Shown here: positions 1 to 64,000 of the stretch, piece after piece
How the letters are laid out: every line of letters starts with the position of its first letter
Numbering within the stretch: position 1 is the stretch's first letter
Notes under the pieces: model-generated
Databases searched by the model: none
Seen by the model: the letters and a program-made list of their open reading frames with translations, nothing else
Told to the model about the DNA's origin: nothing
Origin: Bdellovibrionales bacterium
Lineage (GTDB): Bacteria; Bdellovibrionota; Bdellovibrionia; Bdellovibrionales; UBA1609
DNA: 64,000 nucleotides
Direction: 5' to 3'
NCBI GenBank assembly: GCA_965199935.1
Contig: CBDATD010000001.1
Location: 800,531-864,530 of the forward strand
Program-made: the position numbers and the translations under genes

Positions 1-2
1 GA

Positions 3-626
3 GTCTATAAAGCTATTCGCGACGGGAGCCGTTGGGAGGGGCTGACCAGCATGGTTTTGATCTTTATGTATGCTGTTCCCCCTTTAGTGTTGGGCATTCT
101 TTTAAAGACGTATTTTTCCGGAAGTGTTTTTGTGGATTGGTTTCCTGTAGGGGATGCTTACTCTGATGAGTACTTTGAGAAAAATTTTTGGGGGCGGTTC
201 ATAGACCGCGTCCATCATTTTGTTTTGCCTTTGACTTGCTACACTTTAGGCGGTTTTACAGTGCTGACTTTTTTAACAAAAAATTCCATGATGGAGTGTA
301 TTAAATCTGACTATGTTCGCACGGCCAAAGCTAAAGGTTTGAGCAATAAAGGCGTATTGTTGAAACACGCTTTGAAAAACGCTTTGATTCCCATTGTGAC
401 AGGTTTGGGAAATTTTTTACAGCTGTTTCTTGGAGGCTCTTTAATTGTTGAAAAAATTTTTAATTTAGACGGCATTGGCCTTTTAGGATATGAGTCAGCT
501 GTTCAAAGAGATATTCATGTGCTGTTAGCTTTAATTTTAATACAATCTGTTCTCAGCGTTCTGGGCCGTTTGGCATCGGATATGTCTTTACCTCTTGTAG
601 ATCCTCGGATTACTTTTTCAAAATAA
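3..626 (+). CDS. Peptide ABC transporter permease (YejB/OppB-like), 5' end outside window
   Basis: EAA-type loop DYVRTAKAKGL, IVEKIFNLDGIG; frame open back to window start. Confidence 0.85.
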   Translation, partial: VYKAIRDGSRWEGLTSMVLIFMYAVPPLVLGILLKTYFSGSVFVDWFPVGDAYSDEYFEKNFWGRFIDRVHHFVLPLTCYTLGGFTVLTFLTKNSMMECIKSDYVRTAKAKGLSNKGVLLKHALKNALIPIVTGLGNFLQLFLGGSLIVEKIFNLDGIGLLGYESAVQRDIHVLLALILIQSVLSVLGRLASDMSLPLVDPRITFSK

Positions 627-635
627 AAGGTGTGT

Positions 636-1658
636 ATGAAAATTGAAAAAAATCAGCTGTTAAAAAAAAGATGGAGAGTTTTCAAAACCTGCCGGCGGGG
701 TATGTATTCTCTTGTGATTTTAATTGGTTTTTTCTTATTCAGCGCGACTGCTGAATTTTGGGCCAATGATAAACCTATTATTTTAGTCTATAAAGATCGA
801 GTTTATTTTCCTGCTGTAAAGTATTATCCGCCTTCGGATTTTAATTTAGATCAATCAGCCGTGACTGTTGATTATAAAAAACTGAAACTTGCAGAAAAAG
901 ATTTTGTTTTAAACCCTGTGATTCCATGGAACCCTTACGAGTCCAACACTCAGGTTAGTGAGTATCCATCCCCCCCTACCTGGACCAACTGGATGGGAAC
1001 GGACAACCGCGGTAGAGATGTTTTCAGCAGGATACTTTACGGGTTTCGTTATAGTATGGGGTTTGCGGTGCTGGTGTGGCTGGGTTCTTTTTTTATAGGA
1101 GCTGTACTTGGTATGACGATGGGGTTTAAGGCCGGATGGGCAGACCTTTTTGGACAAAGATGTGTGGAGGTTTTTCAATCTTTGCCTCACCATCTCATTT
1201 TGATTACTGCCGCGGCTATTTTAGGATCAGATCTTTGGGTTTTGGTTCTGTATAGTGTTGTGTTTGGCTGGATGAATATTTCTCTTTACATGAGGTCTGA
1301 GTATTTAAAAATTAGAAATATGGACTACATAGAATCTGCAAAATCTTATGGATTGCGTAATTTTCAAATCATCTTCAAACATATTTTTCCCAACGCTTTA
1401 ACTCCTTTAGTGACTTTTTCTCCGTTTAAAATAGCAAATGGAATTTCTTTGTTAGTGATTTTAGATTACCTGGGTTTTGGTTTAGCTCCTCCTACTCCCA
1501 GCTGGGGAGAGCTTTTGAACCAGGCAGAATCTTATTTTACAACGTCTTGGTGGCTGGCTTTTTTTCCCTCCTTGTTTTTATTTTTAAGTTTGGTGAGTTT
1601 GAATTTTGTTGGTGAAGGGGTTCGCAGGGCCTTTGACCCAAAAGCCGTTGTGGAATAG
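636..1658 (+). CDS. Peptide ABC transporter permease (YejE/OppC-like)
   Basis: WMGTDNRGRDVFSRILYGFR, LDYLGFG.PPTPSWGELL; follows the B-type permease. Confidence 0.85.
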   Translation: MKIEKNQLLKKRWRVFKTCRRGMYSLVILIGFFLFSATAEFWANDKPIILVYKDRVYFPAVKYYPPSDFNLDQSAVTVDYKKLKLAEKDFVLNPVIPWNPYESNTQVSEYPSPPTWTNWMGTDNRGRDVFSRILYGFRYSMGFAVLVWLGSFFIGAVLGMTMGFKAGWADLFGQRCVEVFQSLPHHLILITAAAILGSDLWVLVLYSVVFGWMNISLYMRSEYLKIRNMDYIESAKSYGLRNFQIIFKHIFPNALTPLVTFSPFKIANGISLLVILDYLGFGLAPPTPSWGELLNQAESYFTTSWWLAFFPSLFLFLSLVSLNFVGEGVRRAFDPKAVVE

Positions 1659-1659
1659 T

Positions 1660-2325
1660 TTAAAAGGTTATCCGTCCCAGCCAAAAAGACTCTGAACTTT
1701 GATCTTGGGAGAGAATTTCAGCCAGCTTCTCTAGGGAAGTTTCCGGGCTGTTTAAAAATTCAGGGGGGATGAAAGTGCGGCTGAGCAAAATAATTTGATC
1801 TTCCGGCTGAAGGCGGATGGATCGAACATGAATCGGTGTATCTGGAAATAAACCTAACAGAAGATGAGGCAGGGGGGCTGTTAAGGAGGATTTGGAATAA
1901 TCAGCCCACGGAGAATTTTGGCCTAAGGATTGTAAAGGAAGATTTTTTCGAGCGAGATATACTTGAGGGTTTCCCACTTGAACAAAGCTAAACTCGGTGG
2001 GAGTCTTTACAGAAAAAAACACTTCAAAGCCTGCTTGGAATTCATTTTGATTAAATTGAGAAAAAACATTGCTGTTTATTTGCATACAAGTCACTCTTAA
2101 ATTATTTTCATTGGTGGATAAAGAGATCATTTTTTGAAAAGGCTGGGTGCTGTCTTTATCCTGTGAGAGCTGATCATAAAGAGTATTGAAAGAGCGAATC
2201 ATATTTTCAGCATTGCTTTGAGAGGTGTTCCAAGGAGTCGCCACGGCTGTTGTGCCGGAAGAACTTATTACTGCAGGGCTGGGCCTTGTGCCTTTATCAG
2301 AAAAAGACCGGCATTCTAATTTCAA
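1660..2325 (-). CDS. Hypothetical protein, possibly degenerate PP2C-like fold
   Basis: QVGNPQVYLAR and IRLQPEDQIILLS resemble PP2C segments; metal-binding Asp motifs not evident. Confidence 0.45.
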   Translation of the reverse strand: MKLECRSFSDKGTRPSPAVISSSGTTAVATPWNTSQSNAENMIRSFNTLYDQLSQDKDSTQPFQKMISLSTNENNLRVTCMQINSNVFSQFNQNEFQAGFEVFFSVKTPTEFSFVQVGNPQVYLARKNLPLQSLGQNSPWADYSKSSLTAPLPHLLLGLFPDTPIHVRSIRLQPEDQIILLSRTFIPPEFLNSPETSLEKLAEILSQDQSSESFWLGRITF

Positions 2326-2334
2326 TATTCCCCC

Positions 2335-3543
2335 TTAATTTTCGATGAGGATGAGAGAGGGATTGGAAACCCGCTCTGTAAACTGCATGATAAATCTAGC
2401 GGCGGCGGCCCCGTCAATCAACCGATGATCGCAAGTGACAGAAAAATTCATTGTTTTTTCCGGATAAAAGGCATTGTTTTTCCATACAGGTTTGTCATAC
2501 ATACGGTACATGCCTAAGATGCACACCTCTGGAGGATTGATAATAGGAGAGGCCCACTGACCGGCAATACTTCCCATATTGGTAATAGTGACAGTCGCCC
2601 CTTTCATTTCTTCCAATGCGATGCTGGAACTGCGGGCTTTATCTGAAAGTTCTTTGATACTGCGGCTGATTTGTACAACACTTTTTTGATCTACATCATG
2701 CACCACAGGCGCCAACAGCCCTCTAGGGGTGTCTGCCGCAAATCCAAAATGAAAATATTTTTTATAAATAATTTCATCGTCGGTTATACAAGCGTTAAAT
2801 TCTGGAAACTCTAAAAGACAGTTGTATAAAATTTTCATAATAAAAGCCAAATAAGTAATCTTTACATCCGGGTAAATCTCTTTTGCTTTTTCTCTCAGTT
2901 GTATCAATTCTTCTACAGAAGCGGACTCCATAACAGTGAAGTGAGGGATGGTTTGCTTGGACAAGGTCATTGTTTCAGCAATTTTTTTACGCACCCCTTT
3001 TAGGGGTTTTCTTTCTTCCAAGCCGGACAGCCAGTCGGCGCGCTGTTTTAGCTCTTGAGGGCGGGCTTGATTTTCTTTTGGAAGGGGAAGATCATCCAAT
3101 GTGATTCTTCCAGAAAGGCCGGTGCCTTTAATTTGAGTGAGATCAATAGAATATTTTTGAGCTGTTCTCCGAACCAGGGGTGTGGCTAAAATATCATTGG
3201 ATTGGATATTTGCGTTCACATCCGCTTTATTCTGAGTTGTTTGTGTAGATGCCTTTTGAGGCGCAGAAGGAGTTGACCTTGATGTGTCTTCTTGTTTTGA
3301 TTTTTTTTTACCTTCCAAAGTCAGAAGAATTTCGCCTACTGGACATATCTCACCCTCCTTAAATTTTAATTCTTTTACTTGGCCTGAAATGGTGCTGGGA
3401 ACTTCCACAGAGGCTTTATCTGTAGTGATTTCTGCGATAATATCGTCTTCTTTAACAAAATCTCCCTCTTTAACACACCATTTTTGGAGTTCTCCTTCAA
3501 GCACTCCTTCACCAAGCTCCGGCATCATCACATTTAATTTCAT
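2335..3543 (-). CDS. 2-oxo-acid dehydrogenase E2 dihydrolipoamide acyltransferase
   Basis: Lipoyl domain TDKASVE, E3-binding GTGLSGRIT, catalytic DHRLIDGA. Confidence 0.93.
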   Translation of the reverse strand: MKLNVMMPELGEGVLEGELQKWCVKEGDFVKEDDIIAEITTDKASVEVPSTISGQVKELKFKEGEICPVGEILLTLEGKKKSKQEDTSRSTPSAPQKASTQTTQNKADVNANIQSNDILATPLVRRTAQKYSIDLTQIKGTGLSGRITLDDLPLPKENQARPQELKQRADWLSGLEERKPLKGVRKKIAETMTLSKQTIPHFTVMESASVEELIQLREKAKEIYPDVKITYLAFIMKILYNCLLEFPEFNACITDDEIIYKKYFHFGFAADTPRGLLAPVVHDVDQKSVVQISRSIKELSDKARSSSIALEEMKGATVTITNMGSIAGQWASPIINPPEVCILGMYRMYDKPVWKNNAFYPEKTMNFSVTCDHRLIDGAAAARFIMQFTERVSNPSLILIEN

Positions 3544-4445
3544 TGAACGGCCTTTAAGAGATCTGGTTTTCGGCCTCCTTTTTCCAACACCCCCTTTATA
3601 AAGTATTCACCGGCTCGATAAGAGCTTCTCACCAAAGGGCCGCCGGCTGAATATAAAAAACCCATAGACAGTGCAGCATCCCTCCAAAAGTCAAACTCTT
3701 TAGGAGTTAAATATTTTTGGACAGGCAGGTGCCTCCTGGAAGGGCGAAGATACTGGCCAAAGGTGACAACATCACAAGCAATTTGTCTTAAATCTTTTAA
3801 AGTATTTTTAATTTCTTCTCCTGTTTCTCCCAAGCCCAGCATAAGGGATGATTTTGTAAAAATATGTGTTGTTTCCTTCTTCACTTGTTTTAGAACTTGC
3901 AGGGATTGTCTATAGCCGGCTCTTGGGTCGCGTACTTGAGGAGTCAGTCTTTCCACAGTTTCTATATTATGTGAGAAAACATGAGGGTCTGAATCAATAA
4001 TTTCTGAAACACAAGACTTTTTTCCTCTGAAATCAGGGGTTAAAACTTCAATCAACAAAGAAGGGGAGGACTTTCTTAAAAGACGGACTGTTTTGGCAAA
4101 GTGGCCGGAACCGTCGTCTTCCAAGTCGTCCCGGTTGACTGAAGTTAAAACAACATAATCCAGCCCCATAGAAGAGATGGCTGTTGAAACATGCTCCGGC
4201 TCCCTGGGATTTGGCGGCAGTTTAGGCCGGCCCGTTTTTACATTGCAAAAGCGGCATCCTCTTGTGCAGGTATCCCCCATTAGCATGATGGTTGCAGTGC
4301 CGCCGCCCCAGCATTCAGCAATATTGGGGCAGTTGGCCTCTTCACAGACAGTGGCCAATTTTAACTTGGAGGTGAGGTTTTTAATCCGGACATACTCGGC
4401 TCCGCTGGGGAGCCGAACTTTAAGCCACTCCGGCTTCATGGTCAT
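3540..4445 (-). CDS. lipA: Lipoyl synthase
   Basis: CEEANCPNIAECW, CTRGCRFC, RSSYRA motifs. Confidence 0.96.
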   Translation of the reverse strand: MTMKPEWLKVRLPSGAEYVRIKNLTSKLKLATVCEEANCPNIAECWGGGTATIMLMGDTCTRGCRFCNVKTGRPKLPPNPREPEHVSTAISSMGLDYVVLTSVNRDDLEDDGSGHFAKTVRLLRKSSPSLLIEVLTPDFRGKKSCVSEIIDSDPHVFSHNIETVERLTPQVRDPRAGYRQSLQVLKQVKKETTHIFTKSSLMLGLGETGEEIKNTLKDLRQIACDVVTFGQYLRPSRRHLPVQKYLTPKEFDFWRDAALSMGFLYSAGGPLVRSSYRAGEYFIKGVLEKGGRKPDLLKAVQ

Positions 4446-4461
4446 TTCTCAACATCATTCT

Positions 4462-5283
4462 TTACATATCAGATTTTTGCATATCTTCTTTCATATCTGG
4501 TTTTTTCATATCTTTCATATCAGCCAGATGGCGGTCAATAATCTTTTTAAACTCTGAAAAAGGTTGAGCTCCAGAGAGAGAAACTCCTCCAACCAAAAAC
4601 CCTGGAGTTCCATTGATGCCAAATTTTTTAGCCTCTGCTTGATCCGCATCGACGATAGATTTGACAGAATCTAAGTGTTGTTGCACCTTTTTCAGATCAA
4701 GTCCTATCTCTTTAACTATTGCTGTAAGAAGTTTTTCCTTTTTCTGCCCCAGCTCGCTTTGTTTTTCAAAAACTTTGTCGTGGAAAGACTTGGCTTTAGA
4801 AGGATCAACCTTTGCCACCGCCTCATAGTACTGAGCGGCGATTCCTGCTTCAGGGTGAAAGGGCAAAGGCAGATGTTTGTAAAGAATTCGAACCTTTCCT
4901 TCATATTCTTTAAGGACTTGCTCTACGGCTCCCTCACCGGCCCGCTTGCAAAAGCCGCATTGAAAATCAGAATACTCCACGATAGTAATAGGAGCTTTCA
5001 TATCTCCGAAATAGACGCGGTCCTCACCCAGTTTCGGTTTTTTTGGGTTTGTAAATTCGTCTTCACGGGCCTTGGCTTTCTGCTCCTCAGCGGATTTCAT
5101 CTGCTCCTGTCTGTACTTTACGCTGGCTTTGTTTAAGGCATCCAGGATAACTTTCGGGTTTTCCTCAATGACCTCAGCCAGAATATCCGGATTGTCTTTC
5201 AATACTTTTTTAATATATTCCTTTGAACAAGAAACATTGAATAACAGCACAAGCAATAAGGGTGAAAACCTGATAAACTTCAT
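4462..5283 (-). CDS. DsbA/Com1-like thioredoxin-fold lipoprotein
   Basis: EYSDFQCGFC, GINGTPGF; lipobox-like LFNVSC after MKFIRF start at 5283 with upstream GGAG. Confidence 0.88.
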   Translation of the reverse strand: MKFIRFSPLLLVLLFNVSCSKEYIKKVLKDNPDILAEVIEENPKVILDALNKASVKYRQEQMKSAEEQKAKAREDEFTNPKKPKLGEDRVYFGDMKAPITIVEYSDFQCGFCKRAGEGAVEQVLKEYEGKVRILYKHLPLPFHPEAGIAAQYYEAVAKVDPSKAKSFHDKVFEKQSELGQKKEKLLTAIVKEIGLDLKKVQQHLDSVKSIVDADQAEAKKFGINGTPGFLVGGVSLSGAQPFSEFKKIIDRHLADMKDMKKPDMKEDMQKSDM

Positions 5284-5432
5284 CAAAACTCTCCTTTTTA
5301 AGTTATTAAACAAAGCAGTATTATCACACCAATGGAATAGATTTTCAAACAAAAAACAACTCTGTGTATGAAATTCATGGAGATTGTTTTTCTTTGGGAT
5401 ATAATGGAATTTGCAAAGTGGAAGAGGAAAAT

Positions 5433-6071
5433 ATGGCACTATGTAGCATAATAAAACACTTGCCCGTTTGGGGGCTGACTTTGCTGTTTTTGCATTGTAC
5501 GCACACATCAGATCGAGAATATTTGCCTGCTCAACTGCCTTATTTTTTCAATGAACTGCACGTTAAGGGCTATGAAGGGATGATGAAATTGATTGAGCCT
5601 TGGTTGAAAAAAGCCAGTGATATTAGGAAAGAAGAATTTTCTATAGGCAGTTCTTTGGAGATGGATCCAACTATTCGGCAGGCCTATATTATTGCGTTGT
5701 CTCGATCACACCATGACTCCGTAGTGGTGAAGCTGATTAAAAATATTCGCTCCAGAACTTCTGTGAAAACTGATTTTTTTTCTGTCATAACAACTATTGC
5801 CAAGCAGTCCTCTGCGGGCTTTAAAAATAAAGACCGCTCCCCCTTGGAAAGAGCAACATATCTCTATGTTTTAGAAAATATTATCACGGCAGTCAGCGCC
5901 TATACGACAAGCGATAAGAGGGCGGTTGACATCTTAAGAATCATTGCCTCAGCAGATATTGAAATTCCTGATCTTGTTCATAATGAGAGGTATATCCACG
6001 CTTTGGAGCCTCAAAGCCTGTCCCCTTCTCAGACGGCGGAAAATATTTTAGAAAAGACTGTTTCCGAATGA
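5433..6071 (+). CDS. Hypothetical (lipo)protein
   Basis: ORF with GAGG upstream of ATG 5433; hydrophobic stretch ending LLFLHC. Confidence 0.6.
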   Translation: MALCSIIKHLPVWGLTLLFLHCTHTSDREYLPAQLPYFFNELHVKGYEGMMKLIEPWLKKASDIRKEEFSIGSSLEMDPTIRQAYIIALSRSHHDSVVVKLIKNIRSRTSVKTDFFSVITTIAKQSSAGFKNKDRSPLERATYLYVLENIITAVSAYTTSDKRAVDILRIIASADIEIPDLVHNERYIHALEPQSLSPSQTAENILEKTVSE

Positions 6072-6146
6072 ACAAAAGGACTTGACTCTGAAGTCCTCTG
6101 CTGGATTGAATAAGTTTTTGTAAACCTTAGCGCGTTTTGAGAATTT

Positions 6147-7121
6147 ATGAACCACATTGCAATAGTAGGCGCCACGGGTCTAGTGGGGTCGAGTTTTCTG
6201 CGTCTTATGGAGGAAAAACACATCACTCCAAAAACGCTTTCTCTCTTTGCCGGCGAAAAAAGCAAAGGGCGGAGTTTGACGTTTTGCGGCCGGGATTACA
6301 CTGTTCAGACTCTCAAAAAAGGTTGTTTTCAAGAAGTAGATTTGGCGTTTTTCTCTGCGGGGGGCCTGGTCAGTGGGGAGTGGGCTCCTCAGGCTGTTCG
6401 GGAGGGGGCTAAAATTATTGACAACTCGTCTGCATTTCGTATGCGTCCGGAAGTCCCCTTGGTGGTTCCGGAGATCAACGCCCATCATCTTAGAGGTCAA
6501 TCGCTTATTTCCAACCCAAACTGCTCAACCATTCAAATGTGTTTGGTGTTAAACCCTCTGCATTCAGCTTTTGAGCTGGAGTCTGTTCAGGCCGCTACAT
6601 ATCAATCCATGAGCGGCGCCGGTTCCAGAGCTTTGGAAAAATTAAAATCGCAGTCTCTCTCTCATCTTCAAGGCAAAGCTTCACCATCTGCATTTAACTG
6701 CACCCCGCAAATAGGAGATATTGGAGAAGACGGCTTCTCTGCAGAAGAAGTTAAAATGCATTTAGAAACAAAAAAAATTCTGGATCATCCTGATTTGGAC
6801 ATCACGACAGCGGCTGTGCGTGTACCCGTTTTCTTCAGTCATGGGGAAGCCCTATGGGTGCAATTAAAAAAAACTCCTAAAAATCGAAATGACTTCTTGG
6901 AAGTGTTAAAAAAACAAAAAGGCCTCAGAGTCATGGAGGGTGTTGATGAATACCCTGATAATGCCTGCACAACAGGCAGGGACGATGTTTTTGTTGGACG
7001 CATTCGCCAGGCTCCCAATAATCCGCACCGGTGGCTGTTATGGGTGAGTGCGGACAATATCCGAAAAGGGGCCGCTCTTAACGGTTTGCAGATTGCCCAA
7101 CTTTTAATGGACAAATCTTAA
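6147..7121 (+). CDS. asd: Aspartate-semialdehyde dehydrogenase
   Basis: GATGLVG, DNSSAFRM, NPNCST, DNIRKGAALN. Confidence 0.96.
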   Translation: MNHIAIVGATGLVGSSFLRLMEEKHITPKTLSLFAGEKSKGRSLTFCGRDYTVQTLKKGCFQEVDLAFFSAGGLVSGEWAPQAVREGAKIIDNSSAFRMRPEVPLVVPEINAHHLRGQSLISNPNCSTIQMCLVLNPLHSAFELESVQAATYQSMSGAGSRALEKLKSQSLSHLQGKASPSAFNCTPQIGDIGEDGFSAEEVKMHLETKKILDHPDLDITTAAVRVPVFFSHGEALWVQLKKTPKNRNDFLEVLKKQKGLRVMEGVDEYPDNACTTGRDDVFVGRIRQAPNNPHRWLLWVSADNIRKGAALNGLQIAQLLMDKS

Positions 7122-7142
7122 AAAAAAAATTAGAGAAGCACC

Positions 7143-7796
7143 ATGTGTTTTGTTAAAAAGATTATTGTAGTAACAGTGGTGTGGACTGCTTTTCCCTCCG
7201 TATCAAAGGGCTTGTTGTCTTTGCCGCTTTTGTATCCTGTAAAGAACGCTAAGAAATTTGACGAGACAAGCCGGTATATCAGCGGTCTGCGTTATTCGCG
7301 GGTGGTGAGTTCTTATTTTCCAGAACATATTCAGCAAATATTAGGGGATTGGCATATTCAATTTGGAGGAGGGTGGCTGCATACCATCCCTAGAAAAAGT
7401 GCTTCAACTGCGGTTGAAAAAACAAAAAAGAAAACAAAAATCCAGACACTTATCAGCTATTATCCAGCCTTAGTGGAGGCAGGGGTGGTTTGGGAGCTTA
7501 ACTATTTACATTATGTTCGGCCCATTTTGGGTTTTGGTTATGTTTGGCACAACCCTTTGGACCGTCAAGTTCTTCTTCAGCAGTCCTTTTTAGATGAAAA
7601 ATTGTACTTTATTACAGTGGGGGCTTTATTGAGTTTTGATATTTTCGACTCCAATTTTTCAAGACGTATGAACTATGAATATAATATTCAAGACATGGGG
7701 TTGTTTGCGGAGTATCGAAAGTACTCTCCTCTAAAAGAGGAGGCAGGAGGCGGAAGCCGATGGGGATGGAATTTAGGTTTGTATATGGCTTTCTAA
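7143..7796 (+). CDS. Hypothetical protein, possible outer-membrane beta-barrel
   Basis: Signal-like N-terminus, alternating aromatic strands, C-terminal WNLGLYMAF. Confidence 0.5.
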   Translation: MCFVKKIIVVTVVWTAFPSVSKGLLSLPLLYPVKNAKKFDETSRYISGLRYSRVVSSYFPEHIQQILGDWHIQFGGGWLHTIPRKSASTAVEKTKKKTKIQTLISYYPALVEAGVVWELNYLHYVRPILGFGYVWHNPLDRQVLLQQSFLDEKLYFITVGALLSFDIFDSNFSRRMNYEYNIQDMGLFAEYRKYSPLKEEAGGGSRWGWNLGLYMAF

Positions 7797-7797
7797 G

Positions 7798-8568
7798 ATG
7801 CGTTTAAGAATTCTTCTTTCTTATGACGGAACTTCTTTTAAGGGATGGCAGAAACAAAAAACAGGATCAGATACTGTTCAACAATGCTTGGAGCAGGCTG
7901 TATCTACTATTTTTGATCAAAAAATCTCTGTTGTAGGCGCGGGGCGGACAGACGCAGGAGTGCATGCTTTAGCTCAAACAGCTCACTGTGATATTGCCGG
8001 CAGAACCATCCCTTCTTCTGTGACGGCCGGTTTAAATGCCTTAACCCCTCCATCTATTTCCTGCCATCAAATATGGAAGGCTCCTTGTTATTTCCATGCA
8101 CAAAGATCAGCTGAAAGGCGTCTTTACACTTACTTGATTTTGAATACTAAAACTCCGAGTGCTTTGAAAAGAAATTACAGTTATTGGCATCCTCTTCCTG
8201 TTTTTTATGAAAATCTTCAAAAGATGAGTCGATGCTTAATTGGGGAGCATGATTTTAAAAGTTTTCAAAACTCTGGAAATCCTCCTCAAAATACATGCAA
8301 AATCATTGACCGAGCTGAATGGCTTTGGATGCAGCCAGGGGTTTTGGTCTTTCAGATTTTGGGCAACAGCTTCTTAAAACAAATGGTGCGCAATCTGGTC
8401 GGCACTCAGCTGGGTTTGATGAAATTTAAAGACAGCGTTCATAGATTTCAGGATATTCTGAAAGCAAAAGACCGCAAGAAGGCTTTAAAAACGATTTCAG
8501 CACAAGGATTGTTCTTACACCGTGTTTATTATCCTGCATCTCTTGACAAAAAATGCCAAAAAATTTAA
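7798..8568 (+). CDS. truA: tRNA pseudouridine(38-40) synthase
   Basis: YDGTSFKGWQ, GAGRTDAGVHA, FLKQMVRNLVG. Confidence 0.95.
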   Translation: MRLRILLSYDGTSFKGWQKQKTGSDTVQQCLEQAVSTIFDQKISVVGAGRTDAGVHALAQTAHCDIAGRTIPSSVTAGLNALTPPSISCHQIWKAPCYFHAQRSAERRLYTYLILNTKTPSALKRNYSYWHPLPVFYENLQKMSRCLIGEHDFKSFQNSGNPPQNTCKIIDRAEWLWMQPGVLVFQILGNSFLKQMVRNLVGTQLGLMKFKDSVHRFQDILKAKDRKKALKTISAQGLFLHRVYYPASLDKKCQKI

Positions 8569-8579
8569 GTAAGCAGGCT

Positions 8580-8993
8580 ATGTCTGATAAAAAAGATATT
8601 CAGAGTGCAGGTAAACAGGCTTGGCATTTGATAGATGCTAAGGGGCAGGTTTTGGGCCGCTTGGCGGTGCGGGTGGCACAGTTAATTCGCGGCAAACATA
8701 AGGTGGATTGGACCCCCCACTTAGATAAGGGCGACTTTGTGATTTTGATCAATGCAGGTCAAATTCACTTATCGGGCAAAAAAAGGCAAAATAAATCTTA
8801 TTATTCGCATTCACGCTACGTCGGTTCTTTAAAAACGGTTCAAGCAGAGGCTCTGGCTCCTGAGGTATTGATTAGAAAAACAGTGCAGGGTATGCTTCCA
8901 AAAAATAAGCTTAGAGCCAAGATGATGAAAAAATTGAAGATATACACATCCAGTGAGCATCCCCATACAGCTCAAAATCCAAAGGTTCATTAA
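8580..8993 (+). CDS. rplM: 50S ribosomal protein L13
   Basis: WHLIDAKGQVLGRLA, TPHLDKGD, GMLPKNKL, HPHTAQNP. Confidence 0.97.
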   Translation: MSDKKDIQSAGKQAWHLIDAKGQVLGRLAVRVAQLIRGKHKVDWTPHLDKGDFVILINAGQIHLSGKKRQNKSYYSHSRYVGSLKTVQAEALAPEVLIRKTVQGMLPKNKLRAKMMKKLKIYTSSEHPHTAQNPKVH

Positions 8994-9002
8994 AGGGTTG
9001 TG

Positions 9003-9392
9003 ATGGCTAAAGTTTTTTACAGTACGGGCCGTAGAAAAACATCTTCTGCACGTGTGTTTTTAACTGCAGGAAAAGGAAAACTGAGGGTGAACAGCCGTCC
9101 ACTGGAGAAGTATTTTCCATGCCAACAGCAGAGGGCAGCTTTAAAGGCTCCTCTAAAACTCACCGAAACTGAAAAAGAATTAGATGCAGAGATTACTGTA
9201 AAAGGAGGAGGGTTGACAGGCCAATGCGAGTCGATCCGCCACGGGCTGTCTCGGGCTTTAGTTCTTTATTCAGATTCGTATAGGGGTATTTTAAAGAGAA
9301 ATGGTTTTTTGACTCGAGATTCAAGAAGCGTGGAGCGTAAAAAATACGGCCGCCACAAAGCGAGAAAAAGCACGCAATTTTCAAAACGTTGA
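9003..9392 (+). CDS. rpsI: 30S ribosomal protein S9
   Basis: GRRKTSSARV, GGGLTGQ, ERKKYGRHKARKSTQFSKR. Confidence 0.97.
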   Translation: MAKVFYSTGRRKTSSARVFLTAGKGKLRVNSRPLEKYFPCQQQRAALKAPLKLTETEKELDAEITVKGGGLTGQCESIRHGLSRALVLYSDSYRGILKRNGFLTRDSRSVERKKYGRHKARKSTQFSKR

Positions 9393-9436
9393 TTTTTTCA
9401 TGAAGACGTAGTTTTGTTGAACTCAAATCCCTGTGT

Positions 9437-11585
9437 TTAAGCGGACTGAGACGCTTTTGTGTCAAACTCCAAAGCGAGGTCGTTTTTTTTGACCAGCACT
9501 TTGGAGCCTTCAGTAATTTCACCGCTGATGATTTTTCGAGAAAGAGGGTTGAGCAGTTCTGACTGAAGAGCGCGTTTCAAAGGCCTGGCTCCAAAGACGG
9601 GGTCATATCCTCTTTTGATGAGATGGCCCGTGACTTCGGGTTGAATTTCCAGAGTAATATTTTTTTCAGTGAGGCGGGACTTGATTTGCTTTAATTGAAT
9701 TTGTATAATTTGATTCAATTCTTTTTTCTCCAAAGGATTGAAAAACACAAAATCATCAATACGATTTAAAAATTCCGGGCGAAAATTTTGATTCAACTGG
9801 CGCATGACTTTCTCTTTATGTTCTTGAGCAGAGCCGTTCAGTAAATCAGAGGATCCTATGTTGGATGTCATGATGAAAATGCAGTTTTTAAAATCCACAG
9901 TACGCCCCTGCCCGTCCGTCAGCCTGCCGTCATCAAAAACTTGCAATAAGATATTAAACACATCTCTGTGGGCTTTTTCAATTTCATCTAACAAAACAAC
10001 GCTGTAAGGATGTCTGCGGACGTATTCGGTTAATTGACCTCCATCTTCATAGCCTATGTATCCGGGAGGAGCTCCAATCATTCTCTCAGCTTGATGTTTT
10101 TCCGCATACTCGCTCATATCAAGCCGGATCATCTTTTTCTCGCTTTCAAAGAGAAAGCGCGCCAAGCTTTTTGCCGTCTCTGTTTTTCCTACACCCGTAG
10201 GGCCTAAAAACATAAAGACGCCAATGGGCTTGTCAGGATCGGAGACGCCGGAGCGCGACCTGCGGACAGCATCTGAAATTTTATTTAAAGGCCTGGTCCT
10301 GGCCGACAACTTGTTTTCTCATTTCTTCTTCCATGTTTAGTAATTTTTGAGCTTGTTCTTGTATCATTTTTTGAACGGGAATGCCGGTCCACTTGGAAAC
10401 CACTTCAGCAATTTCATTAACCCCTACTTCTTCTCTTAACAAAGACTGTTGATTATTTTTGGAGGTTTGTTTTTCCAATTCAGCCAGCCTCCGGGTTTTT
10501 TGAGGAAGATGAAGGTATTTTAATTCTGCGGCTTGATCAAGTTTCCCTTCCCTTTGAGTTCGGTCTATCTGCACTTTTAAGTTTTCAATTTCTATTTTTA
10601 AATTTTTTAAAGAAGCGCGCTGTGATTTTTCTTTTTCCCATAATTGAGTGAGTTCTTTGTCTTTCAGTTGAAGTGTTTGCATTTCCTTTCCCGCCTCTTG
10701 CAGTCTTTTTTTAAAAGTGCTGTCTTTTTCCTTTTCTAAGGCTTTCTTTTCTACTTTTAACTGAAGGATTTTTCTTCTTATCTCATCCACTTCTATGGGA
10801 ACGCTGTTGACTTCCAAGCTCAGCCGGCTGGCGGCCTCGTCCATGAGATCAATAGCTTTATCAGGAAGATACCTATCTGTAATATATCTATGAGAGAGTT
10901 TGACTGCCTGAACTAAAGCAGAGTCTTTAATGCGGACTCCATGATGGACTTCATATTTTTCTTTAAGCCCTCTTAAAATAGTGAGGGCGTCCTCTATGCC
11001 GGGTTCTTCGACCAAAACAGTTTGAAAACGCCTCTCCAAGGCTTGATCTTTTTCTATGAATTTTCTGTATTCTTCCATAGTAGTGGCTCCAATAGAACGC
11101 ATATCTCCACGGGCTAAGGCAGGCTTTAACATTTGTCCGGCATCCATAGCTCCATCAATCTTACCGGCGCCCACTAAAGTATGAATCTCATCAATAAATA
11201 AAATAATTTGACCCTGACTGGATTCAATAGCTCGCACGAGGGTTTTCAATCTTTCTTCAAACTGTCCGCGGTAGGCAGAGCCTGCGACCATGCCGGCCAA
11301 ATCCAGCGAAAGAAGAGTTTTGCCTAAAAGGGTTTCGGGAACGTCTTTGTTGATTATGCGGACGGCTAGGCCCTCTGCGATAGCTGTTTTACCTACTCCG
11401 GGTTCTCCAATAAGGACAGGATTGTTTTTTTTTCGCCGGGATAAGACTTGTATAACCCTGCGAATCTCTTGATCTCTGCCTATAACGGGGTCTAGTTTTC
11501 CCTTTTCAGCCAGTTCAGTGAGATTCTGGGTGAACTGCTTCAGCACTTCCTGATCTGTATTTTGTGTCTTTGCTTGAGATGTCAT
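9437..11585 (-). CDS. clpB: ClpB chaperone lacking the N-terminal domain, split by a frameshift at ~10287-10289
   Basis: AAA-1 GEPGVGKT, coiled-coil M domain, AAA-2 [15 protein letters not shown]; removing one base from the T3 run joins GQDQA to [12 protein letters not shown]. Confidence 0.9.
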
Positions 11586-11738
11586 TTCAAAGCCCCGTTT
11601 TTTTAACCTTATAAGAAAGGTGAGTAGGTTTTTTCTGTTGTCAAGAGGGGCTTTTTTTTCGTGAAAAGGGATGTTTTCAATCTTGACAGTTGAGACCAGC
11701 CTTCAGGAAAATGGAGTAGAGAAAAAAGGGAGGTTCCT

Positions 11739-12290
11739 ATGACCGCCAAAAAAAAATCTGTAAAAAAACCGGCAAAAAAGAAAACGGCAAAGAAACCGGC
11801 AAAAAAGAAATCCGTTAGGAAGAAGGCAGTGAATAAGTCAGTGAAGAAGAAATCCTCTAATAAAAAGAAGACAGTGAAGAAAGCGGTGAAGAAGAAATCC
11901 TCTGAGAAGAAGTCAGTAAAGAAGAAATCCTCCAAGAAGACAGCCAAGAAAGCAGTCAAAGAACCAGTAAAGAGAAAAACCGGCAAACAAGCTCGTAAAA
12001 AACAAAACATTGAACAATTTCAAAGCAGCGGGGGCCAGCGAGCAGCAGCTCCTTCTGTGGAGAAAGTGGATCTTTCTGAAGAAAACTTGACACTGTCGGA
12101 CCCTTTTGGCGAAGGACTCTCCGAAGAAGAGCCTTTGTTTGAAACTCACGAGAATTTTGATGAGAATGAGGAGAGTTCTATCAGCTACGAAGACGATCCT
12201 TTTGACTCTTTAGAGGCTGAAGAGGATTCTTTATTTGATGATCCTGAGAATAGTAAATCTCATAAAGATGATGACTCTGAATTTTTTTAA
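11739..12290 (+). CDS. Histone H1-like Lys-rich protein with acidic C-terminal half
   Basis: KKSVKKPAKKK-type repeats followed by Asp/Glu-rich tail; GGAGG RBS. Confidence 0.7.
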   Translation: MTAKKKSVKKPAKKKTAKKPAKKKSVRKKAVNKSVKKKSSNKKKTVKKAVKKKSSEKKSVKKKSSKKTAKKAVKEPVKRKTGKQARKKQNIEQFQSSGGQRAAAPSVEKVDLSEENLTLSDPFGEGLSEEEPLFETHENFDENEESSISYEDDPFDSLEAEEDSLFDDPENSKSHKDDDSEFF

Positions 12291-13731
12291 GAAATGCAGT
12301 TTAGCTGTTTTCTTTCTTATTTTTCCCTTGTTTGTTGAATCTTATTCACCCAACTGGTCTAATGATTTTTCTTATTTACAGAAAAACTACAGTCAAATAC
12401 GCACTTTTGAAAATTATTTATTTCCATCTGAATTAGAGAACCGCCGTGAATACACTCATACAACGCATTTAAAAACGCATTCCACCCTTATCTTAAAGGA
12501 CGGGAAAATTATTTATGAAAAATATGCTAAGGGGTATCACAAGAACCGCCCTCAAAGGTTATGGTCTGTCAGCAAAGCAGTGACTAATTTACTGATAGCT
12601 GTTGCAGTGAGAGAAAATAAAATTTCTGTAAAAGACAATGTGTGCGCCTATTTTAAGGGCTATGAGATTAATTTTGACTGCAAACAAATGACTATTGAAA
12701 ATTTATTAGGCTGGTCCAGCGGTATTCATTGGAGAGAGGCCGGCGATCAGCCTTTAACATCCTCTGTTTTTAATATGCTTTATAATAAGAGGGGGTATGA
12801 GGATGCCGTGTCGTTCATTTTGAGCCACCCTTTGATAAGGAAGCCAGGAGCCAGCTGGCATTATTCCAGTGCAGACACAAATTTATTGATGGCTGTTTTG
12901 GCGCAGGTTTATAAACCTTCAGAGTATGTGATTCTGCCGTGGATTAAGCTTTTTAATGAGTTGGGGATTCAAAGTGCTGTGTGGGAGACTGACGGCAAGG
13001 GAGTTTTTCACGGCTGCTGCTCTTTGTATATGACCACTAGAGATTTGGCCCGCATTGGAGAGTTTATGTTGAAGAAGGGGCGGTGGCTGGGAAAAGAATT
13101 TTTTCCTAAGGGTTGGATAAGCAAATATGTTCAGGCTGTTGCTCCTGCTTTTTTGAAAGAGCCTGTGGCCATTCGAGAACAAATTGTACCTAGTTTTCAA
13201 TGGTGGGTGAACAAGCCTTCCCGCCACCAACAAGTTGTAAAGCCGAGAGCTTTACAGTCAGCTCCGGAAGATTTGTATCTTGCCATAGGCTACTCCGGAC
13301 AGCTTTTATTTATTATTCCCTCTATGAATATGGTGATTGTGAGGACAGGTTCTTTTGATGCAGACGTATATTTAGATACCAATGCACTAGTGGGTTTGGC
13401 TTTAGGAATCGTGACAGGGAGACAATATGCTCATCCCATACGACAAACTTTTGTTCCGTTTTCTATTGGTCAAGAGTATGATCCTCCCCGGCAGTACAAA
13501 TTTAATTTAAGAGTGATGAACAGCTTTATGGCGAAAGAAATGTGTTCTTGTATGTTTGTGGAGAGAAGAAGTGAAGCCAGCTGTTTGGAGCAGCTGCGTC
13601 CTCTTAAAAACAGATGGCAGAACATCTCTGTTTCTGCGTCTGAATCTGGAAAAAATGTTAAAGTGTCCTCTTTTGGAATTTTTGCAGGTCATTCTTATTA
13701 TTCCGGCCGCTACGGCTGTTATCTGCGTTAA
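12268..13731 (+). CDS. Serine hydrolase, beta-lactamase class C-like, secreted
   Basis: SVSK (SxxK), WHYSS, RDLARIG, GYSGQ; start uncertain. Confidence 0.85.
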   Translation: MMTLNFFKKCSLAVFFLIFPLFVESYSPNWSNDFSYLQKNYSQIRTFENYLFPSELENRREYTHTTHLKTHSTLILKDGKIIYEKYAKGYHKNRPQRLWSVSKAVTNLLIAVAVRENKISVKDNVCAYFKGYEINFDCKQMTIENLLGWSSGIHWREAGDQPLTSSVFNMLYNKRGYEDAVSFILSHPLIRKPGASWHYSSADTNLLMAVLAQVYKPSEYVILPWIKLFNELGIQSAVWETDGKGVFHGCCSLYMTTRDLARIGEFMLKKGRWLGKEFFPKGWISKYVQAVAPAFLKEPVAIREQIVPSFQWWVNKPSRHQQVVKPRALQSAPEDLYLAIGYSGQLLFIIPSMNMVIVRTGSFDADVYLDTNALVGLALGIVTGRQYAHPIRQTFVPFSIGQEYDPPRQYKFNLRVMNSFMAKEMCSCMFVERRSEASCLEQLRPLKNRWQNISVSASESGKNVKVSSFGIFAGHSYYSGRYGCYLR

Positions 13732-13792
13732 TTCTATGACGTGTGCTTTCCTTTCTTGTGTACTGCATCTCTCAAATCATTTTTGAAAAATC

Positions 13793-16700
13793 TTAAACAG
13801 CAGTATTGTAAATGTTGGATTTGGTCATTTCATCAGCAGTGTGTTCAGCTTGCTTTAAGACATTATCTACAGCCAGCTGTTCCATATCCGGCGGGTAGTT
13901 GTATTTCTTTAAGATGCTTTTGACCATAATTCTCATTTTAGCTTTGACATTTTCTCTAATTTGCCAATCTATGGACGCGTTTTTCCTTACTGTATTTGTT
14001 AAAGCGATAGCTAGTTCTCTCAGTTGCTCTTTTTCCATAAGTTCACGGGCACTCTTATTGTCAGCCACAGCCGTGTAGAAAGCGTATTCTTCATCAGATA
14101 ATTTCATTTTTTGAGGTTTTTCAGTTTCTGACTGAATATTTTTTGCAATTTTAATTAACTCTTCAATGACTTCTGCGGCTGTAATAATTTTGTTATGGTA
14201 CTTGTTTATAGCCCCTTTCAGTCCTTCCATGAGGGTTTTTCCCTGCATGATGTTCTTCTTTGTTTTTCCTTTAATTTCATCATTTAAAAGTTTGGTGAGC
14301 GTTTCTATGGCAACGTTTTTATGTTTCATATTCTTGATTTCCAATAAGAACTCGTCAGACAGAATGGAAATATCCGGTGTTTTAATTCCTGCTGCTGAAA
14401 ATACATCTATCACTTTATGGGATACCAAAGCTTTGTCGATAACTTGGCGAATGACCGTTTCGATTTCCAGATCAGTTTTCCCTTCTCCTGTGCTGGTGAA
14501 TTTTACAAGTCTTGCTTTGACAGCTTGAAAAAAAGCAACTTCATCTTTAATACTTATAGCCTGCTCATGAGGTACAGAGAGAGCAAAAGCTTTTGATAAA
14601 GCAGTCACCTCATCAATAAATCTTTTTCTTCCTTTTTCTAAACTTAAAATATGTTCTTCGGCTTGAAGAATGAGAGAAAGTTTTTTGGCAGTATCTGCTG
14701 TAAAATATTGTTTGTGGTCAAAACTATGAAACATTTGAGAAATTACTTCTAGTTTTTCGAGCATTAAAGAAACAGCCTTTTCCTGAGGCAATGCTGGTTC
14801 TCCTTTTCCTCCATTTTTGGAGTAGAAGGAAAGAGCTCTTTTTAAATTCGAGGCAATTCCTAAATAATCAACCACCAACCCTCCGGGTTTATCTTTATAA
14901 ACACGATTGACACGGGCAATAGCCTGCATGAGATTGTGGCCTTGCATAGGCTTGTCAATATAAAGTGTGTGCAGGCAGGGAACATCAAATCCAGTCAGCC
15001 ACATATCTACAACGATAACTAACTTAAGAGAATTTGCTGGATTTTTAATTCTATTAGCCAGGAACCGACGTTGCTCTTTATTGGTGTAGTGTTTGGAAAA
15101 CTCCGGCCCATCGCTGGAAGAAGATGTCATAACTACTTTTATTTTTCCTTTATTTAAGTCCTCGTCATGCCACTGAGGGCGAAGTTCAGTGATTTCACTA
15201 TAGAGATTCACAGCTATTCTGCGGGACATACAGACAATCATGCCTTTTCCCGCAAACACTTCTTCTCTTTTTTCAAAGTGATCTATAATATCTTTAGTGA
15301 TATGTTTGATTCTTTTTTTACTTCCTATAATAGACTCAAGTTGTGTAAATTTTGATTTGCTTTTTTGAGTGTCAGAAAGATCATTTTTAAGTTCTTGATC
15401 TAAATCTTTAATAAGTTTTTCCCCTTCTTTGCTGAGTTCCACTTTAGCAAGACGGCTTTCATAAGAGATGGGTACCGTGGCCTTATCTTCTACAGCTTGA
15501 GCAATATCGTAAATATCTACATAGCTTCCAAAGACTGCTGGTGTATTTCTATCTGTTCCTTCTACAGGAGTACCGGTAAATCCAAGATAGGCGGCATGAG
15601 GCAACGCGTCTCTCATGTATTTAGCAAACCCATAAACTGTCCTTTGTCCGATAATTTCCCCTTTACTGTCTTTGTCTTCGACTATTTTTGCTTTGAAGCC
15701 ATATTGGCTTCGATGGGCTTCATCGGCAATCACAACAATATTTTTACGATTGGATAATTGTTCGTAGACGTTGCCTTCTTCAGGGTGAAATTTTTGTATA
15801 GTGGTGAAGACAATTCCTCCGGATTTAACTTTCAATAGCTCCTTCAAATGCTCCCGGTTTTTTGCCTGCACAGGCTCTTGTCTTAAAAGAGTTTTTGAGG
15901 CAGTAAAAGTATCAAACAATTGGTTATCTAGGTCGTTTCTATCTGTGATGATCACAATTGTCGGGTTGTTTAGTTTTTGCACAATTTTTCCAACAGTGAA
16001 GACCATGGTGAGAGATTTTCCTGAACCTTGAGTGTGCCAGATAACACCGCCTTTGCGGCTGCCGGATTCAGAGCTGGCTTGAATAACAGACTGCAATGCT
16101 TTGTTAGCGGCGTAGTATTGATGATAGGCGGATAATTTTTTGATGATTTCAGTATTTGTTATACCTTTGTGTTCTTTTTTTATTTTTTCGAAAACGATAA
16201 AGTGCCGGATAAGATCTAGCAATGTAGCTTTATTTAGCATCCCTTTGATTAAAGTTTCTAGTTGGTTAATATTTTTCTTAGCTTCGTTTGTCCCGTCTAT
16301 GGTTTTCCAAGCCATATATCGGTCTATACCAGCAGATGAAGAGCCGACTTTAGCCGTCAAGCCATCTGAAATAATTGAAATACTGTTGTAAGTAAAAAGT
16401 GAAGGGATGTATTTTTTATAAGTTTGCAATTGCTTGTAGGCGGATTGAAGAGTGGCCTTTTCATCTCTTGGATTTTTAAGTTCGATAACTACTAGAGGAA
16501 GGCCATTGATGAATAAAATAATATCAGGGCGGTAGTTTCTTCGATTTTCGACGATAGTAAATTGATTGACAACGTGATATTCATTATTTTCTGGGTTTTG
16601 AAAATCAATCAAGCGGATGTAGTCGCCCCGTCTCTCGGAATTTTGTTGCACTGTAACACTTACTCCTTCTATCATCATTCGATGAAAATTTAAGTTTCCG

Positions 16701-16972
16701 AGTTGTTCTGAATGGATACGTTGTACTTCAAGAAATGCATCTTCCTTAACGGAGACGGGAGCGTTTGGATTGAGGCGTGTTATAGCAGATTGAAGTATAT
16801 TGTCGAGCAGTACATCTTCATAGCTGTTGCGGAGAGGTTGAGAGGAGTCTGGGGAGATATTTGAGCCGTGAAGATGCTTAAACCCTTGTTTTTCAAGCAG
16901 GTTAATAGCCAGCTGTTCAATATCATCTTCTGTAATTTTTTTCATGATTTTCTTATCGTCAGTATTCCCCAA
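13793..16972 (-). CDS. hsdR: Type I restriction endonuclease subunit R
   Basis: RPDIILFINGLPLVVIELK, HTQGSGKS, DEAHRSQY, FTGTP, LMQAIARVNR; true start may be the ATG near 16945. Confidence 0.96.
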   Translation of the reverse strand: MGNTDDKKIMKKITEDDIEQLAINLLEKQGFKHLHGSNISPDSSQPLRNSYEDVLLDNILQSAITRLNPNAPVSVKEDAFLEVQRIHSEQLGNLNFHRMMIEGVSVTVQQNSERRGDYIRLIDFQNPENNEYHVVNQFTIVENRRNYRPDIILFINGLPLVVIELKNPRDEKATLQSAYKQLQTYKKYIPSLFTYNSISIISDGLTAKVGSSSAGIDRYMAWKTIDGTNEAKKNINQLETLIKGMLNKATLLDLIRHFIVFEKIKKEHKGITNTEIIKKLSAYHQYYAANKALQSVIQASSESGSRKGGVIWHTQGSGKSLTMVFTVGKIVQKLNNPTIVIITDRNDLDNQLFDTFTASKTLLRQEPVQAKNREHLKELLKVKSGGIVFTTIQKFHPEEGNVYEQLSNRKNIVVIADEAHRSQYGFKAKIVEDKDSKGEIIGQRTVYGFAKYMRDALPHAAYLGFTGTPVEGTDRNTPAVFGSYVDIYDIAQAVEDKATVPISYESRLAKVELSKEGEKLIKDLDQELKNDLSDTQKSKSKFTQLESIIGSKKRIKHITKDIIDHFEKREEVFAGKGMIVCMSRRIAVNLYSEITELRPQWHDEDLNKGKIKVVMTSSSSDGPEFSKHYTNKEQRRFLANRIKNPANSLKLVIVVDMWLTGFDVPCLHTLYIDKPMQGHNLMQAIARVNRVYKDKPGGLVVDYLGIASNLKRALSFYSKNGGKGEPALPQEKAVSLMLEKLEVISQMFHSFDHKQYFTADTAKKLSLILQAEEHILSLEKGRKRFIDEVTALSKAFALSVPHEQAISIKDEVAFFQAVKARLVKFTSTGEGKTDLEIETVIRQVIDKALVSHKVIDVFSAAGIKTPDISILSDEFLLEIKNMKHKNVAIETLTKLLNDEIKGKTKKNIMQGKTLMEGLKGAINKYHNKIITAAEVIEELIKIAKNIQSETEKPQKMKLSDEEYAFYTAVADNKSARELMEKEQLRELAIALTNTVRKNASIDWQIRENVKAKMRIMVKSILKKYNYPPDMEQLAVDNVLKQAEHTADEMTKSNIYNTAV

Positions 16973-17330
16973 ATGTATGAGGTATTTATACTGATAGGGG
17001 TGGAATTTTGAGATTAAAATGTGCTATAAGAATCAAAATTTGTATTGGATATATCCATAGAAGCCAATTAAGAATATTAACTTCCATTTTTTTTCTTCAT
17101 CTAGGAGGTAGCTTTTTTTGACAAAGAGCTGCATCAGGATTTACAAATTCTGAAATTTCTGCTCTTTTAGAAAAAGAGCAGTCAGCTCTTCGATGTCATC
17201 ATAAAATGACAAAATATTGTTTTTCTAACTGTTGAGATAACAGCTAGTGTCTTATACGTCACGTGCATCTATAGAGTGGCGTGCCGAACTCAACAGATTT
17301 TTTTCGAGAGGTCTTGTTCAGTTTATCTTG

Positions 17331-18353
17331 TTAAATTAGATTATTTACCAGGCTGTTAATGGCTTCTCTGTATCTTCTCAATGGCATAGGATTTACTTGT
17401 GGTTCTATTTCGTGAACTTTGTGAGGGCCAGCCTTTAATTTACTAATAGGTAATCCTTGATGTGAACAAACAATAGCTGGTGAATGAGCATCAGGAATGT
17501 CGTAATATTCAAAATGGCTATAAAAATGCTCATTTTTAGATTTTTTAAAAGCATTCACTCTATTTTTAATTTCTTCAAACATAGCTCCAAAAGCTTTACT
17601 GGCTTTTTGATCATACTGAGTGGAACGATTGAGCAACACAGAATGTATCACAGGTAAGCTCATGCCGAATTTATCAGTTTTATTCGAAAAGCTAGTAGAT
17701 TCTAACTCCCCCGGTAAATTATGCCCATATACAAGAGAGGCTAAATTATCGATGGCTCTAGCAGAGGATCCGTCACTGGAGCAAGGTACAATAATTTGAT
17801 TGGATGTTAATAATGACAATTCTGTATAGGCAGAAAAGCTTGGATTACAATCTATAAAAGTCGTTGTATTTCCATATTTCTTTTCGCCTGCTATAACTAA
17901 ATCTAAAAGCCAAGAGTGTACATTTTTCCATGCAACTTCAGGGAGAGTTTGGCTACTAATTTGATTCATAACCTGAGCTTGAATTTCCAGCTGGGGATCT
18001 CCCGCTATGAGATATAAATTTTTAGGTATTTCTTTATTTGTTTTATTAACTTCCAGAAAGAAATCCACTTCTTGGCCTGTTTTTTCATGGGGACTTTTAA
18101 TCCTTAAATTTATGTATGCTCCAACTGTTTTCTTTTGTTTTATAAATGTTTCCAATGATTTCGATCCTTTGTTGTTGCCTCCAAGAAAAATCTCAGAAAG
18201 ATTAGCTTGAGGACACATATCTACAACGATAACTGTTTTATCTTGATGCTTTAGGGCATACTCTGCTGATAACATAAAGGAAAGGAAAGTTTTCCCAACT
18301 CCTCCCTTGTTATTCCAAATAGCATATCGCATCGTTTCGCCCATGTGGGGCAT
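17331..18353 (-). CDS. Orphan ParA/Soj-family ATPase
   Basis: Deviant Walker A NNKGGVGKT, VDMCPQANLS, FIDCNPS. Confidence 0.88.
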   Translation of the reverse strand: MPHMGETMRYAIWNNKGGVGKTFLSFMLSAEYALKHQDKTVIVVDMCPQANLSEIFLGGNNKGSKSLETFIKQKKTVGAYINLRIKSPHEKTGQEVDFFLEVNKTNKEIPKNLYLIAGDPQLEIQAQVMNQISSQTLPEVAWKNVHSWLLDLVIAGEKKYGNTTTFIDCNPSFSAYTELSLLTSNQIIVPCSSDGSSARAIDNLASLVYGHNLPGELESTSFSNKTDKFGMSLPVIHSVLLNRSTQYDQKASKAFGAMFEEIKNRVNAFKKSKNEHFYSHFEYYDIPDAHSPAIVCSHQGLPISKLKAGPHKVHEIEPQVNPMPLRRYREAINSLVNNLI

Positions 18354-18426
18354 CGTACACGATTAGGGTATAAAATGCAAGCTATTTTTTGTTCGTTTTA
18401 TACAACTTGATCAAAGGTTTTACTCT

Positions 18427-19461
18427 TCATATTTTTGGCAGTTTATGTGTATATTTTTGGTCTTTTTCTTGATGTAATTTGTTGTCAGTATTTCCTTTTT
18501 TAGTGGGCAATGGTTCTGGTGTTGCTCCATTTTTATTCATAGTATCTTTGGTTACTTTTTGTTCATTATTGAACAAATTGATCCAGTTTTCTTTATATTC
18601 AGCAAGACAAAAAGATACCAGTATGAACAGTACAGATAATACCATAAACCCCAATTGGGTGTAGAAAGTCCACTTTGCAGCTTTGGTTTGTTCTTGTGCT
18701 GCTTGAACTTTACTTTGATTCACAATGTTTCCCGAATATTGGATTTTTCTACTCTTCAGATGGTCAAACCATGAATTTATAGATTTTATTCCACTTTCAC
18801 ACAGTGAGGCAATTTCATCTATTGTTGTGTCAAATTGCAGTAGTCCAATTCTTTCTGCTGGATGATTTTTGGGGAATCGCTTTATTTCCTCATTAGTTTT
18901 GGAGTTTATCATCACCAAAGTGGTCATTGGCATAATATGACTAAATATCTTCTTTTTAAATTGTATGATATGAGACATAAAAGATTGTACTCTGATCATG
19001 TATTCAGATATTTTTTCCATACTGCTCTCTTGATTGTGTATTGACCCTAAATCTTTCAAGAGTTTTCTATACTGTTCAAGGTGGTTAGAGATGCCACCCA
19101 GTAGTGATTTTTTCATTTTATCAACTTCGTTTTTAATAGCATTGTCCATTTTCTTCATATCAGCAGGATTTCTACTGGGGAATTTTGTTTGATTATACAC
19201 TCTCAGCATCTCTATAAGATCTTTTTTAAAATCTTGAGCATCATCAGTGTTTTCATCTTGTAATTTTAGATGTCTTTCTTTCATCTCCTCAAACAACAGG
19301 GATATAGTTTCTATTTGATTTACAATTTGAGGTATAAGAATCTCCTCTTCAATAAAACTAGGTTTCATTTGATGATTTTTCACTTTCTCAATGCAATTTG
19401 TATTATTTCTATCATTTTTTCCTGAAAACATATAATTCCTATAGAGAACTACAAAATACAA
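18427..19461 (-). CDS. Hypothetical helical protein with one C-proximal transmembrane segment
   Basis: 344-aa ORF, helical and charge-rich, TM FYTQLGFMVLSVLFILVSFCLA; start uncertain. Confidence 0.6.
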   Translation of the reverse strand: MYFVVLYRNYMFSGKNDRNNTNCIEKVKNHQMKPSFIEEEILIPQIVNQIETISLLFEEMKERHLKLQDENTDDAQDFKKDLIEMLRVYNQTKFPSRNPADMKKMDNAIKNEVDKMKKSLLGGISNHLEQYRKLLKDLGSIHNQESSMEKISEYMIRVQSFMSHIIQFKKKIFSHIMPMTTLVMINSKTNEEIKRFPKNHPAERIGLLQFDTTIDEIASLCESGIKSINSWFDHLKSRKIQYSGNIVNQSKVQAAQEQTKAAKWTFYTQLGFMVLSVLFILVSFCLAEYKENWINLFNNEQKVTKDTMNKNGATPEPLPTKKGNTDNKLHQEKDQKYTHKLPKI

Positions 19462-19619
19462 CCTTTACAGAAGTAAGGTGGGTTGGATTGGTGTTTATGT
19501 CAAGGTACTGAGATAAAAAATCTGTAATAATGCTGTTTTGACCTTTTGTAATAACTTGATTTGAGGATGGCAGATGGGGGTATATGAAAACCATAGACTG
19601 ATAGGGAGGAAACAAAGGT

Positions 19620-20165
19620 TGTTTTGATTGTTTTATAGAAATACCCAGTAATATACCTTCGAGAGTGCTGCCACATAGAAAAATTGTTGCTAATGGTGAT
19701 TTTGCTCTTAAACATTTTTTGATTTCTTCTACTCTTTGCTCAAGGGTTCTTGTGATTACACTGTCTAAGTTTAGCTTATGAATGGAGATATCTTTGAATT
19801 CTTGCTTTAAAAAACTCGTTTTCTTTTTCTTGTAAGTCTGTTGATTGATAATTTTGACCTAATAATCTACAAATAATTTTTTGTGCTTTTAAGTTTAGTT
19901 CTAGATCCATTTCTCCTATGGAACTAGCATATTTAAGTGGAGCTTGAAGTACCTTACCAACAATATCATCTGGTTCTATTTCCCAGAAAGTCCTGAGTCT
20001 TTTCATCTTAGACTGTCCGTTAAAATGATATTTCTGTGCTTCAATATCTATTCTATGCTCTCTAAAAAATTCTGCAAATGTACGATTAGTAAAATCAAGG
20101 ACGTATCCTCCCCTATCAAATAATCTCTCAAAAATTGCTTTTTCATGCATCTCTAATGTAGACAT
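19620..20165 (-). pseudogene. AbiJ-N-terminal-like domain protein, frameshifted and 3'-truncated
   Basis: GGYVLDFTNRTFAEFF...SKMKRLRTFW; shifting frame at the homopolymer 19809-19814 continues EFLKQEFKDIS...SPLATIFLCGSTLEGILLG and then loses resemblance. Confidence 0.6.
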
Positions 20166-21640
20166 TTTATTCCTACTTGGCCGGTGATTAGTTTTGGGAG
20201 GAGAATGTTGCGAAGTTTCTCGAGTTTTGAAATAGATATAAGGTTTAAAATAATTTTTTCAAATTGTGGGTTCATTAACTTATTCATCTTTGACAATTCA
20301 TCTTTTGGTGGTGCTAGAGTTATTGAGTGAGATAAATCCTTTCTTTTTATATGTCCCATAGTGGTTGCTTTGCTTTCTGCGATTTTAACAAATTCTTTCA
20401 TATAATATTTTGTCCAAAAATAATAAAACCACTTTGGATAATGCTTTGATGTGATTTTGAACAAATGTTGATTTAAAATGCATTCCTGTCCATCCCATAC
20501 TTTTATTAATAAACTTCCAGACCATGAAAAAATTATATCTCCCAATTTTATAATATATTTGTCATCCACTTCAGAAGTTGACCAATCTGAATTGTCTGTA
20601 ACACCGTCTTTCAGTTCTTTAATTTTTAGAACAGGCAATTTATCAGCGTTATTTTTTGGAGGATATTTTTGACAGGCTAAACCATTTAAATAGTCTGCTA
20701 TTTCGTCTAAAGGTTTTTCTTGCCAGTTGGGTTTGGCGTCTTCTATGAACCACTGGCGGAAAAGGGTTTGTGCTATATTTTCCAAAGTTTTGTTTTGCTC
20801 ATGCAATAGCTTGATTTTGTCATCAAGGCTGGACAGCACTTCAGCAATAGCCTTTTGTTCAGGAAGAGGAGGGAGAGAAAACTCATAATCTTTAATTCTT
20901 TCAGGAGAAGTATGCCTTACTGAAGTTCCACTTGCAGAACTAACTACAAACCAATGATAGTTGTACGTACGCATTAGCCAATAGATAAAGTCTTTGTTTA
21001 TTTTTTTTGATCTGAATTGCACTAATCCTATTCTTTGATTATGTAGATATATTTCATTCTTTTCTTTTTTTGGAATTTTTGTTGCATAACCAAGCGTGTC
21101 ACTTTCTTTACTAAGATCTGTCATTGTAATAATTAAATTATTTTCTGTCAGAATATAACTATTTGGAACATCTCCCTTGAAATACTTTAATTTTGATGAT
21201 TTAAAACCACCTCCTATACGAAAGTTTCCAGGAGTCACAAGAATGTTGTTTGTGGGTTTACTAGTGATACTTTTACCTTTAAAAGCATAACCGTGTTTTA
21301 CATCTATCAAATTACCAAGTTTTACTGTACGCCAGCCTTTGCGGTAGATAATGATGCCATGCTGATCAATATGTTTTTTTAAATTTTTGCTATCAATATG
21401 TGGATACGATAAGACATCTACAAAATAAGGTAAATTTGTTTCTTCTTCAAAATAACCTTTTAAACTACCGGCGAGTGTGTTGCTTACCTTTTTCCCTTTA
21501 AGAGCGATGTCAATGTCCGACGCTGTTTTAAAAGTATTGATGGCTCTTGAACCAAAAAGCACCGCCTGTTCTATTTCAGGATGAACAACAAGGGTCCTTT
21601 CTATAATTTTTAACTGACCGTCTAATAATCCGTATTTCAT
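20153..21640 (-). CDS. hsdS: Type I RM specificity subunit with N-terminal minimal nucleotidyltransferase (MNT) domain
   Basis: N-terminal LFGSRA-x8-DID; two TRDs with LPPLPEQKAIAEVLSSLDDKI and LRNILLPKLITG conserved helices. Confidence 0.9.
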   Translation of the reverse strand: MKYGLLDGQLKIIERTLVVHPEIEQAVLFGSRAINTFKTASDIDIALKGKKVSNTLAGSLKGYFEEETNLPYFVDVLSYPHIDSKNLKKHIDQHGIIIYRKGWRTVKLGNLIDVKHGYAFKGKSITSKPTNNILVTPGNFRIGGGFKSSKLKYFKGDVPNSYILTENNLIITMTDLSKESDTLGYATKIPKKEKNEIYLHNQRIGLVQFRSKKINKDFIYWLMRTYNYHWFVVSSASGTSVRHTSPERIKDYEFSLPPLPEQKAIAEVLSSLDDKIKLLHEQNKTLENIAQTLFRQWFIEDAKPNWQEKPLDEIADYLNGLACQKYPPKNNADKLPVLKIKELKDGVTDNSDWSTSEVDDKYIIKLGDIIFSWSGSLLIKVWDGQECILNQHLFKITSKHYPKWFYYFWTKYYMKEFVKIAESKATTMGHIKRKDLSHSITLAPPKDELSKMNKLMNPQFEKIILNLISISKLEKLRNILLPKLITGQVGIKCLH

Positions 21641-22044
21641 AATTCCTTTTTAAGATGAAAATAAAGATCTCTTACAAGATTATAAAAATCTTTTTGAACA
21701 AAAGAAATGACTTCCTTCAAAATATCTTCTTTATAGATGTGAGAGGTTTTATTTCTTTTATCTGTTGAATCCATCCACTTTTCAGGATCAGAAATTAGTT
21801 CCGCCTCAAAAGCTTTTCTAAATATGTTTTTGGGAAGACTGCCGCAGTCCACCCCTTGATTTTCCAGATAATCTTTTAATGTCTTCCAAGATAACCCAAA
21901 TATAATTTCAAAAGCCTGAATCAAAGCCATCTGATACCCTTCACTCTTAGGATGTTGTTCCAGATCATTTATTCGCCTTTGAAGAACTTGAAAAGATTTT
22001 TCAAAGTTTTCAAATCTTTGCTTCCATCTTTTTTCATTGTTCAT
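21637..22044 (-). CDS. HEPN toxin / nucleotidyltransferase substrate-binding protein (HI0074-like)
   Basis: RWKQRFENF, IQAFE, WKTLKDYL, RNKTSHIY (RX4HXY). Confidence 0.88.
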   Translation of the reverse strand: MNNEKRWKQRFENFEKSFQVLQRRINDLEQHPKSEGYQMALIQAFEIIFGLSWKTLKDYLENQGVDCGSLPKNIFRKAFEAELISDPEKWMDSTDKRNKTSHIYKEDILKEVISFVQKDFYNLVRDLYFHLKKEL

Positions 22045-22055
22045 ATTTTTCTCCT

Positions 22056-23588
22056 TTATTTGTTGTAATCAATTTTAGATAGATTTTTTAAAATGTGCTT
22101 ATTCAATATTGCCTCCTCTTTCATTTGTTTTTCCAGAGTACTTTTTAATTCATTGAATTTTTCTGAAAAGTTAAAATCATCTTTTTCCTCTGGAAGTCCT
22201 ACATATCGTCCTGGACTTAAGACGTAGTCCAATTTTTTAATTTCACTCAAAGGAATTGAACTGCAAAAGCCAGGGATGTTTTTATAAGATTTTTCTCCTT
22301 TTTTCCACTTATGGTAAACACTTGCAATTTTCTTAGTATCTTGATCCGAAAATTCCCGGTTTTTTCTGTTGATCAAATGCCCTAAATTTTTGGCATCAAT
22401 AAACAATATCTCTTCTTTTCTTTCCGTTTTACCTCTTCTTAAAAACCAAAGAGATGCAGGGATTTGTGTATTTAAAAACAGTTTTGAAGGCAGATTCACA
22501 ATGCAATCTACTAATCCCTCATCTATAAGGTTTTTTCGAATGACGTCTTCATTAGAAGATTTGGAAGTCAGCGAGCCTTTAGCCATAACAAAACCAGTTG
22601 CACCCCCTTGAGGAGTCAAGTGATAAACAAAGTGTTGAATCCATGCAAAGTTTGCATTGCTTGCAGGCGGAATGCCGTACTTCCATCGGCCGTCTTGTTT
22701 TAATGAACTCCCGCTCCAATTGCTGTCATTAAACGGAGGATTGGCAATAACAAAGTCTGCTTTCAGGTCAGGGTGTTCGTTTCTTAAGAATGAGCCTTCA
22801 TTGTTCCACTTGATCTGTGAGCTATCAATGCCTCGAATAGCTAGGTTCATCTTTGCAAGCCTCCAAGTGGTTTGATTGCTTTCTTGTCCATAAATGGAAA
22901 TATTTTTGACTAAACCCTGATGCTTTTTGATAAATTCTTCAGATTGAACAAACATACCTCCAGTGCCGCAACAAGGATCAAAGACACGCCCCTTATAAGG
23001 CTCTAACATTTCCACAAGCAGTTTAACCACAGAGAGGGGGGTGTAAAACTGTCCTCCTTTTTTACCCTCAGCTATTCCAAATTGGCCTAGAAAATACTCA
23101 AACACATGGCCTAGAATGTCTCCATTTCGATTCTTTGCAGACTCCATGTCAATATTATTAAATTCATCAATGAGTTTACCTAAATTTAAGGGGTCGAGAT
23201 TTCCTCTAGCATAAACTTTTGGAAGCACATTTTTAAGAGAGGAATTTTCTTTTTCAATAGCATCCATTGCTGAATCAATATCTTTGCCAATTTCCGGTAA
23301 TTTAGCACGGGAACATAAATAGGGCCAACGAGCGGAAGGAGGCACATAGAAAATATTTTCTGCTATGTATTGATCACGATCTTCTAGATCAGTTTTTTTT
23401 CTTCTTTTCAATCTATTATAAAGAGCCTCAAAAGAGTCAGAAATGTATTTTAAAAAAATCAATCCTAGGACGATGTGCTTATATTCTGCCGCATCAATAT
23501 TTTTTCTCAAACTGTCCGCGGCCTCCCATAGTTTTTTCTCTATAGGAGCTTTATTCTTTATGATCGTTTTTGATCTATTTTTTAGCAT
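22056..23588 (-). CDS. hsdM: Type I RM methyltransferase subunit M (N6-adenine)
   Basis: GQFYTP, FDPCCGTGGM, YGQE, ANPPF. Confidence 0.96.
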   Translation of the reverse strand: MLKNRSKTIIKNKAPIEKKLWEAADSLRKNIDAAEYKHIVLGLIFLKYISDSFEALYNRLKRRKKTDLEDRDQYIAENIFYVPPSARWPYLCSRAKLPEIGKDIDSAMDAIEKENSSLKNVLPKVYARGNLDPLNLGKLIDEFNNIDMESAKNRNGDILGHVFEYFLGQFGIAEGKKGGQFYTPLSVVKLLVEMLEPYKGRVFDPCCGTGGMFVQSEEFIKKHQGLVKNISIYGQESNQTTWRLAKMNLAIRGIDSSQIKWNNEGSFLRNEHPDLKADFVIANPPFNDSNWSGSSLKQDGRWKYGIPPASNANFAWIQHFVYHLTPQGGATGFVMAKGSLTSKSSNEDVIRKNLIDEGLVDCIVNLPSKLFLNTQIPASLWFLRRGKTERKEEILFIDAKNLGHLINRKNREFSDQDTKKIASVYHKWKKGEKSYKNIPGFCSSIPLSEIKKLDYVLSPGRYVGLPEEKDDFNFSEKFNELKSTLEKQMKEEAILNKHILKNLSKIDYNK

Positions 23589-23960
23589 ATGTTCTTAGGG
23601 TACGCAGAAAATTTCGATCTGCCAAGCAGAATCATTATTACAGTTTAAATAATAGTCAGCTGGCTATATTGATGCATATTCAGTAGAGGCATTCATTGCA
23701 TACGTTGAAAGAATGAATAAAAAGATTTTCTGCTTGCGTTTAAAAAGGTGTGTAAGGTACTGTTCAAGCCAGTGGTCGAATGTGGACACTGTCGTTCCCG
23801 TAGGTATGGGAATGAGATCGTATGGAGGTGGATTCTCATTTTCGTGGAGCAAGGTAATGAGGTGTTAGCTGAAATTGTCGAGCAAAAGAGTTTGGAATGC
23901 AGATCGTGTAGGACTGGATTCCTGTTTTCGGGCTTGACGAGTGGTGTACTTCTTGAGTAC

Positions 23961-23988
23961 GTCATTCCTGCGGAAGCAGGAATCCAGT
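23961..23988. repeat. Short REP/dRS3-like palindrome
   Basis: GTCATTCCTGCGGAAGCAGGAATCCAG; related copies near 25263 and 52080. Confidence 0.7.
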
Positions 23989-24000
23989 GTGCAAAGTTGA

Positions 24001-24377
24001 TGGTTAGTGTGGAGGAATTGTGGTATAAAAAATAGTCTTTTGAGACTATTTTTTATAAGAAACAATGAAGAGGGCTGGGGGATGAGTTATTTGGAATATA
24101 AGAGTTTCTTCAATAATTTAAACTGGCGTTCAAATTATTTCAGGGCGAAAAAATGATTAAGAATGTTATTGCTGTCGAGCCGGTGGTTGGTGTGAGAGAA
24201 TTGTGGTATAAAAAATAGTCTTTTGAGACTATTTTTTATAAGAAACAATGAAGAGGGCTGGGGGATGAGTTATTTAGAATATAAGAGTTTCTTCAATAAT
24301 TTAAACTGGCGTTCAAATTATTTCAGGGCGAAAAAATGATTAAGAATGTTATTGTTGTCGAGCCAGTGGTTGGTGTG
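24001..24377. repeat. Tandem duplication, 183-bp unit x2, each with an AT-rich hairpin
   Basis: TGGTT(A/G)GTGTG at 24001, 24184, 24367; hairpin ATAAAAAATAGTCT...AGACTATTTTTTAT. Confidence 0.9.
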
Positions 24378-24420
24378 TAGGAAGAATGTTAAGAAAAGTT
24401 GACTTGGGATAGGCGAAAAT

Positions 24421-25170
24421 ATGGTTCAGATTGTGATTGGGGCTTTGGTGATACCGGCTGTTTTGTTTTTTGTGTTGAGTTTGTCTGAAAAGATTTTAAC
24501 TCTTAAAAGAATATTTTCTCAGAATCATATTACATCTTTAAGCGCAGGGCTTTTAACAGGCCTCATTTTCTTTAAATTTCTGCCTCACAGCTTAGAAGAT
24601 ATTTCCCCTTTTGTATTTTCTATAACCATTTTGTGTTCTCTCATTTTACTTCTTTTGATCGAAACACACCTCACAGGGGTGTTGGCTCGGTTGTTTCCGA
24701 AATGGGATCAAAAAGAATCCGGCGATTGCAGCCATTACCACCAACACCATCATCATCTTGCCAGCGGCTCATTTTCAGCGGTAGGCTGTCTTCTTATTTG
24801 TTCTTTTTTTGACGGCATCCGTATGGGTTCGGCTTTATGGATTGACTCCGCCGCCAGTGTAATGACCATTGTGGCTTTATTCGCTCATATTTTACCGGAA
24901 GGTTTGGCTGTTTTATTACTGGCTCAAGGCTCCGGCAGTAAGAACAGTTCGTTCATTTTAAAACTTGTTCTCTGTAGTCTTTTTGGCATAGGGATTTTAT
25001 TGACTGGCGCAGGCCATTTTGGAGTTTTTGAAAAAGTGATTTTGATGTTTTCAACGGCATCTCTTTTTTACGTGGTGTTTATTCATTTACTGCCTGCGGC
25101 CTTTGAGAAGAAAAATCAAAAATGGTTTTTCTCCGCTCTGCTCTTTTCCACTTTGCTGTTGATTCATTAA
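24421..25170 (+). CDS. ZIP-family metal transporter
   Basis: Multiple TMs, His-rich loop HYHQHHHH, FFDGI, AHILPEG. Confidence 0.85.
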   Translation: MVQIVIGALVIPAVLFFVLSLSEKILTLKRIFSQNHITSLSAGLLTGLIFFKFLPHSLEDISPFVFSITILCSLILLLLIETHLTGVLARLFPKWDQKESGDCSHYHQHHHHLASGSFSAVGCLLICSFFDGIRMGSALWIDSAASVMTIVALFAHILPEGLAVLLLAQGSGSKNSSFILKLVLCSLFGIGILLTGAGHFGVFEKVILMFSTASLFYVVFIHLLPAAFEKKNQKWFFSALLFSTLLLIH

Positions 25171-25330
25171 CCTCTTATGTAAAAAGAAGCTCTTGCTTTT
25201 GTGGAGGGGTGTGCAAAAACAGGAGTTCAGACATACACAAGAAGCAAGTCATATGTGTAAGGCGGATTCCCGCTTTTGCGGGAACAGCGTTCAGAAGATT
25301 TTTTGGACCTCTTGCGGTGCTTTCTTTATA

Positions 25331-25374
25331 TTGACATTATTTGTTTCGTGAATTATAATGATAATTCACGAAAC
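25331..25374 (+). promoter_or_regulatory. Consensus sigma70 promoter overlapped by a palindromic operator
   Basis: TTGACA(25331)-17 nt-TATAAT(25354); inverted repeat GTTTCGTGAATTAT-aatg-ATAATTCACGAAAC. Confidence 0.8.
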
Positions 25375-25390
25375 AGTTGAGGATAAAAAT

Positions 25391-26563
25391 ATGAAAAAAA
25401 TCATTCCAAGAACCATCCTCCCATTTAACTTGTTGAAAAAGTCGTCTTATTTTCTTTTTGGCCCCAGAGCCACAGGGAAAAGCACATTGATTAAGCATTA
25501 TTTAAAGGCTGGAGGGATTCAAACAAACATAAAAACGGACTATATCAACTTGCTTGATTCAAAAATTTACCTTCGCCTTAAACATGATCCTTCTCTATTG
25601 AGCTCCATGATCTCTCAAAAATATATTGTCATTGATGAGATTCAAAGGGTGCCGGAGCTGTTGAATGAGGTTCATCGTCTTATAGAGGATCAAAGAAAAA
25701 AATTTCTCCTAACAGGAAGCAGCGCTAGAAAATTGAGAAAGAAAAATACGAATCTGCTGGCCGGGCGGGCTTTGAAAGCTGAATTTTTTCCTCTGACTTG
25801 GCTGGAGCTTAAAAACGCTGGTAAGTTTAAACTTAATCATTACCTGCTTTACGGCGGCCTGCCCTTAGCTTATCTTGGTTCTCACGGAAAAGACTACCTC
25901 TACAGCTACGTTGAAACTTATCTTAAAGAAGAAATTCAGTTGGAATCTTTGGTTCGGAATCTTCCCAATTATGTCCGATTTTTACAAAGCTCTGCTTTAA
26001 ATAACGCTCAGATAATCAACTACACAAAAACAGCTAATGACGCTCAATTATCTCCTAATACAGTTCGTGATTACTATCAAATTCTTGAAGACACCCTTAT
26101 CGGTTTTCAAGTTCCCCCTTGGACAAAGTCAAAAAAAAGAAAATCTATCCAAACATCTAAATTTTATTTTTTTGACACAGGCACAGCCAACACGCTCAAT
26201 GAAGTACAGCACTTGGATATCAAAGGCAGTTTATTTGGTGTTTCTTTTGAACAGTTTATTGCCTGTGAGATTAGAGCCTGCCTTTCTTACAAAAATGTAC
26301 ATCTCCCCCTAAGATTTTGGAATTCAACGTCCGGGTTTGAAGTGGACTTTATTATTGGAGATCAAACAGCTATAGAGGTGAAATCTAGTAAAAAAATTAC
26401 AAAGTATGATCATAAAGGCCTCTTAGCTCTTAAGGAAGAGAAAAAATGGAAGCACCTTATCATCGTCTCTCAAGACACTGTGTCTGCTCGTTTTAGGAGC
26501 GGCATTCGGCATATTTATTGGGAAGATTTTTTGGACCTCTTGTGGAAAGGCCGTTTCTTTTAA
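25391..26563 (+). CDS. AAA_14 ATPase with DUF4143 / C-terminal PD-(D/E)XK-like domain
   Basis: GPRATGKS, IDEIQRVP, LTGSSA, LAGRA, KFYFFDTG, EVDF...AIEVK. Confidence 0.9.
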   Translation: MKKIIPRTILPFNLLKKSSYFLFGPRATGKSTLIKHYLKAGGIQTNIKTDYINLLDSKIYLRLKHDPSLLSSMISQKYIVIDEIQRVPELLNEVHRLIEDQRKKFLLTGSSARKLRKKNTNLLAGRALKAEFFPLTWLELKNAGKFKLNHYLLYGGLPLAYLGSHGKDYLYSYVETYLKEEIQLESLVRNLPNYVRFLQSSALNNAQIINYTKTANDAQLSPNTVRDYYQILEDTLIGFQVPPWTKSKKRKSIQTSKFYFFDTGTANTLNEVQHLDIKGSLFGVSFEQFIACEIRACLSYKNVHLPLRFWNSTSGFEVDFIIGDQTAIEVKSSKKITKYDHKGLLALKEEKKWKHLIIVSQDTVSARFRSGIRHIYWEDFLDLLWKGRFF

Positions 26564-26608
26564 TACATTCAACTTGAAGCCGCGCCTTCACTTCAAGTCA
26601 CATACATT

Positions 26609-26648
26609 GAAAAAATAAACACCCCTCTTGCGAGGAGTGTTTATTTTC
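26609..26648. terminator. Intrinsic terminator hairpin (repeat copy), likely bidirectional
   Basis: AAAATAAACAC-CCCTCTTGCGAGGA-GTGTTTATTTT. Confidence 0.7.
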
Positions 26649-26810
26649 TCATGCGCCTGGAGTGACTTGCCTGCTTTGGTCACTCGCCTCACGCTCGTTC
26701 CCTGCACAGGCCCCCTTCAGGCACTCAGAAAATCATCCAGATTTTCTGCCTTGTATTGAATGCTTTCGCATTCAACACAAGTCGCACCTTCACTTCAAGT
26801 CACATACATT

Positions 26811-26850
26811 GAAAAAATAAACACCCCTCTTGCGAGGAGTGTTTATTTTC
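26811..26850 (-). terminator. Intrinsic terminator downstream of tRNA-Leu
   Basis: Same hairpin, followed by a T-run on the minus strand. Confidence 0.75.
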
Positions 26851-26853
26851 TCA

Positions 26854-26937
26854 TGCGCCTGGAGTGACTTGAACACTCACGTTTTTGCAAACACTAGGCC
26901 CTCAACCTAGCCTGTCTACCAATTCCAGCACAGGCGC
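26854..26937 (-). tRNA. tRNA-Leu(GAG), CCA not encoded
   Basis: Acceptor GCGCCTG/CAGGCGC-A, D-loop GGAATTGGTAGAC, anticodon stem CTAGG-TTGAGGG-CCTAG, long variable arm, GTTCAAGTC. Confidence 0.95.
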
Positions 26938-26995
26938 TTTTTCGCTTATCCTAAATAACACTCTTCTCCCGCACCAACCACTAACTCACATAAAG

Positions 26996-28012
26996 CTACA
27001 TATTTTTAAGCTTAAAATCCACCCGATGCCTATACCAGCCGGACTGACCAGGCTGATAACGCTGACGCGCCATAATTCTAAGAGCTTCATTGTCCAATAT
27101 AGAATACCCCGAAGACTTCAACAATTTAATTTTATCCACGAAACCCGTATCATCCACAAAATATTGCAAAAATACAGAACCCTCATTTTTGTTTTCCTTA
27201 GCCCGCTGTGGATACACCCAAGAAGGGTTTCCGGGCGCCGGAGCCAATAACCGGCTATTTTTGATTTCTGCTGGATCCTCCTCCTTAATAATATTCTTGA
27301 GAGCCTGGGGATCTGTATTAATCTCTTCAAAGTCTCTGCTCTCTGTCCATTCCGCCTCCTCAACAGTTATGAATTCAGACACATCTTCTTCTTGAGTTGT
27401 GGGAATTTCAGAGTTTCCAAGAGGAGAGTCGGCCCTTTCTTGTTCAACGGCGGTTAAATTCTCTGCAGGATTGTATTGAACTTCTGGGATTTGATGGATT
27501 TCTGATGAATCCACCGGGTTCTTTTGAACAGTTTTTTCAGTATTTGAATTTTCAGTGTCTTTTTCTCTAGGTAATTTTTTTTCAGCTGTTGGTTCAGCCG
27601 CCGGTGCTGTCTTTTGAACAGTTTTTTCAGTATTTGAATTTTCAGTGTCTTTTTCTCTAGGTAATTTTTTTTCAGCTGTTGGTTCAGCCGCCGGCGCTGT
27701 CTTTTGAACAGTTTTTTCCGATTGAACAACAGAGATTTTCTTTTTCAGCTGTTGGCCGACAGTCTTCTTTAATTTTTTCTTCTTTCTTGCAACAGCTTTT
27801 TGAAGAGGCTCTTTTTGGATAGATTCTTCCTCAAGAGATTTTTCTTGTTTTTCTATTACAGGCTCTTCTATTACAGGTTCGATAGGCTGGTCTGCGTTAA
27901 AGCGGTTCAGTAAATTCTGAGTCCATTCGGAAACAGAAGCGCCAGACCCGCTGATTAAGACAGCCCCGATTCCAATGTGAATCAATAAAGACAAAAAAAT
28001 ATATTTTTTCAT
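26996..28012 (-). CDS. TonB-family energy transducer with internal tandem repeat
   Basis: N-terminal TM SLLIH; C-terminal YPQRAKENKNEGSV...KSSGYSILDNEAL. Confidence 0.88.
   Translation of the reverse strand: MKKYIFLSLLIHIGIGAVLISGSGASVSEWTQNLLNRFNADQPIEPVIEEPVIEKQEKSLEEESIQKEPLQKAVARKKKKLKKTVGQQLKKKISVVQSEKTVQKTAPAAEPTAEKKLPREKDTENSNTEKTVQKTAPAAEPTAEKKLPREKDTENSNTEKTVQKNPVDSSEIHQIPEVQYNPAENLTAVEQERADSPLGNSEIPTTQEEDVSEFITVEEAEWTESRDFEEINTDPQALKNIIKEEDPAEIKNSRLLAPAPGNPSWVYPQRAKENKNEGSVFLQYFVDDTGFVDKIKLLKSSGYSILDNEALRIMARQRYQPGQSGWYRHRVDFKLKNM
27521..27718. repeat. In-frame 90-bp (30-aa) tandem repeat x2.2
   Basis: CTTTTGAACAGTTTTTTC at 27521, 27611, 27701. Confidence 0.92.
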
Positions 28013-28157
28013 ATCTTCTATTTTTGTCGGAGCAATAACCTAAGGTCTTGAGTTTTTTCTCATACTTGCAGGCGGCCGTCCGCTTTTGCAGAGATGACAT
28101 ATGCACAGCAACAGCATAAAATAACAATATTCTTATGGCGGTGAAAGAGGGGACTCT

Positions 28158-29177
28158 ATGAATGCAGGGCCTTTACTGATGATAGGTTTAGAGGGAGAGT
28201 CTCTCACTCATCAGGAAAAAAAGACTATCCAAAAAGAAAATATCGGAGGAGTTCTGCTCTTTAAGAGAAACTGCCGGTCCTACAAAGCTTTGAAAGAGCT
28301 TATTTCGGAGCTTTACTCTTTGAAAGTGTCATCCCCTCTGATTATAGCCATAGACCGCGAAGGAGGAGCGGTGGACCGTCTGACTCAAATCAAAGAGTTT
28401 TTCCCCTGGCCCAACCCCAGTGTCTTATCCCGCTGTTTAACTTTGCAGGAAATAGAAAAAACCAGTTACCACCTTCACCGTGAGTTACAGCACTTAAGAA
28501 TCAATATGAATTTAAGTCCTTGTTTGGATCTTTCCCATTCTCACAGCCAAGTGCTGAGAGGCAGAACTTTTTCAGAAAATCCTCTGCGTGTTTCTGAAAT
28601 AGGAAAGTTTGTTATTCAGGGGGCTCGGCGGGCTGGAGTGTTAGCCTGCGCCAAACATTTTCCAGGGCATGGAGGAGTGAGTGAAGACTCGCATGAAATG
28701 ACTCCCATCGACTTGAGAGTAAAAGAACAAATTTTAGCTTCAACTCTTCCCTTTCAAAGAGCTTTTGCAGAGCACGTTCCCAGCGTGATGATGTCTCATA
28801 TTTTATACCCTGCTTTGGACCCGAAAAACCAAGCTCCTTTTTCTCATATTATTGTAGATCAACTGCTCAGAAAGAAAATGGGCTTTCAAGGTCTTGTATT
28901 AACAGATGATTTAGAGATGAAAGCAGTACCTGCTTCTAATAAGGCAGAGCCGGCGGAAAAATCTTTAACAGCGGGTGTGCAGATGTTGATTTCATCGAAA
29001 AAGTCTTTTGTGGAGATTTTAAAGGGAATCAAAAATAAAACTCTTGTTCAAAGGCGTGTGAAAGAAGTGATGAACTTCAAAAAGAAATATTGTACGATTT
29101 TGACAGACTCTTCACCACAGCCTCTTTCGAGTGAAAGGCAGAGTTGGTTTGAGGAGCTTGAAAAAAGAAAAAGGTGA
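28158..29177 (+). CDS. nagZ: Beta-N-acetylhexosaminidase (GH3)
   Basis: IDREGGAVDRL, KHFPGHGG..DSH, TDDLEM. Confidence 0.9.
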   Translation: MNAGPLLMIGLEGESLTHQEKKTIQKENIGGVLLFKRNCRSYKALKELISELYSLKVSSPLIIAIDREGGAVDRLTQIKEFFPWPNPSVLSRCLTLQEIEKTSYHLHRELQHLRINMNLSPCLDLSHSHSQVLRGRTFSENPLRVSEIGKFVIQGARRAGVLACAKHFPGHGGVSEDSHEMTPIDLRVKEQILASTLPFQRAFAEHVPSVMMSHILYPALDPKNQAPFSHIIVDQLLRKKMGFQGLVLTDDLEMKAVPASNKAEPAEKSLTAGVQMLISSKKSFVEILKGIKNKTLVQRRVKEVMNFKKKYCTILTDSSPQPLSSERQSWFEELEKRKR

Positions 29178-29181
29178 TTTT

Positions 29182-30096
29182 ATGCATCGAATAGCCCGCC
29201 GCCTGCTTTTTAGCTGTATAGCTTTAATCGGTGTTGTCAGTTTTAGTTTTCTCTTGGTTCATTTCGTTCCTGGGGATCCTGTAGATTTAATTTTAGGGGA
29301 GCAGGCTTCCGCTCTAGATCAGATGGAATTAAGAAAACAAATGGGATTTGATCAGCCTTTGTGGCGGCAATATTTTCACTACGCAGGGCAGGCTTTTCAA
29401 TTAAATTTAGGACGCTCCGTCTATGATCAACAGCCTGTCACTTCGCATATTCAACAGGCTTTTTTCCCCACATTGTTTTTGACTTTAAGCGCTCTTTTTT
29501 TCTCTGTGCTGTGGGGAATCCCCTTAGGAGTGTTCAGTGCTGTTTATAAAAATTCTTTTTTAGATCGTTTGGGCTCTTTAGTCAGTGTGTGCGGTTTTTC
29601 CCTCCCTGTGTTTTTTTCAGCTCCTTTATTGATATGGGTTTTTGCTGTCTATTGGCCGATTTTTCCTGTCAGCGGACAAGGAGGTTTTCTTCACTATATT
29701 CTGCCTTCAGTGAGTTTGGCTTTGCCTTTGGGATCTGCTCTTTGTCAGATGAGCCGCTCCTCTTTACTTGAAATTATTCAAAAAGATTACATCCGAACGG
29801 CTCAAGCGAAAGGTTTGGGGAGGAAAAAAATTTATTTTAAACATGCATTCAAACCTGTCCTAGTGCCTATTATTACAATTTTAAGCTTGCAGTTCGCGGC
29901 TCTTCTCTCCGGTGTTATTATTGTTGAAACTATTTTTGATTGGTCTGGTTTGGGGCTGTTGCTTTTTCAGTCTATTTCTCGAAGAGACTACCCCGTGATA
30001 CAAGCCTGTGTTTTGGTTATTGCTGTTATTTATTTAACCGTAAATGTGTTGGCTGATTTTGCCTATGCTTTGGTTCATCCGCAAATGAGAAGCTAA
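29182..30096 (+). CDS. Peptide ABC transporter permease (DppB/OppB-like)
   Basis: VPGDPV, DYIRTAQAKGL, VETIFDWSGLG, RDYPVIQ. Confidence 0.9.
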   Translation: MHRIARRLLFSCIALIGVVSFSFLLVHFVPGDPVDLILGEQASALDQMELRKQMGFDQPLWRQYFHYAGQAFQLNLGRSVYDQQPVTSHIQQAFFPTLFLTLSALFFSVLWGIPLGVFSAVYKNSFLDRLGSLVSVCGFSLPVFFSAPLLIWVFAVYWPIFPVSGQGGFLHYILPSVSLALPLGSALCQMSRSSLLEIIQKDYIRTAQAKGLGRKKIYFKHAFKPVLVPIITILSLQFAALLSGVIIVETIFDWSGLGLLLFQSISRRDYPVIQACVLVIAVIYLTVNVLADFAYALVHPQMRS

Positions 30097-30109
30097 ATTT
30101 GGAAAAACT

Positions 30110-30922
30110 ATGACTTTATTGCAAAAATATTCGTGGAGAGTGAAAGCGGGCGCAGTTTTAGTGTTTCTTTTGTTTATTTTGTCTCTGCTTTCTTGGCTGT
30201 CGCCGGTGTCCGAAATCAATTTGTCCCGCAGTTATGAGTTTCCGAGTTTGGAGCATCCCTTTGGCTTGGATGAAAATGGGAGGGATGTTTTTTGGCAGAT
30301 TTTACAAGGCTCCCGCGTGAGTTTTCTAGTGGCTTTGAGTGTGGTGTTGATAGGTTTGGCTGTGGGTTTGGCGGTAGGCTCCTTATCCGGTTATTTTAAA
30401 ACCTTGGACCCCGTGTTGATGCGTATTGTGGATATGTTTTATGCTTTTCCCAATTTTTTGCTGGCTATGGCTTTAATGGCTGTTTTGGGTTCTTCCGTTT
30501 TTAATTTAATTTTAGTCATGAGTTTGAGCACTTGGGCTGTTTATGCCAGATTGGTGAGGGGGGAGGTTTTACATTTGAAGGAAAAGGAATTTGTACTAAG
30601 CGCCGGTTCTTTAGGAGCCGGCTTCATTCGTAAAATGACCGGACATATTTGGCCCAATCTGATTCCTGTTTTAACAGTGCAGACTACTTTGACTTTGGCG
30701 GGTGTAATTCTCTCTGAATCGGGTCTTAGTTTTTTAGGCATTGGCATTCCTCCGGAGGTTCCGACCTGGGGGTCGCTGATGAGAGCGGGCCGTTTGGCTC
30801 TCATAGAGGCTCCTCATTTAAGTTTTTTCCCCGGCTTGTTTTTATTTTTATTAATTTTGGGTTTTCATTTATTGGGAGAGGGGCTGAGAGAGGCCTTGTC
30901 CCCTCATGAGAGGAAGGGATGA
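30110..30922 (+). CDS. Peptide ABC transporter permease (DppC/OppC-like)
   Basis: HPFGLDENGRDV, ARLVRGE, ESGLSFLGIG.PPEVPTWG. Confidence 0.9.
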   Translation: MTLLQKYSWRVKAGAVLVFLLFILSLLSWLSPVSEINLSRSYEFPSLEHPFGLDENGRDVFWQILQGSRVSFLVALSVVLIGLAVGLAVGSLSGYFKTLDPVLMRIVDMFYAFPNFLLAMALMAVLGSSVFNLILVMSLSTWAVYARLVRGEVLHLKEKEFVLSAGSLGAGFIRKMTGHIWPNLIPVLTVQTTLTLAGVILSESGLSFLGIGIPPEVPTWGSLMRAGRLALIEAPHLSFFPGLFLFLLILGFHLLGEGLREALSPHERKG

Positions 30923-31893
30923 TTAAGTTTTTGTACATACTTTTTATTCTTTGTGTTTTATGCGCCTGGGCTTTTTTTGTTCCCTCTTACGGTTCTAAGG
31001 AGTTTGTTCAACGTTTTGAGATTGCAAAGGGAGACTCAACGAGGAAAATTATTCAAAATTTAAAACAAAGTCAGTTTATTTACTCTTATTTTCCGTATAT
31101 TTTGTTCTTAAGGCCGGTTCAATTTAAGGCAGGTGAGTATTCTTTGTCTTCCACATACAACTCTTATGAAATTTTTCGGATTTTATCTTCCGGGAAAGTC
31201 ATCTCTTACGATATTACCTTTCCAGAGGGATTTAATATGTTTGAGATGGTTGATCTGTTAAGCCAAAATAATTTAGTTTCTAGAGAAGAGTTTTTAAAAT
31301 GGAGCCGTGACCCTGATTTTATTTTGTCTTTGCTGGGGGAGAAACTAAGGAGTTTAGAGGGTTATCTTTATCCGGACACTTATAAAATCACAAAAGGCAT
31401 GCCGGCTCAACAGCTGATAAAACTAATGGTTGGCGAGTTTTTGAAAAACTATCAAAGTATTTCTTCTTCTTTTGATGCCGGTTTAACCCGTCATCAGTTG
31501 GTGATTTTAGCTAGTTTGGTGGAGAAGGAGACGGGTGCCGGCTGGGAGAGGCCCCGGATTGCTTCTGTGTTTTACAATCGTTTGAAAAAAGGCATGAGGC
31601 TTCAAAGCGATCCGACGATTTTATACGGGATGATGATGGAGCTGGGTTATATGCCTCAAAATATTCGAAAGAAAGATATCTTGAAAAAAACGGATTACAA
31701 TACATACACTGTGAAGGCTTTCCCCAAAGGGCCTATCGCCAACCCGGGCCGTTCTGCTTTAGAGGCGGTGTTGAATCCTGAGAAGACATCTTTTTATTAT
31801 TTTGTGAGCAAGAACGACGGCACTCACGTTTTTTCTGAAGATCTTAAGTCGCATGAAAAAGCAGTAGATCTCTATCAACGAAAAAAGAAGTAA
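30919..31893 (+). CDS. mltG: Endolytic transglycosylase
   Basis: LEGYLYPDTY, ASLVEKE, NRLKKGMRLQSDPT, YNTY, GPIANPG. Confidence 0.94.
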   Translation: MIKFLYILFILCVLCAWAFFVPSYGSKEFVQRFEIAKGDSTRKIIQNLKQSQFIYSYFPYILFLRPVQFKAGEYSLSSTYNSYEIFRILSSGKVISYDITFPEGFNMFEMVDLLSQNNLVSREEFLKWSRDPDFILSLLGEKLRSLEGYLYPDTYKITKGMPAQQLIKLMVGEFLKNYQSISSSFDAGLTRHQLVILASLVEKETGAGWERPRIASVFYNRLKKGMRLQSDPTILYGMMMELGYMPQNIRKKDILKKTDYNTYTVKAFPKGPIANPGRSALEAVLNPEKTSFYYFVSKNDGTHVFSEDLKSHEKAVDLYQRKKK

Positions 31894-31921
31894 CTTCGGC
31901 ATTCCTGCGGCAGTAGAGGGC

Positions 31922-32104
31922 TGTGAATATACTTGCGTGTACGAGAGCAAAGGGAGACAGAGATTCAAAGCTCAAACATGCGTTTTGCTACAGAGCAAAC
32001 TTTGTCTGCTCTGTTTCAAATCCGAACTTGTTTTCAGCCCCGTCCCCCCATCCTTTCTACGTTCTGCATCTCAAATCCGAACTCGTTTGAACCTCCGCCT
32101 GCCC
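31922..32104 (+). repeat. ~150-bp palindromic repeat family, one copy plus a 3' fragment
   Basis: Core AAAGCTCAAACATGCGTTTTGC..CAGAGCAAACTTTGTCTGCTCTGTTTCAAATCCGAACT. Confidence 0.9.
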
Positions 32105-32152
32105 GGTTTCTCTAAACCTCTCACATATACAACTGATTATTCGCACCCTCAT

Positions 32153-33313
32153 TCAAGCACTCAAAACTTTTTTAAGAGCTGTTTTCCAATGGTAGTAATG
32201 TATTCCATTAGTTTTTCTATTTTTTGGATCATTAGACCACAGTTGAGCTGTACAGGGAAGATTCCAAACAGCTGTCATTTTTCTTAATGTCTTTCCATGC
32301 TCTTGATTGACAATATCAGAGGATTTAATTTCCACCAATATCTCCTCTCCAGAAGGTTTTTGAATAATCAGATCTATCTCCTGTCCATTGCTGTCCCTTA
32401 AGTATGAAAACTTTAAATTTTTTTCATAATAGGAATTGAGCCTCATCAGCTCTAAAATAATAAATTGCTCAAAAGCCCGGCCGTATTCGTAATTTCCCTT
32501 CTCCAAAGGCATTTTTGTTTTGTTGAGTAAGGCCCGCGTGACTCCTGTATCAAAAAGAAAAAATTTTGGAGCTTGATTTTGTTGTTTTCTAACGGAGCGA
32601 TGAAAACTTTTTAAGTAAAACCCTAAATAAGTATCTGTCAAAATGTCAAAATAACTTTGTACTGTTGTATAATCTACTCTTAGTTCTCTTGCAATTTTTG
32701 AATAATTGATAATTTGGCCGCTGCATTGAGCTGATATTTCCAAAAAATCTTTAAAAGGTTTAACCTTCCTAATCAATTGTTCTACAAGCACTTCTTCTTT
32801 TAAATAGGTTTGTATGTAGGACTCTAAGTATCTGGATTTTTCCTTCATGCTCTTATATTGGATAAGCATTGGAAGGGAGCCTGCTTCCAAAACAGACTTT
32901 AGATTGAAAAAGTTTTCCCATTCAAGATGAGTTAAAGGATGAAGTTTAAAAGTGAAAAGGCGGCCGGCCAGCATATTGGCCATGCCTTTTTTTAATTTTC
33001 GAGCGCTGGAGCCTGTGAGTATGAATTGTATGTTTTTGTTTTTTTCAATCTCCAGATGAACAATATCCAAAAGTTTTGGAATTTTTTGAATCTCATCTAT
33101 AATAACTCTTTTGTAAGGAGTTTCTTCTATGAGTTGTGTGAGTAAGTCCGGATCTTGTCTAAAACGGCTCTCTTCTCTGAAAGACAATAAATTGATCCAT
33201 AGGTTTTGTTTCTTTGAAAAAGTCCGCTCCAACAGGGTGGTTTTTCCCGTTCCCCTGGCGCCAAAGAGAAAAAAACTATGTTTTCTATCTAGTTTTTGAA
33301 GTCTTTTTATCAT
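32153..33313 (-). CDS. AAA_14 ATPase with DUF4143 domain (paralog of 25391-26563)
   Basis: GARGTGKT, IDEIQKIP, LTGSSARK, KFFLFDTG, EIDL...LVEIK. Confidence 0.9.
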   Translation of the reverse strand: MIKRLQKLDRKHSFFLFGARGTGKTTLLERTFSKKQNLWINLLSFREESRFRQDPDLLTQLIEETPYKRVIIDEIQKIPKLLDIVHLEIEKNKNIQFILTGSSARKLKKGMANMLAGRLFTFKLHPLTHLEWENFFNLKSVLEAGSLPMLIQYKSMKEKSRYLESYIQTYLKEEVLVEQLIRKVKPFKDFLEISAQCSGQIINYSKIARELRVDYTTVQSYFDILTDTYLGFYLKSFHRSVRKQQNQAPKFFLFDTGVTRALLNKTKMPLEKGNYEYGRAFEQFIILELMRLNSYYEKNLKFSYLRDSNGQEIDLIIQKPSGEEILVEIKSSDIVNQEHGKTLRKMTAVWNLPCTAQLWSNDPKNRKTNGIHYYHWKTALKKVLSA

Positions 33314-33324
33314 AAATCTTTATA

Positions 33325-33384
33325 GAGTATAGATAAATTAAGGGTATAGTCAAGGAAATATCGGATAAATAAAGGATATAGTCA
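33325..33384 (-). promoter_or_regulatory. Putative sigma70 promoter with a tandem 21-bp motif
   Basis: Minus strand TTGACT-16 nt-TATACT; GATAAAT.AAGG.TATAGTCA twice at 32-bp spacing. Confidence 0.5.
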
Positions 33385-33414
33385 TGAAAATATTCGTGAA
33401 ATAGTTAAAAGACT

Positions 33415-34212
33415 TTGTTTGAACCTCTGCCTGCCTTTGTTCTTCGTGTGGCAACCTGGGTTTGTGAATATACTTGCGTGTACGAAAGCAAAGGCAGACA
33501 GAGATTCAAAGCTCAGACAGGCGTTTTGCCGCAGAGCAAACTTTGTCTGCTCTGTTTCAAATCCGAACTCGTTTGAATCTCCGCCTGCCTTTGCTCTTCG
33601 TGCGGCAGCATGGGTTTGTGAATATACTCGCGTGTACGAAAGCAAAGGCAGACGAATCTTCAAAGCTCAAACATGCGTTTTGCCACAGAGCAAACTTTGT
33701 CTGCTCTGTTTCAAAGCCGAACTCGTTTGAATCTCCGCCTGCCTTTGCTCTTCGTGCGGCAGCATGGGTTTGTGAATATACTTGCGTGTACGAAAGCAAA
33801 GGCAGACAGAGATTCAAAGCTCAGACAGGCGTTTTGCCGCAGAGCAAACTTTGTCTGCTCTGTTTCAAATCCGAACTCGTTTGAATCTCCGCCTGCCTTT
33901 GCTCTTCGTGCGGCAGCATGGGTTTGTGAATATACTCGCGTGTACGAAAGCAAAGGCAGACGAATCTTCAAAGCTCAAACATGCGTTTTGCCACAGAGCA
34001 AACTTTGTCTGCTCTGTTTCAAAGCCGAACTCGTTTGAATCTCCGCCTGCCTTTGCTCTTCGTGCGGCAGCATGGGTTTGTGAATATACTCGCGTGTACG
34101 AAAGCAAAGGCAGACGAATCTTCAAAGCTCAAACATGCGTTTTGCCACAGAGCAAACTTTGTCCGCTCTGTTTCAAAGCCGAACTCGTTTGAATCTCCGC
34201 CTGCCTTTGCTT
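33415..34212 (+). repeat. Tandem array of 154-bp palindromic units (x5.2; variant order A-B-A-B-B)
   Basis: TGGGTTTGTGAATATA at 33457, 33611, 33765, 33919, 34073. Confidence 0.96.
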
Positions 34213-34242
34213 TTCCTGCAAAAGCAATTCTTATGCCTCAAA

Positions 34243-34358
34243 ATATGATCAAAAATAAGATTTTTTGAGCGGATGATTGATGATATGATCAAAAATAAGC
34301 TTTTTTGAGCAGATGATTGATGATATGTTCAAAAACAGGCTTTTTTGAGCAGATGATT
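34243..34358 (+). repeat. 40-bp tandem repeat x3 with internal inverted repeat, just upstream of fic
   Basis: ATATG(A/T)TCAAAAA.....TTTTTTGAGC.GATGATT at 40-bp period. Confidence 0.9.
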
Positions 34359-35411
34359 ATGACCCATTTAGAGTATCCTACCTTGCAAAGTTTAGAAACT
34401 CCTCAGATTTTAAAGGAGTTGATTCCCGCTCACAAACATTTAGCTGAACTTAAAGGAATTATTCACAGCATTCCAAATGAAAAAATCCTGCTCAGCAATT
34501 TAACACTTCAAGAAGCCAAAGACAGCTCTGCTATTGAAAACATTATTACAACCCAGGACAGCTTGTATAAACACAATGCTATTCCTGATTTAAAAAATAA
34601 ACCCAATAAAGAAATCTATCATTATAGGGAAGCTTTAGAGTTTGGATACAAAAAAGTAAAATCAGATCAAGGAATTTCACTCAATACTATTTTAAGTATT
34701 CAAAAGATTATTGAACCCGATAAACCTGGTTTTCGCCGGGTTCCTGGAACAGTTATAAAAAATATATCCGAAAACAAAATTGTCTATACTCCTCCTTCTC
34801 CAGATCAGCTTCCCAAGTTTATGAACAAGTTAGAAAAATTTATAAATACAAACTCCCCAATGGATCCTATTGTAAAAATGGCTGTCATACACCATCAGTT
34901 TGAAAGCATACATCCATTTTATGACGGCAATGGAAGAACAGGGCGTATTTTAAATATTCTTTATTTGGTTCTAATGAATCTCTTAAACAGTCCTGTGCTG
35001 TTTCTCAGCCGGTACATTCAAAATAATAAATCCGATTATTATCGTTTACTTCAAAAAGTCAGAACAAAAAATGTTTGGAAAGAGTGGATCATCTATATCT
35101 TAAAGAGTGTTTCTAATACTGCGCAAAATACCACTGATTTGACTAAAAAAATTGACCGGCTGTTCAAAGAATACAAACATGTAATCCGCTCTAATCACAG
35201 ATTTTATTCTCAAGACTTAATCAACAGTATTTTTTCTCACCCTTATACTAAAGTCAAATTTTTACAGCAAGATATGAACATATCTCGAGCCACCGCCGGC
35301 CGCTACTTAGATGCTTTATGCGAAAACGATATACTTGAAAAACATAAACAAGGCAAAGATATCTATTATGTCAATACAAAACTTTTTGAACTGCTCAAAA
35401 ATTCTTCTTGA
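34359..35411 (+). CDS. Fic-family adenylyltransferase with C-terminal HTH-like region
   Basis: Canonical HPFYDGNGRTGR; N-terminal inhibitory-type SSAIEN; ISRATAGRYLDAL. Confidence 0.93.
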   Translation: MTHLEYPTLQSLETPQILKELIPAHKHLAELKGIIHSIPNEKILLSNLTLQEAKDSSAIENIITTQDSLYKHNAIPDLKNKPNKEIYHYREALEFGYKKVKSDQGISLNTILSIQKIIEPDKPGFRRVPGTVIKNISENKIVYTPPSPDQLPKFMNKLEKFINTNSPMDPIVKMAVIHHQFESIHPFYDGNGRTGRILNILYLVLMNLLNSPVLFLSRYIQNNKSDYYRLLQKVRTKNVWKEWIIYILKSVSNTAQNTTDLTKKIDRLFKEYKHVIRSNHRFYSQDLINSIFSHPYTKVKFLQQDMNISRATAGRYLDALCENDILEKHKQGKDIYYVNTKLFELLKNSS

Positions 35412-35484
35412 GCAGTAGATCCAGGTTGTCATATTTCCAAGTGCGAAACTCGGCAGTTTCTCTTGGCAGTTCCATCATCTTGCT

Positions 35485-35745
35485 TGTACGAAGAGCAAAG
35501 GCAGACGAATTTTCAAAGCTCAAACATGCGTTTTACTACAGAGCAAACTTTGTCTGCTCTGTTTCAAAGCCGAACTCGTTTGAACCTCCGCCTGCCTTTG
35601 CTTCTCCTAAGTCCGCTGTCTTTGCAGTCAGCTAGGCAGACAGAGATTCAAAGCTTAAATATGCGTTTTGTCGCAGAGCAAACTTTGTCTGCTCTGTTTC
35701 AAATCCGAACTCGTTTGAATCTCCGCCTGCCTTTGCTCTTCGTGC
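35485..35745 (+). repeat. Palindromic repeat family, two copies with alternative linker
   Basis: Cores at ~35515 and ~35650; linker TCTCCTAAGTCCGCTGTCTTTGCAGTCAGCTA also at ~39452. Confidence 0.92.
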
Positions 35746-36029
35746 AAAAGCAATTCTTATGCCTCAAAATATGATCAAAAATGATAGTGTCTGACCATTT
35801 TTGATTCGTCTGCCTTTTTTTGACAACCTTTTAACTCGGTTATTTTCGAGACCGGATTGAGCTGAGAAAAAATCTTAACTCTTTGAAAAAACTTAGAAAA
35901 TAGACAAGCACCGCCCTATAAAACAAGCTCAAAACCTCTTTATCTCAAGAGTTGGACATAAATTTGCACGTCTTTTTTATGAAATTTGAATGTGGGTCAA
36001 GTTTCAAGTAACCTATAGGGGAGGAAATT

Positions 36030-36758
36030 ATGTCTATGCAGAAAGAAAAATCGTCTCAACAAGAGATTGCTGAGATTTGGAAGCTGTTTCGGGAAACCCG
36101 CAAACAGATCCAGCTTATGTCTGACGAAACAAACCGCCAGATGAAAGACACTGATGAGCGAATGAAAGAAACCGATGAACGAATGAAAGACACTGATGAA
36201 CGAATGAAAGAAACTGATGAACGAATGAAAGACGCTGGTGAGCGGCTGAAAGAAACAGAACGAATTTTAAAAGAGGGGGCAAAAGAAACAAGAGAGCAGA
36301 TGAAAGAAACCGACCGCCGGCTGCGAAAGCTCGATTATTTATTCACCGGTCATTGGGGAAAACTCATGGAAGCTCTAACAGCAGGGGGGTTGAAGACCGC
36401 TTTGCAGGAAAGAGATATTCAAGTCACAGGAGTTTGCTCTAACGCAGAAAGAATCTACAAGGATGAAAGAAGAGAGTTTGATGTTATAGCGACCAACGGA
36501 GAAGAGCTTGTTGTGGTGGAAGTCAAAACCACTTTAAAACTAGAGCAAGTGCAGTATTTTTTAGAAAGTATTCGGGATTTTAAAAATTATTTCCCTGAGT
36601 ATAGAGATAAAAAAGTTTACGGGGCTATGGCTTATTTGAAGTCCAATGAAGGGGCCTCTCAGTATGCTGAGAAAAAGGGTTTGTTTATTTTAAATCCTGT
36701 GGGGAATATCATCAAAGTTGTCAACTCTGTCCATTTTCGCCCTGTTCAAATAGATTAG
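36030..36758 (+). CDS. Coiled-coil heptad-repeat protein with C-terminal PD-(D/E)XK nuclease-like domain (DUF3782-like), copy 1
   Basis: (D/E)TDERMK repeats; WGKLMEAL; EFDVIA...VVVEVK; GGGGAGG RBS. Confidence 0.8.
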   Translation: MSMQKEKSSQQEIAEIWKLFRETRKQIQLMSDETNRQMKDTDERMKETDERMKDTDERMKETDERMKDAGERLKETERILKEGAKETREQMKETDRRLRKLDYLFTGHWGKLMEALTAGGLKTALQERDIQVTGVCSNAERIYKDERREFDVIATNGEELVVVEVKTTLKLEQVQYFLESIRDFKNYFPEYRDKKVYGAMAYLKSNEGASQYAEKKGLFILNPVGNIIKVVNSVHFRPVQID

Positions 36759-36782
36759 ATGCTCCCAAAGCTTTATCATCAT

Positions 36783-36990
36783 CCTGGGTTTGTGAATATA
36801 CTCGCGTGTACGAAAGCAAAGGCAGACAGAGATTCAAAGCTCAAACATGCGTTTTGCCACAGAGCAAACTTTGTCTGCTCTGTTTCAAAGCCGAACTCGT
36901 TTGAACCTCCGCCTGCCTTTGCTCTTCGTGCGGCAGCCTGGGTTTGTGAATATACTTGCTTTTCCTGCAACAGCATGGGTTTGCTGAATA
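36783..36990 (+). repeat. Palindromic repeat family, one full copy plus linker fragments
   Basis: Matches array unit; GGGTTTG(C)TGAATAT repeated. Confidence 0.92.
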
Positions 36991-37235
36991 TTTGCAGGTG
37001 TTTGGCACAGCCGCTTGAAACGCTGGATCAGGCAATGTATGGGAGCAGTATTTTATTATGTTGTTTTAGAAGAGGCGGATTTTTCTGGGTTTTTATAAAG
37101 AGGAGAAAAAGTCTGTTGTATTTTGAGACACTTTTTTGTTCTGAGCTTTAAGTTTTGTTTAAGGGAGCTTGTTTTTCCTTAAGTTTGCAGGGGCCGTGTC
37201 CGATTGTTGTTTTAAGAATAATAGTGGAGGTTCTT

Positions 37236-37424
37236 ATGAAAAAACGTATTAAAAAACATATTACGGATCTGCTCAAAGATGAGTCCGGGCAAGGCACCAC
37301 CGAGTATATCCTCATCCTCGTTGGAGTTGTCGCTTTGGGTTTTTTGTTCAAAGACAAAATAGTGAGTGTCGTTAGTGGAAAAATGGACAGTTTGGGAACA
37401 GACATCAGTTCTTTTACACCATAG
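37236..37424 (+). CDS. flp: Flp type IVb pilin
   Basis: KDESG-QGTTEYILIL Flp motif; GGAGG RBS. Confidence 0.9.
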   Translation: MKKRIKKHITDLLKDESGQGTTEYILILVGVVALGFLFKDKIVSVVSGKMDSLGTDISSFTP

Positions 37425-37467
37425 GTGAAAAATGATTATAACACAGTATTGTTATTGAAAAAATAAA

Positions 37468-37701
37468 ATGATTACAGAATATGTTCTTTTAATGGTGCTT
37501 TCTGTGGCAATGGTGGCGACTGTTCTTACTGGCGGTACCCCCCTCCTGTCCGGCCAGCCGGCCGGAGGCATCCACGGCATCTTCACTGAAGGTATTCCCC
37601 AATTAGCTATTCGTATGGAAAAACATTTGATGACCGGCTATCCTTTTTGCGTTCAGTATCCTCAAGGAGGATCGAGACAGGGTTGTTCTTGGCAAGACTA
37701 G
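37468..37701 (+). CDS. Flp/TadE-like minor pilin with no visible prepilin leader
   Basis: MITEYVLLM hydrophobic helix, C-terminal Cys pair; in-frame stop four codons upstream. Confidence 0.65.
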   Translation: MITEYVLLMVLSVAMVATVLTGGTPLLSGQPAGGIHGIFTEGIPQLAIRMEKHLMTGYPFCVQYPQGGSRQGCSWQD

Positions 37702-37777
37702 ATATTTCACCTCTATACATAATGCCGCCACCTATGGGACCACCGCCGATTTGACAGTATTATCATTCATCATTATT

Positions 37778-38145
37778 CGTCTGCTCTGCCTCAAATCCGA
37801 ACTCGTTTGAACCTCTGCCCGCCTTTGCTCTTCATGTTGCAGCATGGGTTTGTGAATATACTCGCGTGTACGAAAGCAAAGGCAGACGAATTTTCAAAGC
37901 TCAAACATACGTTTTGCCACAGAGCAAACTTTGTCTGCTCTGTTTCAAATTCAAACTCGTTTGAATCTCCGCCTGCCTTTGCTCTTCGTGCGGCAGCATG
38001 GGTTCGTGAATATACTCGTGTGTACGAAAGCAAAGGCAGACGAATCTTCAAAGCTCAGACATGCGTTTTGCCGCAGAGCAAACTTTGTCTGCTCTGTTTC
38101 AAATCCGAACTCGTTTGAATCTCCGCCTGCCTTTGCTCTTCGTGC
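37778..38145 (+). repeat. Palindromic repeat family, ~2.4 tandem copies
   Basis: Matches array unit at 154-bp period. Confidence 0.93.
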
Positions 38146-38429
38146 AAAAGCAATTCTTATGCCTCAAAATATGATCAAAAATGATAGTGTCTGACCATTT
38201 TTGATTCGTCTGCCTTTTTTTGACAACCTTTTAACTCGGTTATTTTCGAGACCGGATTGAGCTGAGAAAAAATCTTAACTCTTTGAAAAAACTTAGAAAA
38301 TAGACAAGCACCGCCCTATAAAACAAGCTCAAAACCTCTTTATCTCAAGAGTTGGACATAAATTTGCACGTCTTTTTTATGAAATTTGAATGTGGGTCAA
38401 GTTTCAAGTAACCTATAGGGGAGGAAATT

Positions 38430-39137
38430 ATGTCTATGCAGAAAGAAAAATCATCTCAACAAGAGATTGCTGAGATTTGGAAGCTGTTTCGGGAAACCCG
38501 CAAACAGATCCAGCTTATGTCTGACGAAACAAACCGCCAGATGAAAGACACTGATGAGCGAATGAAAGAAACCGATGAACGAATGAAAGACACTGATGAG
38601 CGAATGAAAGACGCTGGTGAGCGGCTGAAAGAAACAGAACGAATTTTAAAAGAGGGGGCAAAAGAAACAAGAGAGCAGATGAAAGAAACCGACCGCCGGC
38701 TGCGAAAGCTCGATTATTTATTCACCGGTCATTGGGGAAAACTCATGGAAGCTCTAACAGCAGGGGGTTTGAAGACCGCTTTGCAGGAAAGAGATATTCA
38801 AGTCACAGGAGTTTGCTCTAACGCAGAAAGAATCTACAAGGATGAAAGAAGAGAGTTTGATGTTATAGCGACCAACGGAGAAGAGCTTGTTGTGGTGGAA
38901 GTCAAAACCACTTTAAAACTAGAGCAAGTGCAGTATTTTTTAGAAAGTATTCGGGATTTTAAAAATTATTTCCCTGAGTATAGAGATAAAAAAGTTTACG
39001 GGGCTATGGCTTATTTGAAGTCCAATGAAGGGGCCTCTCAGTATGCTGAGAAAAAGGGTTTGTTTATTTTAAATCCTGTGGGGAATATCATCAAAGTTGT
39101 CAACTCTGTCCATTTTCGCCCTGTTCAAATAGATTAG
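38430..39137 (+). CDS. Coiled-coil PD-(D/E)XK nuclease-like protein, copy 2 (one heptad shorter)
   Basis: Near-identical to 36030-36758; 235 versus 242 aa. Confidence 0.8.
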   Translation: MSMQKEKSSQQEIAEIWKLFRETRKQIQLMSDETNRQMKDTDERMKETDERMKDTDERMKDAGERLKETERILKEGAKETREQMKETDRRLRKLDYLFTGHWGKLMEALTAGGLKTALQERDIQVTGVCSNAERIYKDERREFDVIATNGEELVVVEVKTTLKLEQVQYFLESIRDFKNYFPEYRDKKVYGAMAYLKSNEGASQYAEKKGLFILNPVGNIIKVVNSVHFRPVQID

Positions 39138-39158
39138 ATGCTCCCAAAGCTTTATCAT

Positions 39159-39612
39159 CCTGGGTTTGTGAATATACTTGCGTGTACGAAAGCAAAGGCA
39201 GACGAATCTTCAAAGCTCAGACATGCGTTTTGCCGCAGAGCAAACTTTGTCTGCTCTGCCTCAAATCCGAACTCGTTTGAATCTCCGCCTGCTTTGCTTT
39301 TCGTGCGGCAGCCTGGGTTTGTGAATATACTTGCGTGTACGAAAGCAAAGGCAGACGAATCTTCAAAGCTCAGACATGCGTTTTGCCGCAGAGCAAACTT
39401 TGTCTGCTCTGCCTCAAATCCGAACTCGTTTGAATCTCCGCCTGCTTTGCTTCTCCTAAGTCCGCTGTCTTTGCAGTCAGCTAGGCAGACGAATCTTCAA
39501 AGCTCAAACATGCGTTTTGCCACAGAGCAAACTTCGTCTGCTCTGCCTCAAATCCGAACTTGTTTGAACCTCCGCCTGCCTTTGCTTTTCCTGCAACAGC
39601 AGGGCTGTGTGA
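39159..39612 (+). repeat. Palindromic repeat family, three tandem copies
   Basis: Three cores; last joined by the alternative linker. Confidence 0.93.
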
Positions 39613-39685
39613 ACAAGTCTGCAAACTGCAGATATACTTTAGATCAAGTCTTTTCAGACTTGAATATCGTTGCTATATTTAATTT

Positions 39686-40192
39686 ATGACGGGTGAATCT
39701 TTTCTTGTTCTAGTCTCTGGTTTGATACTGGTGCTGGCTTTAGCGGCGGATCTGAAAACTAGAAAGATTCATAATAAACTGTTGTTATGCCTCATTCCTG
39801 TAGCTTTAACCGCCGTTGTTCTCACTCAAGGATGGACAGCTCTTTTCAGAACCAGCCTTCTCTCCGGCCTGGGTGCTTTAGCGTTTTCTATGCCTCTTTA
39901 CTTTTTTAGAATCATTGGAGGGGGCGATTTAAAACTTTACGTGACCGTCGCCCTTACTTGGAATTTATCCACTGTTTTCTGGTCTTTGGCATTGGCTCTC
40001 CCTTGGGGTGGATTTTTAGGTCTCATCCGCTCCTGTCTTCAGGGCCGAGCTTATATTATCTGGACGAATATGCTGAGTTTGATCAAATTTAAAAAAGTAG
40101 AGAAAACAGCCCTTCAGACTTTTCCCTTTTCTGTCGTTTTATTATTAGGGTGGCTGAGTTATCGGGTTTTGAATAAAATAGGCAGTCTGTGA
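39686..40192 (+). CDS. cpaA: Prepilin peptidase A24 (CpaA/TadV-like)
   Basis: ADLKTRKIHN, GGGDLKL aspartate motifs, multiple TMs. Confidence 0.88.
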   Translation: MTGESFLVLVSGLILVLALAADLKTRKIHNKLLLCLIPVALTAVVLTQGWTALFRTSLLSGLGALAFSMPLYFFRIIGGGDLKLYVTVALTWNLSTVFWSLALALPWGGFLGLIRSCLQGRAYIIWTNMLSLIKFKKVEKTALQTFPFSVVLLLGWLSYRVLNKIGSL

Positions 40193-40437
40193 TGTTAGCA
40201 AGCAGACAGTTGTGCCGGCCTTCCGCTGTTGCGGGAGAGGCGTGCAAAGTGGAGTGATTGCAAAAACGGTGTGTATGAAAAGTCCGAGGGACAAACGGAA
40301 GCAGGAACCCAGTGTGTAAACGAGCCGTATATAAGGAGCAGTCTCTGATTTTGCAAAGGTGGCGAGAGTGCGAGGCGGCGTGAAAACGCAGGGTTCTGCA
40401 AAAAAGCAGAAGTCCAGTTTTGAAGAGAGAACAAAGA

Positions 40438-40743
40438 ATGTGCAGGTATAACAATATACGGAAACAAAAAGGGCAGGCCACTGTGGAGACTGTTTTGCTG
40501 ATGGTGATTTTGTTGGGTATCGCAAGCCTCATCCTCACAGAGGGTGGGAATCCAAGAAACTGGATGGAAACAATAGTGGGAGCCCCTGGGAAATACATAC
40601 GCGGTATGTCCATCGCTGGGGTTTGGAAAACATGTGAGGATATTTCTGGTTTCCCTAACAGCATAACATGCTCTGCTATGGACGAACATCCAAATCAAGA
40701 AGCAAAAATTTTGCAGGTAGAAGGGGAGGTGTCTAACCGATGA
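40438..40743 (+). CDS. TadE-like pseudopilin
   Basis: KGQATVETVLLM prepilin motif. Confidence 0.75.
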   Translation: MCRYNNIRKQKGQATVETVLLMVILLGIASLILTEGGNPRNWMETIVGAPGKYIRGMSIAGVWKTCEDISGFPNSITCSAMDEHPNQEAKILQVEGEVSNR

Positions 40744-41279
40744 AAAAAAAGAGAGGAAGTCTTTCCGTTGATTTTTTGATTGGCATGACAGTTTGCTGTC
40801 TGCTTTTGGTTTTTGTCATTTTAACTTCTTTGACTTTTAGCTTAGTAGAGACTGCTCAATACGTCGCCTATGCAACAGCCAGAGAGTATTTTATCGGCCA
40901 TGAAAATGATGGAGAAAGAGAGAGCAGAGCAAGAGACAAATACATTGATTTAAAGAACACATTTTTTCCAAGCGGCAAAGCTTTGTCCAGTTGGTTCTGT
41001 CTTTCCAATGATCTGGCATTTGGCGGTTATGATGTTCTTGAAAGGGGTAACAAAAGAAATTTTGGAGCGGCTTTTAAATTCATTTCACATGTGATGACTA
41101 TGGATATTCCTTTTTTAGGGCAGACAAGAGATAGCACAGGTCCAGCAATGCAAGATGGGTGCGGAGGCAGACAGGGTGGTTTTGTTTTTCCTATCACAGC
41201 CTTGTTAGGTAAAGAGTCCGCCAATGCAAATGATTGCGGGGGATTGAAGTTGGATGTTTCAGGAGGCAACGGATGCTAA
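40740..41279 (+). CDS. TadE/F-like pseudopilin
   Basis: KRGSLSVDF plus TM, AYATARE. Confidence 0.72.
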   Translation: MKKKRGSLSVDFLIGMTVCCLLLVFVILTSLTFSLVETAQYVAYATAREYFIGHENDGERESRARDKYIDLKNTFFPSGKALSSWFCLSNDLAFGGYDVLERGNKRNFGAAFKFISHVMTMDIPFLGQTRDSTGPAMQDGCGGRQGGFVFPITALLGKESANANDCGGLKLDVSGGNGC

Positions 41280-41815
41280 GGAAAAAACGCGGGATCGCTA
41301 TGATAGAGTTTTTATTTTTCTTTTTTGTCTTTATTTTCTTTTTTGCCCTGATGTACGGATCTTGGGGCATCACTCATTCTGCTATTTTGCATTCCATTGG
41401 AGCCAGAGCCTACGCTTGGGATGTGATTCGAAATCGCAGCAACCTGGCTTTTCTAAGGGATTACCTTCTAGCAGGCAATCTACCAGACACTATACTACAA
41501 CATAACTACTGGCAAAAAAATTCAAGGGTTTTTGCTGTGACTGAAGTACGAACTAGTGGCAACGATTTTCTCCCTCAGAAATTAAAAATAGATATGGGCG
41601 GTGCAGCTTGGAACACTACCTCTACGCAGGGCTTTACCAAAATAGATGTACAAGACAGACGATCTGGATATGATGACAGGTTAAGTACTTATGAGGATCC
41701 TAATAATCCCCTTGCGCTAACAAAACCAAATCCACGGGGTGGTTATAAAACCGGGGTGGTTCACCTTAAAATGGCGTACGGCATCTGCCTTAACAGCAAC
41801 TGTGATGCCAATTAA
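41273..41815 (+). CDS. TadE/F-like pseudopilin
   Basis: KRGIAMIEF plus TM; AGGAGG RBS. Confidence 0.75.
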   Translation: MLRKKRGIAMIEFLFFFFVFIFFFALMYGSWGITHSAILHSIGARAYAWDVIRNRSNLAFLRDYLLAGNLPDTILQHNYWQKNSRVFAVTEVRTSGNDFLPQKLKIDMGGAAWNTTSTQGFTKIDVQDRRSGYDDRLSTYEDPNNPLALTKPNPRGGYKTGVVHLKMAYGICLNSNCDAN

Positions 41816-41954
41816 AAGGATTGCTCATGCGTTTTGCTGTGGGCTTTCAAAGATGGAGGCTCAGCACAACGGCTGGCCCCCTGCTTCCGCAGGGGCGGTG
41901 CGTGTGTAAAGCGGAGTGATTGCAAAAACATACATGAAAAGTCTAGGGGGGGTA

Positions 41955-42039
41955 AAACTGCAAACAAGTTCGGCTTTGAGGCTGAGCGGGCCGACAGCTT
42001 GCTCTGCTACAAAAACGCATGCCTGCAGTTTGCAGGTTT
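41955..42039 (-). repeat. Diverged, inverted copy of the palindromic repeat core
   Basis: Reverse complement CTGCAAA...CATGCGTTTTTG..GCAGAGCAA...CCTCAAAGCCGAACTTGTTTGCAG. Confidence 0.8.
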
Positions 42040-42206
42040 GTTCACACCAGATGAACTGCTCCTACAAGAGGGGTGTTTTGACAGCGGTCTTGGAAAAGAC
42101 ACCCCTTATACAAGGGCTTTGAATCCGTAAAAGAAATTAATGAAAACGTCCTAAAATTCCGAAAAATCATAGAGGGAAAAGCACAATTTTCAAGGGGGTT
42201 TTCAGG

Positions 42207-43034
42207 ATGAACAAAAACGAAACTTTAGTCCTTTGGCTGAGTGTGGGTTTGGCAATATTCGCAATCATGCTGGTTTACAGCTACACACAGGAGAAAAGCC
42301 AGGCTTTAACAAAGCGTTTTGGGGCTAAAACCACCTTAGTTGTTTCAAATCGAGACATCAATGAAATGGAAACTTTGGATGAATCCATGCTGGAGCTTTC
42401 AGAAATTCCTATGGACTTTGCCCAGCCCGGACACATCAGCAATATCGAAGACGCTATAGGACTTGTGGCCCTCGCTCCCATCCAGTCTGGAGAGCAGGTT
42501 TTAGATAACAAAATTATTAAGCCCGGCCCCGTCACCGGCCTTTCTCTGCAAGTCACCCCTAAAAGCAGAGCCTTAACCATCCCTATTGATGAAATGAGAG
42601 GAGTGGCCAAACTGATTAAACCAGGAGACCGAGTGGATATTCTGGCGGCTCTTGATGTCAGAAGCCAAGGGGGAAGCACCCGCCACGTGAAAACCATTTT
42701 GCAAAATGTGGTGATTTTGGCGACGGGCCTCAACGTGGTCAACGAACTGCCCCGCCTGCATGAGCAGGTCGGCTCTAGTGATTTTATAAAAAACATTCGA
42801 TCCAATTCTGATTTTTCTTCTATTACTATTGAGGCGGAGCCGGATGATATTCAAAGGCTTGTTTATATTCTCTCCACAAGTCCGGGTTCTTTATTTTTAT
42901 CTCTTAGGCATCCGAACGATAGTTTGGTTTCTCAAAAAGTTTCTTCAACAACAACTATTGAAAATATTTTAGGAATACGAGCTGTTTCCGCCTCCCGGAA
43001 AAAAGGCGTCCAAACCAGAGTGAAAGTTAGATAA
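42207..43034 (+). CDS. cpaB: Flp pilus assembly protein CpaB/RcpC
   Basis: SAF-like domain, RALTIPID..GVAKLIKPGDRVDIL, ILQNVVILA. Confidence 0.92.
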   Translation: MNKNETLVLWLSVGLAIFAIMLVYSYTQEKSQALTKRFGAKTTLVVSNRDINEMETLDESMLELSEIPMDFAQPGHISNIEDAIGLVALAPIQSGEQVLDNKIIKPGPVTGLSLQVTPKSRALTIPIDEMRGVAKLIKPGDRVDILAALDVRSQGGSTRHVKTILQNVVILATGLNVVNELPRLHEQVGSSDFIKNIRSNSDFSSITIEAEPDDIQRLVYILSTSPGSLFLSLRHPNDSLVSQKVSSTTTIENILGIRAVSASRKKGVQTRVKVR

Positions 43035-43046
43035 GGCGGTGTTTCT

Positions 43047-44492
43047 TTGAGATGGATTTTTCTTTTACTCATTATTGGACTGCCGGCATGGTCGATTGAA
43101 GAGTCGATCCCTCTTTCTGTAGGTTTAGATAATGATTTTCCCTTAAACCCTGAGTGGAAAGGGAAAGTGTTAAAATTTCAAGGCACTTACAGCAAGAGAA
43201 CCCGGTTGGTTTACAACAAGAAAAAACATATTTTAAGATTCACCCCCATTCGAAAAGGGGTGGGTTCTTTAATCATTAAAGAAGGAAACAGCATCTTAAA
43301 AAAATACACAGTATCTGTTCGGGAGACAGACCTCACCCGTGTGGCCCACGAAATTCAATCTCTGTTGGGTGAGATTAACGGCATCAGCATCTCCATTATT
43401 AACGACAAGGTTGTGGTGGATGGAGAGATTTTTGTTCCCCGTGATATGAAAAGAATTTACAACGTAGTTAAAGAGTACGGAAATAAGGCCACCTCTTTAG
43501 TGACTCTCAGCGCTTCTGCGCAAAATAAAGTGGCTCAATTTATTGAAAGAGAAATTGGAAACCCTAATATCACAGTCAAAGCCGCCAATGAAAAGTTTAT
43601 TTTAAGAGGCACTGTTTCCACAAAAGACGAGCGGGAAAACGCCAATATCATTGCTCAGCTCTACGCCCCCGGTGTGGTGACAGATGCGGCCGTGCAAAGC
43701 GGAGTGGTGCGCGACCGCAATGTCAAAAATGTGATTATCAATCTCATTAAAGTTCAGCCTCCCCCTGCTAAAAAGAAAACTCAAAATAAATTGATTCATA
43801 TGGTGATCCACTATGTAGAGCTTAATAAAGAATACACGGATCAGTTTCGTTTTCAGTGGGCCCCCGGGATGGCGCAGGCTGATTACACTATTGGAGAAAA
43901 AATTGGAAAAGTGATTACCGGAACTATTTCCAATCTGCTTCCTAAGCTCAACTGGGCCAAAAATTTTGGCTTTGCCCGTATTTTACACAGCTCCAATTTG
44001 ATTGTGGAAGAAGGAGAGCGGGGCAGTGTGACATCCGAAACGCAAGTTCCCTACGGGGTCTTGGCGGGAGCGGCTGGAATGCAGATACAGACAGCGTCCT
44101 ACGGAGTGAGTTTAAACATTACACCTAATATCGTAGGGGCCAGAAAAGACGGTGTGCGTTTGCAAGTGGCGTTTAAGGTCTCTGATCTGCTGGGGTTTTC
44201 GTCCGGCAATCCTGTAACCACTTCAAAAACGCTGAACACTTTAGTGTATGTTCGAAGCGGACTCAGCGCCGCTATTGGAGGAGTTATATCCCATTCCAAC
44301 AGCAGAGACTTTAACCGAGAGCCGGCAAAAGATTTGTCGGGGGAGGAAGCAGATCCTATTATTAATTTACTGTCTTCTAAAAGTTTGAATAGAAGGAAAA
44401 ACCAGTTTGTTGTTTTTGTCACCCCCTTCATCAAAAGTTCAGCCAGTACAGATGTAGAAGAGATTAAAAGAAAATTCAGGATTGAGGATTAG
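43047..44492 (+). CDS. CpaC/RcpA-like secretin with BON-like domain
   Basis: Signal peptide, YGVSLNITP, C-terminal VVFVTPFI; between cpaB and tadA. Confidence 0.8.
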   Translation: MRWIFLLLIIGLPAWSIEESIPLSVGLDNDFPLNPEWKGKVLKFQGTYSKRTRLVYNKKKHILRFTPIRKGVGSLIIKEGNSILKKYTVSVRETDLTRVAHEIQSLLGEINGISISIINDKVVVDGEIFVPRDMKRIYNVVKEYGNKATSLVTLSASAQNKVAQFIEREIGNPNITVKAANEKFILRGTVSTKDERENANIIAQLYAPGVVTDAAVQSGVVRDRNVKNVIINLIKVQPPPAKKKTQNKLIHMVIHYVELNKEYTDQFRFQWAPGMAQADYTIGEKIGKVITGTISNLLPKLNWAKNFGFARILHSSNLIVEEGERGSVTSETQVPYGVLAGAAGMQIQTASYGVSLNITPNIVGARKDGVRLQVAFKVSDLLGFSSGNPVTTSKTLNTLVYVRSGLSAAIGGVISHSNSRDFNREPAKDLSGEEADPIINLLSSKSLNRRKNQFVVFVTPFIKSSASTDVEEIKRKFRIED

Positions 44493-44503
44493 AGGAATTT
44501 CAA

Positions 44504-46720
44504 ATGAGTTCTATGAATTATATTATTGGAGTCATTGGAGGCAAAGGCGGAGTGGGCAAAAGTGTTTTCACGGCGAACTTGGCCTTGTCTGCGCAAAAAG
44601 AGCTAAGAACCCCCTGCCTGCTGATAGATCTAGACAGCAAAAGCTGTGGTGATCAAAATATTATTATGGGGCTGAAGCCTCTGAAAACAGTTTCTGAGTT
44701 TATCAATTACAAAGGGATTATTTCACAGACCTCTCTGAAAAGTATTTTATCTCAACACAACTCAGGCCTGGCCTACTTGGGGGCTGTCAAAAGTCCGGAG
44801 CAAACCCTCCACGGAGACTCTCGTTTATTTTCTCAACAACTGATGAGCTTGGAGCAGAACTACAAATATATTTTTGTGGATTTGGGCTGTGAGATTGGAG
44901 ATTTACAGTTAGAAGCTCTGAATCAAGTCAGTGCTTTACTGGTGCTTGTGACGCCTGAAATTTTGGTGATTAACCAAACAAGAAGAATTTTAAATGAACT
45001 CATGACTGCCACTCTCCCCACACAGCTGTTGCAGATTATTGTGAACAAACATACATCTTCGGCTGTTCAAGCATCGACGATTCAACAAGCCCTTAAACTT
45101 CCCATTTTAAATTTTGTTCCAAATGATGAGGCTGTTTCCGCCCAAGCTCTCTCTTCTTCAAGGCCTTTTGTTTTATCTCATCCCAATACGGCAGTCGCCC
45201 GCTCCTATCATCAGATTATAAGGCAGTTGACAGGGGGCATTTTGCAGAAAAATAAACAGCTGTCCCGTCCGAAGATGAGTCCTCTCAAAAAAACATCGGA
45301 AAGCCTGCAAAAAGAGGATCTTTCGGCGGATGAAAATTTGGATTCCAATACTCTTTTAAAATTACAAGTGCATTCAGAACTCATTCAAGAAATGGATTTA
45401 AACAAGGACCTGACGAAAGCAAAAACTAAAAAAGCCACAGACGAGATTCGCACAAAAGCCGGACGCATTGTGACCCGCCTGGTGGATGAGAAAGCAAAAC
45501 ACCTGGCCAGACAGGAGCGGGGGCAGATCATCAAGCAAGTCTTGGATGAAGCTGTGGGTCTGGGGGCTTTGGAAGAGCTGTTGGCGGATCCTTCCGTTAC
45601 AGAAATTATGGTGAACGGGGCTTCTCAAATTTACTGCGAAAAAAGCGGTAAAATTCAGCTGTCCCCCGTGACTTTTACCTCTAACATGCATTTGAAAAAT
45701 GTGATCGAAAGAATTGTCACTCCCTTAGGAAGACGCATTGATGAAAAAACTCCCTATGTGGACGCCCGTTTGGCGGACGGAAGCCGTGTGAATGCTGTCA
45801 TTGAACCTCTCTCTATTGACGGGCCTGCGGTCACTATTAGGAAGTTTCCCAGTGAAAGAATTGTCATTAAAGATTTGGTTCAGAGGTTTGGCTCTTTAAC
45901 AGAAGCTATGGCGGATTTTTTAAAAATTTGTGTGGAGCAGGGTTTGAACGTCATTATTTCCGGAGGCACAGGTTCGGGTAAAACAACATTGTTGAATGTA
46001 ATGTCTTCTTTTATTTCCGACAAAGAGAGAGTTATCACAGTGGAGGATGCGGCAGAATTACAGCTGAAGCAAACACATGTGGTGCGTTTGGAAACAAGAC
46101 CCGCCAACATGGAGGGGACAGGGGCCATCACCATCCGGGATTTGATTCGAAATTCCCTTCGTATGCGCCCCGACCGAATTGTGGTGGGAGAGTGCAGAGA
46201 CGGCGCGGCCTTGGATATGCTGTCTGCAATGAATACAGGCCATGACGGCTCTATGACAACTGTGCATGCGAACAACCCCAGAGAAGCTGTCGCCAGACTG
46301 GAGACTTTGTGTTTAATGGCCGGAATGGAGCTGCCGGCGAAAGCCATTCGAGAGCAGATCGCCGGCGCCGTTAATTTAATCGTGCAGATCAGCCGTTTAA
46401 GTGATGGGAGCCGTAAAATTAAAAGCATTACAGAGGTGGCGGGGATGCAGGGGGATGTCGTGACTTTACAGGAAATTTTCAGGTTTAAAGAATCCGGTTT
46501 CGATAAGAACAGAAAAATAATAGGCCAGTTTCAAGCAATGGGCAGGATCCCTACATTTATCGAGCGTTTTGAACAAAGGGGCATTCATATTCCAAGAGAT
46601 TTGTTCACCACTCAGCAGTCTGTGAAATCCTCCGGTAAAGCCGGAGCCGCCGGCATAAAACCTAAGCCGGCCCCGGCCAGAGTGATTCGCCCTCTTCCTC
46701 CCAAAAAGGCGGCCTCATGA
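44504..46720 (+). CDS. tadA: TadZ/CpaE-like ATPase fused to TadA/CpaF assembly ATPase
   Basis: N-terminal GGKGGVGKS; C-terminal GGTGSGKTT, LRMRPDRIVVGE, TGHDGS. Confidence 0.92.
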   Translation: MSSMNYIIGVIGGKGGVGKSVFTANLALSAQKELRTPCLLIDLDSKSCGDQNIIMGLKPLKTVSEFINYKGIISQTSLKSILSQHNSGLAYLGAVKSPEQTLHGDSRLFSQQLMSLEQNYKYIFVDLGCEIGDLQLEALNQVSALLVLVTPEILVINQTRRILNELMTATLPTQLLQIIVNKHTSSAVQASTIQQALKLPILNFVPNDEAVSAQALSSSRPFVLSHPNTAVARSYHQIIRQLTGGILQKNKQLSRPKMSPLKKTSESLQKEDLSADENLDSNTLLKLQVHSELIQEMDLNKDLTKAKTKKATDEIRTKAGRIVTRLVDEKAKHLARQERGQIIKQVLDEAVGLGALEELLADPSVTEIMVNGASQIYCEKSGKIQLSPVTFTSNMHLKNVIERIVTPLGRRIDEKTPYVDARLADGSRVNAVIEPLSIDGPAVTIRKFPSERIVIKDLVQRFGSLTEAMADFLKICVEQGLNVIISGGTGSGKTTLLNVMSSFISDKERVITVEDAAELQLKQTHVVRLETRPANMEGTGAITIRDLIRNSLRMRPDRIVVGECRDGAALDMLSAMNTGHDGSMTTVHANNPREAVARLETLCLMAGMELPAKAIREQIAGAVNLIVQISRLSDGSRKIKSITEVAGMQGDVVTLQEIFRFKESGFDKNRKIIGQFQAMGRIPTFIERFEQRGIHIPRDLFTTQQSVKSSGKAGAAGIKPKPAPARVIRPLPPKKAAS

Positions 46721-47595
46721 GTTTTTTAGTTCAATATGATTTGCTGTTGTATGCGGTGTTTGGCGTCTGCGTGTTTTTTGTCAGCTATAGATTTTTGCCG
46801 TCCTTTTTGCGTTTTGCCTACGATAAAACCTTTTCTTCTCAAAAGGAAATTATAGAAATTATAGAGAAGATGAGGATTCAAAAAGATCATAAAAAAACAG
46901 TCATGTATTTATGGTTTTTAAGCCTGGCTATGGGGGTTTTGCCGGTGATTGTCCTTTTGCCTCATTTCTTGGCAGGGCTGGTTGCTGGAGTGATCTGCTT
47001 TTTTATGACATGGATTGGAGTTCGCTCTGTGGTCCGCTCCCTTTGGGGCCGCTATTGCAGTCTGGCTGTCGAGCAAATGCGGGAGGGCATGGTTTTAATG
47101 GCGAATGGAATGAAAGTGGGCCTTAGTGTGACGCAGGCTATGGAAAGAGTCATTGAGGGAATGAAAGGGCCTCTCAGCAGTGAATTTACTTTGGTTTTGA
47201 ACAAAATTAAATTGGGGATGAGTGTGGAAGAAGCTATGACGGAAATGGCGGAGCGGGTTCCTATGCCGGATATGATTATGATGGTGACTTCAGTGAATAT
47301 TCTGAAAGAGACAGGGGGAAATTTGGCGGAAACGTTTGCAGTTATTGCGGAGACCATACGCTCCAGACAAAAAGTGGAAAGTAAAATTAAAGCTTTGACC
47401 GCTCAGGGGATGATGCAGGCAAAAATTATCTCTGCCGTGCCTGTAGTGATTCTAGGTTTGCTTTATTTTATCAACCGCTCTTACGCAGTTGTATTATTTA
47501 CCACAGCCTTAGGGTGGGTTTGCCTGCTTATTATAGCTGTTTTGGTAATTATTGGTGGAAAAGTGATGAAGAAAGTGGCTACAATAGACGTATAA
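46717..47595 (+). CDS. tadB: Tad inner-membrane platform protein
   Basis: ETGGNLAE, IKALTAQG. Confidence 0.88.
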   Translation: MSFLVQYDLLLYAVFGVCVFFVSYRFLPSFLRFAYDKTFSSQKEIIEIIEKMRIQKDHKKTVMYLWFLSLAMGVLPVIVLLPHFLAGLVAGVICFFMTWIGVRSVVRSLWGRYCSLAVEQMREGMVLMANGMKVGLSVTQAMERVIEGMKGPLSSEFTLVLNKIKLGMSVEEAMTEMAERVPMPDMIMMVTSVNILKETGGNLAETFAVIAETIRSRQKVESKIKALTAQGMMQAKIISAVPVVILGLLYFINRSYAVVLFTTALGWVCLLIIAVLVIIGGKVMKKVATIDV

Positions 47596-47632
47596 CTGAT
47601 GGAATTTGTTTTTTTGAAAGTAAGGAGGAGAG

Positions 47633-49299
47633 ATGAGGGTTTTAATGTTTCTAGCGCTGGGTTTTGCTTTCTCAGCAGGGGCGCTTGTAGATACAAAAAG
47701 TGGAAACTATAAAAAGACATTTGTTGACTTTGATCTCAAGGGGCTGTGTTTCCTCTGGTTATGGAGAGGACTTACAACTCCAGGTCTTTGTATCGGGGGC
47801 TGTTTGGCATGGGATGGTGTTCAAACATAGAAACAAGGGTGCATGTGCTTCCAGATAATTCTGTTCAGTTGACTGAATGCGGGGGCGGTCAAGAGATTTT
47901 ATTTTTAACTAAAAACTCCAGGCAAAATGTCTCTGCGCAAATAGAGCAGATTGTACAAGCGGTTAAAAAGCAAAATAAAAAGCTGTCGAGTGCTTATTAC
48001 AAACAGTTGAGGCAAAAATTAACTAAAAGCCACGTTCTAAGGAATGAATTTTTAAAAGCTTATAAAGTCAGCGGGGAGGCGAAACCGGGAGCGGTGTACT
48101 TTGCTGAAGGCCGAACCAGCGACTCCCTTTCTTTCAGCAAAAAAGGATGGTTTAAAAGAACACTGTCCAATGGAGTTCAGCAGTTTTTTGCAAAAAACAG
48201 CGGGAGGCTGATTCAAATTTCAGATAAATCCGGCAACTACATTAAAATTGTATGGAAAAAAGACCAGCCTCAATACATCACAGATAATAAAGGGCGAAGG
48301 CTCGTCTTCAGCTACAAGCAGGGGCAGATTGCTTCTATTAAGGGGCTGGGGAAGGTTCAGGCCTCATACGAGATTAAAGGTGAAAATTTGGTTCGTGTAG
48401 TCAATAAAGACGGAAACTACAGCCATGCTTACGATGATCTTCACAATTTAACTCAGACTGTGTATCCAGGCGGCACGAGGAAAGATCCGGCAGTGGAAAA
48501 ATTAAAATACAACAAAAAGAAGGACTGGGTGACTAGTTTTGAAAATCAAAGAAGGTGTGTGGAGACATATAAGTATGAGACCAATCCAAAAAATCCAAAC
48601 CACTATTGGACGGATGTAGAAAAAAAGTGCGGCAAGGTGGTTACAAATATCAGCAGGTATGAATTTTGGAATAAAAAAGGTTCCGACGGAGTTATGTACC
48701 TGCACCGGGCCAGGCAAAAAGTTAATGGAGAGATTCGTGATGTGACTTACCATCCTAAATTTAGAAGGGTTTCTCATCTCACTCAAAATGGAGTGCGTAC
48801 CCAATACAATTACTATGGTGAAGGGGTGTTCCAAGGTTTGCTCAGGGAAAAGGTGAATCGCAGTCAAAAAACTTCTTTCGCAAAATACCATCGCAAATGT
48901 TTAAAACCTTTGTCTGTGGGAACTCAAAGGCTTTCCAACAAGAAAGTAGTGAATCAGGAGACTATAAAAATTCAGTATGATTCAGCCAGCTGTTTAATGA
49001 GCAGGGTGTCCCGCTCTGACGGCCGCTGGGTGAGTTTGTCTCATGATGAGAAAGGGCGTATTGATCAGATGACGGATCAGTCCGGCAAAGTCATTCTGGT
49101 GTCTTACAATGATCGGGTGAATAAGCCGCAGAAAATCACTCAAAAAGGCGTGGGTTCTATCGAAATTGAGTACGACAAAAAAGGAGTGTCTAAAGGCTGG
49201 AAAAACAGCAACGATCCTGTTATCATGAGCCAGGTGATGTCGATGTTTAACGGGCTTATGGAGATTATAACTCCTGTGGCTCAAGAAATGAATATCTGA
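47633..49299 (+). CDS. Secreted DUF6531/RHS-YD repeat protein (Bd0109-like), split by a frameshift at G4 47740-47743
   Basis: Signal peptide plus VDTKSGN in one frame; ERTYNSR..GLFGMGW and YD repeats in the next; one extra G joins them. Confidence 0.82.
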
Positions 49300-49308
49300 G
49301 GATGGCTT

Positions 49309-49548
49309 ATGAAATTTCTTTTGGTCTTAGTTGGTTTGTGGACTGTTTCGGTTTTTGCCAAAGGAGACAAAGCAACTGAGGCGGAAGGCCCCGGCAGGTG
49401 TGCTTATTGCGATGAACATACTGTGCGTATAGATGAAAGGGATATAGAGACAAACCCCTCTGCTTTGACTCTTCTTCATGTTGCTCAATCTGCTGAATCG
49501 GAGAAAGCTCCGCCGAAAAAAACAAAATCCTCTCAAGGTGTTCAGTAA
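49309..49548 (+). CDS. Small secreted CxxC protein, positional equivalent of Bdellovibrio hit (Bd0108)
   Basis: Signal peptide, CAYC, polar low-complexity mature region, directly after the RHS gene; GAGG RBS. Confidence 0.6.
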   Translation: MKFLLVLVGLWTVSVFAKGDKATEAEGPGRCAYCDEHTVRIDERDIETNPSALTLLHVAQSAESEKAPPKKTKSSQGVQ

Positions 49549-49581
49549 ACACCGCCCCTGAGTACGTGATAACGTCTTTTC

Positions 49582-49950
49582 CATAAAAACGGGGCAGATA
49601 GATCTGTAAAGCTCAAACATGCGTTTTGCCACAGAGCAAACTTTGTCTGCTCTGTTTCAAAGCCGAACTCGTTTACAGCTCTACCTGCCCTGTTTTTCTA
49701 TGTACATATGCCGCTTCCACATTGACACTGTTTTCATAAAAGCAGGGCAGGTAGATCTGTAAAGCTCAAACATGCGTTTTGCCACAGAGCAAACTTTGTC
49801 TGCTCTGTTTCAAAGCCGAACTCGTTTACAGCTCTACCTGCCCCGTTTTTCTATGTACATATGCCGCTTCCACATTGACACTGTTTTCATAAAAGCAGGG
49901 CAGATAGATCTGTAAAGCTCAAACATGCGTTTTGCCACAGACAAATTTTG
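49582..49950 (+). repeat. Subfamily of the palindromic repeat, 153-bp period x2.4
   Basis: GCTCAAACAT at 49611, 49764, 49917; same core, different outer stem and linker. Confidence 0.93.
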
Positions 49951-50140
49951 TCCTTAGGTGTTTGAGTGATAGACAATTTTTCTCATTTTTGCCCTGTCAA
50001 ACACAGGCCCCCTGGAAGATGGCAATAACTCTAACTCATTGATTTTTCTAAATTATTTAACATTTTTCTCAAACGGTGTCTGCTTTGTCCCCTGATTTGC
50101 AGGTAATAAAGCAGGGGTTTTTTGCACAAGGAAGTGAAAT

Positions 50141-50773
50141 ATGTCTTATGATTTGTATCAGCAGACAATGAAAAGATTAAGCCAGACTTTAAGCGATAAG
50201 TTTTCAATTCCTATTCGTTATTTCAATCGGCCTGGCCCCCAGAGTACATCTATAGTGATTCCTCTCATTCTAAGCAGACAGACTGCTGGTCATCTTCAAG
50301 TAGATTCTTCTGTTTCTACAGAACTTCTGGATGAAATCTATCACCACGTTCAATGGACCCTCAGCTCTTTGGAAGATTTATTTCAGAAACACGGGGTTTC
50401 TTTTCAATCCCGTGAAGAAAGCTTTCCGGTGTGGATTTCTGCTTTGTCCGATCAAAGAGCTTTAAAAACAGCTTTGGATTTTTACGAAAGATCTTGTTTA
50501 AGATCTTTTGTCCATATCCATGCCTCCGTGTTTGACGCTGGACTCTTTTCCTCTGATTTAAAGAAAACTTTAATTTTTATTTCTTCTGCAGAACAGCTTT
50601 CAAAAGAGAGCCAACTCTTCTTAGCCCACTATTTAAGAACAAACAAAGAAGGGCCTTCTTTGATTTTTTCTTCTCCTTTATCTCTGGAGCCGGCTCAAAA
50701 AAAGATTGTCCCTTCGCTGTTGGAGTGTTTTACTTCTCATTGGTACAGCTCTGATGAACGGCTTAATAGATAG
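50141..50773 (+). CDS. Hypothetical protein, possible degenerate AAA/sigma54-activator-like domain
   Basis: TLIFISSAEQLSKESQLFLAHYL resembles a decayed Walker B region. Confidence 0.5.
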   Translation: MSYDLYQQTMKRLSQTLSDKFSIPIRYFNRPGPQSTSIVIPLILSRQTAGHLQVDSSVSTELLDEIYHHVQWTLSSLEDLFQKHGVSFQSREESFPVWISALSDQRALKTALDFYERSCLRSFVHIHASVFDAGLFSSDLKKTLIFISSAEQLSKESQLFLAHYLRTNKEGPSLIFSSPLSLEPAQKKIVPSLLECFTSHWYSSDERLNR

Positions 50774-50776
50774 CAT

Positions 50777-51709
50777 ATGAAACAATTCTTAGATCAGCAA
50801 CTCGGCTCCGCCTGGACGATCAAAAAAATCATGGGTGACAGCGGCGAGCGAAGATACCATCGGGTGGCTGTAAAAGACGGCACCTGCATCTTAGCGTCTT
50901 ATCCTCCAAGCGCAAAAAAAAGCTTGAAATCTTTTTTGGATGTACAGGGCCTGCTGTATCAAAAAAACTTCTCAGTCCCAAAAATATTAGCCCAAGACAA
51001 CAACAAGGGCTTTGTCTTGCTTGAAGATATAGGTTCTTTAAGTTTGGAGCGGTATTATTTGGACCGCCGCCGGCTGAATTTTCATAAAATGGCTTTGGAT
51101 TTTCTCTGGAAGATGCAAAAGGAGATTCGCTCCGAAGACTTAAAAACAGCCTTTACATGGAATCAAGGACTGCATGAAATGATTTTTGCTTATCAACAGC
51201 TGAACCAAGCTTTTTTAGAAGATGATAAGAAAAAATTATTTGAGGAGTTTAAAAATATCAACAATACACTGGTTCAGCCTCCTTTGACTTCCAGCCATAG
51301 GGATTTTCACTCTAGAAATTTATTTATTCATAAAGATCAGATTTATATCATTGATTTTCAGGACGCTGGTTCCTATCCTATTTACTATGATGCAGTCAGT
51401 TTGATGGAGGATCCTTATGCGGGCCTCTCCGATCAGGAGAAACAAGGATTGATGGATTATTATCAGAAAAAATGGAATCAAGAAATCAATAGGAGGCAGT
51501 TTCAATTAACGACGATACAGAGGCTGTTTAAAGCTGTCGGCAGTTTTATGAGTTTTTTTCATCTTAGAGGGCAGAACAGTCATTTGAAATATGTCCACCC
51601 CTCTCTGAAAAAAGTAGAGTCTGTGCTTGTTCAGATGGATGAGCACCCTTATTTTTTAAAATACATTCAGTCGATCTTAAACCATAAAGTACTTTTGAGT
51701 TATTCATGA
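50777..51709 (+). CDS. APH-family phosphotransferase, probable anomeric MurNAc/GlcNAc kinase (AmgK-like)
   Basis: GDSGERRYHR, HRDFHSRNL, IDFQDA, YDAVSLMED; coupled to a nucleotidyltransferase. Confidence 0.85.
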   Translation: MKQFLDQQLGSAWTIKKIMGDSGERRYHRVAVKDGTCILASYPPSAKKSLKSFLDVQGLLYQKNFSVPKILAQDNNKGFVLLEDIGSLSLERYYLDRRRLNFHKMALDFLWKMQKEIRSEDLKTAFTWNQGLHEMIFAYQQLNQAFLEDDKKKLFEEFKNINNTLVQPPLTSSHRDFHSRNLFIHKDQIYIIDFQDAGSYPIYYDAVSLMEDPYAGLSDQEKQGLMDYYQKKWNQEINRRQFQLTTIQRLFKAVGSFMSFFHLRGQNSHLKYVHPSLKKVESVLVQMDEHPYFLKYIQSILNHKVLLSYS

Positions 51710-52719
51710 AAGCTCTCCTGCTATGCGCCGGCCGAGGCTCCCGCCTGCATCCTTATACAAGAGCTTGTTCTAAAATAGCTCTTCCTTTTCTAAATATTCC
51801 GATAGCAGGCTACCCTTTAAAGGTTTTGGAGGATATAGGAGTTCGTCATTTGCTGGTGAATACTCACCATTGGCCTCAACAGGTTGTAAACACCATCGAG
51901 TGTCTCATCTCTTCTGTGCGGGAGAGGGCTGAGCCGGCTTCACGTTTTTCACACATGAAAAAGCCGAGCAGACAGACCTTCAAAGCTCAAACATACGTTT
52001 TGCCGCAAAACCGCCTTCCTATTCACCCTGTACCCCCGCAAAAGTCAGGCAGAAAAGTTCATAGTGCACCCTGCGCCGCCCCTGCGAAAGCAGGAATCCA
52101 GAGTCTTTCTTTTTCTTATGAACCGCGCTTGCTGGAGGGTTTGGGCTCTTTAAAAAAAAATAAAAGTTTTTTTGCAGGAGAAGAAAATTTGATTTGCTTC
52201 AACGGGGATTCTGTTTTCCTTTGCGGCGGTTTTTTTCCTCAAATGCTGGCTCAGCACCGGCAAAAAAAAGCTTTAATGACTTTTTTGTGCGCCCCTTTCA
52301 AAGAGAGAGCCGGTCATTTATGGGCGGATAAAAAAGGAAGAGTCATTTTGAAAGGGCGAAGCCCCTCCGATCAAAAATGTTTTTTTGCAGGTTTTACCTT
52401 GATCCATCATCAGTGCTTTTCTTTATTCAAAGATACGGACAACCATTTGTTTAGAGATTTTGTAAAGAGGCATCACCAAGATTGCTTTGTTTATATGCAG
52501 AAAGATTTGAAATTTTTTGAACTTGGCTCTTTGTCCAGTTATATGAAATCGCTGAACACCTGTGCGGAGTATTTGAAAGACCCTTTGTCTAAAGAGGGAA
52601 AACTTTTGCGTCAAATATTGGAGCACTGCCTGCCTGCTGAGTTTATGCAGGACGATAGTCATTTTCGTCTGGAATATTTACGCAGGCAGTTCTTTTCACA
52701 GGGTGGAATTGTCAAATAA
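51706..52719 (+). CDS. Sugar-phosphate nucleotidyltransferase (MurU-like) with in-frame repeat-derived insertion
   Basis: MKALLLCAGRGSRLHP...K, NTHH, NGDS; ~60-aa insert. Confidence 0.82.
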   Translation: MKALLLCAGRGSRLHPYTRACSKIALPFLNIPIAGYPLKVLEDIGVRHLLVNTHHWPQQVVNTIECLISSVRERAEPASRFSHMKKPSRQTFKAQTYVLPQNRLPIHPVPPQKSGRKVHSAPCAAPAKAGIQSLSFSYEPRLLEGLGSLKKNKSFFAGEENLICFNGDSVFLCGGFFPQMLAQHRQKKALMTFLCAPFKERAGHLWADKKGRVILKGRSPSDQKCFFAGFTLIHHQCFSLFKDTDNHLFRDFVKRHHQDCFVYMQKDLKFFELGSLSSYMKSLNTCAEYLKDPLSKEGKLLRQILEHCLPAEFMQDDSHFRLEYLRRQFFSQGGIVK

Positions 52720-52734
52720 AATAAAGAAACAGGG

Positions 52735-55011
52735 ATGGTTATGAAACAGCGTTATTTAATCAAAAGAAAAAAAGGGCAGTTGATTGTTTTCGGTCTTTTG
52801 GTTTTTCCGGTTATTTTTTTCTGTCTGGCGATGGTGATCAATGTCGGCATGGTCGTACATGATAAAATCAATCTGCAAAATGCAGTGGATTTAGCGGCGA
52901 TCTATGCGGCTCAAAAGCAGGCGGAGGTCATGGATGCTATGGCTCATATCAATTATCAAATGAGGCAAAACTACAAGCTGTTTGCCTGGAGATACTTGAT
53001 TTTAGGAAACATCGGAGCTTTTACGAATCCTGACACTTCATCTTCAGGAAGACAGCAAATGAATATTTTGAGCAGAACACCTGTCGCAGGCAGATCTTTA
53101 TGCCCCAATGCAGGCCCTGGCTGTCTTCGTCAAAACTGTGCAGGAAATTTCACAAACTGCCCCCATGCGGTTTGCACCATACATCCTTTGTTCTTTACGA
53201 CATGGCAATCGGATAATACTCATGTTTGCCAGCAGTATTTAGCCGGAGTGAGCGCAAAGGACTTGCCTCCTCTTACAAGAACCGCAGGTCCTGTGACCAC
53301 TTATTCTGTCTTAGCGGGGAATGACCAAGTACGAAGACTTCGTGAGCGATTAATAGAAAACTGCTCTGATGTGGGTTATCAAAATTGGATGGTCACAGCT
53401 TCTATGTACTTGGCCTTTCTCAGGGATCAAAGAAAACGAGCCATATTTGTTAAAGATAATTTATTTCCTTTGTTACAAGGTGGAAAAGAAATTGGAGGGC
53501 AGGGTGATATTAGTATTGCGGAAGGTGTGAGGAAAACTATTCAAAAAAATCTCACTTATGTTAATTATAAGAATTTCAATCGTGGTGATTATCTCAGTTT
53601 TAGTATAGTTCAATCAAACACAGGAGGAGACCCCGCACCTGTAACAACATCAACAGGATTTGACGATTTTTTTGAATGGGATGAGACTTCATCAATCCCT
53701 TTGTATGTTCAAAATACTAAGTCTGATAACAACCCTCTTGGGGATGGTACAAATACTTTTTGTGAAAGGACTGTTCAAACTGTGTTTCAATGTGACCCGG
53801 GGGGATCAAATCCACATTTAAGCCCACTAACTAATGTTGACTCAGGCGCTATGCACAAAATTGCAAATCACCAACCTGACCCTGATGATCTGAAGTGGTG
53901 TGAGATATTAAAAGCTGTGTGGAGCGGGAGTTCTGATCCAGAAAGGGTTGCCGGCTTTCACAAGAAGGCTGCAGCAAAACATTTAGGTGTTAAAGTGGAA
54001 GTTGCTATACCTTACAGGGGACAGTTGTTTTTTCCTCTTTTTGGCGAGATGGAGCTTAAGGCAAAAGCTTACGCTAAACCTTTTGGAGCTACTTTTGGCG
54101 GCAGTAAGCTGGATCTCCTCATTCCCCGCATTCCTCCCGGTGGAGGAGGAAATGCGTTTAACTTATTTCCTAATTATTCTCGTTTTTCTGGTGATCGATA
54201 CGGATTGACCGATGCACAAGTTCAATGGGCCTGGGGTGTTTTGTTTGCTGAGAATCCCATGCGAAGAGGCAGAGATATGCGTGATGTATCAGAGAGGCAA
54301 GGCCGGACGTTTAACAATTACAGTGATCTGCCTGACAGCATGGATGCTTATCAGGACCCTATGTTCTTACACTATGACGACCCTGGTTCAAACCCTAATG
54401 CTAACGCTGTTCAAGTTCAGTTGAGTAATCGTGAAATTTTTAGAAAAACAATGAGAATTTACGAAGAGATGGCGATAGCTCCAGATCCATTTGATGTTGC
54501 CAATTACACAATTTTACCCAACTATATGCTGACTCTTTATCCCAAACTAAAAAAAACTTTTAACAATCAATATGTGCCTGCAGATTTAGGTCATACTCAA
54601 AATTCAGGAGTTGATTTAACAGAGGATAGGCTATTGCCGCCTATTTACATCAACAATGCAAGACCTGGTATGGCACCGAAATTCCGTTTAAATTATATTG
54701 AAAGACAGATCATCTACGCCCACCGGCTCCCTCGGCAGGTATCCCCTTTTCCCAGCCTTGGAATAAATCAGGTATTGCCATATCGTGATAGTCAAAACGA
54801 GATGGTAAAGAGCGTGAATGGTCTTTTAACTTCTTGGGATCCTGAAGGCTCCGCACAACCATGTAGCCTGGATGATAGAGAAGTGAAATTGACATTCACC
54901 CTACAAGGTGGCCTTTCAGATGGCTTGGAGAGAAAGCTGATTCCTTCTCATTGTTTAAAGGGCGGACGTACAGGTTTTTCTGTGAAGATTGTTCATCCTA
55001 ATGCTCTCTAA
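52735..55011 (+). CDS. Large TadG-like pilus-associated protein
   Basis: KKGQLIV plus TM plus LQNAVDLAAIYAA (Tad N-terminal motif); Cys-rich extracellular region. Confidence 0.8.
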   Translation: MVMKQRYLIKRKKGQLIVFGLLVFPVIFFCLAMVINVGMVVHDKINLQNAVDLAAIYAAQKQAEVMDAMAHINYQMRQNYKLFAWRYLILGNIGAFTNPDTSSSGRQQMNILSRTPVAGRSLCPNAGPGCLRQNCAGNFTNCPHAVCTIHPLFFTTWQSDNTHVCQQYLAGVSAKDLPPLTRTAGPVTTYSVLAGNDQVRRLRERLIENCSDVGYQNWMVTASMYLAFLRDQRKRAIFVKDNLFPLLQGGKEIGGQGDISIAEGVRKTIQKNLTYVNYKNFNRGDYLSFSIVQSNTGGDPAPVTTSTGFDDFFEWDETSSIPLYVQNTKSDNNPLGDGTNTFCERTVQTVFQCDPGGSNPHLSPLTNVDSGAMHKIANHQPDPDDLKWCEILKAVWSGSSDPERVAGFHKKAAAKHLGVKVEVAIPYRGQLFFPLFGEMELKAKAYAKPFGATFGGSKLDLLIPRIPPGGGGNAFNLFPNYSRFSGDRYGLTDAQVQWAWGVLFAENPMRRGRDMRDVSERQGRTFNNYSDLPDSMDAYQDPMFLHYDDPGSNPNANAVQVQLSNREIFRKTMRIYEEMAIAPDPFDVANYTILPNYMLTLYPKLKKTFNNQYVPADLGHTQNSGVDLTEDRLLPPIYINNARPGMAPKFRLNYIERQIIYAHRLPRQVSPFPSLGINQVLPYRDSQNEMVKSVNGLLTSWDPEGSAQPCSLDDREVKLTFTLQGGLSDGLERKLIPSHCLKGGRTGFSVKIVHPNAL

Positions 55012-55109
55012 AGAGAAAATCCTCCTGCTCTTTCCTTGCATGCAAGCCCTTTCCTTGTACGTGTGGGTCCGGCGTTTTGCAGGGGCGGCTGTGCGGGTGA
55101 CCTGAGTTG

Positions 55110-55332
55110 CATCATGGCTCTTCAATGGAGCTAAAGTTGATTTTAAAAAATTCAAGTGAGAAATTTTTAAAGAAGAGGAAAAAATATCAAAAAAAGGCGA
55201 ACGCTCTTTTTTTCTTAATTCACTTATTTTAAACGTTCCAAGCTCTAAAATGGCTATTCGCCCGGCCAAAGAATCATTGGCTTTTGCGATAAGTTCCGGA
55301 GAACCGGAGCCGGTAAGCCATATCTTATGACT
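55110..55332 (-). pseudogene. Internal fragment of a third AAA_14/DUF4143 ATPase
   Basis: Reads KIWLTGSGSPELIAKANDSLAGRIAILELGTFKISEL; no Walker A or C-terminal domain. Confidence 0.72.
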
Positions 55333-55474
55333 CTACACTAAGATTTTACTGGTTTCAATAATTTTCTGCAGATGGACTCTCTTTCTTGTATAGGAACACT
55401 TATGCGCAGGACAAGATTGTGAGATGTTTGTTGAAAATAAAGGGAGGAGCCTGGCTGCGAAAGGCGGCGGAAAA

Positions 55475-56560
55475 CTACAGCCACTTTCTTTTTTTGAAAA
55501 ATACAAGCATAATTCCGCTGATCAAGAGTATCAAAACCCAAATCAATGGGTAGCTGTACTTCCACTCCAGCTCCGGCATAAATTTGAAGTTCATTCCATA
55601 AATTCCCACAATAAAAGTCAAAGGGATAAACAAAGAAGCAAAAAGAGTCAGCACCTTCATCACTTCATTCATTTTGCTGTTGACTGTGTTTTGATAAAAA
55701 TCCATGAGAGATGTGGTCAATTCATTGTAGTAATCAGCCACCTCAATAATTTGAACGATATGATCCTGAAGGTCTTGGAAATAACGGATATTTTGCGGAT
55801 CAATCCAAGGGTGCTTGTGGTCGATTATTTTGTTTAAAGCTTCTTTGATAGGAAAAATGGTTTTTCTTAAATAAAGAAATTCTCCCTTCAAAGAGATAAT
55901 ATCAATGGGTTTGACTTTATTGATATTGGCGGTCACGCTGTCTTCCAGCTGATCAAAGTAATCCTCCATAGGCTCTAAAACGAGATAGTATTGGTCAACC
56001 AAAAAATCAATCAGCGCATAAAACAAATAATCAGCCTGAAGTGTTCTGATTTTCCACACTGATTTTCGAATGCGTTCTTTAACAGGAGAGAAAAAATCAT
56101 CTTTTGTGTCGTTAAAAGAGAGAACAAAACCCTGTCCAAAAAATAAACTGGTCTGGCCGACTTTTAATTTAAGCAGTTCTTTTTGGGTTTCTATATTCAC
56201 CAGTTTGATGATCGCAAGAAGCATATTGTCCATTTCTTCTATTTTAGGTCTGTGGTCCATGTTCAAAACATCTTCCAGCCATAATCTATGAATGCCGAAT
56301 TGGTTTCCAATTTCTTCGATCACATTTTTATCTCTCAAACCTTGAAACTCAATCCAAGTCACAGTCGAAGTGTCTTTGGCGTTTTTCACGCATTTCTCCA
56401 GAGTGGAGGAAGTGGATTCTTCAAGAGAGTCTTTATTATAATTCATCAAATTAATTTGAACAGTTTCCGTGCCGCCGGATTCATCCACGTAAACCAAAGC
56501 TCCGGGATGAAGGCCGATCACTTTTGTTCGAGTTTTAAGCAGGCGGGCCATAAAGAACAC
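55475..56560 (-). CDS. corA: Magnesium/cobalt transporter
   Basis: MNEVMKVLT, GIYGMNF, MPELEW. Confidence 0.95.
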   Translation of the reverse strand: MFFMARLLKTRTKVIGLHPGALVYVDESGGTETVQINLMNYNKDSLEESTSSTLEKCVKNAKDTSTVTWIEFQGLRDKNVIEEIGNQFGIHRLWLEDVLNMDHRPKIEEMDNMLLAIIKLVNIETQKELLKLKVGQTSLFFGQGFVLSFNDTKDDFFSPVKERIRKSVWKIRTLQADYLFYALIDFLVDQYYLVLEPMEDYFDQLEDSVTANINKVKPIDIISLKGEFLYLRKTIFPIKEALNKIIDHKHPWIDPQNIRYFQDLQDHIVQIIEVADYYNELTTSLMDFYQNTVNSKMNEVMKVLTLFASLFIPLTFIVGIYGMNFKFMPELEWKYSYPLIWVLILLISGIMLVFFKKRKWL

Positions 56561-56626
56561 CTTTCAAAGCAGTACCATTTGATTATAGAAAAGTACGAGG
56601 AAATTCCAACTTGAGAGCTTGAAGAC

Positions 56627-57385
56627 TTAGACCAAAGAAGGATAAGAAAAAAGATGACAGGCGTTGGCCCACGTCTGCTCTTTCAATTTCTCTGTAGAAA
56701 CTTTATGCAAGTTCGCGGCCATTTTTGCTGTATGCAAAAGCCATGCCGGTTGATTTTCTTTTCCTCGATGAGGCAGAGGAGCCAGGTAAGGAGCGTCTGT
56801 TTCGATATGCAGGCGCTGGATAGGAATTTTTTCACAAACACGCCGCAGGCCCTCAGCCTTTTTAAAAGTAATGATGCCGCTGAACGATATATTGTATCCA
56901 ATGTCCAGAGCTTTTTTGGCCATGCCGTAAGAGCCTGTAAAACAATGAATCAAGCCCCGAACCCCCGGATACTCTTTTAAAATTGTGAGTGTGTCTTCTT
57001 CTGCATTTCGAGTATGAATCTCAACAGGGAGGCCCAGCTCATCCGCAAGAGCCATTTGCCTTCTAAAAACTTCCTTCTGAATTGAGCGGTCTGAATGCTC
57101 ATAATAATAGTCCAAACCTATTTCACCCAGGGCCTGAATGTTTTCATTTTGCAGGCTTTGTTTTAATTTTTCTTCACTAGCGTCATTATAGTCTTTGGCC
57201 GTGTGGGGGTGCTGTCCTAAAGCTCCAAAAACAGAAAATTTTTTTACGTCTTTTAAAACTTGATCCCAATCTTCTGCGGAAGTGCCTATGGTCATCATTT
57301 TTTGAACACCGGAATCCAAAGCTGTCTGGACCGCTTTGTCGGGGTTTTTTAACATATGCAGATGTGTATGAACGTCAACCCACAT
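56627..57385 (-). CDS. tatD: TatD-family deoxyribonuclease
   Basis: DVHTH, GEIGLDY, IHTR, HCF, ETDAPY. Confidence 0.92.
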   Translation of the reverse strand: MWVDVHTHLHMLKNPDKAVQTALDSGVQKMMTIGTSAEDWDQVLKDVKKFSVFGALGQHPHTAKDYNDASEEKLKQSLQNENIQALGEIGLDYYYEHSDRSIQKEVFRRQMALADELGLPVEIHTRNAEEDTLTILKEYPGVRGLIHCFTGSYGMAKKALDIGYNISFSGIITFKKAEGLRRVCEKIPIQRLHIETDAPYLAPLPHRGKENQPAWLLHTAKMAANLHKVSTEKLKEQTWANACHLFSYPSLV

Positions 57386-58310
57386 GATGGCTTGTCTCTG
57401 AGAAATACCTGCGGGCCTGGCTCCAGTAATTTTCAAAACATAAAAGAGAATCTAAATAAGATGAAATATCCTGCTCCAGACGGCAGGCTTTTTGGTAAAG
57501 CTGATAAATAACTGTTGGAGAAATTTTGAGCCATTTTTCATAGCAGGAGGTCTGGCGGGCATGAATCAGATCCCGCCCCCCTGCCTGCAGAATTCGAATG
57601 TCCCTTAGTATTTCTTGAAGGGTGCGGGCTGTCAGCAAGGCTGTTTTTCTCTCTCTTAAACGAACACTTAGATCATTGGAAATTTTTTGATCTTTTAATA
57701 AGCTGAAAATATCTTTATAAAGTTTTTCTTCATCCTTCCATTGGTTCACTCGGTTGAGCTGGCCCCGGCTGGCCTTAAGCCTCCAGTCTTCTTCTTCAGG
57801 AAGAATTTTTGCCATTTCCTGAAAACTTAATCTGTTAAAACGAATCAGTTGAGTTCTGGAGCGGATCGTGGACAGCAATTTTGCTATTTGACTGCAAATC
57901 AAAATGAAATACACCCCCTGAGGAGGCTCTTCCAAAGATTTTAAGAGAGCATTTTGTGTTTGATGATTCATGGTGTGCGCTTGATCAATGACAACAACAC
58001 GGCGGGATGAAAAACTTTGAAGAGAAATAAAGGATCTAATTTTTGAAATAACTTCTATCTTGATGCTGAGGCTCTCAGGTTCAATAAAGAACAGAGATGG
58101 GTGTTGTTTATTTTTAATTTGCCGGCACACTTGACAGTTCCTGCAGGATGGAAATGAAGAACAAATCAGTGCTTGAAGGGTTTCAAAAGCCGTTTGCGTT
58201 TTTCCAACACCGGGGGGGCCGTAAAAGAGCAGGGCCGGACCTAGATTTTTATTTTGAATAGAGTTCAACAGGGTGTTTTGGATGTCTGTACGGCTTTCGA
58301 TGGAGTTCAC
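57375..58310 (-). CDS. holB: DNA polymerase III delta-prime subunit
   Basis: GPPGVGK, zinc motif, QNALLKSLEEPP, TIRSR; downstream of tmk. Confidence 0.88.
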   Translation of the reverse strand: MNSIESRTDIQNTLLNSIQNKNLGPALLFYGPPGVGKTQTAFETLQALICSSFPSCRNCQVCRQIKNKQHPSLFFIEPESLSIKIEVISKIRSFISLQSFSSRRVVVIDQAHTMNHQTQNALLKSLEEPPQGVYFILICSQIAKLLSTIRSRTQLIRFNRLSFQEMAKILPEEEDWRLKASRGQLNRVNQWKDEEKLYKDIFSLLKDQKISNDLSVRLRERKTALLTARTLQEILRDIRILQAGGRDLIHARQTSCYEKWLKISPTVIYQLYQKACRLEQDISSYLDSLLCFENYWSQARRYFSETSHHVG

Positions 58311-58940
58311 TTACAGCCACGCTCTTTGCTTTAATTCTTGAATGAGCCTGCTGACTAAAGTTTTGGTGGGTTGAGAGGCATCCATGATCAGCCAAGGCCC
58401 GTACTCTTTGCTTTTAGTCAGTTTGTTATAATAATTTCTCACTTTTTCGTGGAAAGGCAGTTTTTCCATTTCAAAGCGGTCCAAAGGGTGGAAAGAGGTG
58501 CGGTTTTCCCAGCGTGTTTGAGCTTCTTCTAAAGGCAGATCCATGAACACCCATAGATCCGGATTGAGGCCGTCTGAAGCCCACTGATTCATCTGCAAAA
58601 CTTTTTTTTCATCCAAATCTCTGCCGCCGGATTGAAAAGCTGAAGTGCTAGCCCAAAAACGGTCACAAAGAACCCAGTGTCCTTTTTTCAGAGATGGTTT
58701 AATCACTTGCTCCACATTTTGTCTTCGGCAGGCTTCATAGAGGAATAATTCCGTCCAGGCGGTGGGTGCATTTTCATCATTTCTCAGAAGAATTTTTCGT
58801 ATCTGCTCTCCAAGAGGGGTCCCCCCCGGCTCCCTGGTTGCAGTCACAGGAATGCCTTGTGATTTCAGTTTTTGAGAAAGACCTTGCAGTAAAGTGCTTT
58901 TCCCTGAACCATCCAAACCTTCGAAAACTATAAACGGCAT
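58311..58940 (-). CDS. tmk: Thymidylate kinase
   Basis: FEGLDGSGKST, TREPGGT, LCDRF. Confidence 0.95.
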   Translation of the reverse strand: MPFIVFEGLDGSGKSTLLQGLSQKLKSQGIPVTATREPGGTPLGEQIRKILLRNDENAPTAWTELFLYEACRRQNVEQVIKPSLKKGHWVLCDRFWASTSAFQSGGRDLDEKKVLQMNQWASDGLNPDLWVFMDLPLEEAQTRWENRTSFHPLDRFEMEKLPFHEKVRNYYNKLTKSKEYGPWLIMDASQPTKTLVSRLIQELKQRAWL

Positions 58941-59048
58941 GATTCATTTTTAGACTGAAATTTTCTTGCCGTAAAGAACTCTTTTTACTGCACTGTTTTA
59001 TTCTAAGATCAATTTGTTTCGACCTCATTTTTAGTGTATGAGAGTGGC

Positions 59049-60038
59049 ATGTCTATTCGTGTGGGAATCAATGGGTTAGGGCGCATCGGCCGCTATTTTT
59101 TGAGATTGACCAGGTTTTCCCCGGACCTGGATGTGTGTTTCATCAATTCCCATGGGAGCATAGAGTCTTCAGTTCATTTGATTCAGTATGACAGCGTCCA
59201 CGGCCCTCTCAATGAAAAGTTGGAGGTTTTTTCTAAAGATTCTTTAAAAATAGGAGAAGATCTTGTGGCTTACTCCAGAAAAGATCATCCGAAGCATATT
59301 CCGTGGGAAGGCGTTGATTTTGTTTTAGAGTGTACAGGCCGGTTTAAAAAGAAAGAGGACCTGGCGCAGCACTTCAAAGGCCCTGTGAAAAAAGTTATCG
59401 TGGCGGCTCCGGCAGAGGGAGCTGAGTTTACAGTGGTTTATGGAGTCAATCACAAAGATTATAAATCCTCCTACAATATTATCAGCAATGCCTCCTGTAC
59501 GACCAACTGCCTGGCCCCTTTAGCTTTTGTTGTACACAAGACTTTCGGCATTGTGAACGGCTATATGACCACAGTGCATGCTTACACGAGCGATCAAAAA
59601 CTTTTAGATTCTTCTCACAAGGATTTGAGGCGCGCCCGCGCCGCGGCTCTTTCTATGATTCCGACGACAACAGGGGCTGTAAAGGCCATAGACCGCATTA
59701 TTCCTGATTTGAAAGGAAAGCTTCAGGGTCTTGCGGTTCGAGTTCCTGTCCCTAACGTCAGTTTATTGGAATTTACAGTGCAGTGCCGGAAAGATATTTC
59801 ATTAAATTCTCTTAATGAAGTCCTTGGGCAGTACGCGGAAGGTGATTTGAAAAATATTTTGTCCATAGAAAAAAAACCTTTAGTGAGCGCAGATTTTTTA
59901 GGATCTTCCGCCAGCCTTGTTGTGGATCAAGCCCTCACTCAAGTTTGCGGTAAAACGGCGCAAATATTTGCCTGGTACGATAATGAAGCAGGGTACTGCA
60001 GTCGTTTGTTAGACCTTATGAAGTATATAGGCCGGTGA
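59049..60038 (+). CDS. gap: Glyceraldehyde-3-phosphate dehydrogenase type I
   Basis: [22 protein letters not shown]. Confidence 0.96.
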
Positions 60039-61246
60039 ATATTGTGATTTCTCATATAGAAGATTTTGATTTGAAAGATCAGCGTGTATTTATCCGAGCG
60101 GATTTGAATGTGCCTGTAAAAGACGGCAAAGTGGCGGATGACTATCGTATTATGAATGCTCTTCCCACGATCCGTTATGCTTTGGATCAAGGGGCCAAAG
60201 TGCTGTTGGCCAGCCACTTGGGCCGGCCGGACAAACCAGACAGCAAATGGTCTCTTGCCCCAGCGGCGTCTGTACTCAGTGAAATTCTGGATGTGGACGT
60301 GTTCTTTTCCCCTAAATTGTTGAGTGATGTGCCTTTAGTTGTTTCTCCTTCATTAAAAAAAAACCAGTTGATTTTACTGGAAAATCTAAGATTTCATCCA
60401 GGAGAAAAATTAAACGATTTAAAATTGGCTGAAGAGCTTGCAAAAAATATTGATATTTACGTCAACGACGCTTTTGGGGTATGTCATAGAAAACACGCCA
60501 GTTTGTCCGCACTCCCCCGCCTTGTGCCAAAAAGATGTATTGGGTATCTGATTCAAAAAGAGATGAAGATGCTGGATCGGCTGAAAAACAACCCTGAACA
60601 TCCTTTTGTCGTGGTTTTAGGAGGGGCCAAAGTGCAGGATAAATTTAACACTATTCTCAATCTCATTGATTATGCAGATTGTTTGGTGGTTGGCGGCGCT
60701 ATGGCTTATGTGTTTCTCAAAGCACAAGGACGTTCCTTAGGAAATACGAAGACGTCTATAGAGGATGTTTCTCTAGCTCAAGAACTGATGGAAAGAATGC
60801 GGATCAGAAAGAAAAACCTCTATTTACCTGTAGATCATGTTGTCGTTCCAGATATCCATCGTGTGGATTTATTAAAAATCACAGATGGTGCGGATGTGCC
60901 GGAGTCTTGGTGTGCTGTAGATATTGGACCTCAAACCTGCGTCCTCTTTTCAAAAGTTTTTGAAAAAGCAAAAACTATTTTTTGGAATGGGCCTATGGGG
61001 CTTTTTGAAATGTCTGAGTATGCGAAAGGCACTCAAACTGTTGCGGAAAGTATTGGAAAACGCCAAGAAGCTCTTCGCATTGTCGGCGGGGGGGACTCGG
61101 CTCGAGCCGTTTTCCATTTTTCTTTAGAAAAAAGTTTTGATCATGTTTCTACAGGGGGAGGAGCCTCTTTAGCTTACATTCAGGGGAGTGTTCTGCCGGG
61201 CCTGAAAAGCCTTGAACTGGACCGCAGAATGGAGGCTGTGACATGA
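60035..61246 (+). CDS. pgk: Phosphoglycerate kinase
   Basis: [35 protein letters not shown]. Confidence 0.96.
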
Positions 61247-61932
61247 TTTACGCCGGGAATTGGAAAATGAACCAAAACTTTAAGGAAGGGTTGGAATGTC
61301 TTCGCTCTTTAAAAGAGCGGGTGCCTCAGCAAAAACAAAAATCCTATATTATTTTAGCTCCTGCTTTGCTTTTTGGTTTATTGAGAGAAGAGCTGTCTGG
61401 AACAGGTTTTCAGTGGGGGGGGCAAAATTGTTTTTATAAAAATGAAGGGCCTTACACGGGGGAAAACTCTCCTCAAGTGATGTATGAAATGGGGGCTCGT
61501 TATGTTCTCACAGGCCACAGCGAGAGGCGTCTGCTGTTTGCTGAAACCCATGAGATGATTTTGGAAAAAACCCGCCTCATTATCCAAAATAAAATGACGC
61601 CTATCTTATGCGTGGGAGAAAGCATTGAGCAAAGAAGCCGGTTTCAAGAAGTTCTGAAAGCTCAGCTTGAGGGTTTTTCAAATTTATCTCCTTTAATTGT
61701 TGCCTATGAACCTGTGTGGGCTGTTGGTTCTGGAAAAGTTCCTAATCACTTGCAGGTTCAGGAGGCTCTTTCTGTGATTCGGAAGATTCTGCCTCAGTCT
61801 GTTCTCTTGTATGGAGGCAGTGTCAATGCGCAGGTCTTTCGTTCTTTGTTGTGTAAAGAGCTTGGCGGATTTCTTATGGGAGGGGCCTCTTTGAAAGCAG
61901 ATTCGTTCATCCTGGAGGAGAGCCGTGTCTGA
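61243..61932 (+). CDS. tpiA: Triosephosphate isomerase
   Basis: GNWKM, GHSERR, AYEPVWA, YGGSV, GGASL. Confidence 0.94.
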
Positions 61933-62986
61933 TAAAATACAGATGAAGACGTGTGTCGTCAGAAGAGATGCGGGATTGAAAAATCACATTATGATTTTGT
62001 GTTGCGAGATTTTCTTGGATGGCTGTTAAAAGCTCTCTTCTTCGGTTCGCAGCGGGTGGATAAGGTTTTTGAAACTCTACTGTGTAATAATGCTCCACAA
62101 ATTCTTTGTTGAAAAAGGGTTGATACGGAGTGCAGTAGCTTTGTACACGCGTGCTGACTTTGGCTTGTATTTTTAGCACCGGCAATAGAGGTTTGAGCCA
62201 GTCATAGTTCTTTTGAAAAGGAGAATTATTCTGATCTACAAACTCAGATATAAAGTCTATAAAAGAAGGGGGCAAAAGCGTCCATGAGATAAAAGGGGGG
62301 CGGCCCGAGGTGTGGTGGAGTGTTTGGGGCTGAAAGGAGTGATAAAGGACATACAGCTGTTGAAAGAGACGCAGTTGATCATCGTTTATATTTTGAGATA
62401 TGTTAAAGACAACCTCCTGCAGGAGAGAGTCTAAAGGATTTAAGAGGTGTTGGAATTCCTTTGTGTTTTTGCAGATGGAAAGAGGGCTGGAAAATGTTTG
62501 AATTATTTCTCTCACTCGAAAAGCAGAGTTGGCCAGCCTCTGAAGGTTTTGTTTTTCCGTTATAGATTTTTTAGCGTGATAGCTGGGGAAAGTTTTGAGT
62601 ACAACTTCTTCAGTTTGCAGTTTCTCTGAAAATGCCTCCAAAGGATCAAGAGAAATTTTTTCCAGGGATTTCATGTCCGGCGGAGGTGTTTCATTCAACA
62701 GAAACTGAACGGCTTTGTCCAAAGGCTCTAAAGCGGCGGGCAGGAGGGGAATGTGCAGCAGCCAGGAGAATAATTTTTCATAAAATAGAAATTTGTTTTC
62801 TATAGGAAGCCGGCACTCTTTTAAATGATTCAAATAAATAGAGGTGTGGCGGTCGTACATTTGAAGCTCTGACTCCAATTTTTTGTCCAGGGCCGCGCAA
62901 TGTTCAGCTTGAGACCAGGTTTGTGCAAACAGTAAAAAGGAGCCAAAGGCCGCTAAAAATAAAATTTTAATTTTAATGAGATGCAC
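61907..62986 (-). CDS. Hypothetical secreted protein
   Basis: 359-aa ORF with signal-like N-terminus overlapping the upstream gene's stop. Confidence 0.6.
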   Translation of the reverse strand: MHLIKIKILFLAAFGSFLLFAQTWSQAEHCAALDKKLESELQMYDRHTSIYLNHLKECRLPIENKFLFYEKLFSWLLHIPLLPAALEPLDKAVQFLLNETPPPDMKSLEKISLDPLEAFSEKLQTEEVVLKTFPSYHAKKSITEKQNLQRLANSAFRVREIIQTFSSPLSICKNTKEFQHLLNPLDSLLQEVVFNISQNINDDQLRLFQQLYVLYHSFQPQTLHHTSGRPPFISWTLLPPSFIDFISEFVDQNNSPFQKNYDWLKPLLPVLKIQAKVSTRVQSYCTPYQPFFNKEFVEHYYTVEFQKPYPPAANRRRELLTAIQENLATQNHNVIFQSRISSDDTRLHLYFIRHGSPPG

Positions 62987-63998
62987 AGTTTTCCCTCTCC
63001 ACAGCTCCGTAAGCCTGCGTTTTTAAAATATTCCACTCAGTTATATATTCTTGTATCTCTTTTGTGTCTGGTGTTTTTGACTCCTTAGGGTTGGGATAGC
63101 CGGAAATCATACCGTCAAATCCCTTATGAAAAAAAGTGTCTTCTTGTTTTTTTATGAAGTGATCTGGAGTCAGCTCCACTTTGCCTCCTCCATTGGGCAA
63201 ATCCATACTCAGACGCGGAACGGCCAGTCCGGAAAAAACACCCCAAAGCTCCTTTTGAATCCATTTCGAATTTTCTATAGTGGTTCGAAAATGCTGAGTA
63301 CCCTCAGAAGGATCACATTGAAACATATAGTAAGGCCGAACCCTTATAAAGAGCAGTCTTCGATTTAAAGCCTGCACGACGGCTGGATGGTTGTTGACGC
63401 CGTTCAGGAGGACCATTTGATTGTAAACGCAAATGCCGTTGTCGCATAAATCAAGCAAATGTTTCACGCATTCTGCAGTGAGTTCTTTAGGGTGATTGAA
63501 ATGGGTCATGACAAAAACGGGCTGGTGTGCTTTGAGCAGCGCCGTCAACTCCGCATCTATTCTAAAAGGACAGACCACAGGCAGACGGCTTCCTATCCGA
63601 ATAATTTCAATGTGAGATATAGAGCGCAGGTCTTTCAGAATATTTTTTATTTTATTATTGGATAATGTTAAAGGGTCGCCGCCGGATAAAATCACTTCAC
63701 GGATGCCGCGGCTGTTTTTGATGTATTGCAGAGCTTTTTGATAATCTTTAGAGGAGATCGTGTAATTTCCTTGAGCTGTGAAATATTTTCTTGTGCAGTA
63801 TCTGCAGTAGATGCCGCAAAAATCTGTAACTAAAAAGAGGACTCGGTCCGGGTAGCGGTGAACAATTCTGGGAACAGGGCTGTGTTTTTTTTCTCCAAGA
63901 GGGTCCTCTTGATAAAAGCCTGAAGAGTCCATCTCTTTTAAATGAGGCAGGGTCATGGAGCGGAGGGGCGGGTGTCTTTTGCAAAGCTCTAAATAGTA
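62973..63998 (-). CDS. KamA/EpmB-family radical SAM aminomutase, 5' end outside window
   Basis: HRYPDRVL, CGIYCRYC, LSGGDPL, HFNHPKE; frame open to window end. Confidence 0.92.
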   Translation of the reverse strand, partial: YYLELCKRHPPLRSMTLPHLKEMDSSGFYQEDPLGEKKHSPVPRIVHRYPDRVLFLVTDFCGIYCRYCTRKYFTAQGNYTISSKDYQKALQYIKNSRGIREVILSGGDPLTLSNNKIKNILKDLRSISHIEIIRIGSRLPVVCPFRIDAELTALLKAHQPVFVMTHFNHPKELTAECVKHLLDLCDNGICVYNQMVLLNGVNNHPAVVQALNRRLLFIRVRPYYMFQCDPSEGTQHFRTTIENSKWIQKELWGVFSGLAVPRLSMDLPNGGGKVELTPDHFIKKQEDTFFHKGFDGMISGYPNPKESKTPDTKEIQEYITEWNILKTQAYGAVERENCASH

Positions 63999-64000
63999 AG

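Follow-up and report, generated by a model that had tools for sequence, protein, structure and literature searches.

[quoted passage not shown]

The window analyzed here, a 64,000-nt stretch of a Bdellovibrionales genome, carries on its minus strand a type I restriction-modification (RM) operon in which a HEPN gene stands between hsdM and hsdS and an MNT nucleotidyltransferase domain forms the N-terminal part of the HsdS open reading frame (ORF). The features, from upstream to downstream, are:

22056..23588, minus strand: hsdM, type I methyltransferase subunit, 510 aa (PF02384, 5.9e-105; PF12161, 6.3e-24; PADLOC MTase_I, 1.1e-176)
21637..22044, minus strand: HEPN protein, 135 aa, predicted RNase toxin of the HI0074/Legionella-type branch (PF08780 NTase_sub_bind, 6.8e-34)
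21733..21756, minus strand: Rx4HxY motif RNKTSHIY, HEPN residues 97-104 (R97, H102, Y104)
21637..21640, minus strand: ATGA overlap of the HEPN stop codon TGA with the ATG of the fusion (the plus strand reads tcat)
20153..21640, minus strand: MNT::HsdS fusion ORF, 495 aa (PF18765 and PF01420)
21338..21640, minus strand: MNT domain, fusion residues 1-101, predicted AMP-transferase antitoxin (PF18765 Polbeta, residues 13-101, 3.8e-12)
21509..21553, minus strand: GSX10DXD catalytic motif GSRAINTFKTASDID, fusion residues 30-44 (G30, S31, D42, D44)
21332..21337, minus strand: junction G102-W103, the last MNT strand running straight into TRD1
20153..21337, minus strand: HsdS proper, residues 102-495, with TRD1, central helix, TRD2 and C-terminal helix (PF01420, PADLOC, AF2, Foldseek)
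19613..20165, minus strand: decayed AbiJ-like gene (tblastn with an intact 278-aa homologue)
17331..19461, minus strand: 344-aa protein of no clear family and 340-aa ParA-like ATPase, between hsdS and hsdR
13793..16972, minus strand: hsdR, type I restriction subunit, 1059 aa (PF11867, 5.1e-125; PF18766, 7.9e-79; PF04313, 5.1e-49; PADLOC REase_I, E = 0)

With hsdM directly upstream of the fusion and hsdR 3.2 kb downstream on the same strand, the type I RM operon is complete. The ORFs and the sequence confirm the gene order hsdM - HEPN - MNT::hsdS and the ATGA overlap at 21637-21640 that a first-pass annotation of this DNA had reported, as well as its two motifs, RNKTSHIY in the HEPN (residues 97-104) and GSX10DXD in the MNT (residues 30-44); an 11-nt spacer, AAAGGAGAAAA on the coding strand, separates the end of hsdM from the HEPN start. 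Downstream, the ParA-like ATPase matches PF13614 (3.1e-16) and PF01656 (9.1e-09), and the 344-aa protein has sub-threshold Pfam matches only. The decayed AbiJ-like gene begins with an N-terminal 129-aa ORF (20165..19776) that overlaps the end of hsdS by 13 nt; its intact 278-aa homologue adjoins MNT::hsdS in another fused locus (L066) and aligns to the window by tblastn over residues 1-160 in one frame and 118-187 in another. A likeness to AbiJ_NTD3/NTD5 (atlas scores 0.90/0.89) serves as a lead only, and PADLOC gave no match for the HEPN, the 129-aa ORF or the ParA-like protein.

The first-pass annotation had also stated that the MNT runs into the first TRD with no intervening Met or stop, which the sequence bears out: the junction reads ...HGIIIYRKGWRTVKLG, with neither a stop nor a Met between MNT and HsdS. 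It had proposed to look in reads for a stop or frameshift at this point, and a 4057-nt contig from run X1, an independent assembly of what may be the sample of origin, spans 20900-22014 without a single mismatch or gap. To compare the fusion with its relatives we aligned 45 of 50 search matches (P0011, P0020, P0025, P0026 and P0047 were omitted as short), taken from a search limited to proteins of 272-867 aa in which all 50 matches carried both PF18765 and PF01420. All 45 aligned proteins have the same in-frame junction, as do 31 loci of other organisms; W103 of the junction motif IYRKGW is kept in at least 90% of the 45, and the AF2 model places strands 96-100 and 104-107 around it with block pLDDT of 87-93. 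We therefore reject an artefact of assembly or annotation, in which this assembly alone would have lost a stop or shifted frame where MNT meets hsdS, as having a negligible probability, on the agreement of the X1 contig and the conservation of the fusion. The sequence inspected offers a free HsdS neither a junction Met nor an evident start preceded by a ribosome-binding site; non-canonical initiation of a separate HsdS may occur.

The HEPN protein is the sole PF08780 match in the 1.44-Mb genome; it matches this Pfam family and not PF01934 (HepT), scores 79.2 bits against TIGR01987 (cut-off 55.8), and finds the PDB 'HEPN toxin' chains 8XDJ/8XEM (5.6e-19) and 1JOG (1.4e-07). Its R97, H102 and Y104 align to R98, H103 and Y105 of the Legionella pneumophila HEPN. 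In an alignment of 26 HEPNs, H102 and Y104 never vary and at least 90% of the sequences have R97; this alignment dropped five of the 30 locus HEPNs, namely one frameshifted (L002), one with an internal deletion (L063), one truncated (L077) and two near-duplicates (L015 and L054). Across the window and 30 loci, 28 of 31 HEPNs have an intact Rx4HxY, and the other three are degenerate. The motif suggests more certainty about the toxin's catalytic mechanism than is warranted, because the L. pneumophila R98A and H103A mutants are still toxic according to the available part of PMC11586414, which places the active site at Q44/E47 with Mg2+, and because the corresponding positions are incompletely kept: Q43 and E46 are both present in the window HEPN, but across the 31 family members E46 occurs in 27 and position 43 often has K instead of Q. 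A PrrC-type anticodon nuclease was considered and rejected, the HEPN being a 135-aa single-domain protein with only PF08780 and no ABC domain.

The MNT domain aligns over residues 3-101 with the PDB 'MNT' chains 8XEH_E/8XEO (4.4e-10), stopping 2 residues short of the end of the 108-aa Legionella chain, and Foldseek returns 8xeo_B (TMt 0.88, rmsd 2.3, 101 columns) and 1no5_B (TMt 0.79), with 7bxo_E and 7ae9_G as weakly similar folds. Residues G30, S31, D42 and D44, together with D75, are invariant in the 45 aligned fusions, and 152 of 153 fused proteins retain GSx(9-11)DxD. The domain scores 32.1 bits on the NCBIfam MntA equivalog NF047752, below the cut-off of 60. We assign the pair to the HI0073/HI0074 or Legionella-type branch and not to the Shewanella MntA/HepT branch. 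The first-pass annotation had cited as established that the MNT of HepT/MntA-type systems AMPylates the Tyr of RX4HXY, and this is supported by the available parts of PMC13000451 and PMC11586414, in which MntA-type enzymes oligo-AMPylate the Tyr beside Rx4H. In L. pneumophila the AMPylated residue is Y105, and G36A/S37T, D48E and D50E in MNT-Lpg, a 108-aa protein lacking helix alpha4, abolish AMPylation (PMC11586414, in part); Y105, G36, S37, D48 and D50 of the Legionella pair correspond to Y104, G30, S31, D42 and D44 in the window. These correspondences make a toxin-antitoxin identity well supported at the level of sequence. A complex prediction of the HEPN with the whole fusion, run for this pair alone, scored 0.26 and 0.25 against a mark of 0.32 and counts neither for nor against binding.

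Behind the MNT domain lies what looks like a functional HsdS. Two stretches of PF01420 Methylase_S begin at residue 101 (4.4e-26), the PADLOC Specificity_I model covers residues 101-493 (2.1e-77), and the AF2 model of the fusion (pLDDT 86.5, pTM 0.81) contains long helices at 259-300 and 446-486, the two-helix HsdS pattern between and after the TRDs; Foldseek matches include the HsdS structures 1yf2_A (8e-17), 2y7c_A (6e-15) and 3okg. Median pairwise identity is 0.57 for the MNT part, 0.74 for the central helix and 0.18 for each TRD; the TRDs are hypervariable behind a conserved MNT, which lends indirect support to the predicted role of this HsdS in directing sequence-specific methylation and restriction. 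EcoKI retains activity when its HsdM and HsdS are joined by engineering (PMC3510504, in part), from which it follows that the HsdS N-terminus tolerates fusion. Public annotation calls the fusions plain 'restriction endonuclease subunit S', and the PADLOC specificity-subunit models begin at about residue 96-103, which makes the extra MNT domain invisible to current pipelines.

The MNT::HsdS architecture recurs in 153 of 191 retrieved proteins, with MNT identity falling as low as 35-39%, and in 31 of 80 fetched genome loci, a recurrence that exceeds chance; the fusion occurs in 8 named phyla, and Belliella kenyensis DSM 46651 is a cultured, non-pathogenic carrier (locus L074). A survey of such fusions and of upstream HEPN genes, which the first-pass annotation had suggested, shows a strict association: a HEPN ORF lies directly upstream in 30/31 fused loci versus 0/49 plain-hsdS loci. 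The 4-nt ATGA overlap between HEPN and fusion is found in 22 of 30 related loci as well as in the window, hsdM lies upstream in 27 of the 31 fused loci, and hsdR falls within the fetched locus in 20. In the remaining fused locus (L073) an IS200-like ORF replaces the HEPN, which, with the three degenerate HEPNs among 31, implies that MNT::HsdS can persist without a live toxin. Among 61 genomes compared, clear fused matches occur in two (G000 and G010), and none of the 3 genomes of the same genus shows a clear one; the distribution is patchy, as for mobile defense genes. Standalone HEPN/MNT pairs of the family are found on 90 plasmid records. None of these, nor the single matching phage record, covers at least 80% of a 130-aa junction query, and the plasmid and phage matches listed all stop at residue 101, containing the MNT part without hsdS continuation. 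As a rule the HEPN gene comes first in this branch, as it does in four standalone pairs in relatives, in two extra unfused pairs (in L053 and L067) and in an annotated plasmid pair whose genes overlap by 4 nt. This gene order, together with the shortness of the MNT, explains how MNT becomes joined to hsdS once a stop codon is lost.

A quick MNT tree (280 rows, 100 columns) is poorly resolved, with 108 of 271 inner branches open. A more careful tree was built under LG+G4 without a mixture model from 80 rows, 35 fused and 45 standalone, drawn at random with five forced inclusions. Its well-supported branches force at least five changes between fused and split states, a count to be read with the reservation that some 'standalone' rows may be frameshifted fusions (such as P0192), and a single origin of the fused state is rejected by the AU test (p-AU 1.8e-6). 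There are two deeply separated fused clades, clade 2 with support of 100/100. By this phylogeny the fusion arose or was lost several times, fused and split forms interconverting. Standalone P0192 ends ...IIIYRKAW followed by unrelated residues and looks like a frameshifted former fusion; P0193 ends cleanly.

On balance we consider it probable that the locus encodes a type VII-like HEPN/MNT module placed between hsdM and hsdS, with the antitoxin fused to HsdS and serving as an addiction module or a generic abortive back-up. We propose that the antitoxin gene lost its stop codon, making the nucleotidyltransferase the N-terminal domain of a full, predicted working HsdS. By homology, the HEPN dimer or tetramer would act as an RNase, and the MNT domain would use ATP to oligo-AMPylate Tyr104 beside R97/H102 and so silence it. 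The architecture would then link the supply of antitoxin to HsdS in three respects. (i) Genetically, a 5' deletion or truncation of hsdS would remove the antitoxin. (ii) Translationally, hsdM, HEPN and MNT::hsdS would be coupled through the 11-nt spacer and the ATGA overlap. (iii) In amount and place, one MNT per HsdS would mean that modification of the toxin takes place at the methylase/restriction complex or next to it. Type I RM systems are otherwise easy to lose. The most likely role would be to make such loss costly, that is, addiction to hsdS and the RM operon, and MNT::HsdS may explain how an easily lost type I system gets stabilized; the first-pass annotation had offered addiction to this specificity allele as its alternative, and it is the reading that we rank first. 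A second likely role would be a generic abortive back-up acting when host expression or ATP collapses in infection, anti-restriction proteins not being specifically sensed. Classical addiction depends on antitoxin lability. A stable fusion partner may strip the antitoxin of that lability, which counts against addiction.

The main idea of the first-pass annotation was an RM guard. On this reading antitoxin activity or stability would follow the M2S1/R2M2S1 state, so that Ocr, ArdA and the like, by blocking or destabilizing MNT::HsdS, would leave newly made HEPN unmodified and cause abortive infection. There are precedents for toxins held by type I RM proteins and freed by anti-restriction factors (PrrC and Ronin RonA, as far as the sources cited below describe them), the junction is short, conserved and confidently modeled, which would allow conformational coupling, and the fused state is old and widespread. 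We nevertheless think the guard unlikely, and less likely than genetic plus stoichiometric coupling. The computations presented here carry no bearing on sensing, neutralization in this family is covalent, so that disturbance of HsdS alone frees no toxin that is already AMPylated, and hsdR is kept in most loci (20/31), unlike in the decoy system Ronin. The repeated interconversion of fused and split forms (at least five changes; p-AU 1.8e-6) further implies that the tether is dispensable, and fits a looser coupling at least as well as a guard.

The same recurrence of fusion and fission also speaks for a near-neutral accident, in which the toxin-antitoxin pair works independently of the RM system. 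Such an accident would be eased by the HEPN-MNT-hsdS order, the stop/start overlap, an MNT ending in a strand without alpha4 and a tolerant HsdS N-terminus, as in the functional engineered EcoKI M-S fusion (PMC3510504, in part); the end of P0192 looks like a former fusion undone by a frameshift, and the MNT has no hsdS continuation in any of the 90 matching plasmid records or in the one matching phage record. Against this stand the fused proteins, which number at least 153, have MNT identities as low as 35-39% and kept the fusion while TRDs were swapped, and the two deeply separated fused clades (clade 2 at 100/100). Long persistence and repeated origin suggest, at the least, that selection does not disfavor the fused state, and we regard an incidental fusion as doubtful.

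It is very improbable that HEPN and MNT are no toxin-antitoxin pair and instead form a two-subunit nucleotidyltransferase on HsdS, with HsdM/HsdR (regulating restriction), DNA ends or a phage protein as its target. The Pfam name of the HEPN family, 'nucleotidyltransferase substrate binding protein', and the earlier view of HI0073/HI0074 recounted in the available part of PMC11586414 point that way, and a DNA-recognition tether would put the enzyme on DNA; yet the acceptor Tyr104 is invariant in 26/26 aligned HEPNs, beside Rx4H, and the studied members of this family and of the HepT/MntA branch, as far as the sources at hand describe them, are toxins with AMPylating antitoxins.

Returning to the preferred module, its predicted antitoxin goes beyond being encoded in the RM locus and forms a domain of the specificity subunit, an arrangement that recurs in at least 153 proteins and 8 named phyla. 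The system offers a compact, testable model of immunity wired to dormancy or suicide, comprising three genes and point mutants at D42/D44, R97/H102 and Y104. A bolder possibility, to which we give little credence, is that the RM complex itself is the antitoxin, with the silencing of the HEPN by one AMP-transferase per M2S1/R2M2S1 lasting only as long as HsdS is intact, remains assembled and carries no DNA mimic. If true, a cell that meets anti-restriction proteins or loses the complex would move from restriction to abortive infection by the RNase. This would give the immunity-suicide coupling hypothesis a direct physical form and would be the first instance of an antitoxin enzyme built into an immune effector as one of its domains.

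Type I RM systems and HEPN/MNT pairs are well known, toxins in RM loci have long been noted, and PrrC, Ronin and PARIS represent anti-anti-restriction guards as a functional class. We found no description of an MNT-HsdS fusion in the main texts of the literature searched. The text of PMC3710099 does not mention HsdS, S subunit or specificity subunit, and its additional files could list the architecture; the text of bioRxiv 2024.01.29.577857 does not mention MNT, nucleotidyltransferase or HsdS; and a term look-up in the available parts of PMC3632139, PMC2701414 and PMC12839542 found no such fusion. The tables of the embedded-defense preprint could also list an MNT-HsdS architecture.

The best solved match of both parts is the type VII pair lpg2920/lpg2921 of L. 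pneumophila (8XDJ, 8XEM, 8XEO, 8XEH), which shares with the window a short MNT without alpha4, GSX10DXD, RX4HXY with its acceptor Tyr, and overlapping genes; the Legionella MNT is a free 108-aa protein, whereas that of the window runs on into a 394-residue HsdS inside a type I RM operon. Haemophilus influenzae HI0073/HI0074 (1NO5, 1JOG) belong to the same families but are separate small proteins with no HsdS fusion. Shewanella oneidensis HepT/MntA (SO_3166/SO_3165) and the HEPN/MNT pair of A. flos-aquae have the chemistry expected of the window pair, AMPylation by the MNT of the Tyr next to Rx4H (PMC13000451, PMC7641770), but the S. oneidensis antitoxin gene lies upstream (PMC4621449), whereas in the window the HEPN does, and HepT/MntA-type MNTs have a long alpha4 helix (PMC11586414) where the window MNT is short, all as given in the available parts of these sources. 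The first-pass annotation had pointed to PrrC as a HEPN nuclease activated through a phage inhibitor of a type I RM complex, and the accessible sources agree: PrrC is a HEPN anticodon nuclease tied to the type I RM system EcoprrI (PMC3632139), released when T4 Stp binds EcoPrrI (bioRxiv 2023.04.06.535777). Like the window, PrrC-EcoprrI places a HEPN-superfamily RNase within a type I RM locus, PrrC being functionally linked to it; PrrC has an N-terminal ABC NTPase and no enzymatic antitoxin, whereas the window HEPN is single-domain and its presumed neutralizer is part of HsdS. In Ronin (ronA-hsdS-hsdM), HsdM and HsdS keep the toxin silent as a back-up against anti-restriction proteins, with ArdA, Ocr and Aop1 as the triggers that end the suppression of RonA by HsdMS (bioRxiv 2023.04.06.535777, in part); RonA is a 61-aa membrane protein controlled by sequestration in a system without hsdR, whereas the window has a predicted RNase, presumably controlled by AMPylation, and hsdR is present. 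DarTG2 in the RptR island (PMC12255303) and ParA in type I RM (bioRxiv 10.64898/2026.10.19.760177) are, in the parts available, likewise second-line modules inside type I RM operons, but as separate genes between hsdS and hsdR, whereas the module described here occupies the space from hsdM to hsdS and is joined to the latter. Finally, the engineered HsdM-HsdS of EcoKI (PMC3510504) and the natural ASCH-HsdS (PMC7641849), as partly described there, show that HsdS accepts an extra domain; their additions are a methyltransferase and a putative modified-base reader, whereas the domain added in the window is a predicted antitoxin enzyme.

[quoted passage not shown]

Genes of the operon in the window
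23588..22056, minus strand, hsdM, 510 aa (Pfam PF02384 5.9e-105, PF12161)
22044..21637, minus strand, HEPN of the NTase_sub_bind family, 135 aa (Pfam PF08780 6.8e-34)
21640..20153, minus strand, MNT::HsdS, 495 aa (PF18765 Polbeta, residues 13-101, 3.8e-12; PF01420 Methylase_S, two stretches from residue 101, 4.4e-26)
20165..19776, minus strand, 129-aa ORF without Pfam family
19461..18427, minus strand, 344-aa ORF without clear Pfam family
18353..17331, minus strand, ParA-like ATPase, 340 aa (PF13614 3.1e-16)
16972..13793, minus strand, HsdR, 1059 aa (PF11867 5.1e-125, PF18766, PF04313)

The 11-nt spacer between hsdM and HEPN contains a Shine-Dalgarno-like AAAGGAGAAAA, the HEPN and fusion genes share an ATGA overlap at 21637-21640, RNKTSHIY occupies HEPN residues 97-104, GSRAINTFKTASDID forms residues 30-44 of the fusion, and the MNT/HsdS junction reads uninterrupted as ...HGIIIYRKGWRTVKLG. 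ORFs, Pfam and sequence thus bear out every element of the gene order, overlap, motifs and junction described by the first-pass annotation. By NCBIfam the HEPN belongs to the HI0074 family (79.2 bits against a cut-off of 55.8), and the MNT part falls below threshold for the MntA equivalog (32.1 bits versus a cut-off of 60). Further downstream, the 129-aa ORF, which shares 13 nt with the 3' end of hsdS, represents the N-terminal portion of a decayed gene (19613-20165, minus strand), whose homology to an intact 278-aa protein encoded directly 3' of MNT::hsdS in a Bdellovibrionales MAG (L066:7400-8236) runs past the stop and then shifts frame. The C-terminus of the intact homologue, ...LRDFRNYIHP, may hold a second HEPN-like Rx(n)H motif; Pfam matched neither it nor the 129-aa ORF, and AbiJ N-terminal domains are weak atlas leads for the decayed gene (0.90 and 0.89, leads only). 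The ParA-like ATPase and the 344-aa protein upstream of it are embedded between hsdS and hsdR (17331-19461, minus strand); ParA genes in such positions within type I RM are described as likely second-line defences in a 2026 preprint (10.64898/2026.10.19.760177).

A stop or frameshift at the junction, named by the first-pass annotation as grounds for rejecting the fusion, was absent from a 4057-nt contig, the product of a separate assembly of public reads of metagenomic run X1, which may be the sample of origin of the window assembly. This contig covers 20900-22014 with 0 differences and 0 gaps and spans both the ATGA overlap and the junction. Several other contigs of X1 and a second run, X2, match only the first ~55 nt of HEPN (21985-22044) at ~90% before diverging, and therefore represent related HEPN genes of other organisms in the same samples. 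Conservation is the more important evidence that the fusion is real. Among 211 candidates from a search with the MNT-plus-junction part, limited to proteins 272-867 aa long, 50 passed E <= 0.001, and all 50 carried both PF18765 and PF01420. In the alignment of 45 of these (five short proteins were left out), G30, S31, R32, D42, D44 and D75 are invariant, and junction residue W103 is kept in at least 90%. The profile of this alignment matched 171,919 of 1.84 billion cluster representatives at E <= 0.001, mostly ordinary HsdS; among the best 150 of these, 112 matched the MNT model and 38 did not. Both searches together gave at least 153 fused proteins among the 191 listed, with GSx(9-11)DxD present in 152 of those 153.

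To place the fusion in its genomic context, we annotated the best 80 of 559 confirmed stretches (594 candidates; contigs from one genome per species) with phmmer and HMMs built from first matches. Because the two search patterns were drawn from MNT and from the HsdS central helix, respectively, this sample mixes fused and plain hsdS and is silent on prevalence. MNT::hsdS was found in 31 of the 80 loci, and in 30 of these a PF08780-type HEPN ORF lies directly upstream on the same strand, with the 4-nt ATGA overlap in 22 of the 30; hsdM lies upstream in 27 of 31, and hsdR falls inside the fetched stretch in 20 of 31. No HEPN adjoins hsdS at any of the 49 plain-hsdS loci, L052 alone having one elsewhere in the locus, so that the co-occurrence proposed earlier for survey emerges as 30/31 fused versus 0/49 plain. 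At the only fused locus lacking HEPN (L073, Paludibacter), an IS200/Y1-transposase-like ORF (PF01797 4.5e-06) occupies its exact place, so that the fused antitoxin has outlasted its toxin gene there; this ORF (5345-6003) contains G/A/P-rich repeats, and its stop overlaps the MNT::hsdS start in ATGA style. Of 31 HEPNs, 28 have an intact Rx4HxY, the degenerate ones being frameshifted (L002), internally deleted (L063) or without the Arg (L081), and H102 and Y104 are invariant in a 26-sequence HEPN alignment.

The 31 fused loci span eight named phyla, namely Pseudomonadota (12), Spirochaetota (5), Thermodesulfobacteriota (4), Bacteroidota (3) and Bdellovibrionota, Myxococcota, Cloacimonadota and Chloroflexota (1 each), plus one Patescibacteria-group record and two unclassified records, and include the cultured strain Belliella kenyensis DSM 46651 (L074). 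Of 60 genomes related to that of the window, G010 alone gave clear fused matches (E <= 1e-25 and an open frame of at least 344 aa), and the three from the same genus gave none, a patchy distribution typical of mobile defence genes. The G010 protein (L083:1501-2592) is shorter, at 363 aa: after its MNT it matches the window HsdS part over ~200 residues at the start, from TRD1 into the central helix, and over ~60 at the end, in the C-terminal helix, and the window TRD2 region finds no match in it. A second fused copy lies on another G010 contig (open frame 344 aa).

An AF2 model of the fusion, based on the 45-row alignment (mean pLDDT 86.5, pTM 0.81), places the last MNT strand at 96-100, the first TRD strand at 104-107 and long helices at 259-300 and 446-486. 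Foldseek matched the model to the HsdS structures 1yf2_A (8e-17), 2y7c_A and 7vru_C, and its first 101 residues to the solved MNT 8xeo_B (TMt 0.88). Pairwise identity across the 45 fusions has a median of 0.57 in MNT and 0.74 in the central helix but falls to 0.18 in each TRD, the mosaic that would be expected of specificity subunits still exchanging recognition domains.

The MNT gene is generally almost always 5' of HEPN (PMC3710099), as in Shewanella (PMC4621449), but in the PF08780/PF18765 branch this order is reversed, with HEPN followed by MNT and usually a 4-nt stop/start overlap. This HEPN-first order holds for the window and the 30 fused loci with HEPN, for the unfused pairs at L053 and L067, for four standalone pairs found in relatives (L084-L087) and for an annotated plasmid pair (L088:2076-2800); 81 of 90 standalone-pair plasmid records are from Piscirickettsia. 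The window MNT aligns to a solved 108-aa MNT that lacks helix alpha4 (PMC11586414) up to two residues from its end, and such a short MNT with hsdS next in line could become fused through one lost stop codon. Additions to the N-terminus of HsdS are tolerated, as shown by an engineered HsdM-HsdS fusion of EcoKI that is active in both restriction and modification (PMC3510504).

A divergent fused form occurs at nine loci (L004, L005, L012, L014, L015, L041, L057, L077 and L081) with its own HEPN type, in which Rx4HxY is still present (e.g., RGDSAHDY); at L004, Pfam gives Polbeta and Methylase_S on the fusion and PF08780 on HEPN. Standalone relatives numbered 127 proteins of 30-271 aa, the best 71% identical, and trees were built on 100 columns of the MNT domain. 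The careful 80-row tree recovers the divergent form (clade 2) as a monophyletic group (100/100), with standalone rows interspersed among fused ones. It requires 10 changes, at least five of them forced by well-supported branches, although some of the short proteins counted as "standalone" could be fusions that have broken. A topology that groups all fused rows is rejected by an AU test (delta lnL 157, p-AU 1.8e-6). Each change may be a fusion or a fission. P0192, sister to the window MNT, ends in ...IIIYRKAW plus a stretch of unrelated sequence that suggests a broken fusion, and the standalone P0193 ends cleanly. Two loci, L053 (4781-7506) and L067 (4781-7503), carry a tandem module of hsdM, HEPN (143 aa), free MNT (118 aa), HEPN and MNT::hsdS; therefore, fused and free MNT copies can coexist at one locus. 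L004 carries a tandem pair of HEPN ORFs (5048-5539 and 5549-5968), and L081 has extra HEPN and MNT fragments upstream.

The closest characterized system is the L. pneumophila HEPN/MNT pair, in which one MNT monomer binds a HEPN tetramer, the HEPN digests rRNA and is AMPylated at Y105, and MNT substitutions G36A/S37T, D48E and D50E abolish AMPylation (PMC11586414). Its key residues correspond to G30, S31, D42 and D44 of the window MNT and Y104 of the window HEPN, and because of this correspondence we infer that the N-terminal domain of HsdS would AMPylate Y104 of the HEPN encoded upstream and so silence the toxin. Caution is called for over the toxin's catalytic residues, as the Legionella HEPN mutants R98A and H103A are still toxic, the active site being Q44/E47 with Mg2+ (PMC11586414); the window HEPN has Q43 and E46, E46 being kept in only 27 of 31 relatives. 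The fusion would couple toxin and RM in three ways: the antitoxin would be inherited and deleted along with the 5' end of hsdS, its translation would be chained to that of hsdM and HEPN, and one antitoxin domain per HsdS would mean one per RM complex. Every functional reading of HEPN/MNT::HsdS is one that we infer, and we rank first, at somewhat better than even odds, addiction to the RM operon combined with a back-up role in generic abortive defence. The first-pass annotation had suggested that tethering to HsdS could make toxin silencing depend on the state of the RM complex, and such guards have good precedents in EcoPrrI, from which Stp releases PrrC, and Ronin, in which HsdMS suppresses RonA, with ArdA and Ocr as its triggers (bioRxiv 2023.04.06.535777). 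Such a guard is nonetheless unlikely here, as it must explain the reactivation of a covalently silenced toxin, the repeated interconversion of fused and split forms shows that the tether is dispensable, and the present computations lend it no direct support. Less likely again is an incidental fusion, and a non-toxin-antitoxin accessory transferase is improbable.

No description of MNT fused to HsdS was found in the main texts of the literature searched; databases name the fused proteins as plain S subunits, and PADLOC models for the S subunit start downstream of the MNT domain. HEPN genes clustered with RM operons, or fused to MNT or methylases, are mentioned in Table 1 of PMC3710099, toxin-antitoxin modules embedded in type I RM are known (e.g., DarTG2, PMC12255303), and other HsdS-fused domains have been noted (e.g., ASCH, PMC7641849). 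The Legionella genes lpg2920 (HEPN) and lpg2921 (MNT), going by their numbers alone, agree with the HEPN-first order of the window. The same order is kept within a single 236-aa protein, P0308, a HEPN-to-MNT fusion with HEPN (PF08780) N-terminal and MNT at residues 146-230, whereas the fused toxin-antitoxin systems of PMC13000451 run from MNT to HEPN.

Follow-up and report, generated by a model that had tools for sequence, protein, structure and literature searches.

An integron-like gene array that is most likely not an integron: a dispersed hairpin repeat at an accessory-gene hotspot beside pilus genes

Is a row of single genes set between structured repeats an integron that lacks its integrase, or does it reflect a repeat that is dispersed over the whole chromosome? 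The question is raised by positions 31900-39690 of a 64,000-nucleotide stretch of DNA (the window) from a small Bdellovibrio-like bacterium, where such a row adjoins pilus (flp/tad) genes. An earlier note on this DNA had read it as an integron-like platform for the capture and shuffling of genes. The genome under study (G000; 1.44 Mb in 2 contigs, 94% complete), of which these ~7.8 kb make up 0.54%, was compared with a closed congener (G002), another congener (G001) and a distant closed genome from another family (G039). Repeats were called with direct-repeat and tandem-repeat finders, a whole-genome nhmmer search and a covariance model (CM). Genes were labelled with Pfam, and NCBIfam and PADLOC models were used for defence genes.

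Layout of the locus and its counterparts in relatives

The repeat searches agreed on 14 repeats (1+5+2+1+2+3), in exactly the module order that the earlier note had described: one repeat, AAA-DUF4143, five repeats, fic, two repeats, a nuclease, one repeat, flp with a small ORF, two repeats, a second nuclease, three repeats and cpaA. The 14 are full copies (~138 nt) and all lie on the + strand, as had been noted for the layout as a whole; the AAA gene, however, runs the other way. The locus also contains four or more truncated copies. The features are listed below.

30919-31893, + strand: mltG of the YceG family, a conserved gene that bounds the hotspot on the left (Pfam YceG, 8.1e-80)
31931-32068, + strand: repeat copy 1 (nhmmer; CM 123.4 bits)
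32070-32112, + strand: truncated repeat, right half alone, reference copy of direct-repeat family D3 (sequence)
32153-33313, - strand: AAA_14 + DUF4143 ATPase gene (Pfam; PADLOC PDC-S01, a candidate defence family, 2.1e-67)
32167-33393: AAA-DUF4143 module including its promoter region (extent of nucleotide homology to other genomes)
33402-33455, + strand: truncated repeat, again a right half, adjoining the AAA module (D3 copy 33402-33444; weak CM match 33352-33455, E 0.081)
33472-34225, + strand: five tandem repeat units, period 154 (TRF 5.2 copies, 94% matches; CM 142-152 bits each)
34218-34256, + strand: 39-nt tail, copy 1 (BLAST 39/39)
34317-35411, + strand: fic gene, SoFic type (Pfam Fic_N, Fic, SoFic-like_C; PADLOC SoFic 7.1e-113)
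35479-35751, + strand: two repeat units, period 135 (nhmmer; family D2; the CM gives the first unit only)
35744-35782, + strand: 39-nt tail, copy 2, continuing into a 286-nt nuclease leader (BLAST)
36030-36758, + strand: predicted coiled-coil PD-(D/E)XK nuclease gene, copy 1, 242 aa
36800-36937, + strand: repeat unit, 42 nt past the nuclease stop (nhmmer, CM), then a partial unit (36954-36987)
37236-37424, + strand: flp pilin gene, backbone (Pfam Flp1_like 7.8e-9; kept in G002)
37468-37701, + strand: 77-aa ORF 3' of flp, backbone (76% nucleotide identity in G002)
37779-37843, + strand: truncated repeat beginning at the hairpin apex (sequence; D3 copy 37790-37832; CM 37702-37843, E 0.0075)
37860-38151, + strand: two tandem repeat units, period 154 (TRF, nhmmer, CM)
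38144-38182, + strand: 39-nt tail, copy 3 (BLAST)
38430-39137, + strand: predicted nuclease gene, copy 2, 235 aa, shorter than copy 1 by a single 7-residue coiled-coil unit
39176-39600, + strand: three repeat units (TRF, nhmmer, CM), then a truncated left arm of another arm type to ~39640
39686-40192, + strand: cpaA prepilin peptidase, right anchor of the hotspot (Pfam Peptidase_A24 1e-8; kept in G002 and G001)
41926-42067, - strand: divergent repeat copy outside the locus, in opposite orientation, before rcpC (CM 91.2 bits; nhmmer)
49572-50013, + strand: two full and one truncated repeat units with a different, co-varying outer stem (TRF, CM, fold)

The labels mltG, AAA-DUF4143, fic, nuclease, flp and cpaA given earlier were upheld; 'pilin' for the 77-aa ORF, which has no Pfam or NCBIfam match, was not. 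Two cargo genes match the PADLOC defence models SoFic and PDC-S01; against the NCBIfam SoFic model the Fic protein scores 346.8 bits, under that model's 550-bit cut-off. The 80 nt upstream of the AAA-DUF4143 gene are conserved along with it, and there is a promoter-like site at 33353-33326 (10/12 matches).

Comparison of module content among relatives, which the earlier note had suggested, found the locus empty in one congener and differently filled in another. In G002, mltG (82% identical; 77% in G001) is followed by 433 bp, flp, the small ORF, 157 bp and cpaA, the four modules and the repeat all being absent; G001 has other cargo ahead of cpaA. Because the G002 backbone is free of modules and repeats, 31900-39690 is a strain-specific insertion hotspot; since G002 is nearly devoid of the repeat, joint and separate arrival of cargo and repeats cannot be read from it. 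The AAA-DUF4143 module occupies other loci in G002 and G001, and in G000 it ends exactly at repeat remnants. An 88%-identical protein is encoded at a different locus in G002, with nucleotide homology confined to 32167-33393. Conserved flanks, variable content and matches to defence models mark the locus as an accessory hotspot or defence-type island. It sits between mltG and the flp/tad operon and also between the operon's second small gene and cpaA, and holds four self-contained single-gene modules (AAA-DUF4143, Fic and two nucleases) within repeat arrays.

By sequence, both nuclease ORFs have only weak Hjc/AHJR matches (Pfam). The predicted structure (pLDDT 87.7) presents a PD-(D/E)XK fold behind a 117-residue helix, and the top Foldseek matches in the PDB are SfsA, AF1548, the nuclease domains of Can2/Card1 and NucS/EndoMS, with probabilities of 0.99-1.00 and TM-scores of just 0.2-0.4. 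Residues E149, D151, E164 and K166 are invariant across 47 homologues, and the translation shows an E-D-EVK signature. Judged by the modelled alpha-beta core fold and this motif, the two genes are members of the PD-(D/E)XK superfamily. They fall in the same family as the coiled-coil PD-(D/E)XK nucleases of PF26618, a precomputed annotation on the query and most of its matches; the family is multi-copy, and its stalk lengths differ stepwise. An inverted half-copy of the repeat adjoins a broken nuclease paralogue.

The two nuclease modules form a single 1.5-kb segmental duplication (35479-36959 versus 37861-39334). This repeat-to-repeat event copied the nuclease module into the pilus operon, in agreement with the spread into the pilus locus proposed earlier. 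The 39-nt tail said to join the repeat to fic and to both nuclease modules is exact at 34218, 35744 and 38144. It is absent elsewhere in the 1.44-Mb genome (BLAST), and is a mark of local duplication, not a general cassette end. The end bases of tail copy 1 open a 40-nt tandem repeat of three units (34243-34362) in the fic leader (TRF), and the last ~70 nt of the nuclease leader are ~84% conserved upstream of paralogues on contig 2.

Structure and spread of the repeat

The repeat unit is ~125-138 nt long and is arranged head-to-tail with a period of 135-154. Each unit folds much better than its shuffled versions (z -4.0 to -7.1, with 0/200 shuffles as good), so the hairpin is not due to chance. 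The core sequence is conserved and contains two conserved bulges, CTCAGACATGCG and GCCGAACTCG, and the surrounding stems vary by compensatory changes. In the alignment, 86.2% of cells are paired, compared with 34-48% when partners are slid; 23 of 35 stem pairs have changes on both sides, and none of 500 shuffles reached the observed covariation. Homologues in other genera (36-61% GC) keep both bulge motifs while their stems are fully re-coded, and other families of the same order also carry the repeat with compensatory stem changes. A conserved core between variable outer arms is the reverse of a typical MITE, whose terminal inverted repeats are the conserved part. In the 64-kb window, Rfam 15 gave no match at the gathering score, and a permissive scan returned hairpin look-alikes only, none scoring above 29.1 bits where the thresholds are 45-184.

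Across G000, nhmmer found 66 core copies in 38 clusters, a fifth of which (14 copies) are at the locus. Matches were present in 15 of 61 genomes among relatives, G000 included; four genomes of the genus have 66, 37, 1 and 0 copies, and in a phylum sample of 150 genomes the sole matches were in four genomes of the same order. G039 has 38 copies amid ordinary metabolic genes. When the short clusters of G000 were compared with G002, four of seven were insertions of the repeat alone, separating genes that lie next to each other in G002. The other three are positioned where G002 synteny ends, which indicates that repeats and variable DNA are associated beyond this locus. In G001, 1.3 units lie inside an ABC-transporter operon, between two ABC-permease genes whose G000 counterparts are separated by 20 bp. 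Arrays of two, three and five units contain no ORF. These observations show that the element spreads alone and amplifies in tandem.

Junctions between repeat and unique DNA are heterogeneous: some lie in the linker, others in either bulge (5' or 3'), at the apex or at the end of an arm. Apparent flanking direct repeats of 20-60 nt at insertions are partial extra repeat units, and filled and empty sites are too diverged for a target duplication to be read. Recombination between copies has left its marks: besides the nuclease duplication there is an inverted half-copy, and arm combinations among the copies are chimeric, as in copy 1, whose left and right arms are of different types.

The earlier note had held that fixed gene order with repeats inserted independently of cargo would refute its proposal, and this is largely what the four repeat-only sites and the G001 operon display. 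A strain-specific insertion zone survives from that proposal; a dedicated capture platform is unsupported, because the repeat is genome- and order-wide, inserts alone, has varied junctions and forms gene-free arrays of up to five units. The repeat does not serve this locus as a site of cassette recombination; it is one of a family of non-coding hairpins that is dispersed through the genome and occurs across the order.

Searches for mobility machinery agree with the earlier statement that intI and attC consensus ends are lacking. In attC sites the hairpin base carries two core motifs, R'' (RYYYAAC) and R' (GTTRRRY). Neither occurs in any of the 28 copy-strands obtained by reading each of the 14 copies, plus 10 nt on either side, in both directions, and no integron integrase was found in G000, where the best TIGR02249 score was 111.6 against a 265-bit cut-off. 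Four tyrosine recombinases are encoded in this genome, all distant from the locus, with TIGR02249 scores of 111.6, 91, 33.2 and none; the two best-scoring look XerC/XerD-like. The genome yielded no transposase of the Y1, rve or IS110 type, and no TnpB-type match exceeded the cut-off, the sole PF07282 match being below it and inside a 1267-aa ORF. PF01797 (Y1/RAYT) was not found in G000, G001, G019 or G039; control genomes matched.

Orientation of the repeat with replication

The unexpected result of the analysis was that the orientation of the repeat is linked to replication. The same face lies on the G-rich strand in 63 of 66 G000 copies (62 when a copy in the terminus bin is excluded), and 35 of 38 clusters obey the replication-direction rule, compared with 58.8% of genes. 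Three of the rule-following clusters are flanked on either side by a lagging-strand gene, and in all three the element is oriented with replication. Among the G039 copies listed, 24 of 29 obey the same rule, four of them lying antisense among seven + strand genes; in G019, four copies follow it, two go against it and one is ambiguous. It is replication direction, and not transcription, that the orientation of the repeat follows. The better hairpin is formed by the complement of the strand on the template for the lagging strand in 61 of 63 G000 copies, and the same comparison in other genomes gave 17/20 (RNA parameters) and 20/20 (DNA parameters). A simple model of folding on the lagging-strand template fails to predict the pattern.

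Possible explanations and comparison with known systems

On balance, the locus probably reflects a REP/BIME-like structured repeat whose copies give homology for duplicating and shuffling accessory genes in a hotspot. The repeat would propagate through an enzyme-driven, single-stranded DNA stage at the replication fork; it is orientation alone that points to this step, since no factor that we found explains the movement of the repeat. Many copies in the same orientation would amount to dispersed homology, and ordinary recombination or replication slippage between them could duplicate, delete or relocate the intervening DNA. Such events would account for the repeat-gene-repeat layout, for the 1.5-kb duplication that placed a nuclease module among the pilus genes, for arms of mixed type and for a 39-nt tail seen at this locus alone. 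Points that count against this explanation are the strand on which the better hairpin forms, the concentration of a fifth of all copies at one locus, the association of three short clusters with the ends of G002 synteny and the mixed orientations in G019.

Alternatively, the locus could be an integrase-free cassette system in which the hairpin, folded from single-stranded DNA, is an attC analogue cut and joined by an enzyme such as the PD-(D/E)XK nuclease, gene-plus-hairpin units being captured and reshuffled site-specifically. We regard this as unlikely. As in attC, structure is conserved while stems vary, the cargo consists of single genes of defence type that each have a promoter region, and a sister genome has the locus without cargo; yet junctions differ, up to five units stand in tandem without a gene, solo copies lie between housekeeping genes, the AAA module is inverted and the tail is private to the locus. 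The better-folding strand is on the leading-strand template, as attC bottom strands are reported to be in 25 of 30 sedentary chromosomal integrons (PMC5371416). The hairpin lies 42-67 nt downstream, on the same strand, of 4 of 10 nuclease paralogues, which are not independent of one another, compared with 4.3% of all genes within 150 nt. This could indicate a more specific link, but none of seven nuclease loci in G001, G002 and G019 has the repeat, so that within this comparison the adjacency is confined to G000. In G039, no nuclease homologue was found with this query, despite its 38 repeat copies.

It is quite unlikely that the hairpin acts as RNA, either as a REP-like 3'-UTR stabiliser or processing site or as a small-RNA family, with arrays co-transcribed with their neighbours. 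Covariation is strong, unpaired motifs are conserved and convergent gene pairs are commoner at the clusters (12 of 38) than among all intergenic spaces (15%). Although a co-oriented gene precedes 27 of the 38 clusters, often with its stop codon 7-60 nt away, this is no different from the 58.8% expected (p 0.14), and orientation tracks replication, not the adjacent genes. Moreover, the four G039 copies noted above are antisense to every surrounding gene, as is the solo G001 copy within its operon, so opposite strands would enter mRNA from different copies; no terminator-like site coincides with a repeat, and an Rfam family match is absent. Very unlikely, finally, is a polar chromosome signal kept by the host, like Chi or FtsK-orienting sequences (in recombination, segregation or fork handling), with cargo merely in permissive DNA: two distant genomes share the orientation rule and both unpaired motifs persist across families, but copies are clustered rather than evenly spread, their number falls from 66 to 0 within one genus, and the element was not found in most sampled genomes of the order, a pattern more in keeping with a selfish element than with a host function.

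To return to the REP/BIME-like explanation, the locus resembles an integron and is most likely not one. Sedentary chromosomal integrons likewise have single-gene modules split by same-orientation imperfect palindromes of ~60-140 nt, a structure better conserved than stem sequence, defence-type cargo and an orientation fixed relative to replication. Unlike them, the locus has no IntI, no R''/R' core motifs and no single crossover point; it has gene-free tandem units, one inverted gene and a repeat dispersed chromosome-wide, and its modules carry their own promoter regions, whereas integron cassettes are mostly promoterless, run in one orientation and share a common promoter. The IS200/IS605 elements, such as IS608, and their palindrome-associated miniature derivatives depend on hairpins, are handled as single strands and are oriented with the replication fork. 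The repeat shares this last property (63 of 66 copies in G000, 24 of the 29 listed in G039). In contrast to IS200/IS605, where subterminal hairpins flank a gene, the conserved part here is the inner core, and neither a Y1 transposase nor an above-cut-off TnpB accompanies it. Family-specific orientation bias of insertion sequences has been surveyed (PMC3971601). Like defence islands, the locus has conserved flanks (mltG and the tad operon), content that differs in three congeners and SoFic and PDC-S01 matches; unlike them, it has no integrase, tRNA or mobile-element backbone, and an endogenous repeat family separates the modules.

REP/BIME elements of proteobacteria are abundant intergenic structured palindromes, often placed directly behind stop codons, that occur solo or in mosaic tandem arrays with linker motifs and serve as substrates for rearrangement; in REP/BIME-RAYT systems the palindromes are short (20-40 nt) and typically alternate in orientation. 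The present unit differs in being 3-5 times longer with a conserved branched core, in its head-to-tail copies and strong replication-linked orientation, and in that no RAYT gene was found in four genomes. Like REP, BIME and REPIN sequences, it is a structured intergenic palindrome, solo or tandem, that is linked to rearrangement, and the mechanism at this locus appears closer to REP/BIME-type repeat-mediated rearrangement within a small defence island.

Gene content of the mltG-cpaA interval and its empty counterpart

By repeat finders, by nhmmer and by a covariance model alike, 14 full copies of the hairpin repeat (R) are placed at window positions 31900-39690, all on the + strand, and at least four truncated copies lie among them. 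From gene to gene the copies form the series 1, 5, 2, 1, 2, 3, in agreement with the earlier note. The genome under study (G000; contigs C1 and C2) is a 1.44-Mb assembly in two contigs, 94% complete, and the window corresponds to C1:800531-864530. For one G000 protein, the homologues that bear an organism name belong to 'Bdellovibrionales bacterium'. The genes of the interval are the following.

Left anchor: YceG/MltG
Minus strand: AAA_14-DUF4143 ATPase (PADLOC candidate defence family PDC-S01, 2e-67)
Fic protein (PADLOC SoFic, 7e-113)
Duplicated 235-242-aa protein, two copies
flp and a 77-aa ORF, the latter without a family match
Right anchor: cpaA, A24 prepilin peptidase

The two modules that carry the duplicated protein, a predicted nuclease, are a single repeat-to-repeat duplication (35479-36959 and 37861-39334) and differ by one 21-nt coiled-coil unit. 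A 39-nt tail had been described as joining R to fic and to both nuclease modules; it is exact at all three positions (34218, 35744 and 38144), has no further site in the whole G000 genome, and is confined to the nuclease-module duplication and the fic junction.

The closed congener G002, with ~80% nucleotide identity in the flanks, presents the site empty: its order is mltG, 433 bp, flp, a small ORF, 157 bp and cpaA, and the ATPase, Fic, nuclease and R are all absent from this locus. The G000 locus therefore holds two insertions, one of ~5.3 kb past mltG and one of ~2.0 kb within the pilus operon. In a second congener, G001, the assembly breaks past mltG and ahead of cpaA, and the DNA ahead of cpaA codes for a different protein tail, which may resemble an Rpn/YhgA-type C-terminus. 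The ATPase protein occurs at other loci in both congeners, 88% identical in G002 and 67% in G001. Nucleotide homology of its module is limited to 32167-33393, which takes in the ORF and the 80 nt upstream of it, and ends exactly at the start of R remnants in G000. Relatives of Fic in the genomes searched are only 35-38% identical.

Several short tandem arrays accompany these genes. At 34243-34362 there are three 40-nt units, every one of which contains a short A/T-rich inverted repeat; the array lies directly upstream of, and overlaps, the fic start codon (TTG start 34317) and looks like an operator or leader structure. Two 32-nt units at 33332-33403 occupy the AAA-DUF4143 promoter region and, at the other loci of this gene in G002 and G001, are conserved with it. 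Two tandem repeats unrelated to R are found at 24001-24383 (period 183, 2.1 copies, 95% matches) and at 27520-27718 (period 90, 2.2 copies, 99% matches).

Structure, spread and orientation of the repeat

R has a conserved secondary structure. The unit is an imperfect hairpin of ~125-138 nt with a conserved core inside an outer stem, the core being made up of one bulge on the 5' side (CTCAGACATGCG), an inner stem-loop and, on the 3' side, a second bulge (GCCGAACTCG). It folds much more stably than shuffled sequences (z -4.0 to -7.1), and at least four sequence types can be told apart among the outer stems in G000, with complementarity kept in each. When 63 copies were aligned, three degenerate copies being excluded, 86.2% of cells were paired, against 34-48% with slid partners; both-sided changes occurred in 23 of 35 pairs, and none of 500 shuffles matched the observed covariation. 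Chimeric copies, with the left arm of one type and the right arm of another, are footprints of recombination within the conserved core. No family for R was returned by Rfam scans at gathering or permissive thresholds, and a terminator scan placed no site on any R. CRISPR-like arrays were dropped, spacers being absent, as were type III toxin-antitoxin RNA arrays, since the R units are too long, are dispersed and also occur away from nuclease genes.

R is spread genome-wide and through the order. In G000, core copies number 66 and form 38 clusters. With a covariance model built from G000 copies, there were 37 matches in G001, one in G002 and none in a third congener (G003); outside the genus, there were 7 in G019 (another genus of the same family), 38 in G039 (a closed genome from a different family within the order) and a few in nine further genomes. 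By this model 15 of 61 genomes, G000 counted, are R-positive. When 150 genomes sampled from the phylum were scanned under stricter filters (E <= 1e-5), matches were confined to four genomes, all of the same order. The distant copies span 36-61% GC and keep both bulge motifs, with stems entirely re-coded. Because of this distribution, and of re-coded stems that retain their bulges, R is old, structurally constrained and patchy, as expected of a selfish mobile element and not of a host signal.

The orientation of R follows replication. From GC skew, the origin of G000 lies at ~C1:600 kb and the terminus at ~C2:350 kb, and the same face of R is on the G-rich strand in 63 of 66 copies (62 without the copy in the terminus bin). 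Counted by cluster, the rule holds in 35 of 38, whereas the share of genes co-oriented with replication is only 58.8%. The gene on the 5' side of R is co-oriented in 27 of the 38 clusters, no different from 58.8% (p 0.14). Both neighbouring genes are on the strand opposite R in four clusters; in three of these the neighbours are lagging-strand genes and R follows replication, and the fourth (window 41926-42067) follows neither replication nor genes. In G039, where sampled skew puts the terminus at ~0.2-0.3 Mb and the origin at ~1.2-1.35 Mb, the same rule applies to 24 of 29 copies among the matches listed, the five exceptions being confined to two places; amid seven + strand genes there are four antisense copies. 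Orientation is weaker in G019 (four copies follow, two run against and one is ambiguous). The two strands also differ in folding: the more stable hairpin is that of the complement of whichever strand belongs to the lagging-strand template in 61 of 63 G000 copies and, among 20 distant copies, in 17 with RNA parameters and in all 20 with DNA parameters. This asymmetry arises because A.C mismatches on one strand are G.T/G.U pairs on the other.

A complement of R is also found in the nuclease leaders. Just past the tail, at 35788-35817 and 38188-38217, a 30-nt stretch is the near-exact complement of the R left arm, with which it pairs better than R's own right arm does; it could pair with the R unit before it, either within a transcript or when the DNA is single-stranded.

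Insertion without cargo and the search for machinery

Insertion of R needs no cargo. Seven single or short R clusters of G000 were compared with G002. In four of them (C2:264.9k, C1:774.1k, C1:495.9k and C2:349.5k) R alone is inserted between genes that are direct neighbours in G002; in the other three the right-hand flank is non-syntenic there. G001 carries 1.3 R units, antisense, between two ABC-permease genes, a pair spaced by 20 bp in G000, and the neighbours of R in G039 are ordinary genes, including those for acyl-CoA dehydrogenase, methylmalonyl-CoA mutase, RlmN and PfkB. The earlier note had read the array as a platform for repeat-mediated capture and shuffling of genes. As a refutation it named a gene order constant among relatives, with repeats inserted irrespective of cargo, and this is largely what the comparisons show, yet R is enriched at the borders of variable DNA.

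Filled and empty sites are too diverged in intergenic DNA for their alignments to place insertion ends or a target-site duplication. Four public-read runs were available as Logan contigs, which are broken at R copies. The joints listed for them, with 20-54 nt on the shorter side, are within R sequence and attributable to any of the 66 copies; since the joints sit inside R, circular junctions and structural variants are unreadable from these contigs. In the window, junctions of R with unique DNA fall in the linker (past both nuclease genes), near the left arm (past fic), at the apex (past the small ORF), in the 3' bulge (beside the ATPase promoter), in the 5' bulge (ahead of cpaA) and at an arm end.

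A second, much shorter repeat is common to the intergenic DNA of G000, G001 and G002, often just 5' of R. It consists of a mini-hairpin, rich in GC and closed by a GAAA/GAAG-type loop, and then a GGA(A/G)TCC(A/G)GTC-like motif. Examples are the following.

G000, locus L034: 1440-1500 and 1640-1665
G002, locus L064: the mltG-flp spacer
G001, locus L066: 1-380
G001, locus L116: 1408-1501

Since empty sites in G001 and G002 also contain the mini-hairpin, it may be the older element or the landing site of R. A regular expression for it gave 6 matches, against 10 in a shuffled genome, the pattern being too narrow for a count.

No recognisable integron or transposase machinery was found. The statement that the array has neither intI nor attC consensus was upheld: the four tyrosine recombinases of G000 are encoded far from the locus, with scores well short of the integron-integrase cut-off, and attC core motifs occurred in 0 of 28 R copy-strands. 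There was no Y1 transposase in G000, G001, G019 or G039; in G000 there were no rve or IS110 transposases, and no match over cut-off for a TnpB-type zinc ribbon. The sole reverse transcriptase of G000 is that of a type IX retron, 50 kb from any R (G000:C1:949806-953396, locus L118; PADLOC RT_IX, 2e-120; adjoining HTH partner HTH_IX, 3e-30). The retron is a further defence system in this genome.

In the predicted structure of the duplicated protein (pLDDT 87.7), a single helix of 117 residues leads into a PD-(D/E)XK nuclease fold. The best PDB matches of the model are SfsA, AF1548, the Can2/Card1 nuclease domains and NucS/EndoMS; residues E149, D151, E164 and K166 do not vary among 47 homologues, and the precomputed family assignment is PF26618. 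A profile search against PDB sequences gave coiled-coil look-alikes only. G000 has ~10 paralogues, which have a conserved leader of ~70 nt in common and vary in stalk length. R lies 42-67 nt downstream, on the same strand, of 4 of 10 paralogues, against a background of 4.3% of crude gene calls with R within 150 nt (binomial 6e-4), the paralogues being non-independent because duplicates carried their flanks along. R was found at none of seven nuclease loci in G001, G002 and G019 (E < 0.01), and G039, with its many R copies, yielded no nuclease homologue with this query. A functional coupling of R and the nuclease is possible but unsupported. At G000:C2:426000-448947 at least seven paralogues are clustered, and most of the difference between them is in the length of the stalk. 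One paralogue carries an in-frame stop, with an inverted half-repeat coming after the gene, and a truncated R left arm is found directly past the stop codon in all paralogues of this cluster.

A hotspot, a self-spreading hairpin and known systems

In the best-supported account, an accessory (defence-type) gene hotspot would have been colonised by a self-propagating, replication-oriented hairpin repeat, and the many parallel copies would drive gene duplication and shuffling via ordinary recombination. We infer that recombination between R copies is the shuffling mechanism and that R passes through a single-stranded DNA step at the replication fork. RNA-like covariation, bulges conserved across genera at 36-61% GC, and an orientation set by replication together point to a protein-recognised single-stranded DNA form.

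A minority reading, which we consider unlikely, goes further. It takes R as the cis site of an undescribed, replication-coupled mobile system that acts on single-stranded DNA and is restricted to one Bdellovibrio-like order. An enzyme recognising the bulges, unrelated to known integrases and HUH transposases, would move the hairpin alone or with an adjacent gene and so provide an integrase-free cassette platform; the candidate would be the structure-specific coiled-coil PD-(D/E)XK nuclease, which is multi-copy in the genus.

A structured repeat that spreads by itself, combined with ordinary recombination, suffices for R-gene-R arrays, and genome scans should allow for integron-like layouts without an integron. 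The locus shows gain and duplication of defence genes, even within a pilus operon, in an uncultured predator or epibiont with a very small genome (1.44 Mb). R also offers a concrete system for studying the movement of non-autonomous hairpin elements where no transposase is found. Rfam and the literature searched hold no description of R, of a replication-oriented intergenic hairpin or of a Bdellovibrio repeat, the sole relevant paper found on the latter two being PMC3971601. R is therefore rated as previously undescribed, in a REP/BIME-like class, and the placement of its better-folding strand is the same as that reported in PMC5371416 for the attC bottom strands of most sedentary integrons.

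Follow-up and report, generated by a model that had tools for sequence, protein, structure and literature searches.

The closest described systems are hairpin-forming repeats and recombination sites of several kinds. In REPINs, conserved REP units form the arms around a free loop, and the elements probably act as single strands in folded form. The attC sites of integrons are recognised by their fold: the substrate is one strand, which is antisense to the cassette genes and, in chromosomal arrays, belongs to the leading-strand template. At their stem base they carry the R''/R' boxes RYYYAAC ... GTTRRRY. Correia/nemis, ERIC, RUP and BOX elements are MITE-like imperfect palindromes of 100-150 bp that sit at gene ends and show insertion polymorphism between relatives. 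REPINs and REP sequences were reportedly linked to RAYT transposases by Bertels and Rainey in 2011. The NTS/SRM repeats of Ssn nucleases are, in the part of Chenal et al. 2025 (PMC11893778) used here, oriented hairpins with non-palindromic conserved flanks, clustered in many copies near particular genes and read as single-stranded DNA.

The element studied here, found in a 64-kb stretch of DNA (the window), shares traits with each of these. Like REPINs, it is a short non-coding intergenic repeat with a long hairpin fold and tens of copies, the number of which varies strongly between relatives. In contrast to REPINs, its arms are free and its centre is invariant, and a RAYT gene is missing from the genome of origin and shows no co-occurrence with it across the order. 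Like attC sites, it brackets accessory genes, and its folded strand is antisense to most neighbours and, in the genome of origin, lies on the leading-strand template; however, its loci are dispersed, its arrays are free of cassettes, the conserved part is central and there is no integron integrase. It has the size, the gene-end placement and the presence/absence pattern between relatives of the Correia/nemis, ERIC, RUP and BOX elements, but neither conserved terminal inverted repeats nor a visible target-site duplication nor a recognised parent insertion sequence with matching ends. Finally, as with the NTS/SRM repeats in the part of PMC11893778 used here, it is an oriented multi-copy hairpin repeat, while its motif is different and four to five times longer and the one small GIY-YIG protein of the genome of origin does not co-occur with it. 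We tentatively regard the element, with somewhat less than half of our confidence, as a lineage-specific, non-coding, structure-dependent palindromic repeat that resembles REPINs, MITEs and single-strand nuclease targets and is a member of none of those families.

A unit is 120-150 bases long and intergenic, and its long hairpin encloses an inner loop that does not change. On the minus strand of the window, an outer stem is followed by an asymmetric internal loop and then by an inner hairpin. The sequence of both helices is free; the outer stem is about 20-30 bp long in this genome and reaches 56 bp in relatives. The invariant loop consists of a 5' side, CGAGTTCGG, and a non-complementary 3' side, ACG-N-ATGTYTGAG (9 + 13 nt). 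A preliminary description had reported three flank types, complementary within each, around a near-invariant loop. All three are present in the window: TTCAAA/TTTGAA with AGCAAAGGCAG/CTGCCTTTGCT, CTGTAAA/TTTACAG with GGGCAGGTAGA/TCTACCTGCCC and, in an inverted copy, CTGCAAA/TTTGCAG. Further, the loop stays constant across the order.

The same description had counted about 17 full copies, in agreement with a profile search that finds 16 full copies on the plus strand, one diverged inverted copy on the minus strand and four fragments. Repeat finding in the window recovers a 153-nt unit 16 times, its 5' part 18 times and its 3' part 19 times. The inner-hairpin pattern CAGAGCA-N9-TGCTCTG has 18 matches at up to three mismatches, where 2.45 +/- 1.75 are expected, and none of 100 shuffled windows reached this number. 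Sixteen of them, all on the plus strand within 31991-49807, have at most one mismatch; two more, at 23345 and 40925 with three mismatches each, look like matches by chance.

In the positions that follow, the strand is the one that folds better; the preliminary consensus was written on the plus strand, below called the consensus strand. Between yceG and the prepilin peptidase gene lies a 7.8-kb accessory island punctuated by repeats (31894..39685, no strand), which contains an AAA_14/DUF4143 ATPase, a Fic protein and two genes of a family X; the matching interval in the congener G002 has about 1.2 kb and is repeat-free, so that relative to G002 the island is an insertion. Within the island, a full unit with hybrid arms (31937..32055, minus) combines a TTCAAA-type 5' arm with a 3' arm of TTTTCAG/CCCCCC type. 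It is followed by an orphan half unit (32061..32109, minus), which is the 3' half in the sense of the consensus strand (model positions 72-118) and has an arm matching the 5' arm of the preceding unit. A tandem array of five full units with period 154 occupies 33478..34218 (minus), and two full units with period 138 and a second spacer type lie at 35485..35744 (minus). Both family-X genes are followed by the repeat: a single full unit (36806..36930, minus) starts 48 nt past the stop of the gene at 36030-36758, and three full units with periods 153 and 136 (39182..39593, minus) start 45 nt past the stop of the gene at 38430-39137. Between these, the profile search gives an orphan half unit at 37776..37836 (minus, model positions 65-125), and two full units with period 154 occupy 37866..38144 (minus). 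Beyond the island, the diverged copy of opposite orientation with CTGCAAA/TTTGCAG arms (41936..42041, plus) retains CATGCGTTTT and AAAGCCGAACTTGTTT in its core. Two full units of the CTGTAAA/TTTACAG subfamily with period 151 (49584..49852, minus) are followed by a half unit broken within the inner hairpin (49887..49952, minus, model positions 5-70), and a fragment with model positions 12-57 lies within a long open frame (51963..52008, minus). In general, half units have their breakpoint at the inner hairpin.

The claim of compensatory changes in the enclosing stem stands, as covariation is strong. Among 63 distinct copies from four genomes, both sides change in 26 of the 32 pairs, and 84.7% of the cells are paired compared with 69.8% after shuffling, the observed value being reached in none of 500 shuffles. 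When the partners are slid the value is 33-44%, i.e. the pairing is above both controls. A second set of 22 copies comes from 19 other genomes of the order; here 33 of 35 pairs change on both sides and 96.1% of the cells are paired (59.9% shuffled), in an alignment that was fitted to the covariance model. Arms also vary between copies within one genome with pairing retained; they are near-perfect, specific to a locus or subfamily, and have a median length of 29 bp (up to 56 bp). Stems thus covary within a genome, between genomes and across the order around an invariant loop, and the selection on a folded single strand proposed earlier, i.e. constraint on such a strand, is supported.

It is, though, the other strand than the one first written as folded. 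Folding energy is lower for the minus strand in 85/92 copies and in 19/22 distant copies; for one unit the values are -32.0 versus -27.1 kcal/mol as DNA and -62.6 versus -46.5 kcal/mol as RNA. Further, the non-Watson-Crick cells on the consensus strand comprise 161 A.C and 41 G.T, and the wobbles therefore lie on its complement.

With the covariance model, the element is found in 22 of 151 genomes of Bdellovibrionales, in 8 of 13 families, and in none of 127 genomes of other orders in the phylum sample. An exact-pattern search over 185,579 species agrees: 77 of the 80 stretches listed have MAG titles of Bdellovibrionales type. No described REP or MITE family was matched. Rfam gave no match in the window at gathering scores, only sub-threshold miRNA-like and Chlorobi-RRM matches at E up to 10, and tRNA as the sole match in 15 loci of other genomes; a literature search for Bdellovibrionales with "repetitive extragenic palindromic" returned nothing.

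The 1.44-Mb source genome (G000), the small genome of a Bdellovibrio relative, has 82 non-overlapping matches, 63 of them full, at 45 loci, and 20 of these loci hold tandem arrays of 2-5 units. Orientation tracks the direction of replication at 38/45 loci, with the better-folding strand as the leading-strand template; this bias is seen in this genome only and is absent in G001, G019 and G027. Almost all copies are intergenic, and in near relatives at least one gene 3' end is faced at 20/22 loci. With neighbouring genes called by a simple ORF script, a gene co-directional with the folded strand lies upstream at 17/45 loci in the source genome, 15/22 in near relatives and 10/16 in distant genomes, and the consensus strand follows a co-directional gene at 31/45 loci in the source genome and 13/16 in distant genomes. 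Loci between divergent genes number 9/45, 2/22 and 1/16, respectively. A recurring neighbour gene was not found among 147 flanking frames, and no element stands out as two matching halves separated by a gene.

Between relatives the turnover is high. Copy number ranges from 0 to 82 among congeners: the BLAST matches number 82, 22, 7, 1 and 0 in near relatives, and 50, 22, 1 and 0 in four congeners. The sites orthologous to one copy of the source genome are empty in G002 and G001, and of ten loci in syntenic relatives only two have an element in the source genome. Inverted copies are nested within the inner hairpin of other units, one core is apparently flipped between its arms, and truncated copies and hybrids with arms of two subfamilies occur. 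The copy-number swings, empty sites and truncated, nested and hybrid copies fit the non-autonomous mobile element considered earlier. On the other side, the core is kept at the two of ten loci that two species share, which suggests either constraint at the locus or homogenisation. A target-site duplication or sharp element ends could not be defined, the empty sites being too diverged to place ends; the direct repeats that flank elements are pieces of neighbouring units.

If the element is a mobile, structure-dependent repeat, a stage as folded single-stranded DNA, or else fold-back copying, may underlie its spread and the maintained complementarity of its arms, and the invariant loop could be the site read by a protein acting in trans. 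Direct copies would drive unequal crossing-over, giving tandem arrays, and crossing-over between copies might bracket, duplicate and relocate accessory genes such as those of the 7.8-kb island. Several observations weigh against this reading. The ends are undefined, two of ten loci are common to two species, and the search for a partner enzyme (RAYT, IntI, Ssn-like GIY-YIG and the PD-(D/E)xK-like family) as well as for a parent insertion sequence sharing the element ends was negative. The single-stranded DNA stage is presumed from sequence. Single-strand elements of IS200/IS605 type are expected on the lagging-strand template, the opposite of the polarity in the source genome. Finally, a functional RNA would be equally compatible with the wobbles of G.U type, with the two invariant GA dinucleotides that face each other and with the conservation of the loop throughout the order.

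Such an RNA, a structured non-coding family from the minus strand with the loop as protein-binding motif, is a possible though unlikely explanation. Every helix covaries, including a C-G to U-A exchange beside the GA/GA step (10 double changes in one alignment, 4 in that of the 22 distant copies), the wobbles are concentrated on one strand, the loop is invariant throughout the order and the two shared loci are retained. In a kink-turn, two helices are separated by a 3-nt bulge that adjoins tandem sheared G.A/A.G pairs, and the motif is usually bound by an L7Ae-type protein. In the element, two invariant GA steps lie opposite each other next to the covarying pair, and C-G, G.A and A.G next to a GUYU bulge may form something kink-turn-like; however, the likeness rests on general motif rules, the bulge is one nucleotide longer (4 nt), and the source genome has no L7Ae-family protein (PF01248). 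Against an RNA family also speak the missing Rfam match, the range of copy numbers among close relatives and the truncated, nested and hybrid copies. A recurring sigma-70-like promoter is absent from both strands of the units, the orientation of the folded strand relative to neighbouring genes varies, and transcription would run head-on to replication at the 38 polar loci. For REP and ERIC elements a role in ending or stabilising transcripts has been proposed, and a long bidirectional hairpin with this role, mobility being secondary, would account for the intergenic placement facing gene 3' ends, the position of the consensus strand after co-directional genes and the rarity of divergent settings. 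We consider it quite unlikely, since a plain terminator requires neither the asymmetric loop nor a preferred strand, a simple scan (stems of 20 pairs or fewer) found a T-run signature at no unit, and half units and arrays of up to five units fit poorly. Somewhat less probable still are palindromes that arise as by-products, when fold-back or copy-back errors of replication or repair lengthen inverted repeats and make them uniform, a process that needs no sequence-specific reader; long, near-perfect, locus-specific arms and the flipped core agree with this, but two invariant non-complementary loop sequences across eight families, and the strand asymmetry, are left unexplained.

An attC-like recombination site of an integron-like cassette system, read by structure on the bottom strand, agrees with the conserved structure and free stem sequence, the antisense and leading-strand placement and the accessory genes between direct copies. 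It is largely refuted by the lack of an integron integrase, and we hold it to be very improbable: the four tyrosine recombinases (XerC-like, XerD-like and two generic) match XerC/XerD models best, and against IntI models they reach at most 111.6 and 91 bits, far below the cut-off of 265. Further, the 45 loci do not form one array, arrays exist without cassettes, the centre and not the stem base is conserved, and the best R-box candidates by reading, TTCAAAC and GTTTGAG, match 5/7 each. Mobilisation as REP/REPIN by a RAYT (HUH Y1) transposase, one of the substrates proposed earlier, can hardly be maintained and failed on its defining gene. Hairpin-forming intergenic repeats would suit it, and Y1 transposase genes (PF01797) are common in the order (116/151 genomes). 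However, there is no cognate transposase in the window, as had been noted, and no PF01797 match in the source genome, which is 94% complete; the family is missing in 7/22 element-bearing genomes, including this one with 82 copies and G027 with at least 27, and is no commoner where the element occurs (15/22 versus 101/129 without). Varying arms around a conserved centre are also the reverse of REP. A target of a site-specific single-strand nuclease of Ssn (GIY-YIG) type is about as doubtful as the integron reading. Oriented hairpin repeats clustered around genes fit the concept in the part of PMC11893778 used here, and the source genome has separate NTS-like hairpins and a candidate Ssn-like nuclease, a 174-aa GIY-YIG open frame that is its sole small GIY-YIG protein. 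But homologues occur in 3/151 genomes and the element in 22/151, and the neighbouring PD-(D/E)xK-like family also failed the co-occurrence test. The NTS consensus CGTCATTCCCGCGMAVGCGGGAATCYRG, as printed in section 6 of PMC11893778 and not the degenerate SRM motif of that paper, has two matches at up to three mismatches in the source genome, neither inside the element. The NTS-like hairpins form a separate family of shorter elements, and only 6 of 35 loose matches lie within 120 nt of the element.

A more specific proposal, which we rate as unlikely, gives the two-part loop (CGAGUUCGG / ACG-N-AUGUYUGAG) the role of functional centre in a new class of single-strand elements that extends over Bdellovibrionales. 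Such an element, either RNA with a defined structure or DNA in folded form, would be recognised by a protein family other than HUH/RAYT, Ssn or integron integrases. If so, the replication-polar layout of the reduced source genome would stem from an activity at the replication fork or from a need to be shielded from it.

The repeat family lies where the preliminary description had placed it: between 31991 and 49807 the + strand has 16 occurrences of the inner-hairpin pattern at 0-1 mismatch, and the three arm types described there are all found and are complementary. A looser search for the inner hairpin, with a chance expectation of 2.45 +/- 1.75, adds two further sites that look chance-like. 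In a repeat search of the window the 153-nt unit has 16 copies, its 5' part 18 and its 3' part 19, with spacings of 134-154 nt within arrays. Further, with a profile made from 15 full copies we identify 16 full units on the + strand, 4 fragments and a diverged unit on the - strand (41936-42041).

The window corresponds to C1:800531-864530 of an assembly of 1.44 Mb in two contigs (40% G+C, 94% complete); like the other genomes studied, it is a MAG. The profile gives 118 matches genome-wide, and once the reverse-strand echoes of the palindrome are taken out 82 are left, 63 of them full. There are 45 element loci, 20 of which are arrays of 2-5 units, with a total of 8.3 kb. An exact 23-nt pattern has no match in the genome-contig search.

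To assess the fold we use 63 distinct copies from this genome and three relatives (G001, G002 and G019), aligned without structure. A rod model pairs 84.7% of the cells; shuffling gives 69.8%, with none of 500 shuffled sets as well paired, and sliding the partners gives 33-44%. Both sides have changed in 26 of the 32 pairs, although the kinship among copies and genomes means that such counts are not independent events. We reject a cloverleaf, since the 3' TTTGAA changes in step with the outermost TTCAAA (via TTTACAG/CTGTAAA, TTTTCAG/CTGAAAA and TTTTGAG/CTCAAAA) and not with the internal TCAAAG: the internal TCAAAGCC is unchanged throughout.

The stem structure of the preliminary description is retained, but not the strand on which it was written, which is the + strand of the window. 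The complement folds at lower energy in 85 of 92 copies (on average -60.3 versus -48.9 kcal/mol, RNA parameters), and for a single unit the values are -32.0 versus -27.1 kcal/mol with DNA parameters and -62.6 versus -46.5 kcal/mol with RNA parameters. Among the non-Watson-Crick cells of the strand as described, A.C (161) outnumbers G.T (41), counts that overstate the independent events because the copies are related; pair by pair, A.C is in excess at 21 and G.T at 5. The local mutation bias makes the + strand richer in G and T, so this asymmetry is opposite to what it predicts, and we read it as selection on the minus strand.

The family also occurs elsewhere in the order. BLAST reaches the 67-nt core, but not the arms, in G001 (22 matches), G019 (7), G002 (1) and, weakly, G018; the congener G003 has no match, nor do the remaining 35 of the 40 relatives. 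A covariance model built on the minus strand, whose E-values are rough, picks out 22 of the order's 151 genomes. These are spread over 18 of 70 genera and 8 of 13 families, and the richest has at least 27 copies. At E <= 1e-5 the model matches none of the 127 genomes outside the order in a sample of the phylum.

An alignment of 22 matches from 19 further genomes, which was fitted to the model, shows hardly any change in the blocks CGAGTTCGG and CG-N-ATGTYTGA. Here 33 of 35 pairs are double-changed, 96.1% of the cells are paired compared with 59.9% when shuffled, and the previously invariant UUUG/CAAA helix also changes on both sides; the model strand is the more stable in 19 of the 22 copies. 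An exact two-block pattern, searched over the genomes of 185,579 species, gives at least 111 stretches, and among the 80 listed 77 are titled as a Bdellovibrionales, Bdellovibrionaceae, Pseudobdellovibrionaceae or Oligoflexia MAG. A scan of Rfam, suggested in the preliminary description, gives no match for the element in the window or in 15 loci of other genomes, and among the papers listed by a literature search none is about Bdellovibrionales repeats.

The copies show high turnover. For one copy in this genome the orthologous sites are empty in G002 and G001, and among ten loci of the relatives with both flanks syntenic here, the element is present at two, with cores alike and arms different. 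The run of copies in the window lies within a 7.8-kb island between yceG and the prepilin peptidase gene; its G002 counterpart, about 1.2 kb long, contains homologues of the small frames at 37.1-37.7 kb and nothing else. Within the island a 2.4-kb segment carrying a gene of a coiled-coil family (family X) is duplicated.

Rearranged copies are of several kinds: half units with the breakpoint at the inner hairpin, hybrid units with arms from two subfamilies, nested units with inverted copies inside the inner hairpin of others, and, downstream of one family-X paralogue, a core seemingly flipped between its arms. In two other genomes, at L133 (G105, 1501-1636) and L142 (G143, 1501-1646), an inverted, complete mini-copy, consisting of arms, both loop blocks and a short hairpin, replaces the inner hairpin of a larger copy. 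In G027, another genome of the order, the arms of different copies differ at most positions while pairing is kept. On just one side, the G027 copies (L146-L165) also share a further conserved block (...CGCTGTTCCCAGTC...), which lies some 60 nt upstream of the first loop block of the folded strand. Two short-read DNA runs show no excision product: the apparent joints are cross-mapping between copies, and contigs break at the repeats. A search for RNA data sets containing the 8.4-kb stretch lists none.

Next, we consider orientation. GC skew places the origin near C1:590 kb, with dnaA at 599.8 kb, and the terminus near C2:350 kb. At 38 of 45 loci the strand as described is the leading one (p = 3e-6 for an expectation of 0.5, p = 4e-4 for the gene bias of 59%), which puts the better-folding strand on the template of the leading strand; where both neighbouring genes point the other way, 4 of 5 loci still follow replication. 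This polarity does not hold generally: by local 20-kb skew it is 8 versus 8 in G001, 4 versus 2 in G019 and 0 versus 1 in G002, and on the single contig of G027 27 elements, among the matches listed, change strand seven times. The polarity in this genome, where the two strands fold unequally, may come from selection that keeps the stronger hairpin off the lagging-strand template.

What, then, is the element? Covariation, strand asymmetry and a fixed asymmetric loop together indicate that a folded single strand is what is read. We lean, tentatively, towards a REPIN/MITE-like element that would act via its folded DNA strand, with a putative reader. That the minus strand instead forms an RNA family we consider unlikely. 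On this strand RNAalifold adds pairs within the "loop", one of them changing from C-G to U-A in 10 sequences, and with these, two invariant GA steps come to lie opposite each other, next to a GUYU bulge; by the rules for that motif this resembles a kink-turn, although its bulge is of four bases and an L7Ae-type protein is not found in the genome. Copy-number swings, empty sites, arrays and broken, nested and hybrid copies mark a selfish or recombinogenic repeat, and not a set of RNA genes. The remaining probability is shared between a gene-end function, a by-product, and attC-like, Ssn-like and RAYT systems. Units lie at the ends of genes: in near relatives, 20 of 22 loci have one or more gene 3' ends pointing at the element, and a co-directional gene precedes the strand as described at 31 of 45 loci here and 13 of 16 in distant genomes, all by our own crude ORF calls. 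For the idea that arms are copied from gene ends we examined overlaps: of 99 elements, 28 share at least 10 nt with a called frame, but many such frames span the whole element and may be spurious.

The preliminary description suggested an HUH/RAYT-type substrate and a search for co-occurring genes; every candidate partner tested failed. Y1/RAYT is not found in the genome and shows no association with the element across the order, and an integron integrase is not found in the genome. A GIY-YIG open frame of 174 aa (C1:141005-141526) is present, but in only 3 of 151 genomes. The sole TnpB/Cas12f-like match is sub-threshold and inside a 1267-aa frame, not a real TnpB, and the only reverse transcriptase belongs to a type IX retron outside the window (L093, C1:949806-953396; RT_IX of 331 aa, HTH_IX and HEPN_IX by PADLOC models), 50 kb from the nearest copy. 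Searches for an autonomous copy, with a gene between halves with matching arms, gave only pairs of neighbouring units; at one locus a small secreted-protein gene is flanked by two direct copies. The 147 frames that adjoin elements in named MAGs include no family shared by more than three genomes.

Family X has 9 paralogues here, among them 36030-36758 and 38430-39137 in the window and others at C1:930889 and C2:426064-446781. The proteins have no Pfam match; N-terminally they carry a coiled coil in which KETDR-type repeats vary in number, and C-terminally an EFDVIA...VVVEVKT motif resembling a PD-(D/E)xK nuclease. If a gene counts as near when it is among the two closest ORFs to the left or right of a locus, 8 of 9 are near repeats (p = 2e-7), and 7 of 9 have one within 1.5 kb. 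The family is multi-copy in 7 of 41 relatives, among them all four with clear copies of the repeat. It is nevertheless rejected as partner, because six genomes (G027, G005, G009, G021, G030 and G034) have the element without it and 10 family-X loci in other genomes have no element. Family Y, acidic Cys-rich proteins of 298-368 aa with signal peptides (C1:17265, 57549, 467283 and 469257; C2:347378 and 348384), is also enriched near repeats (5 of 6), and we take its members as co-residents of plastic regions.

Intergenic palindromic repeats are common, and the best-understood ones each have an established partner enzyme (REP-RAYT, NTS-Ssn and attC-IntI). In contrast to these, the constraint is inverted here, with free stems around a fixed asymmetric loop, and the obvious partners all fail. 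The covariation is unusually rich and spans a whole order of mostly uncultured, partly host-associated bacteria. This makes the element a clean target in the search for a new single-strand-specific nucleic-acid-protein system or a novel structured RNA. We infer that it shapes the gene content of a 1.44-Mb genome by bracketing and duplicating accessory genes, and its replication polarity offers an approach to the question of how a reduced genome copes with long hairpins.

Short NTS/SRM-like hairpins such as CGTCATTCCTGCGGAAGCAGGAATCCAG form a family of their own, distinct from the long element, and are seen at 23960-23987 and about 52082-52104 in the window and at C2:111086. With the GIY-YIG frame they possibly constitute an Ssn-type system; the degenerate SRM motif is defined in the methods and supplements of PMC11893778.

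The Tad/Flp pilus cluster at 39686-55011 (prepilin peptidase, RcpC/CpaB, secretin, a fused ParA-like and TadA-type ATPase, TadB/C and TadE/G-like) is broken by an RHS-repeat protein gene (47746-49299) and by the repeat units at 49.6-52.0 kb. At 34240-34350, immediately upstream of a Fic-domain gene (34317-35411), a sequence of about 42 nt (GATGATATGATCAAAAATAAG.TTTTTTGAGC.) is present as three direct repeats. A 93-nt repeat (26577-26871, 98% identity, copies 202 nt apart) overlaps with its second copy the end of tRNA-Leu(GAG) at 26854-26937, and looks att-like. Further, there are tandem repeats at 11751-11990 (a Lys-rich coding repeat of 45-nt units), 24001-24366 (a 183-nt duplication) and 27520-27699 (a 90-nt duplication).
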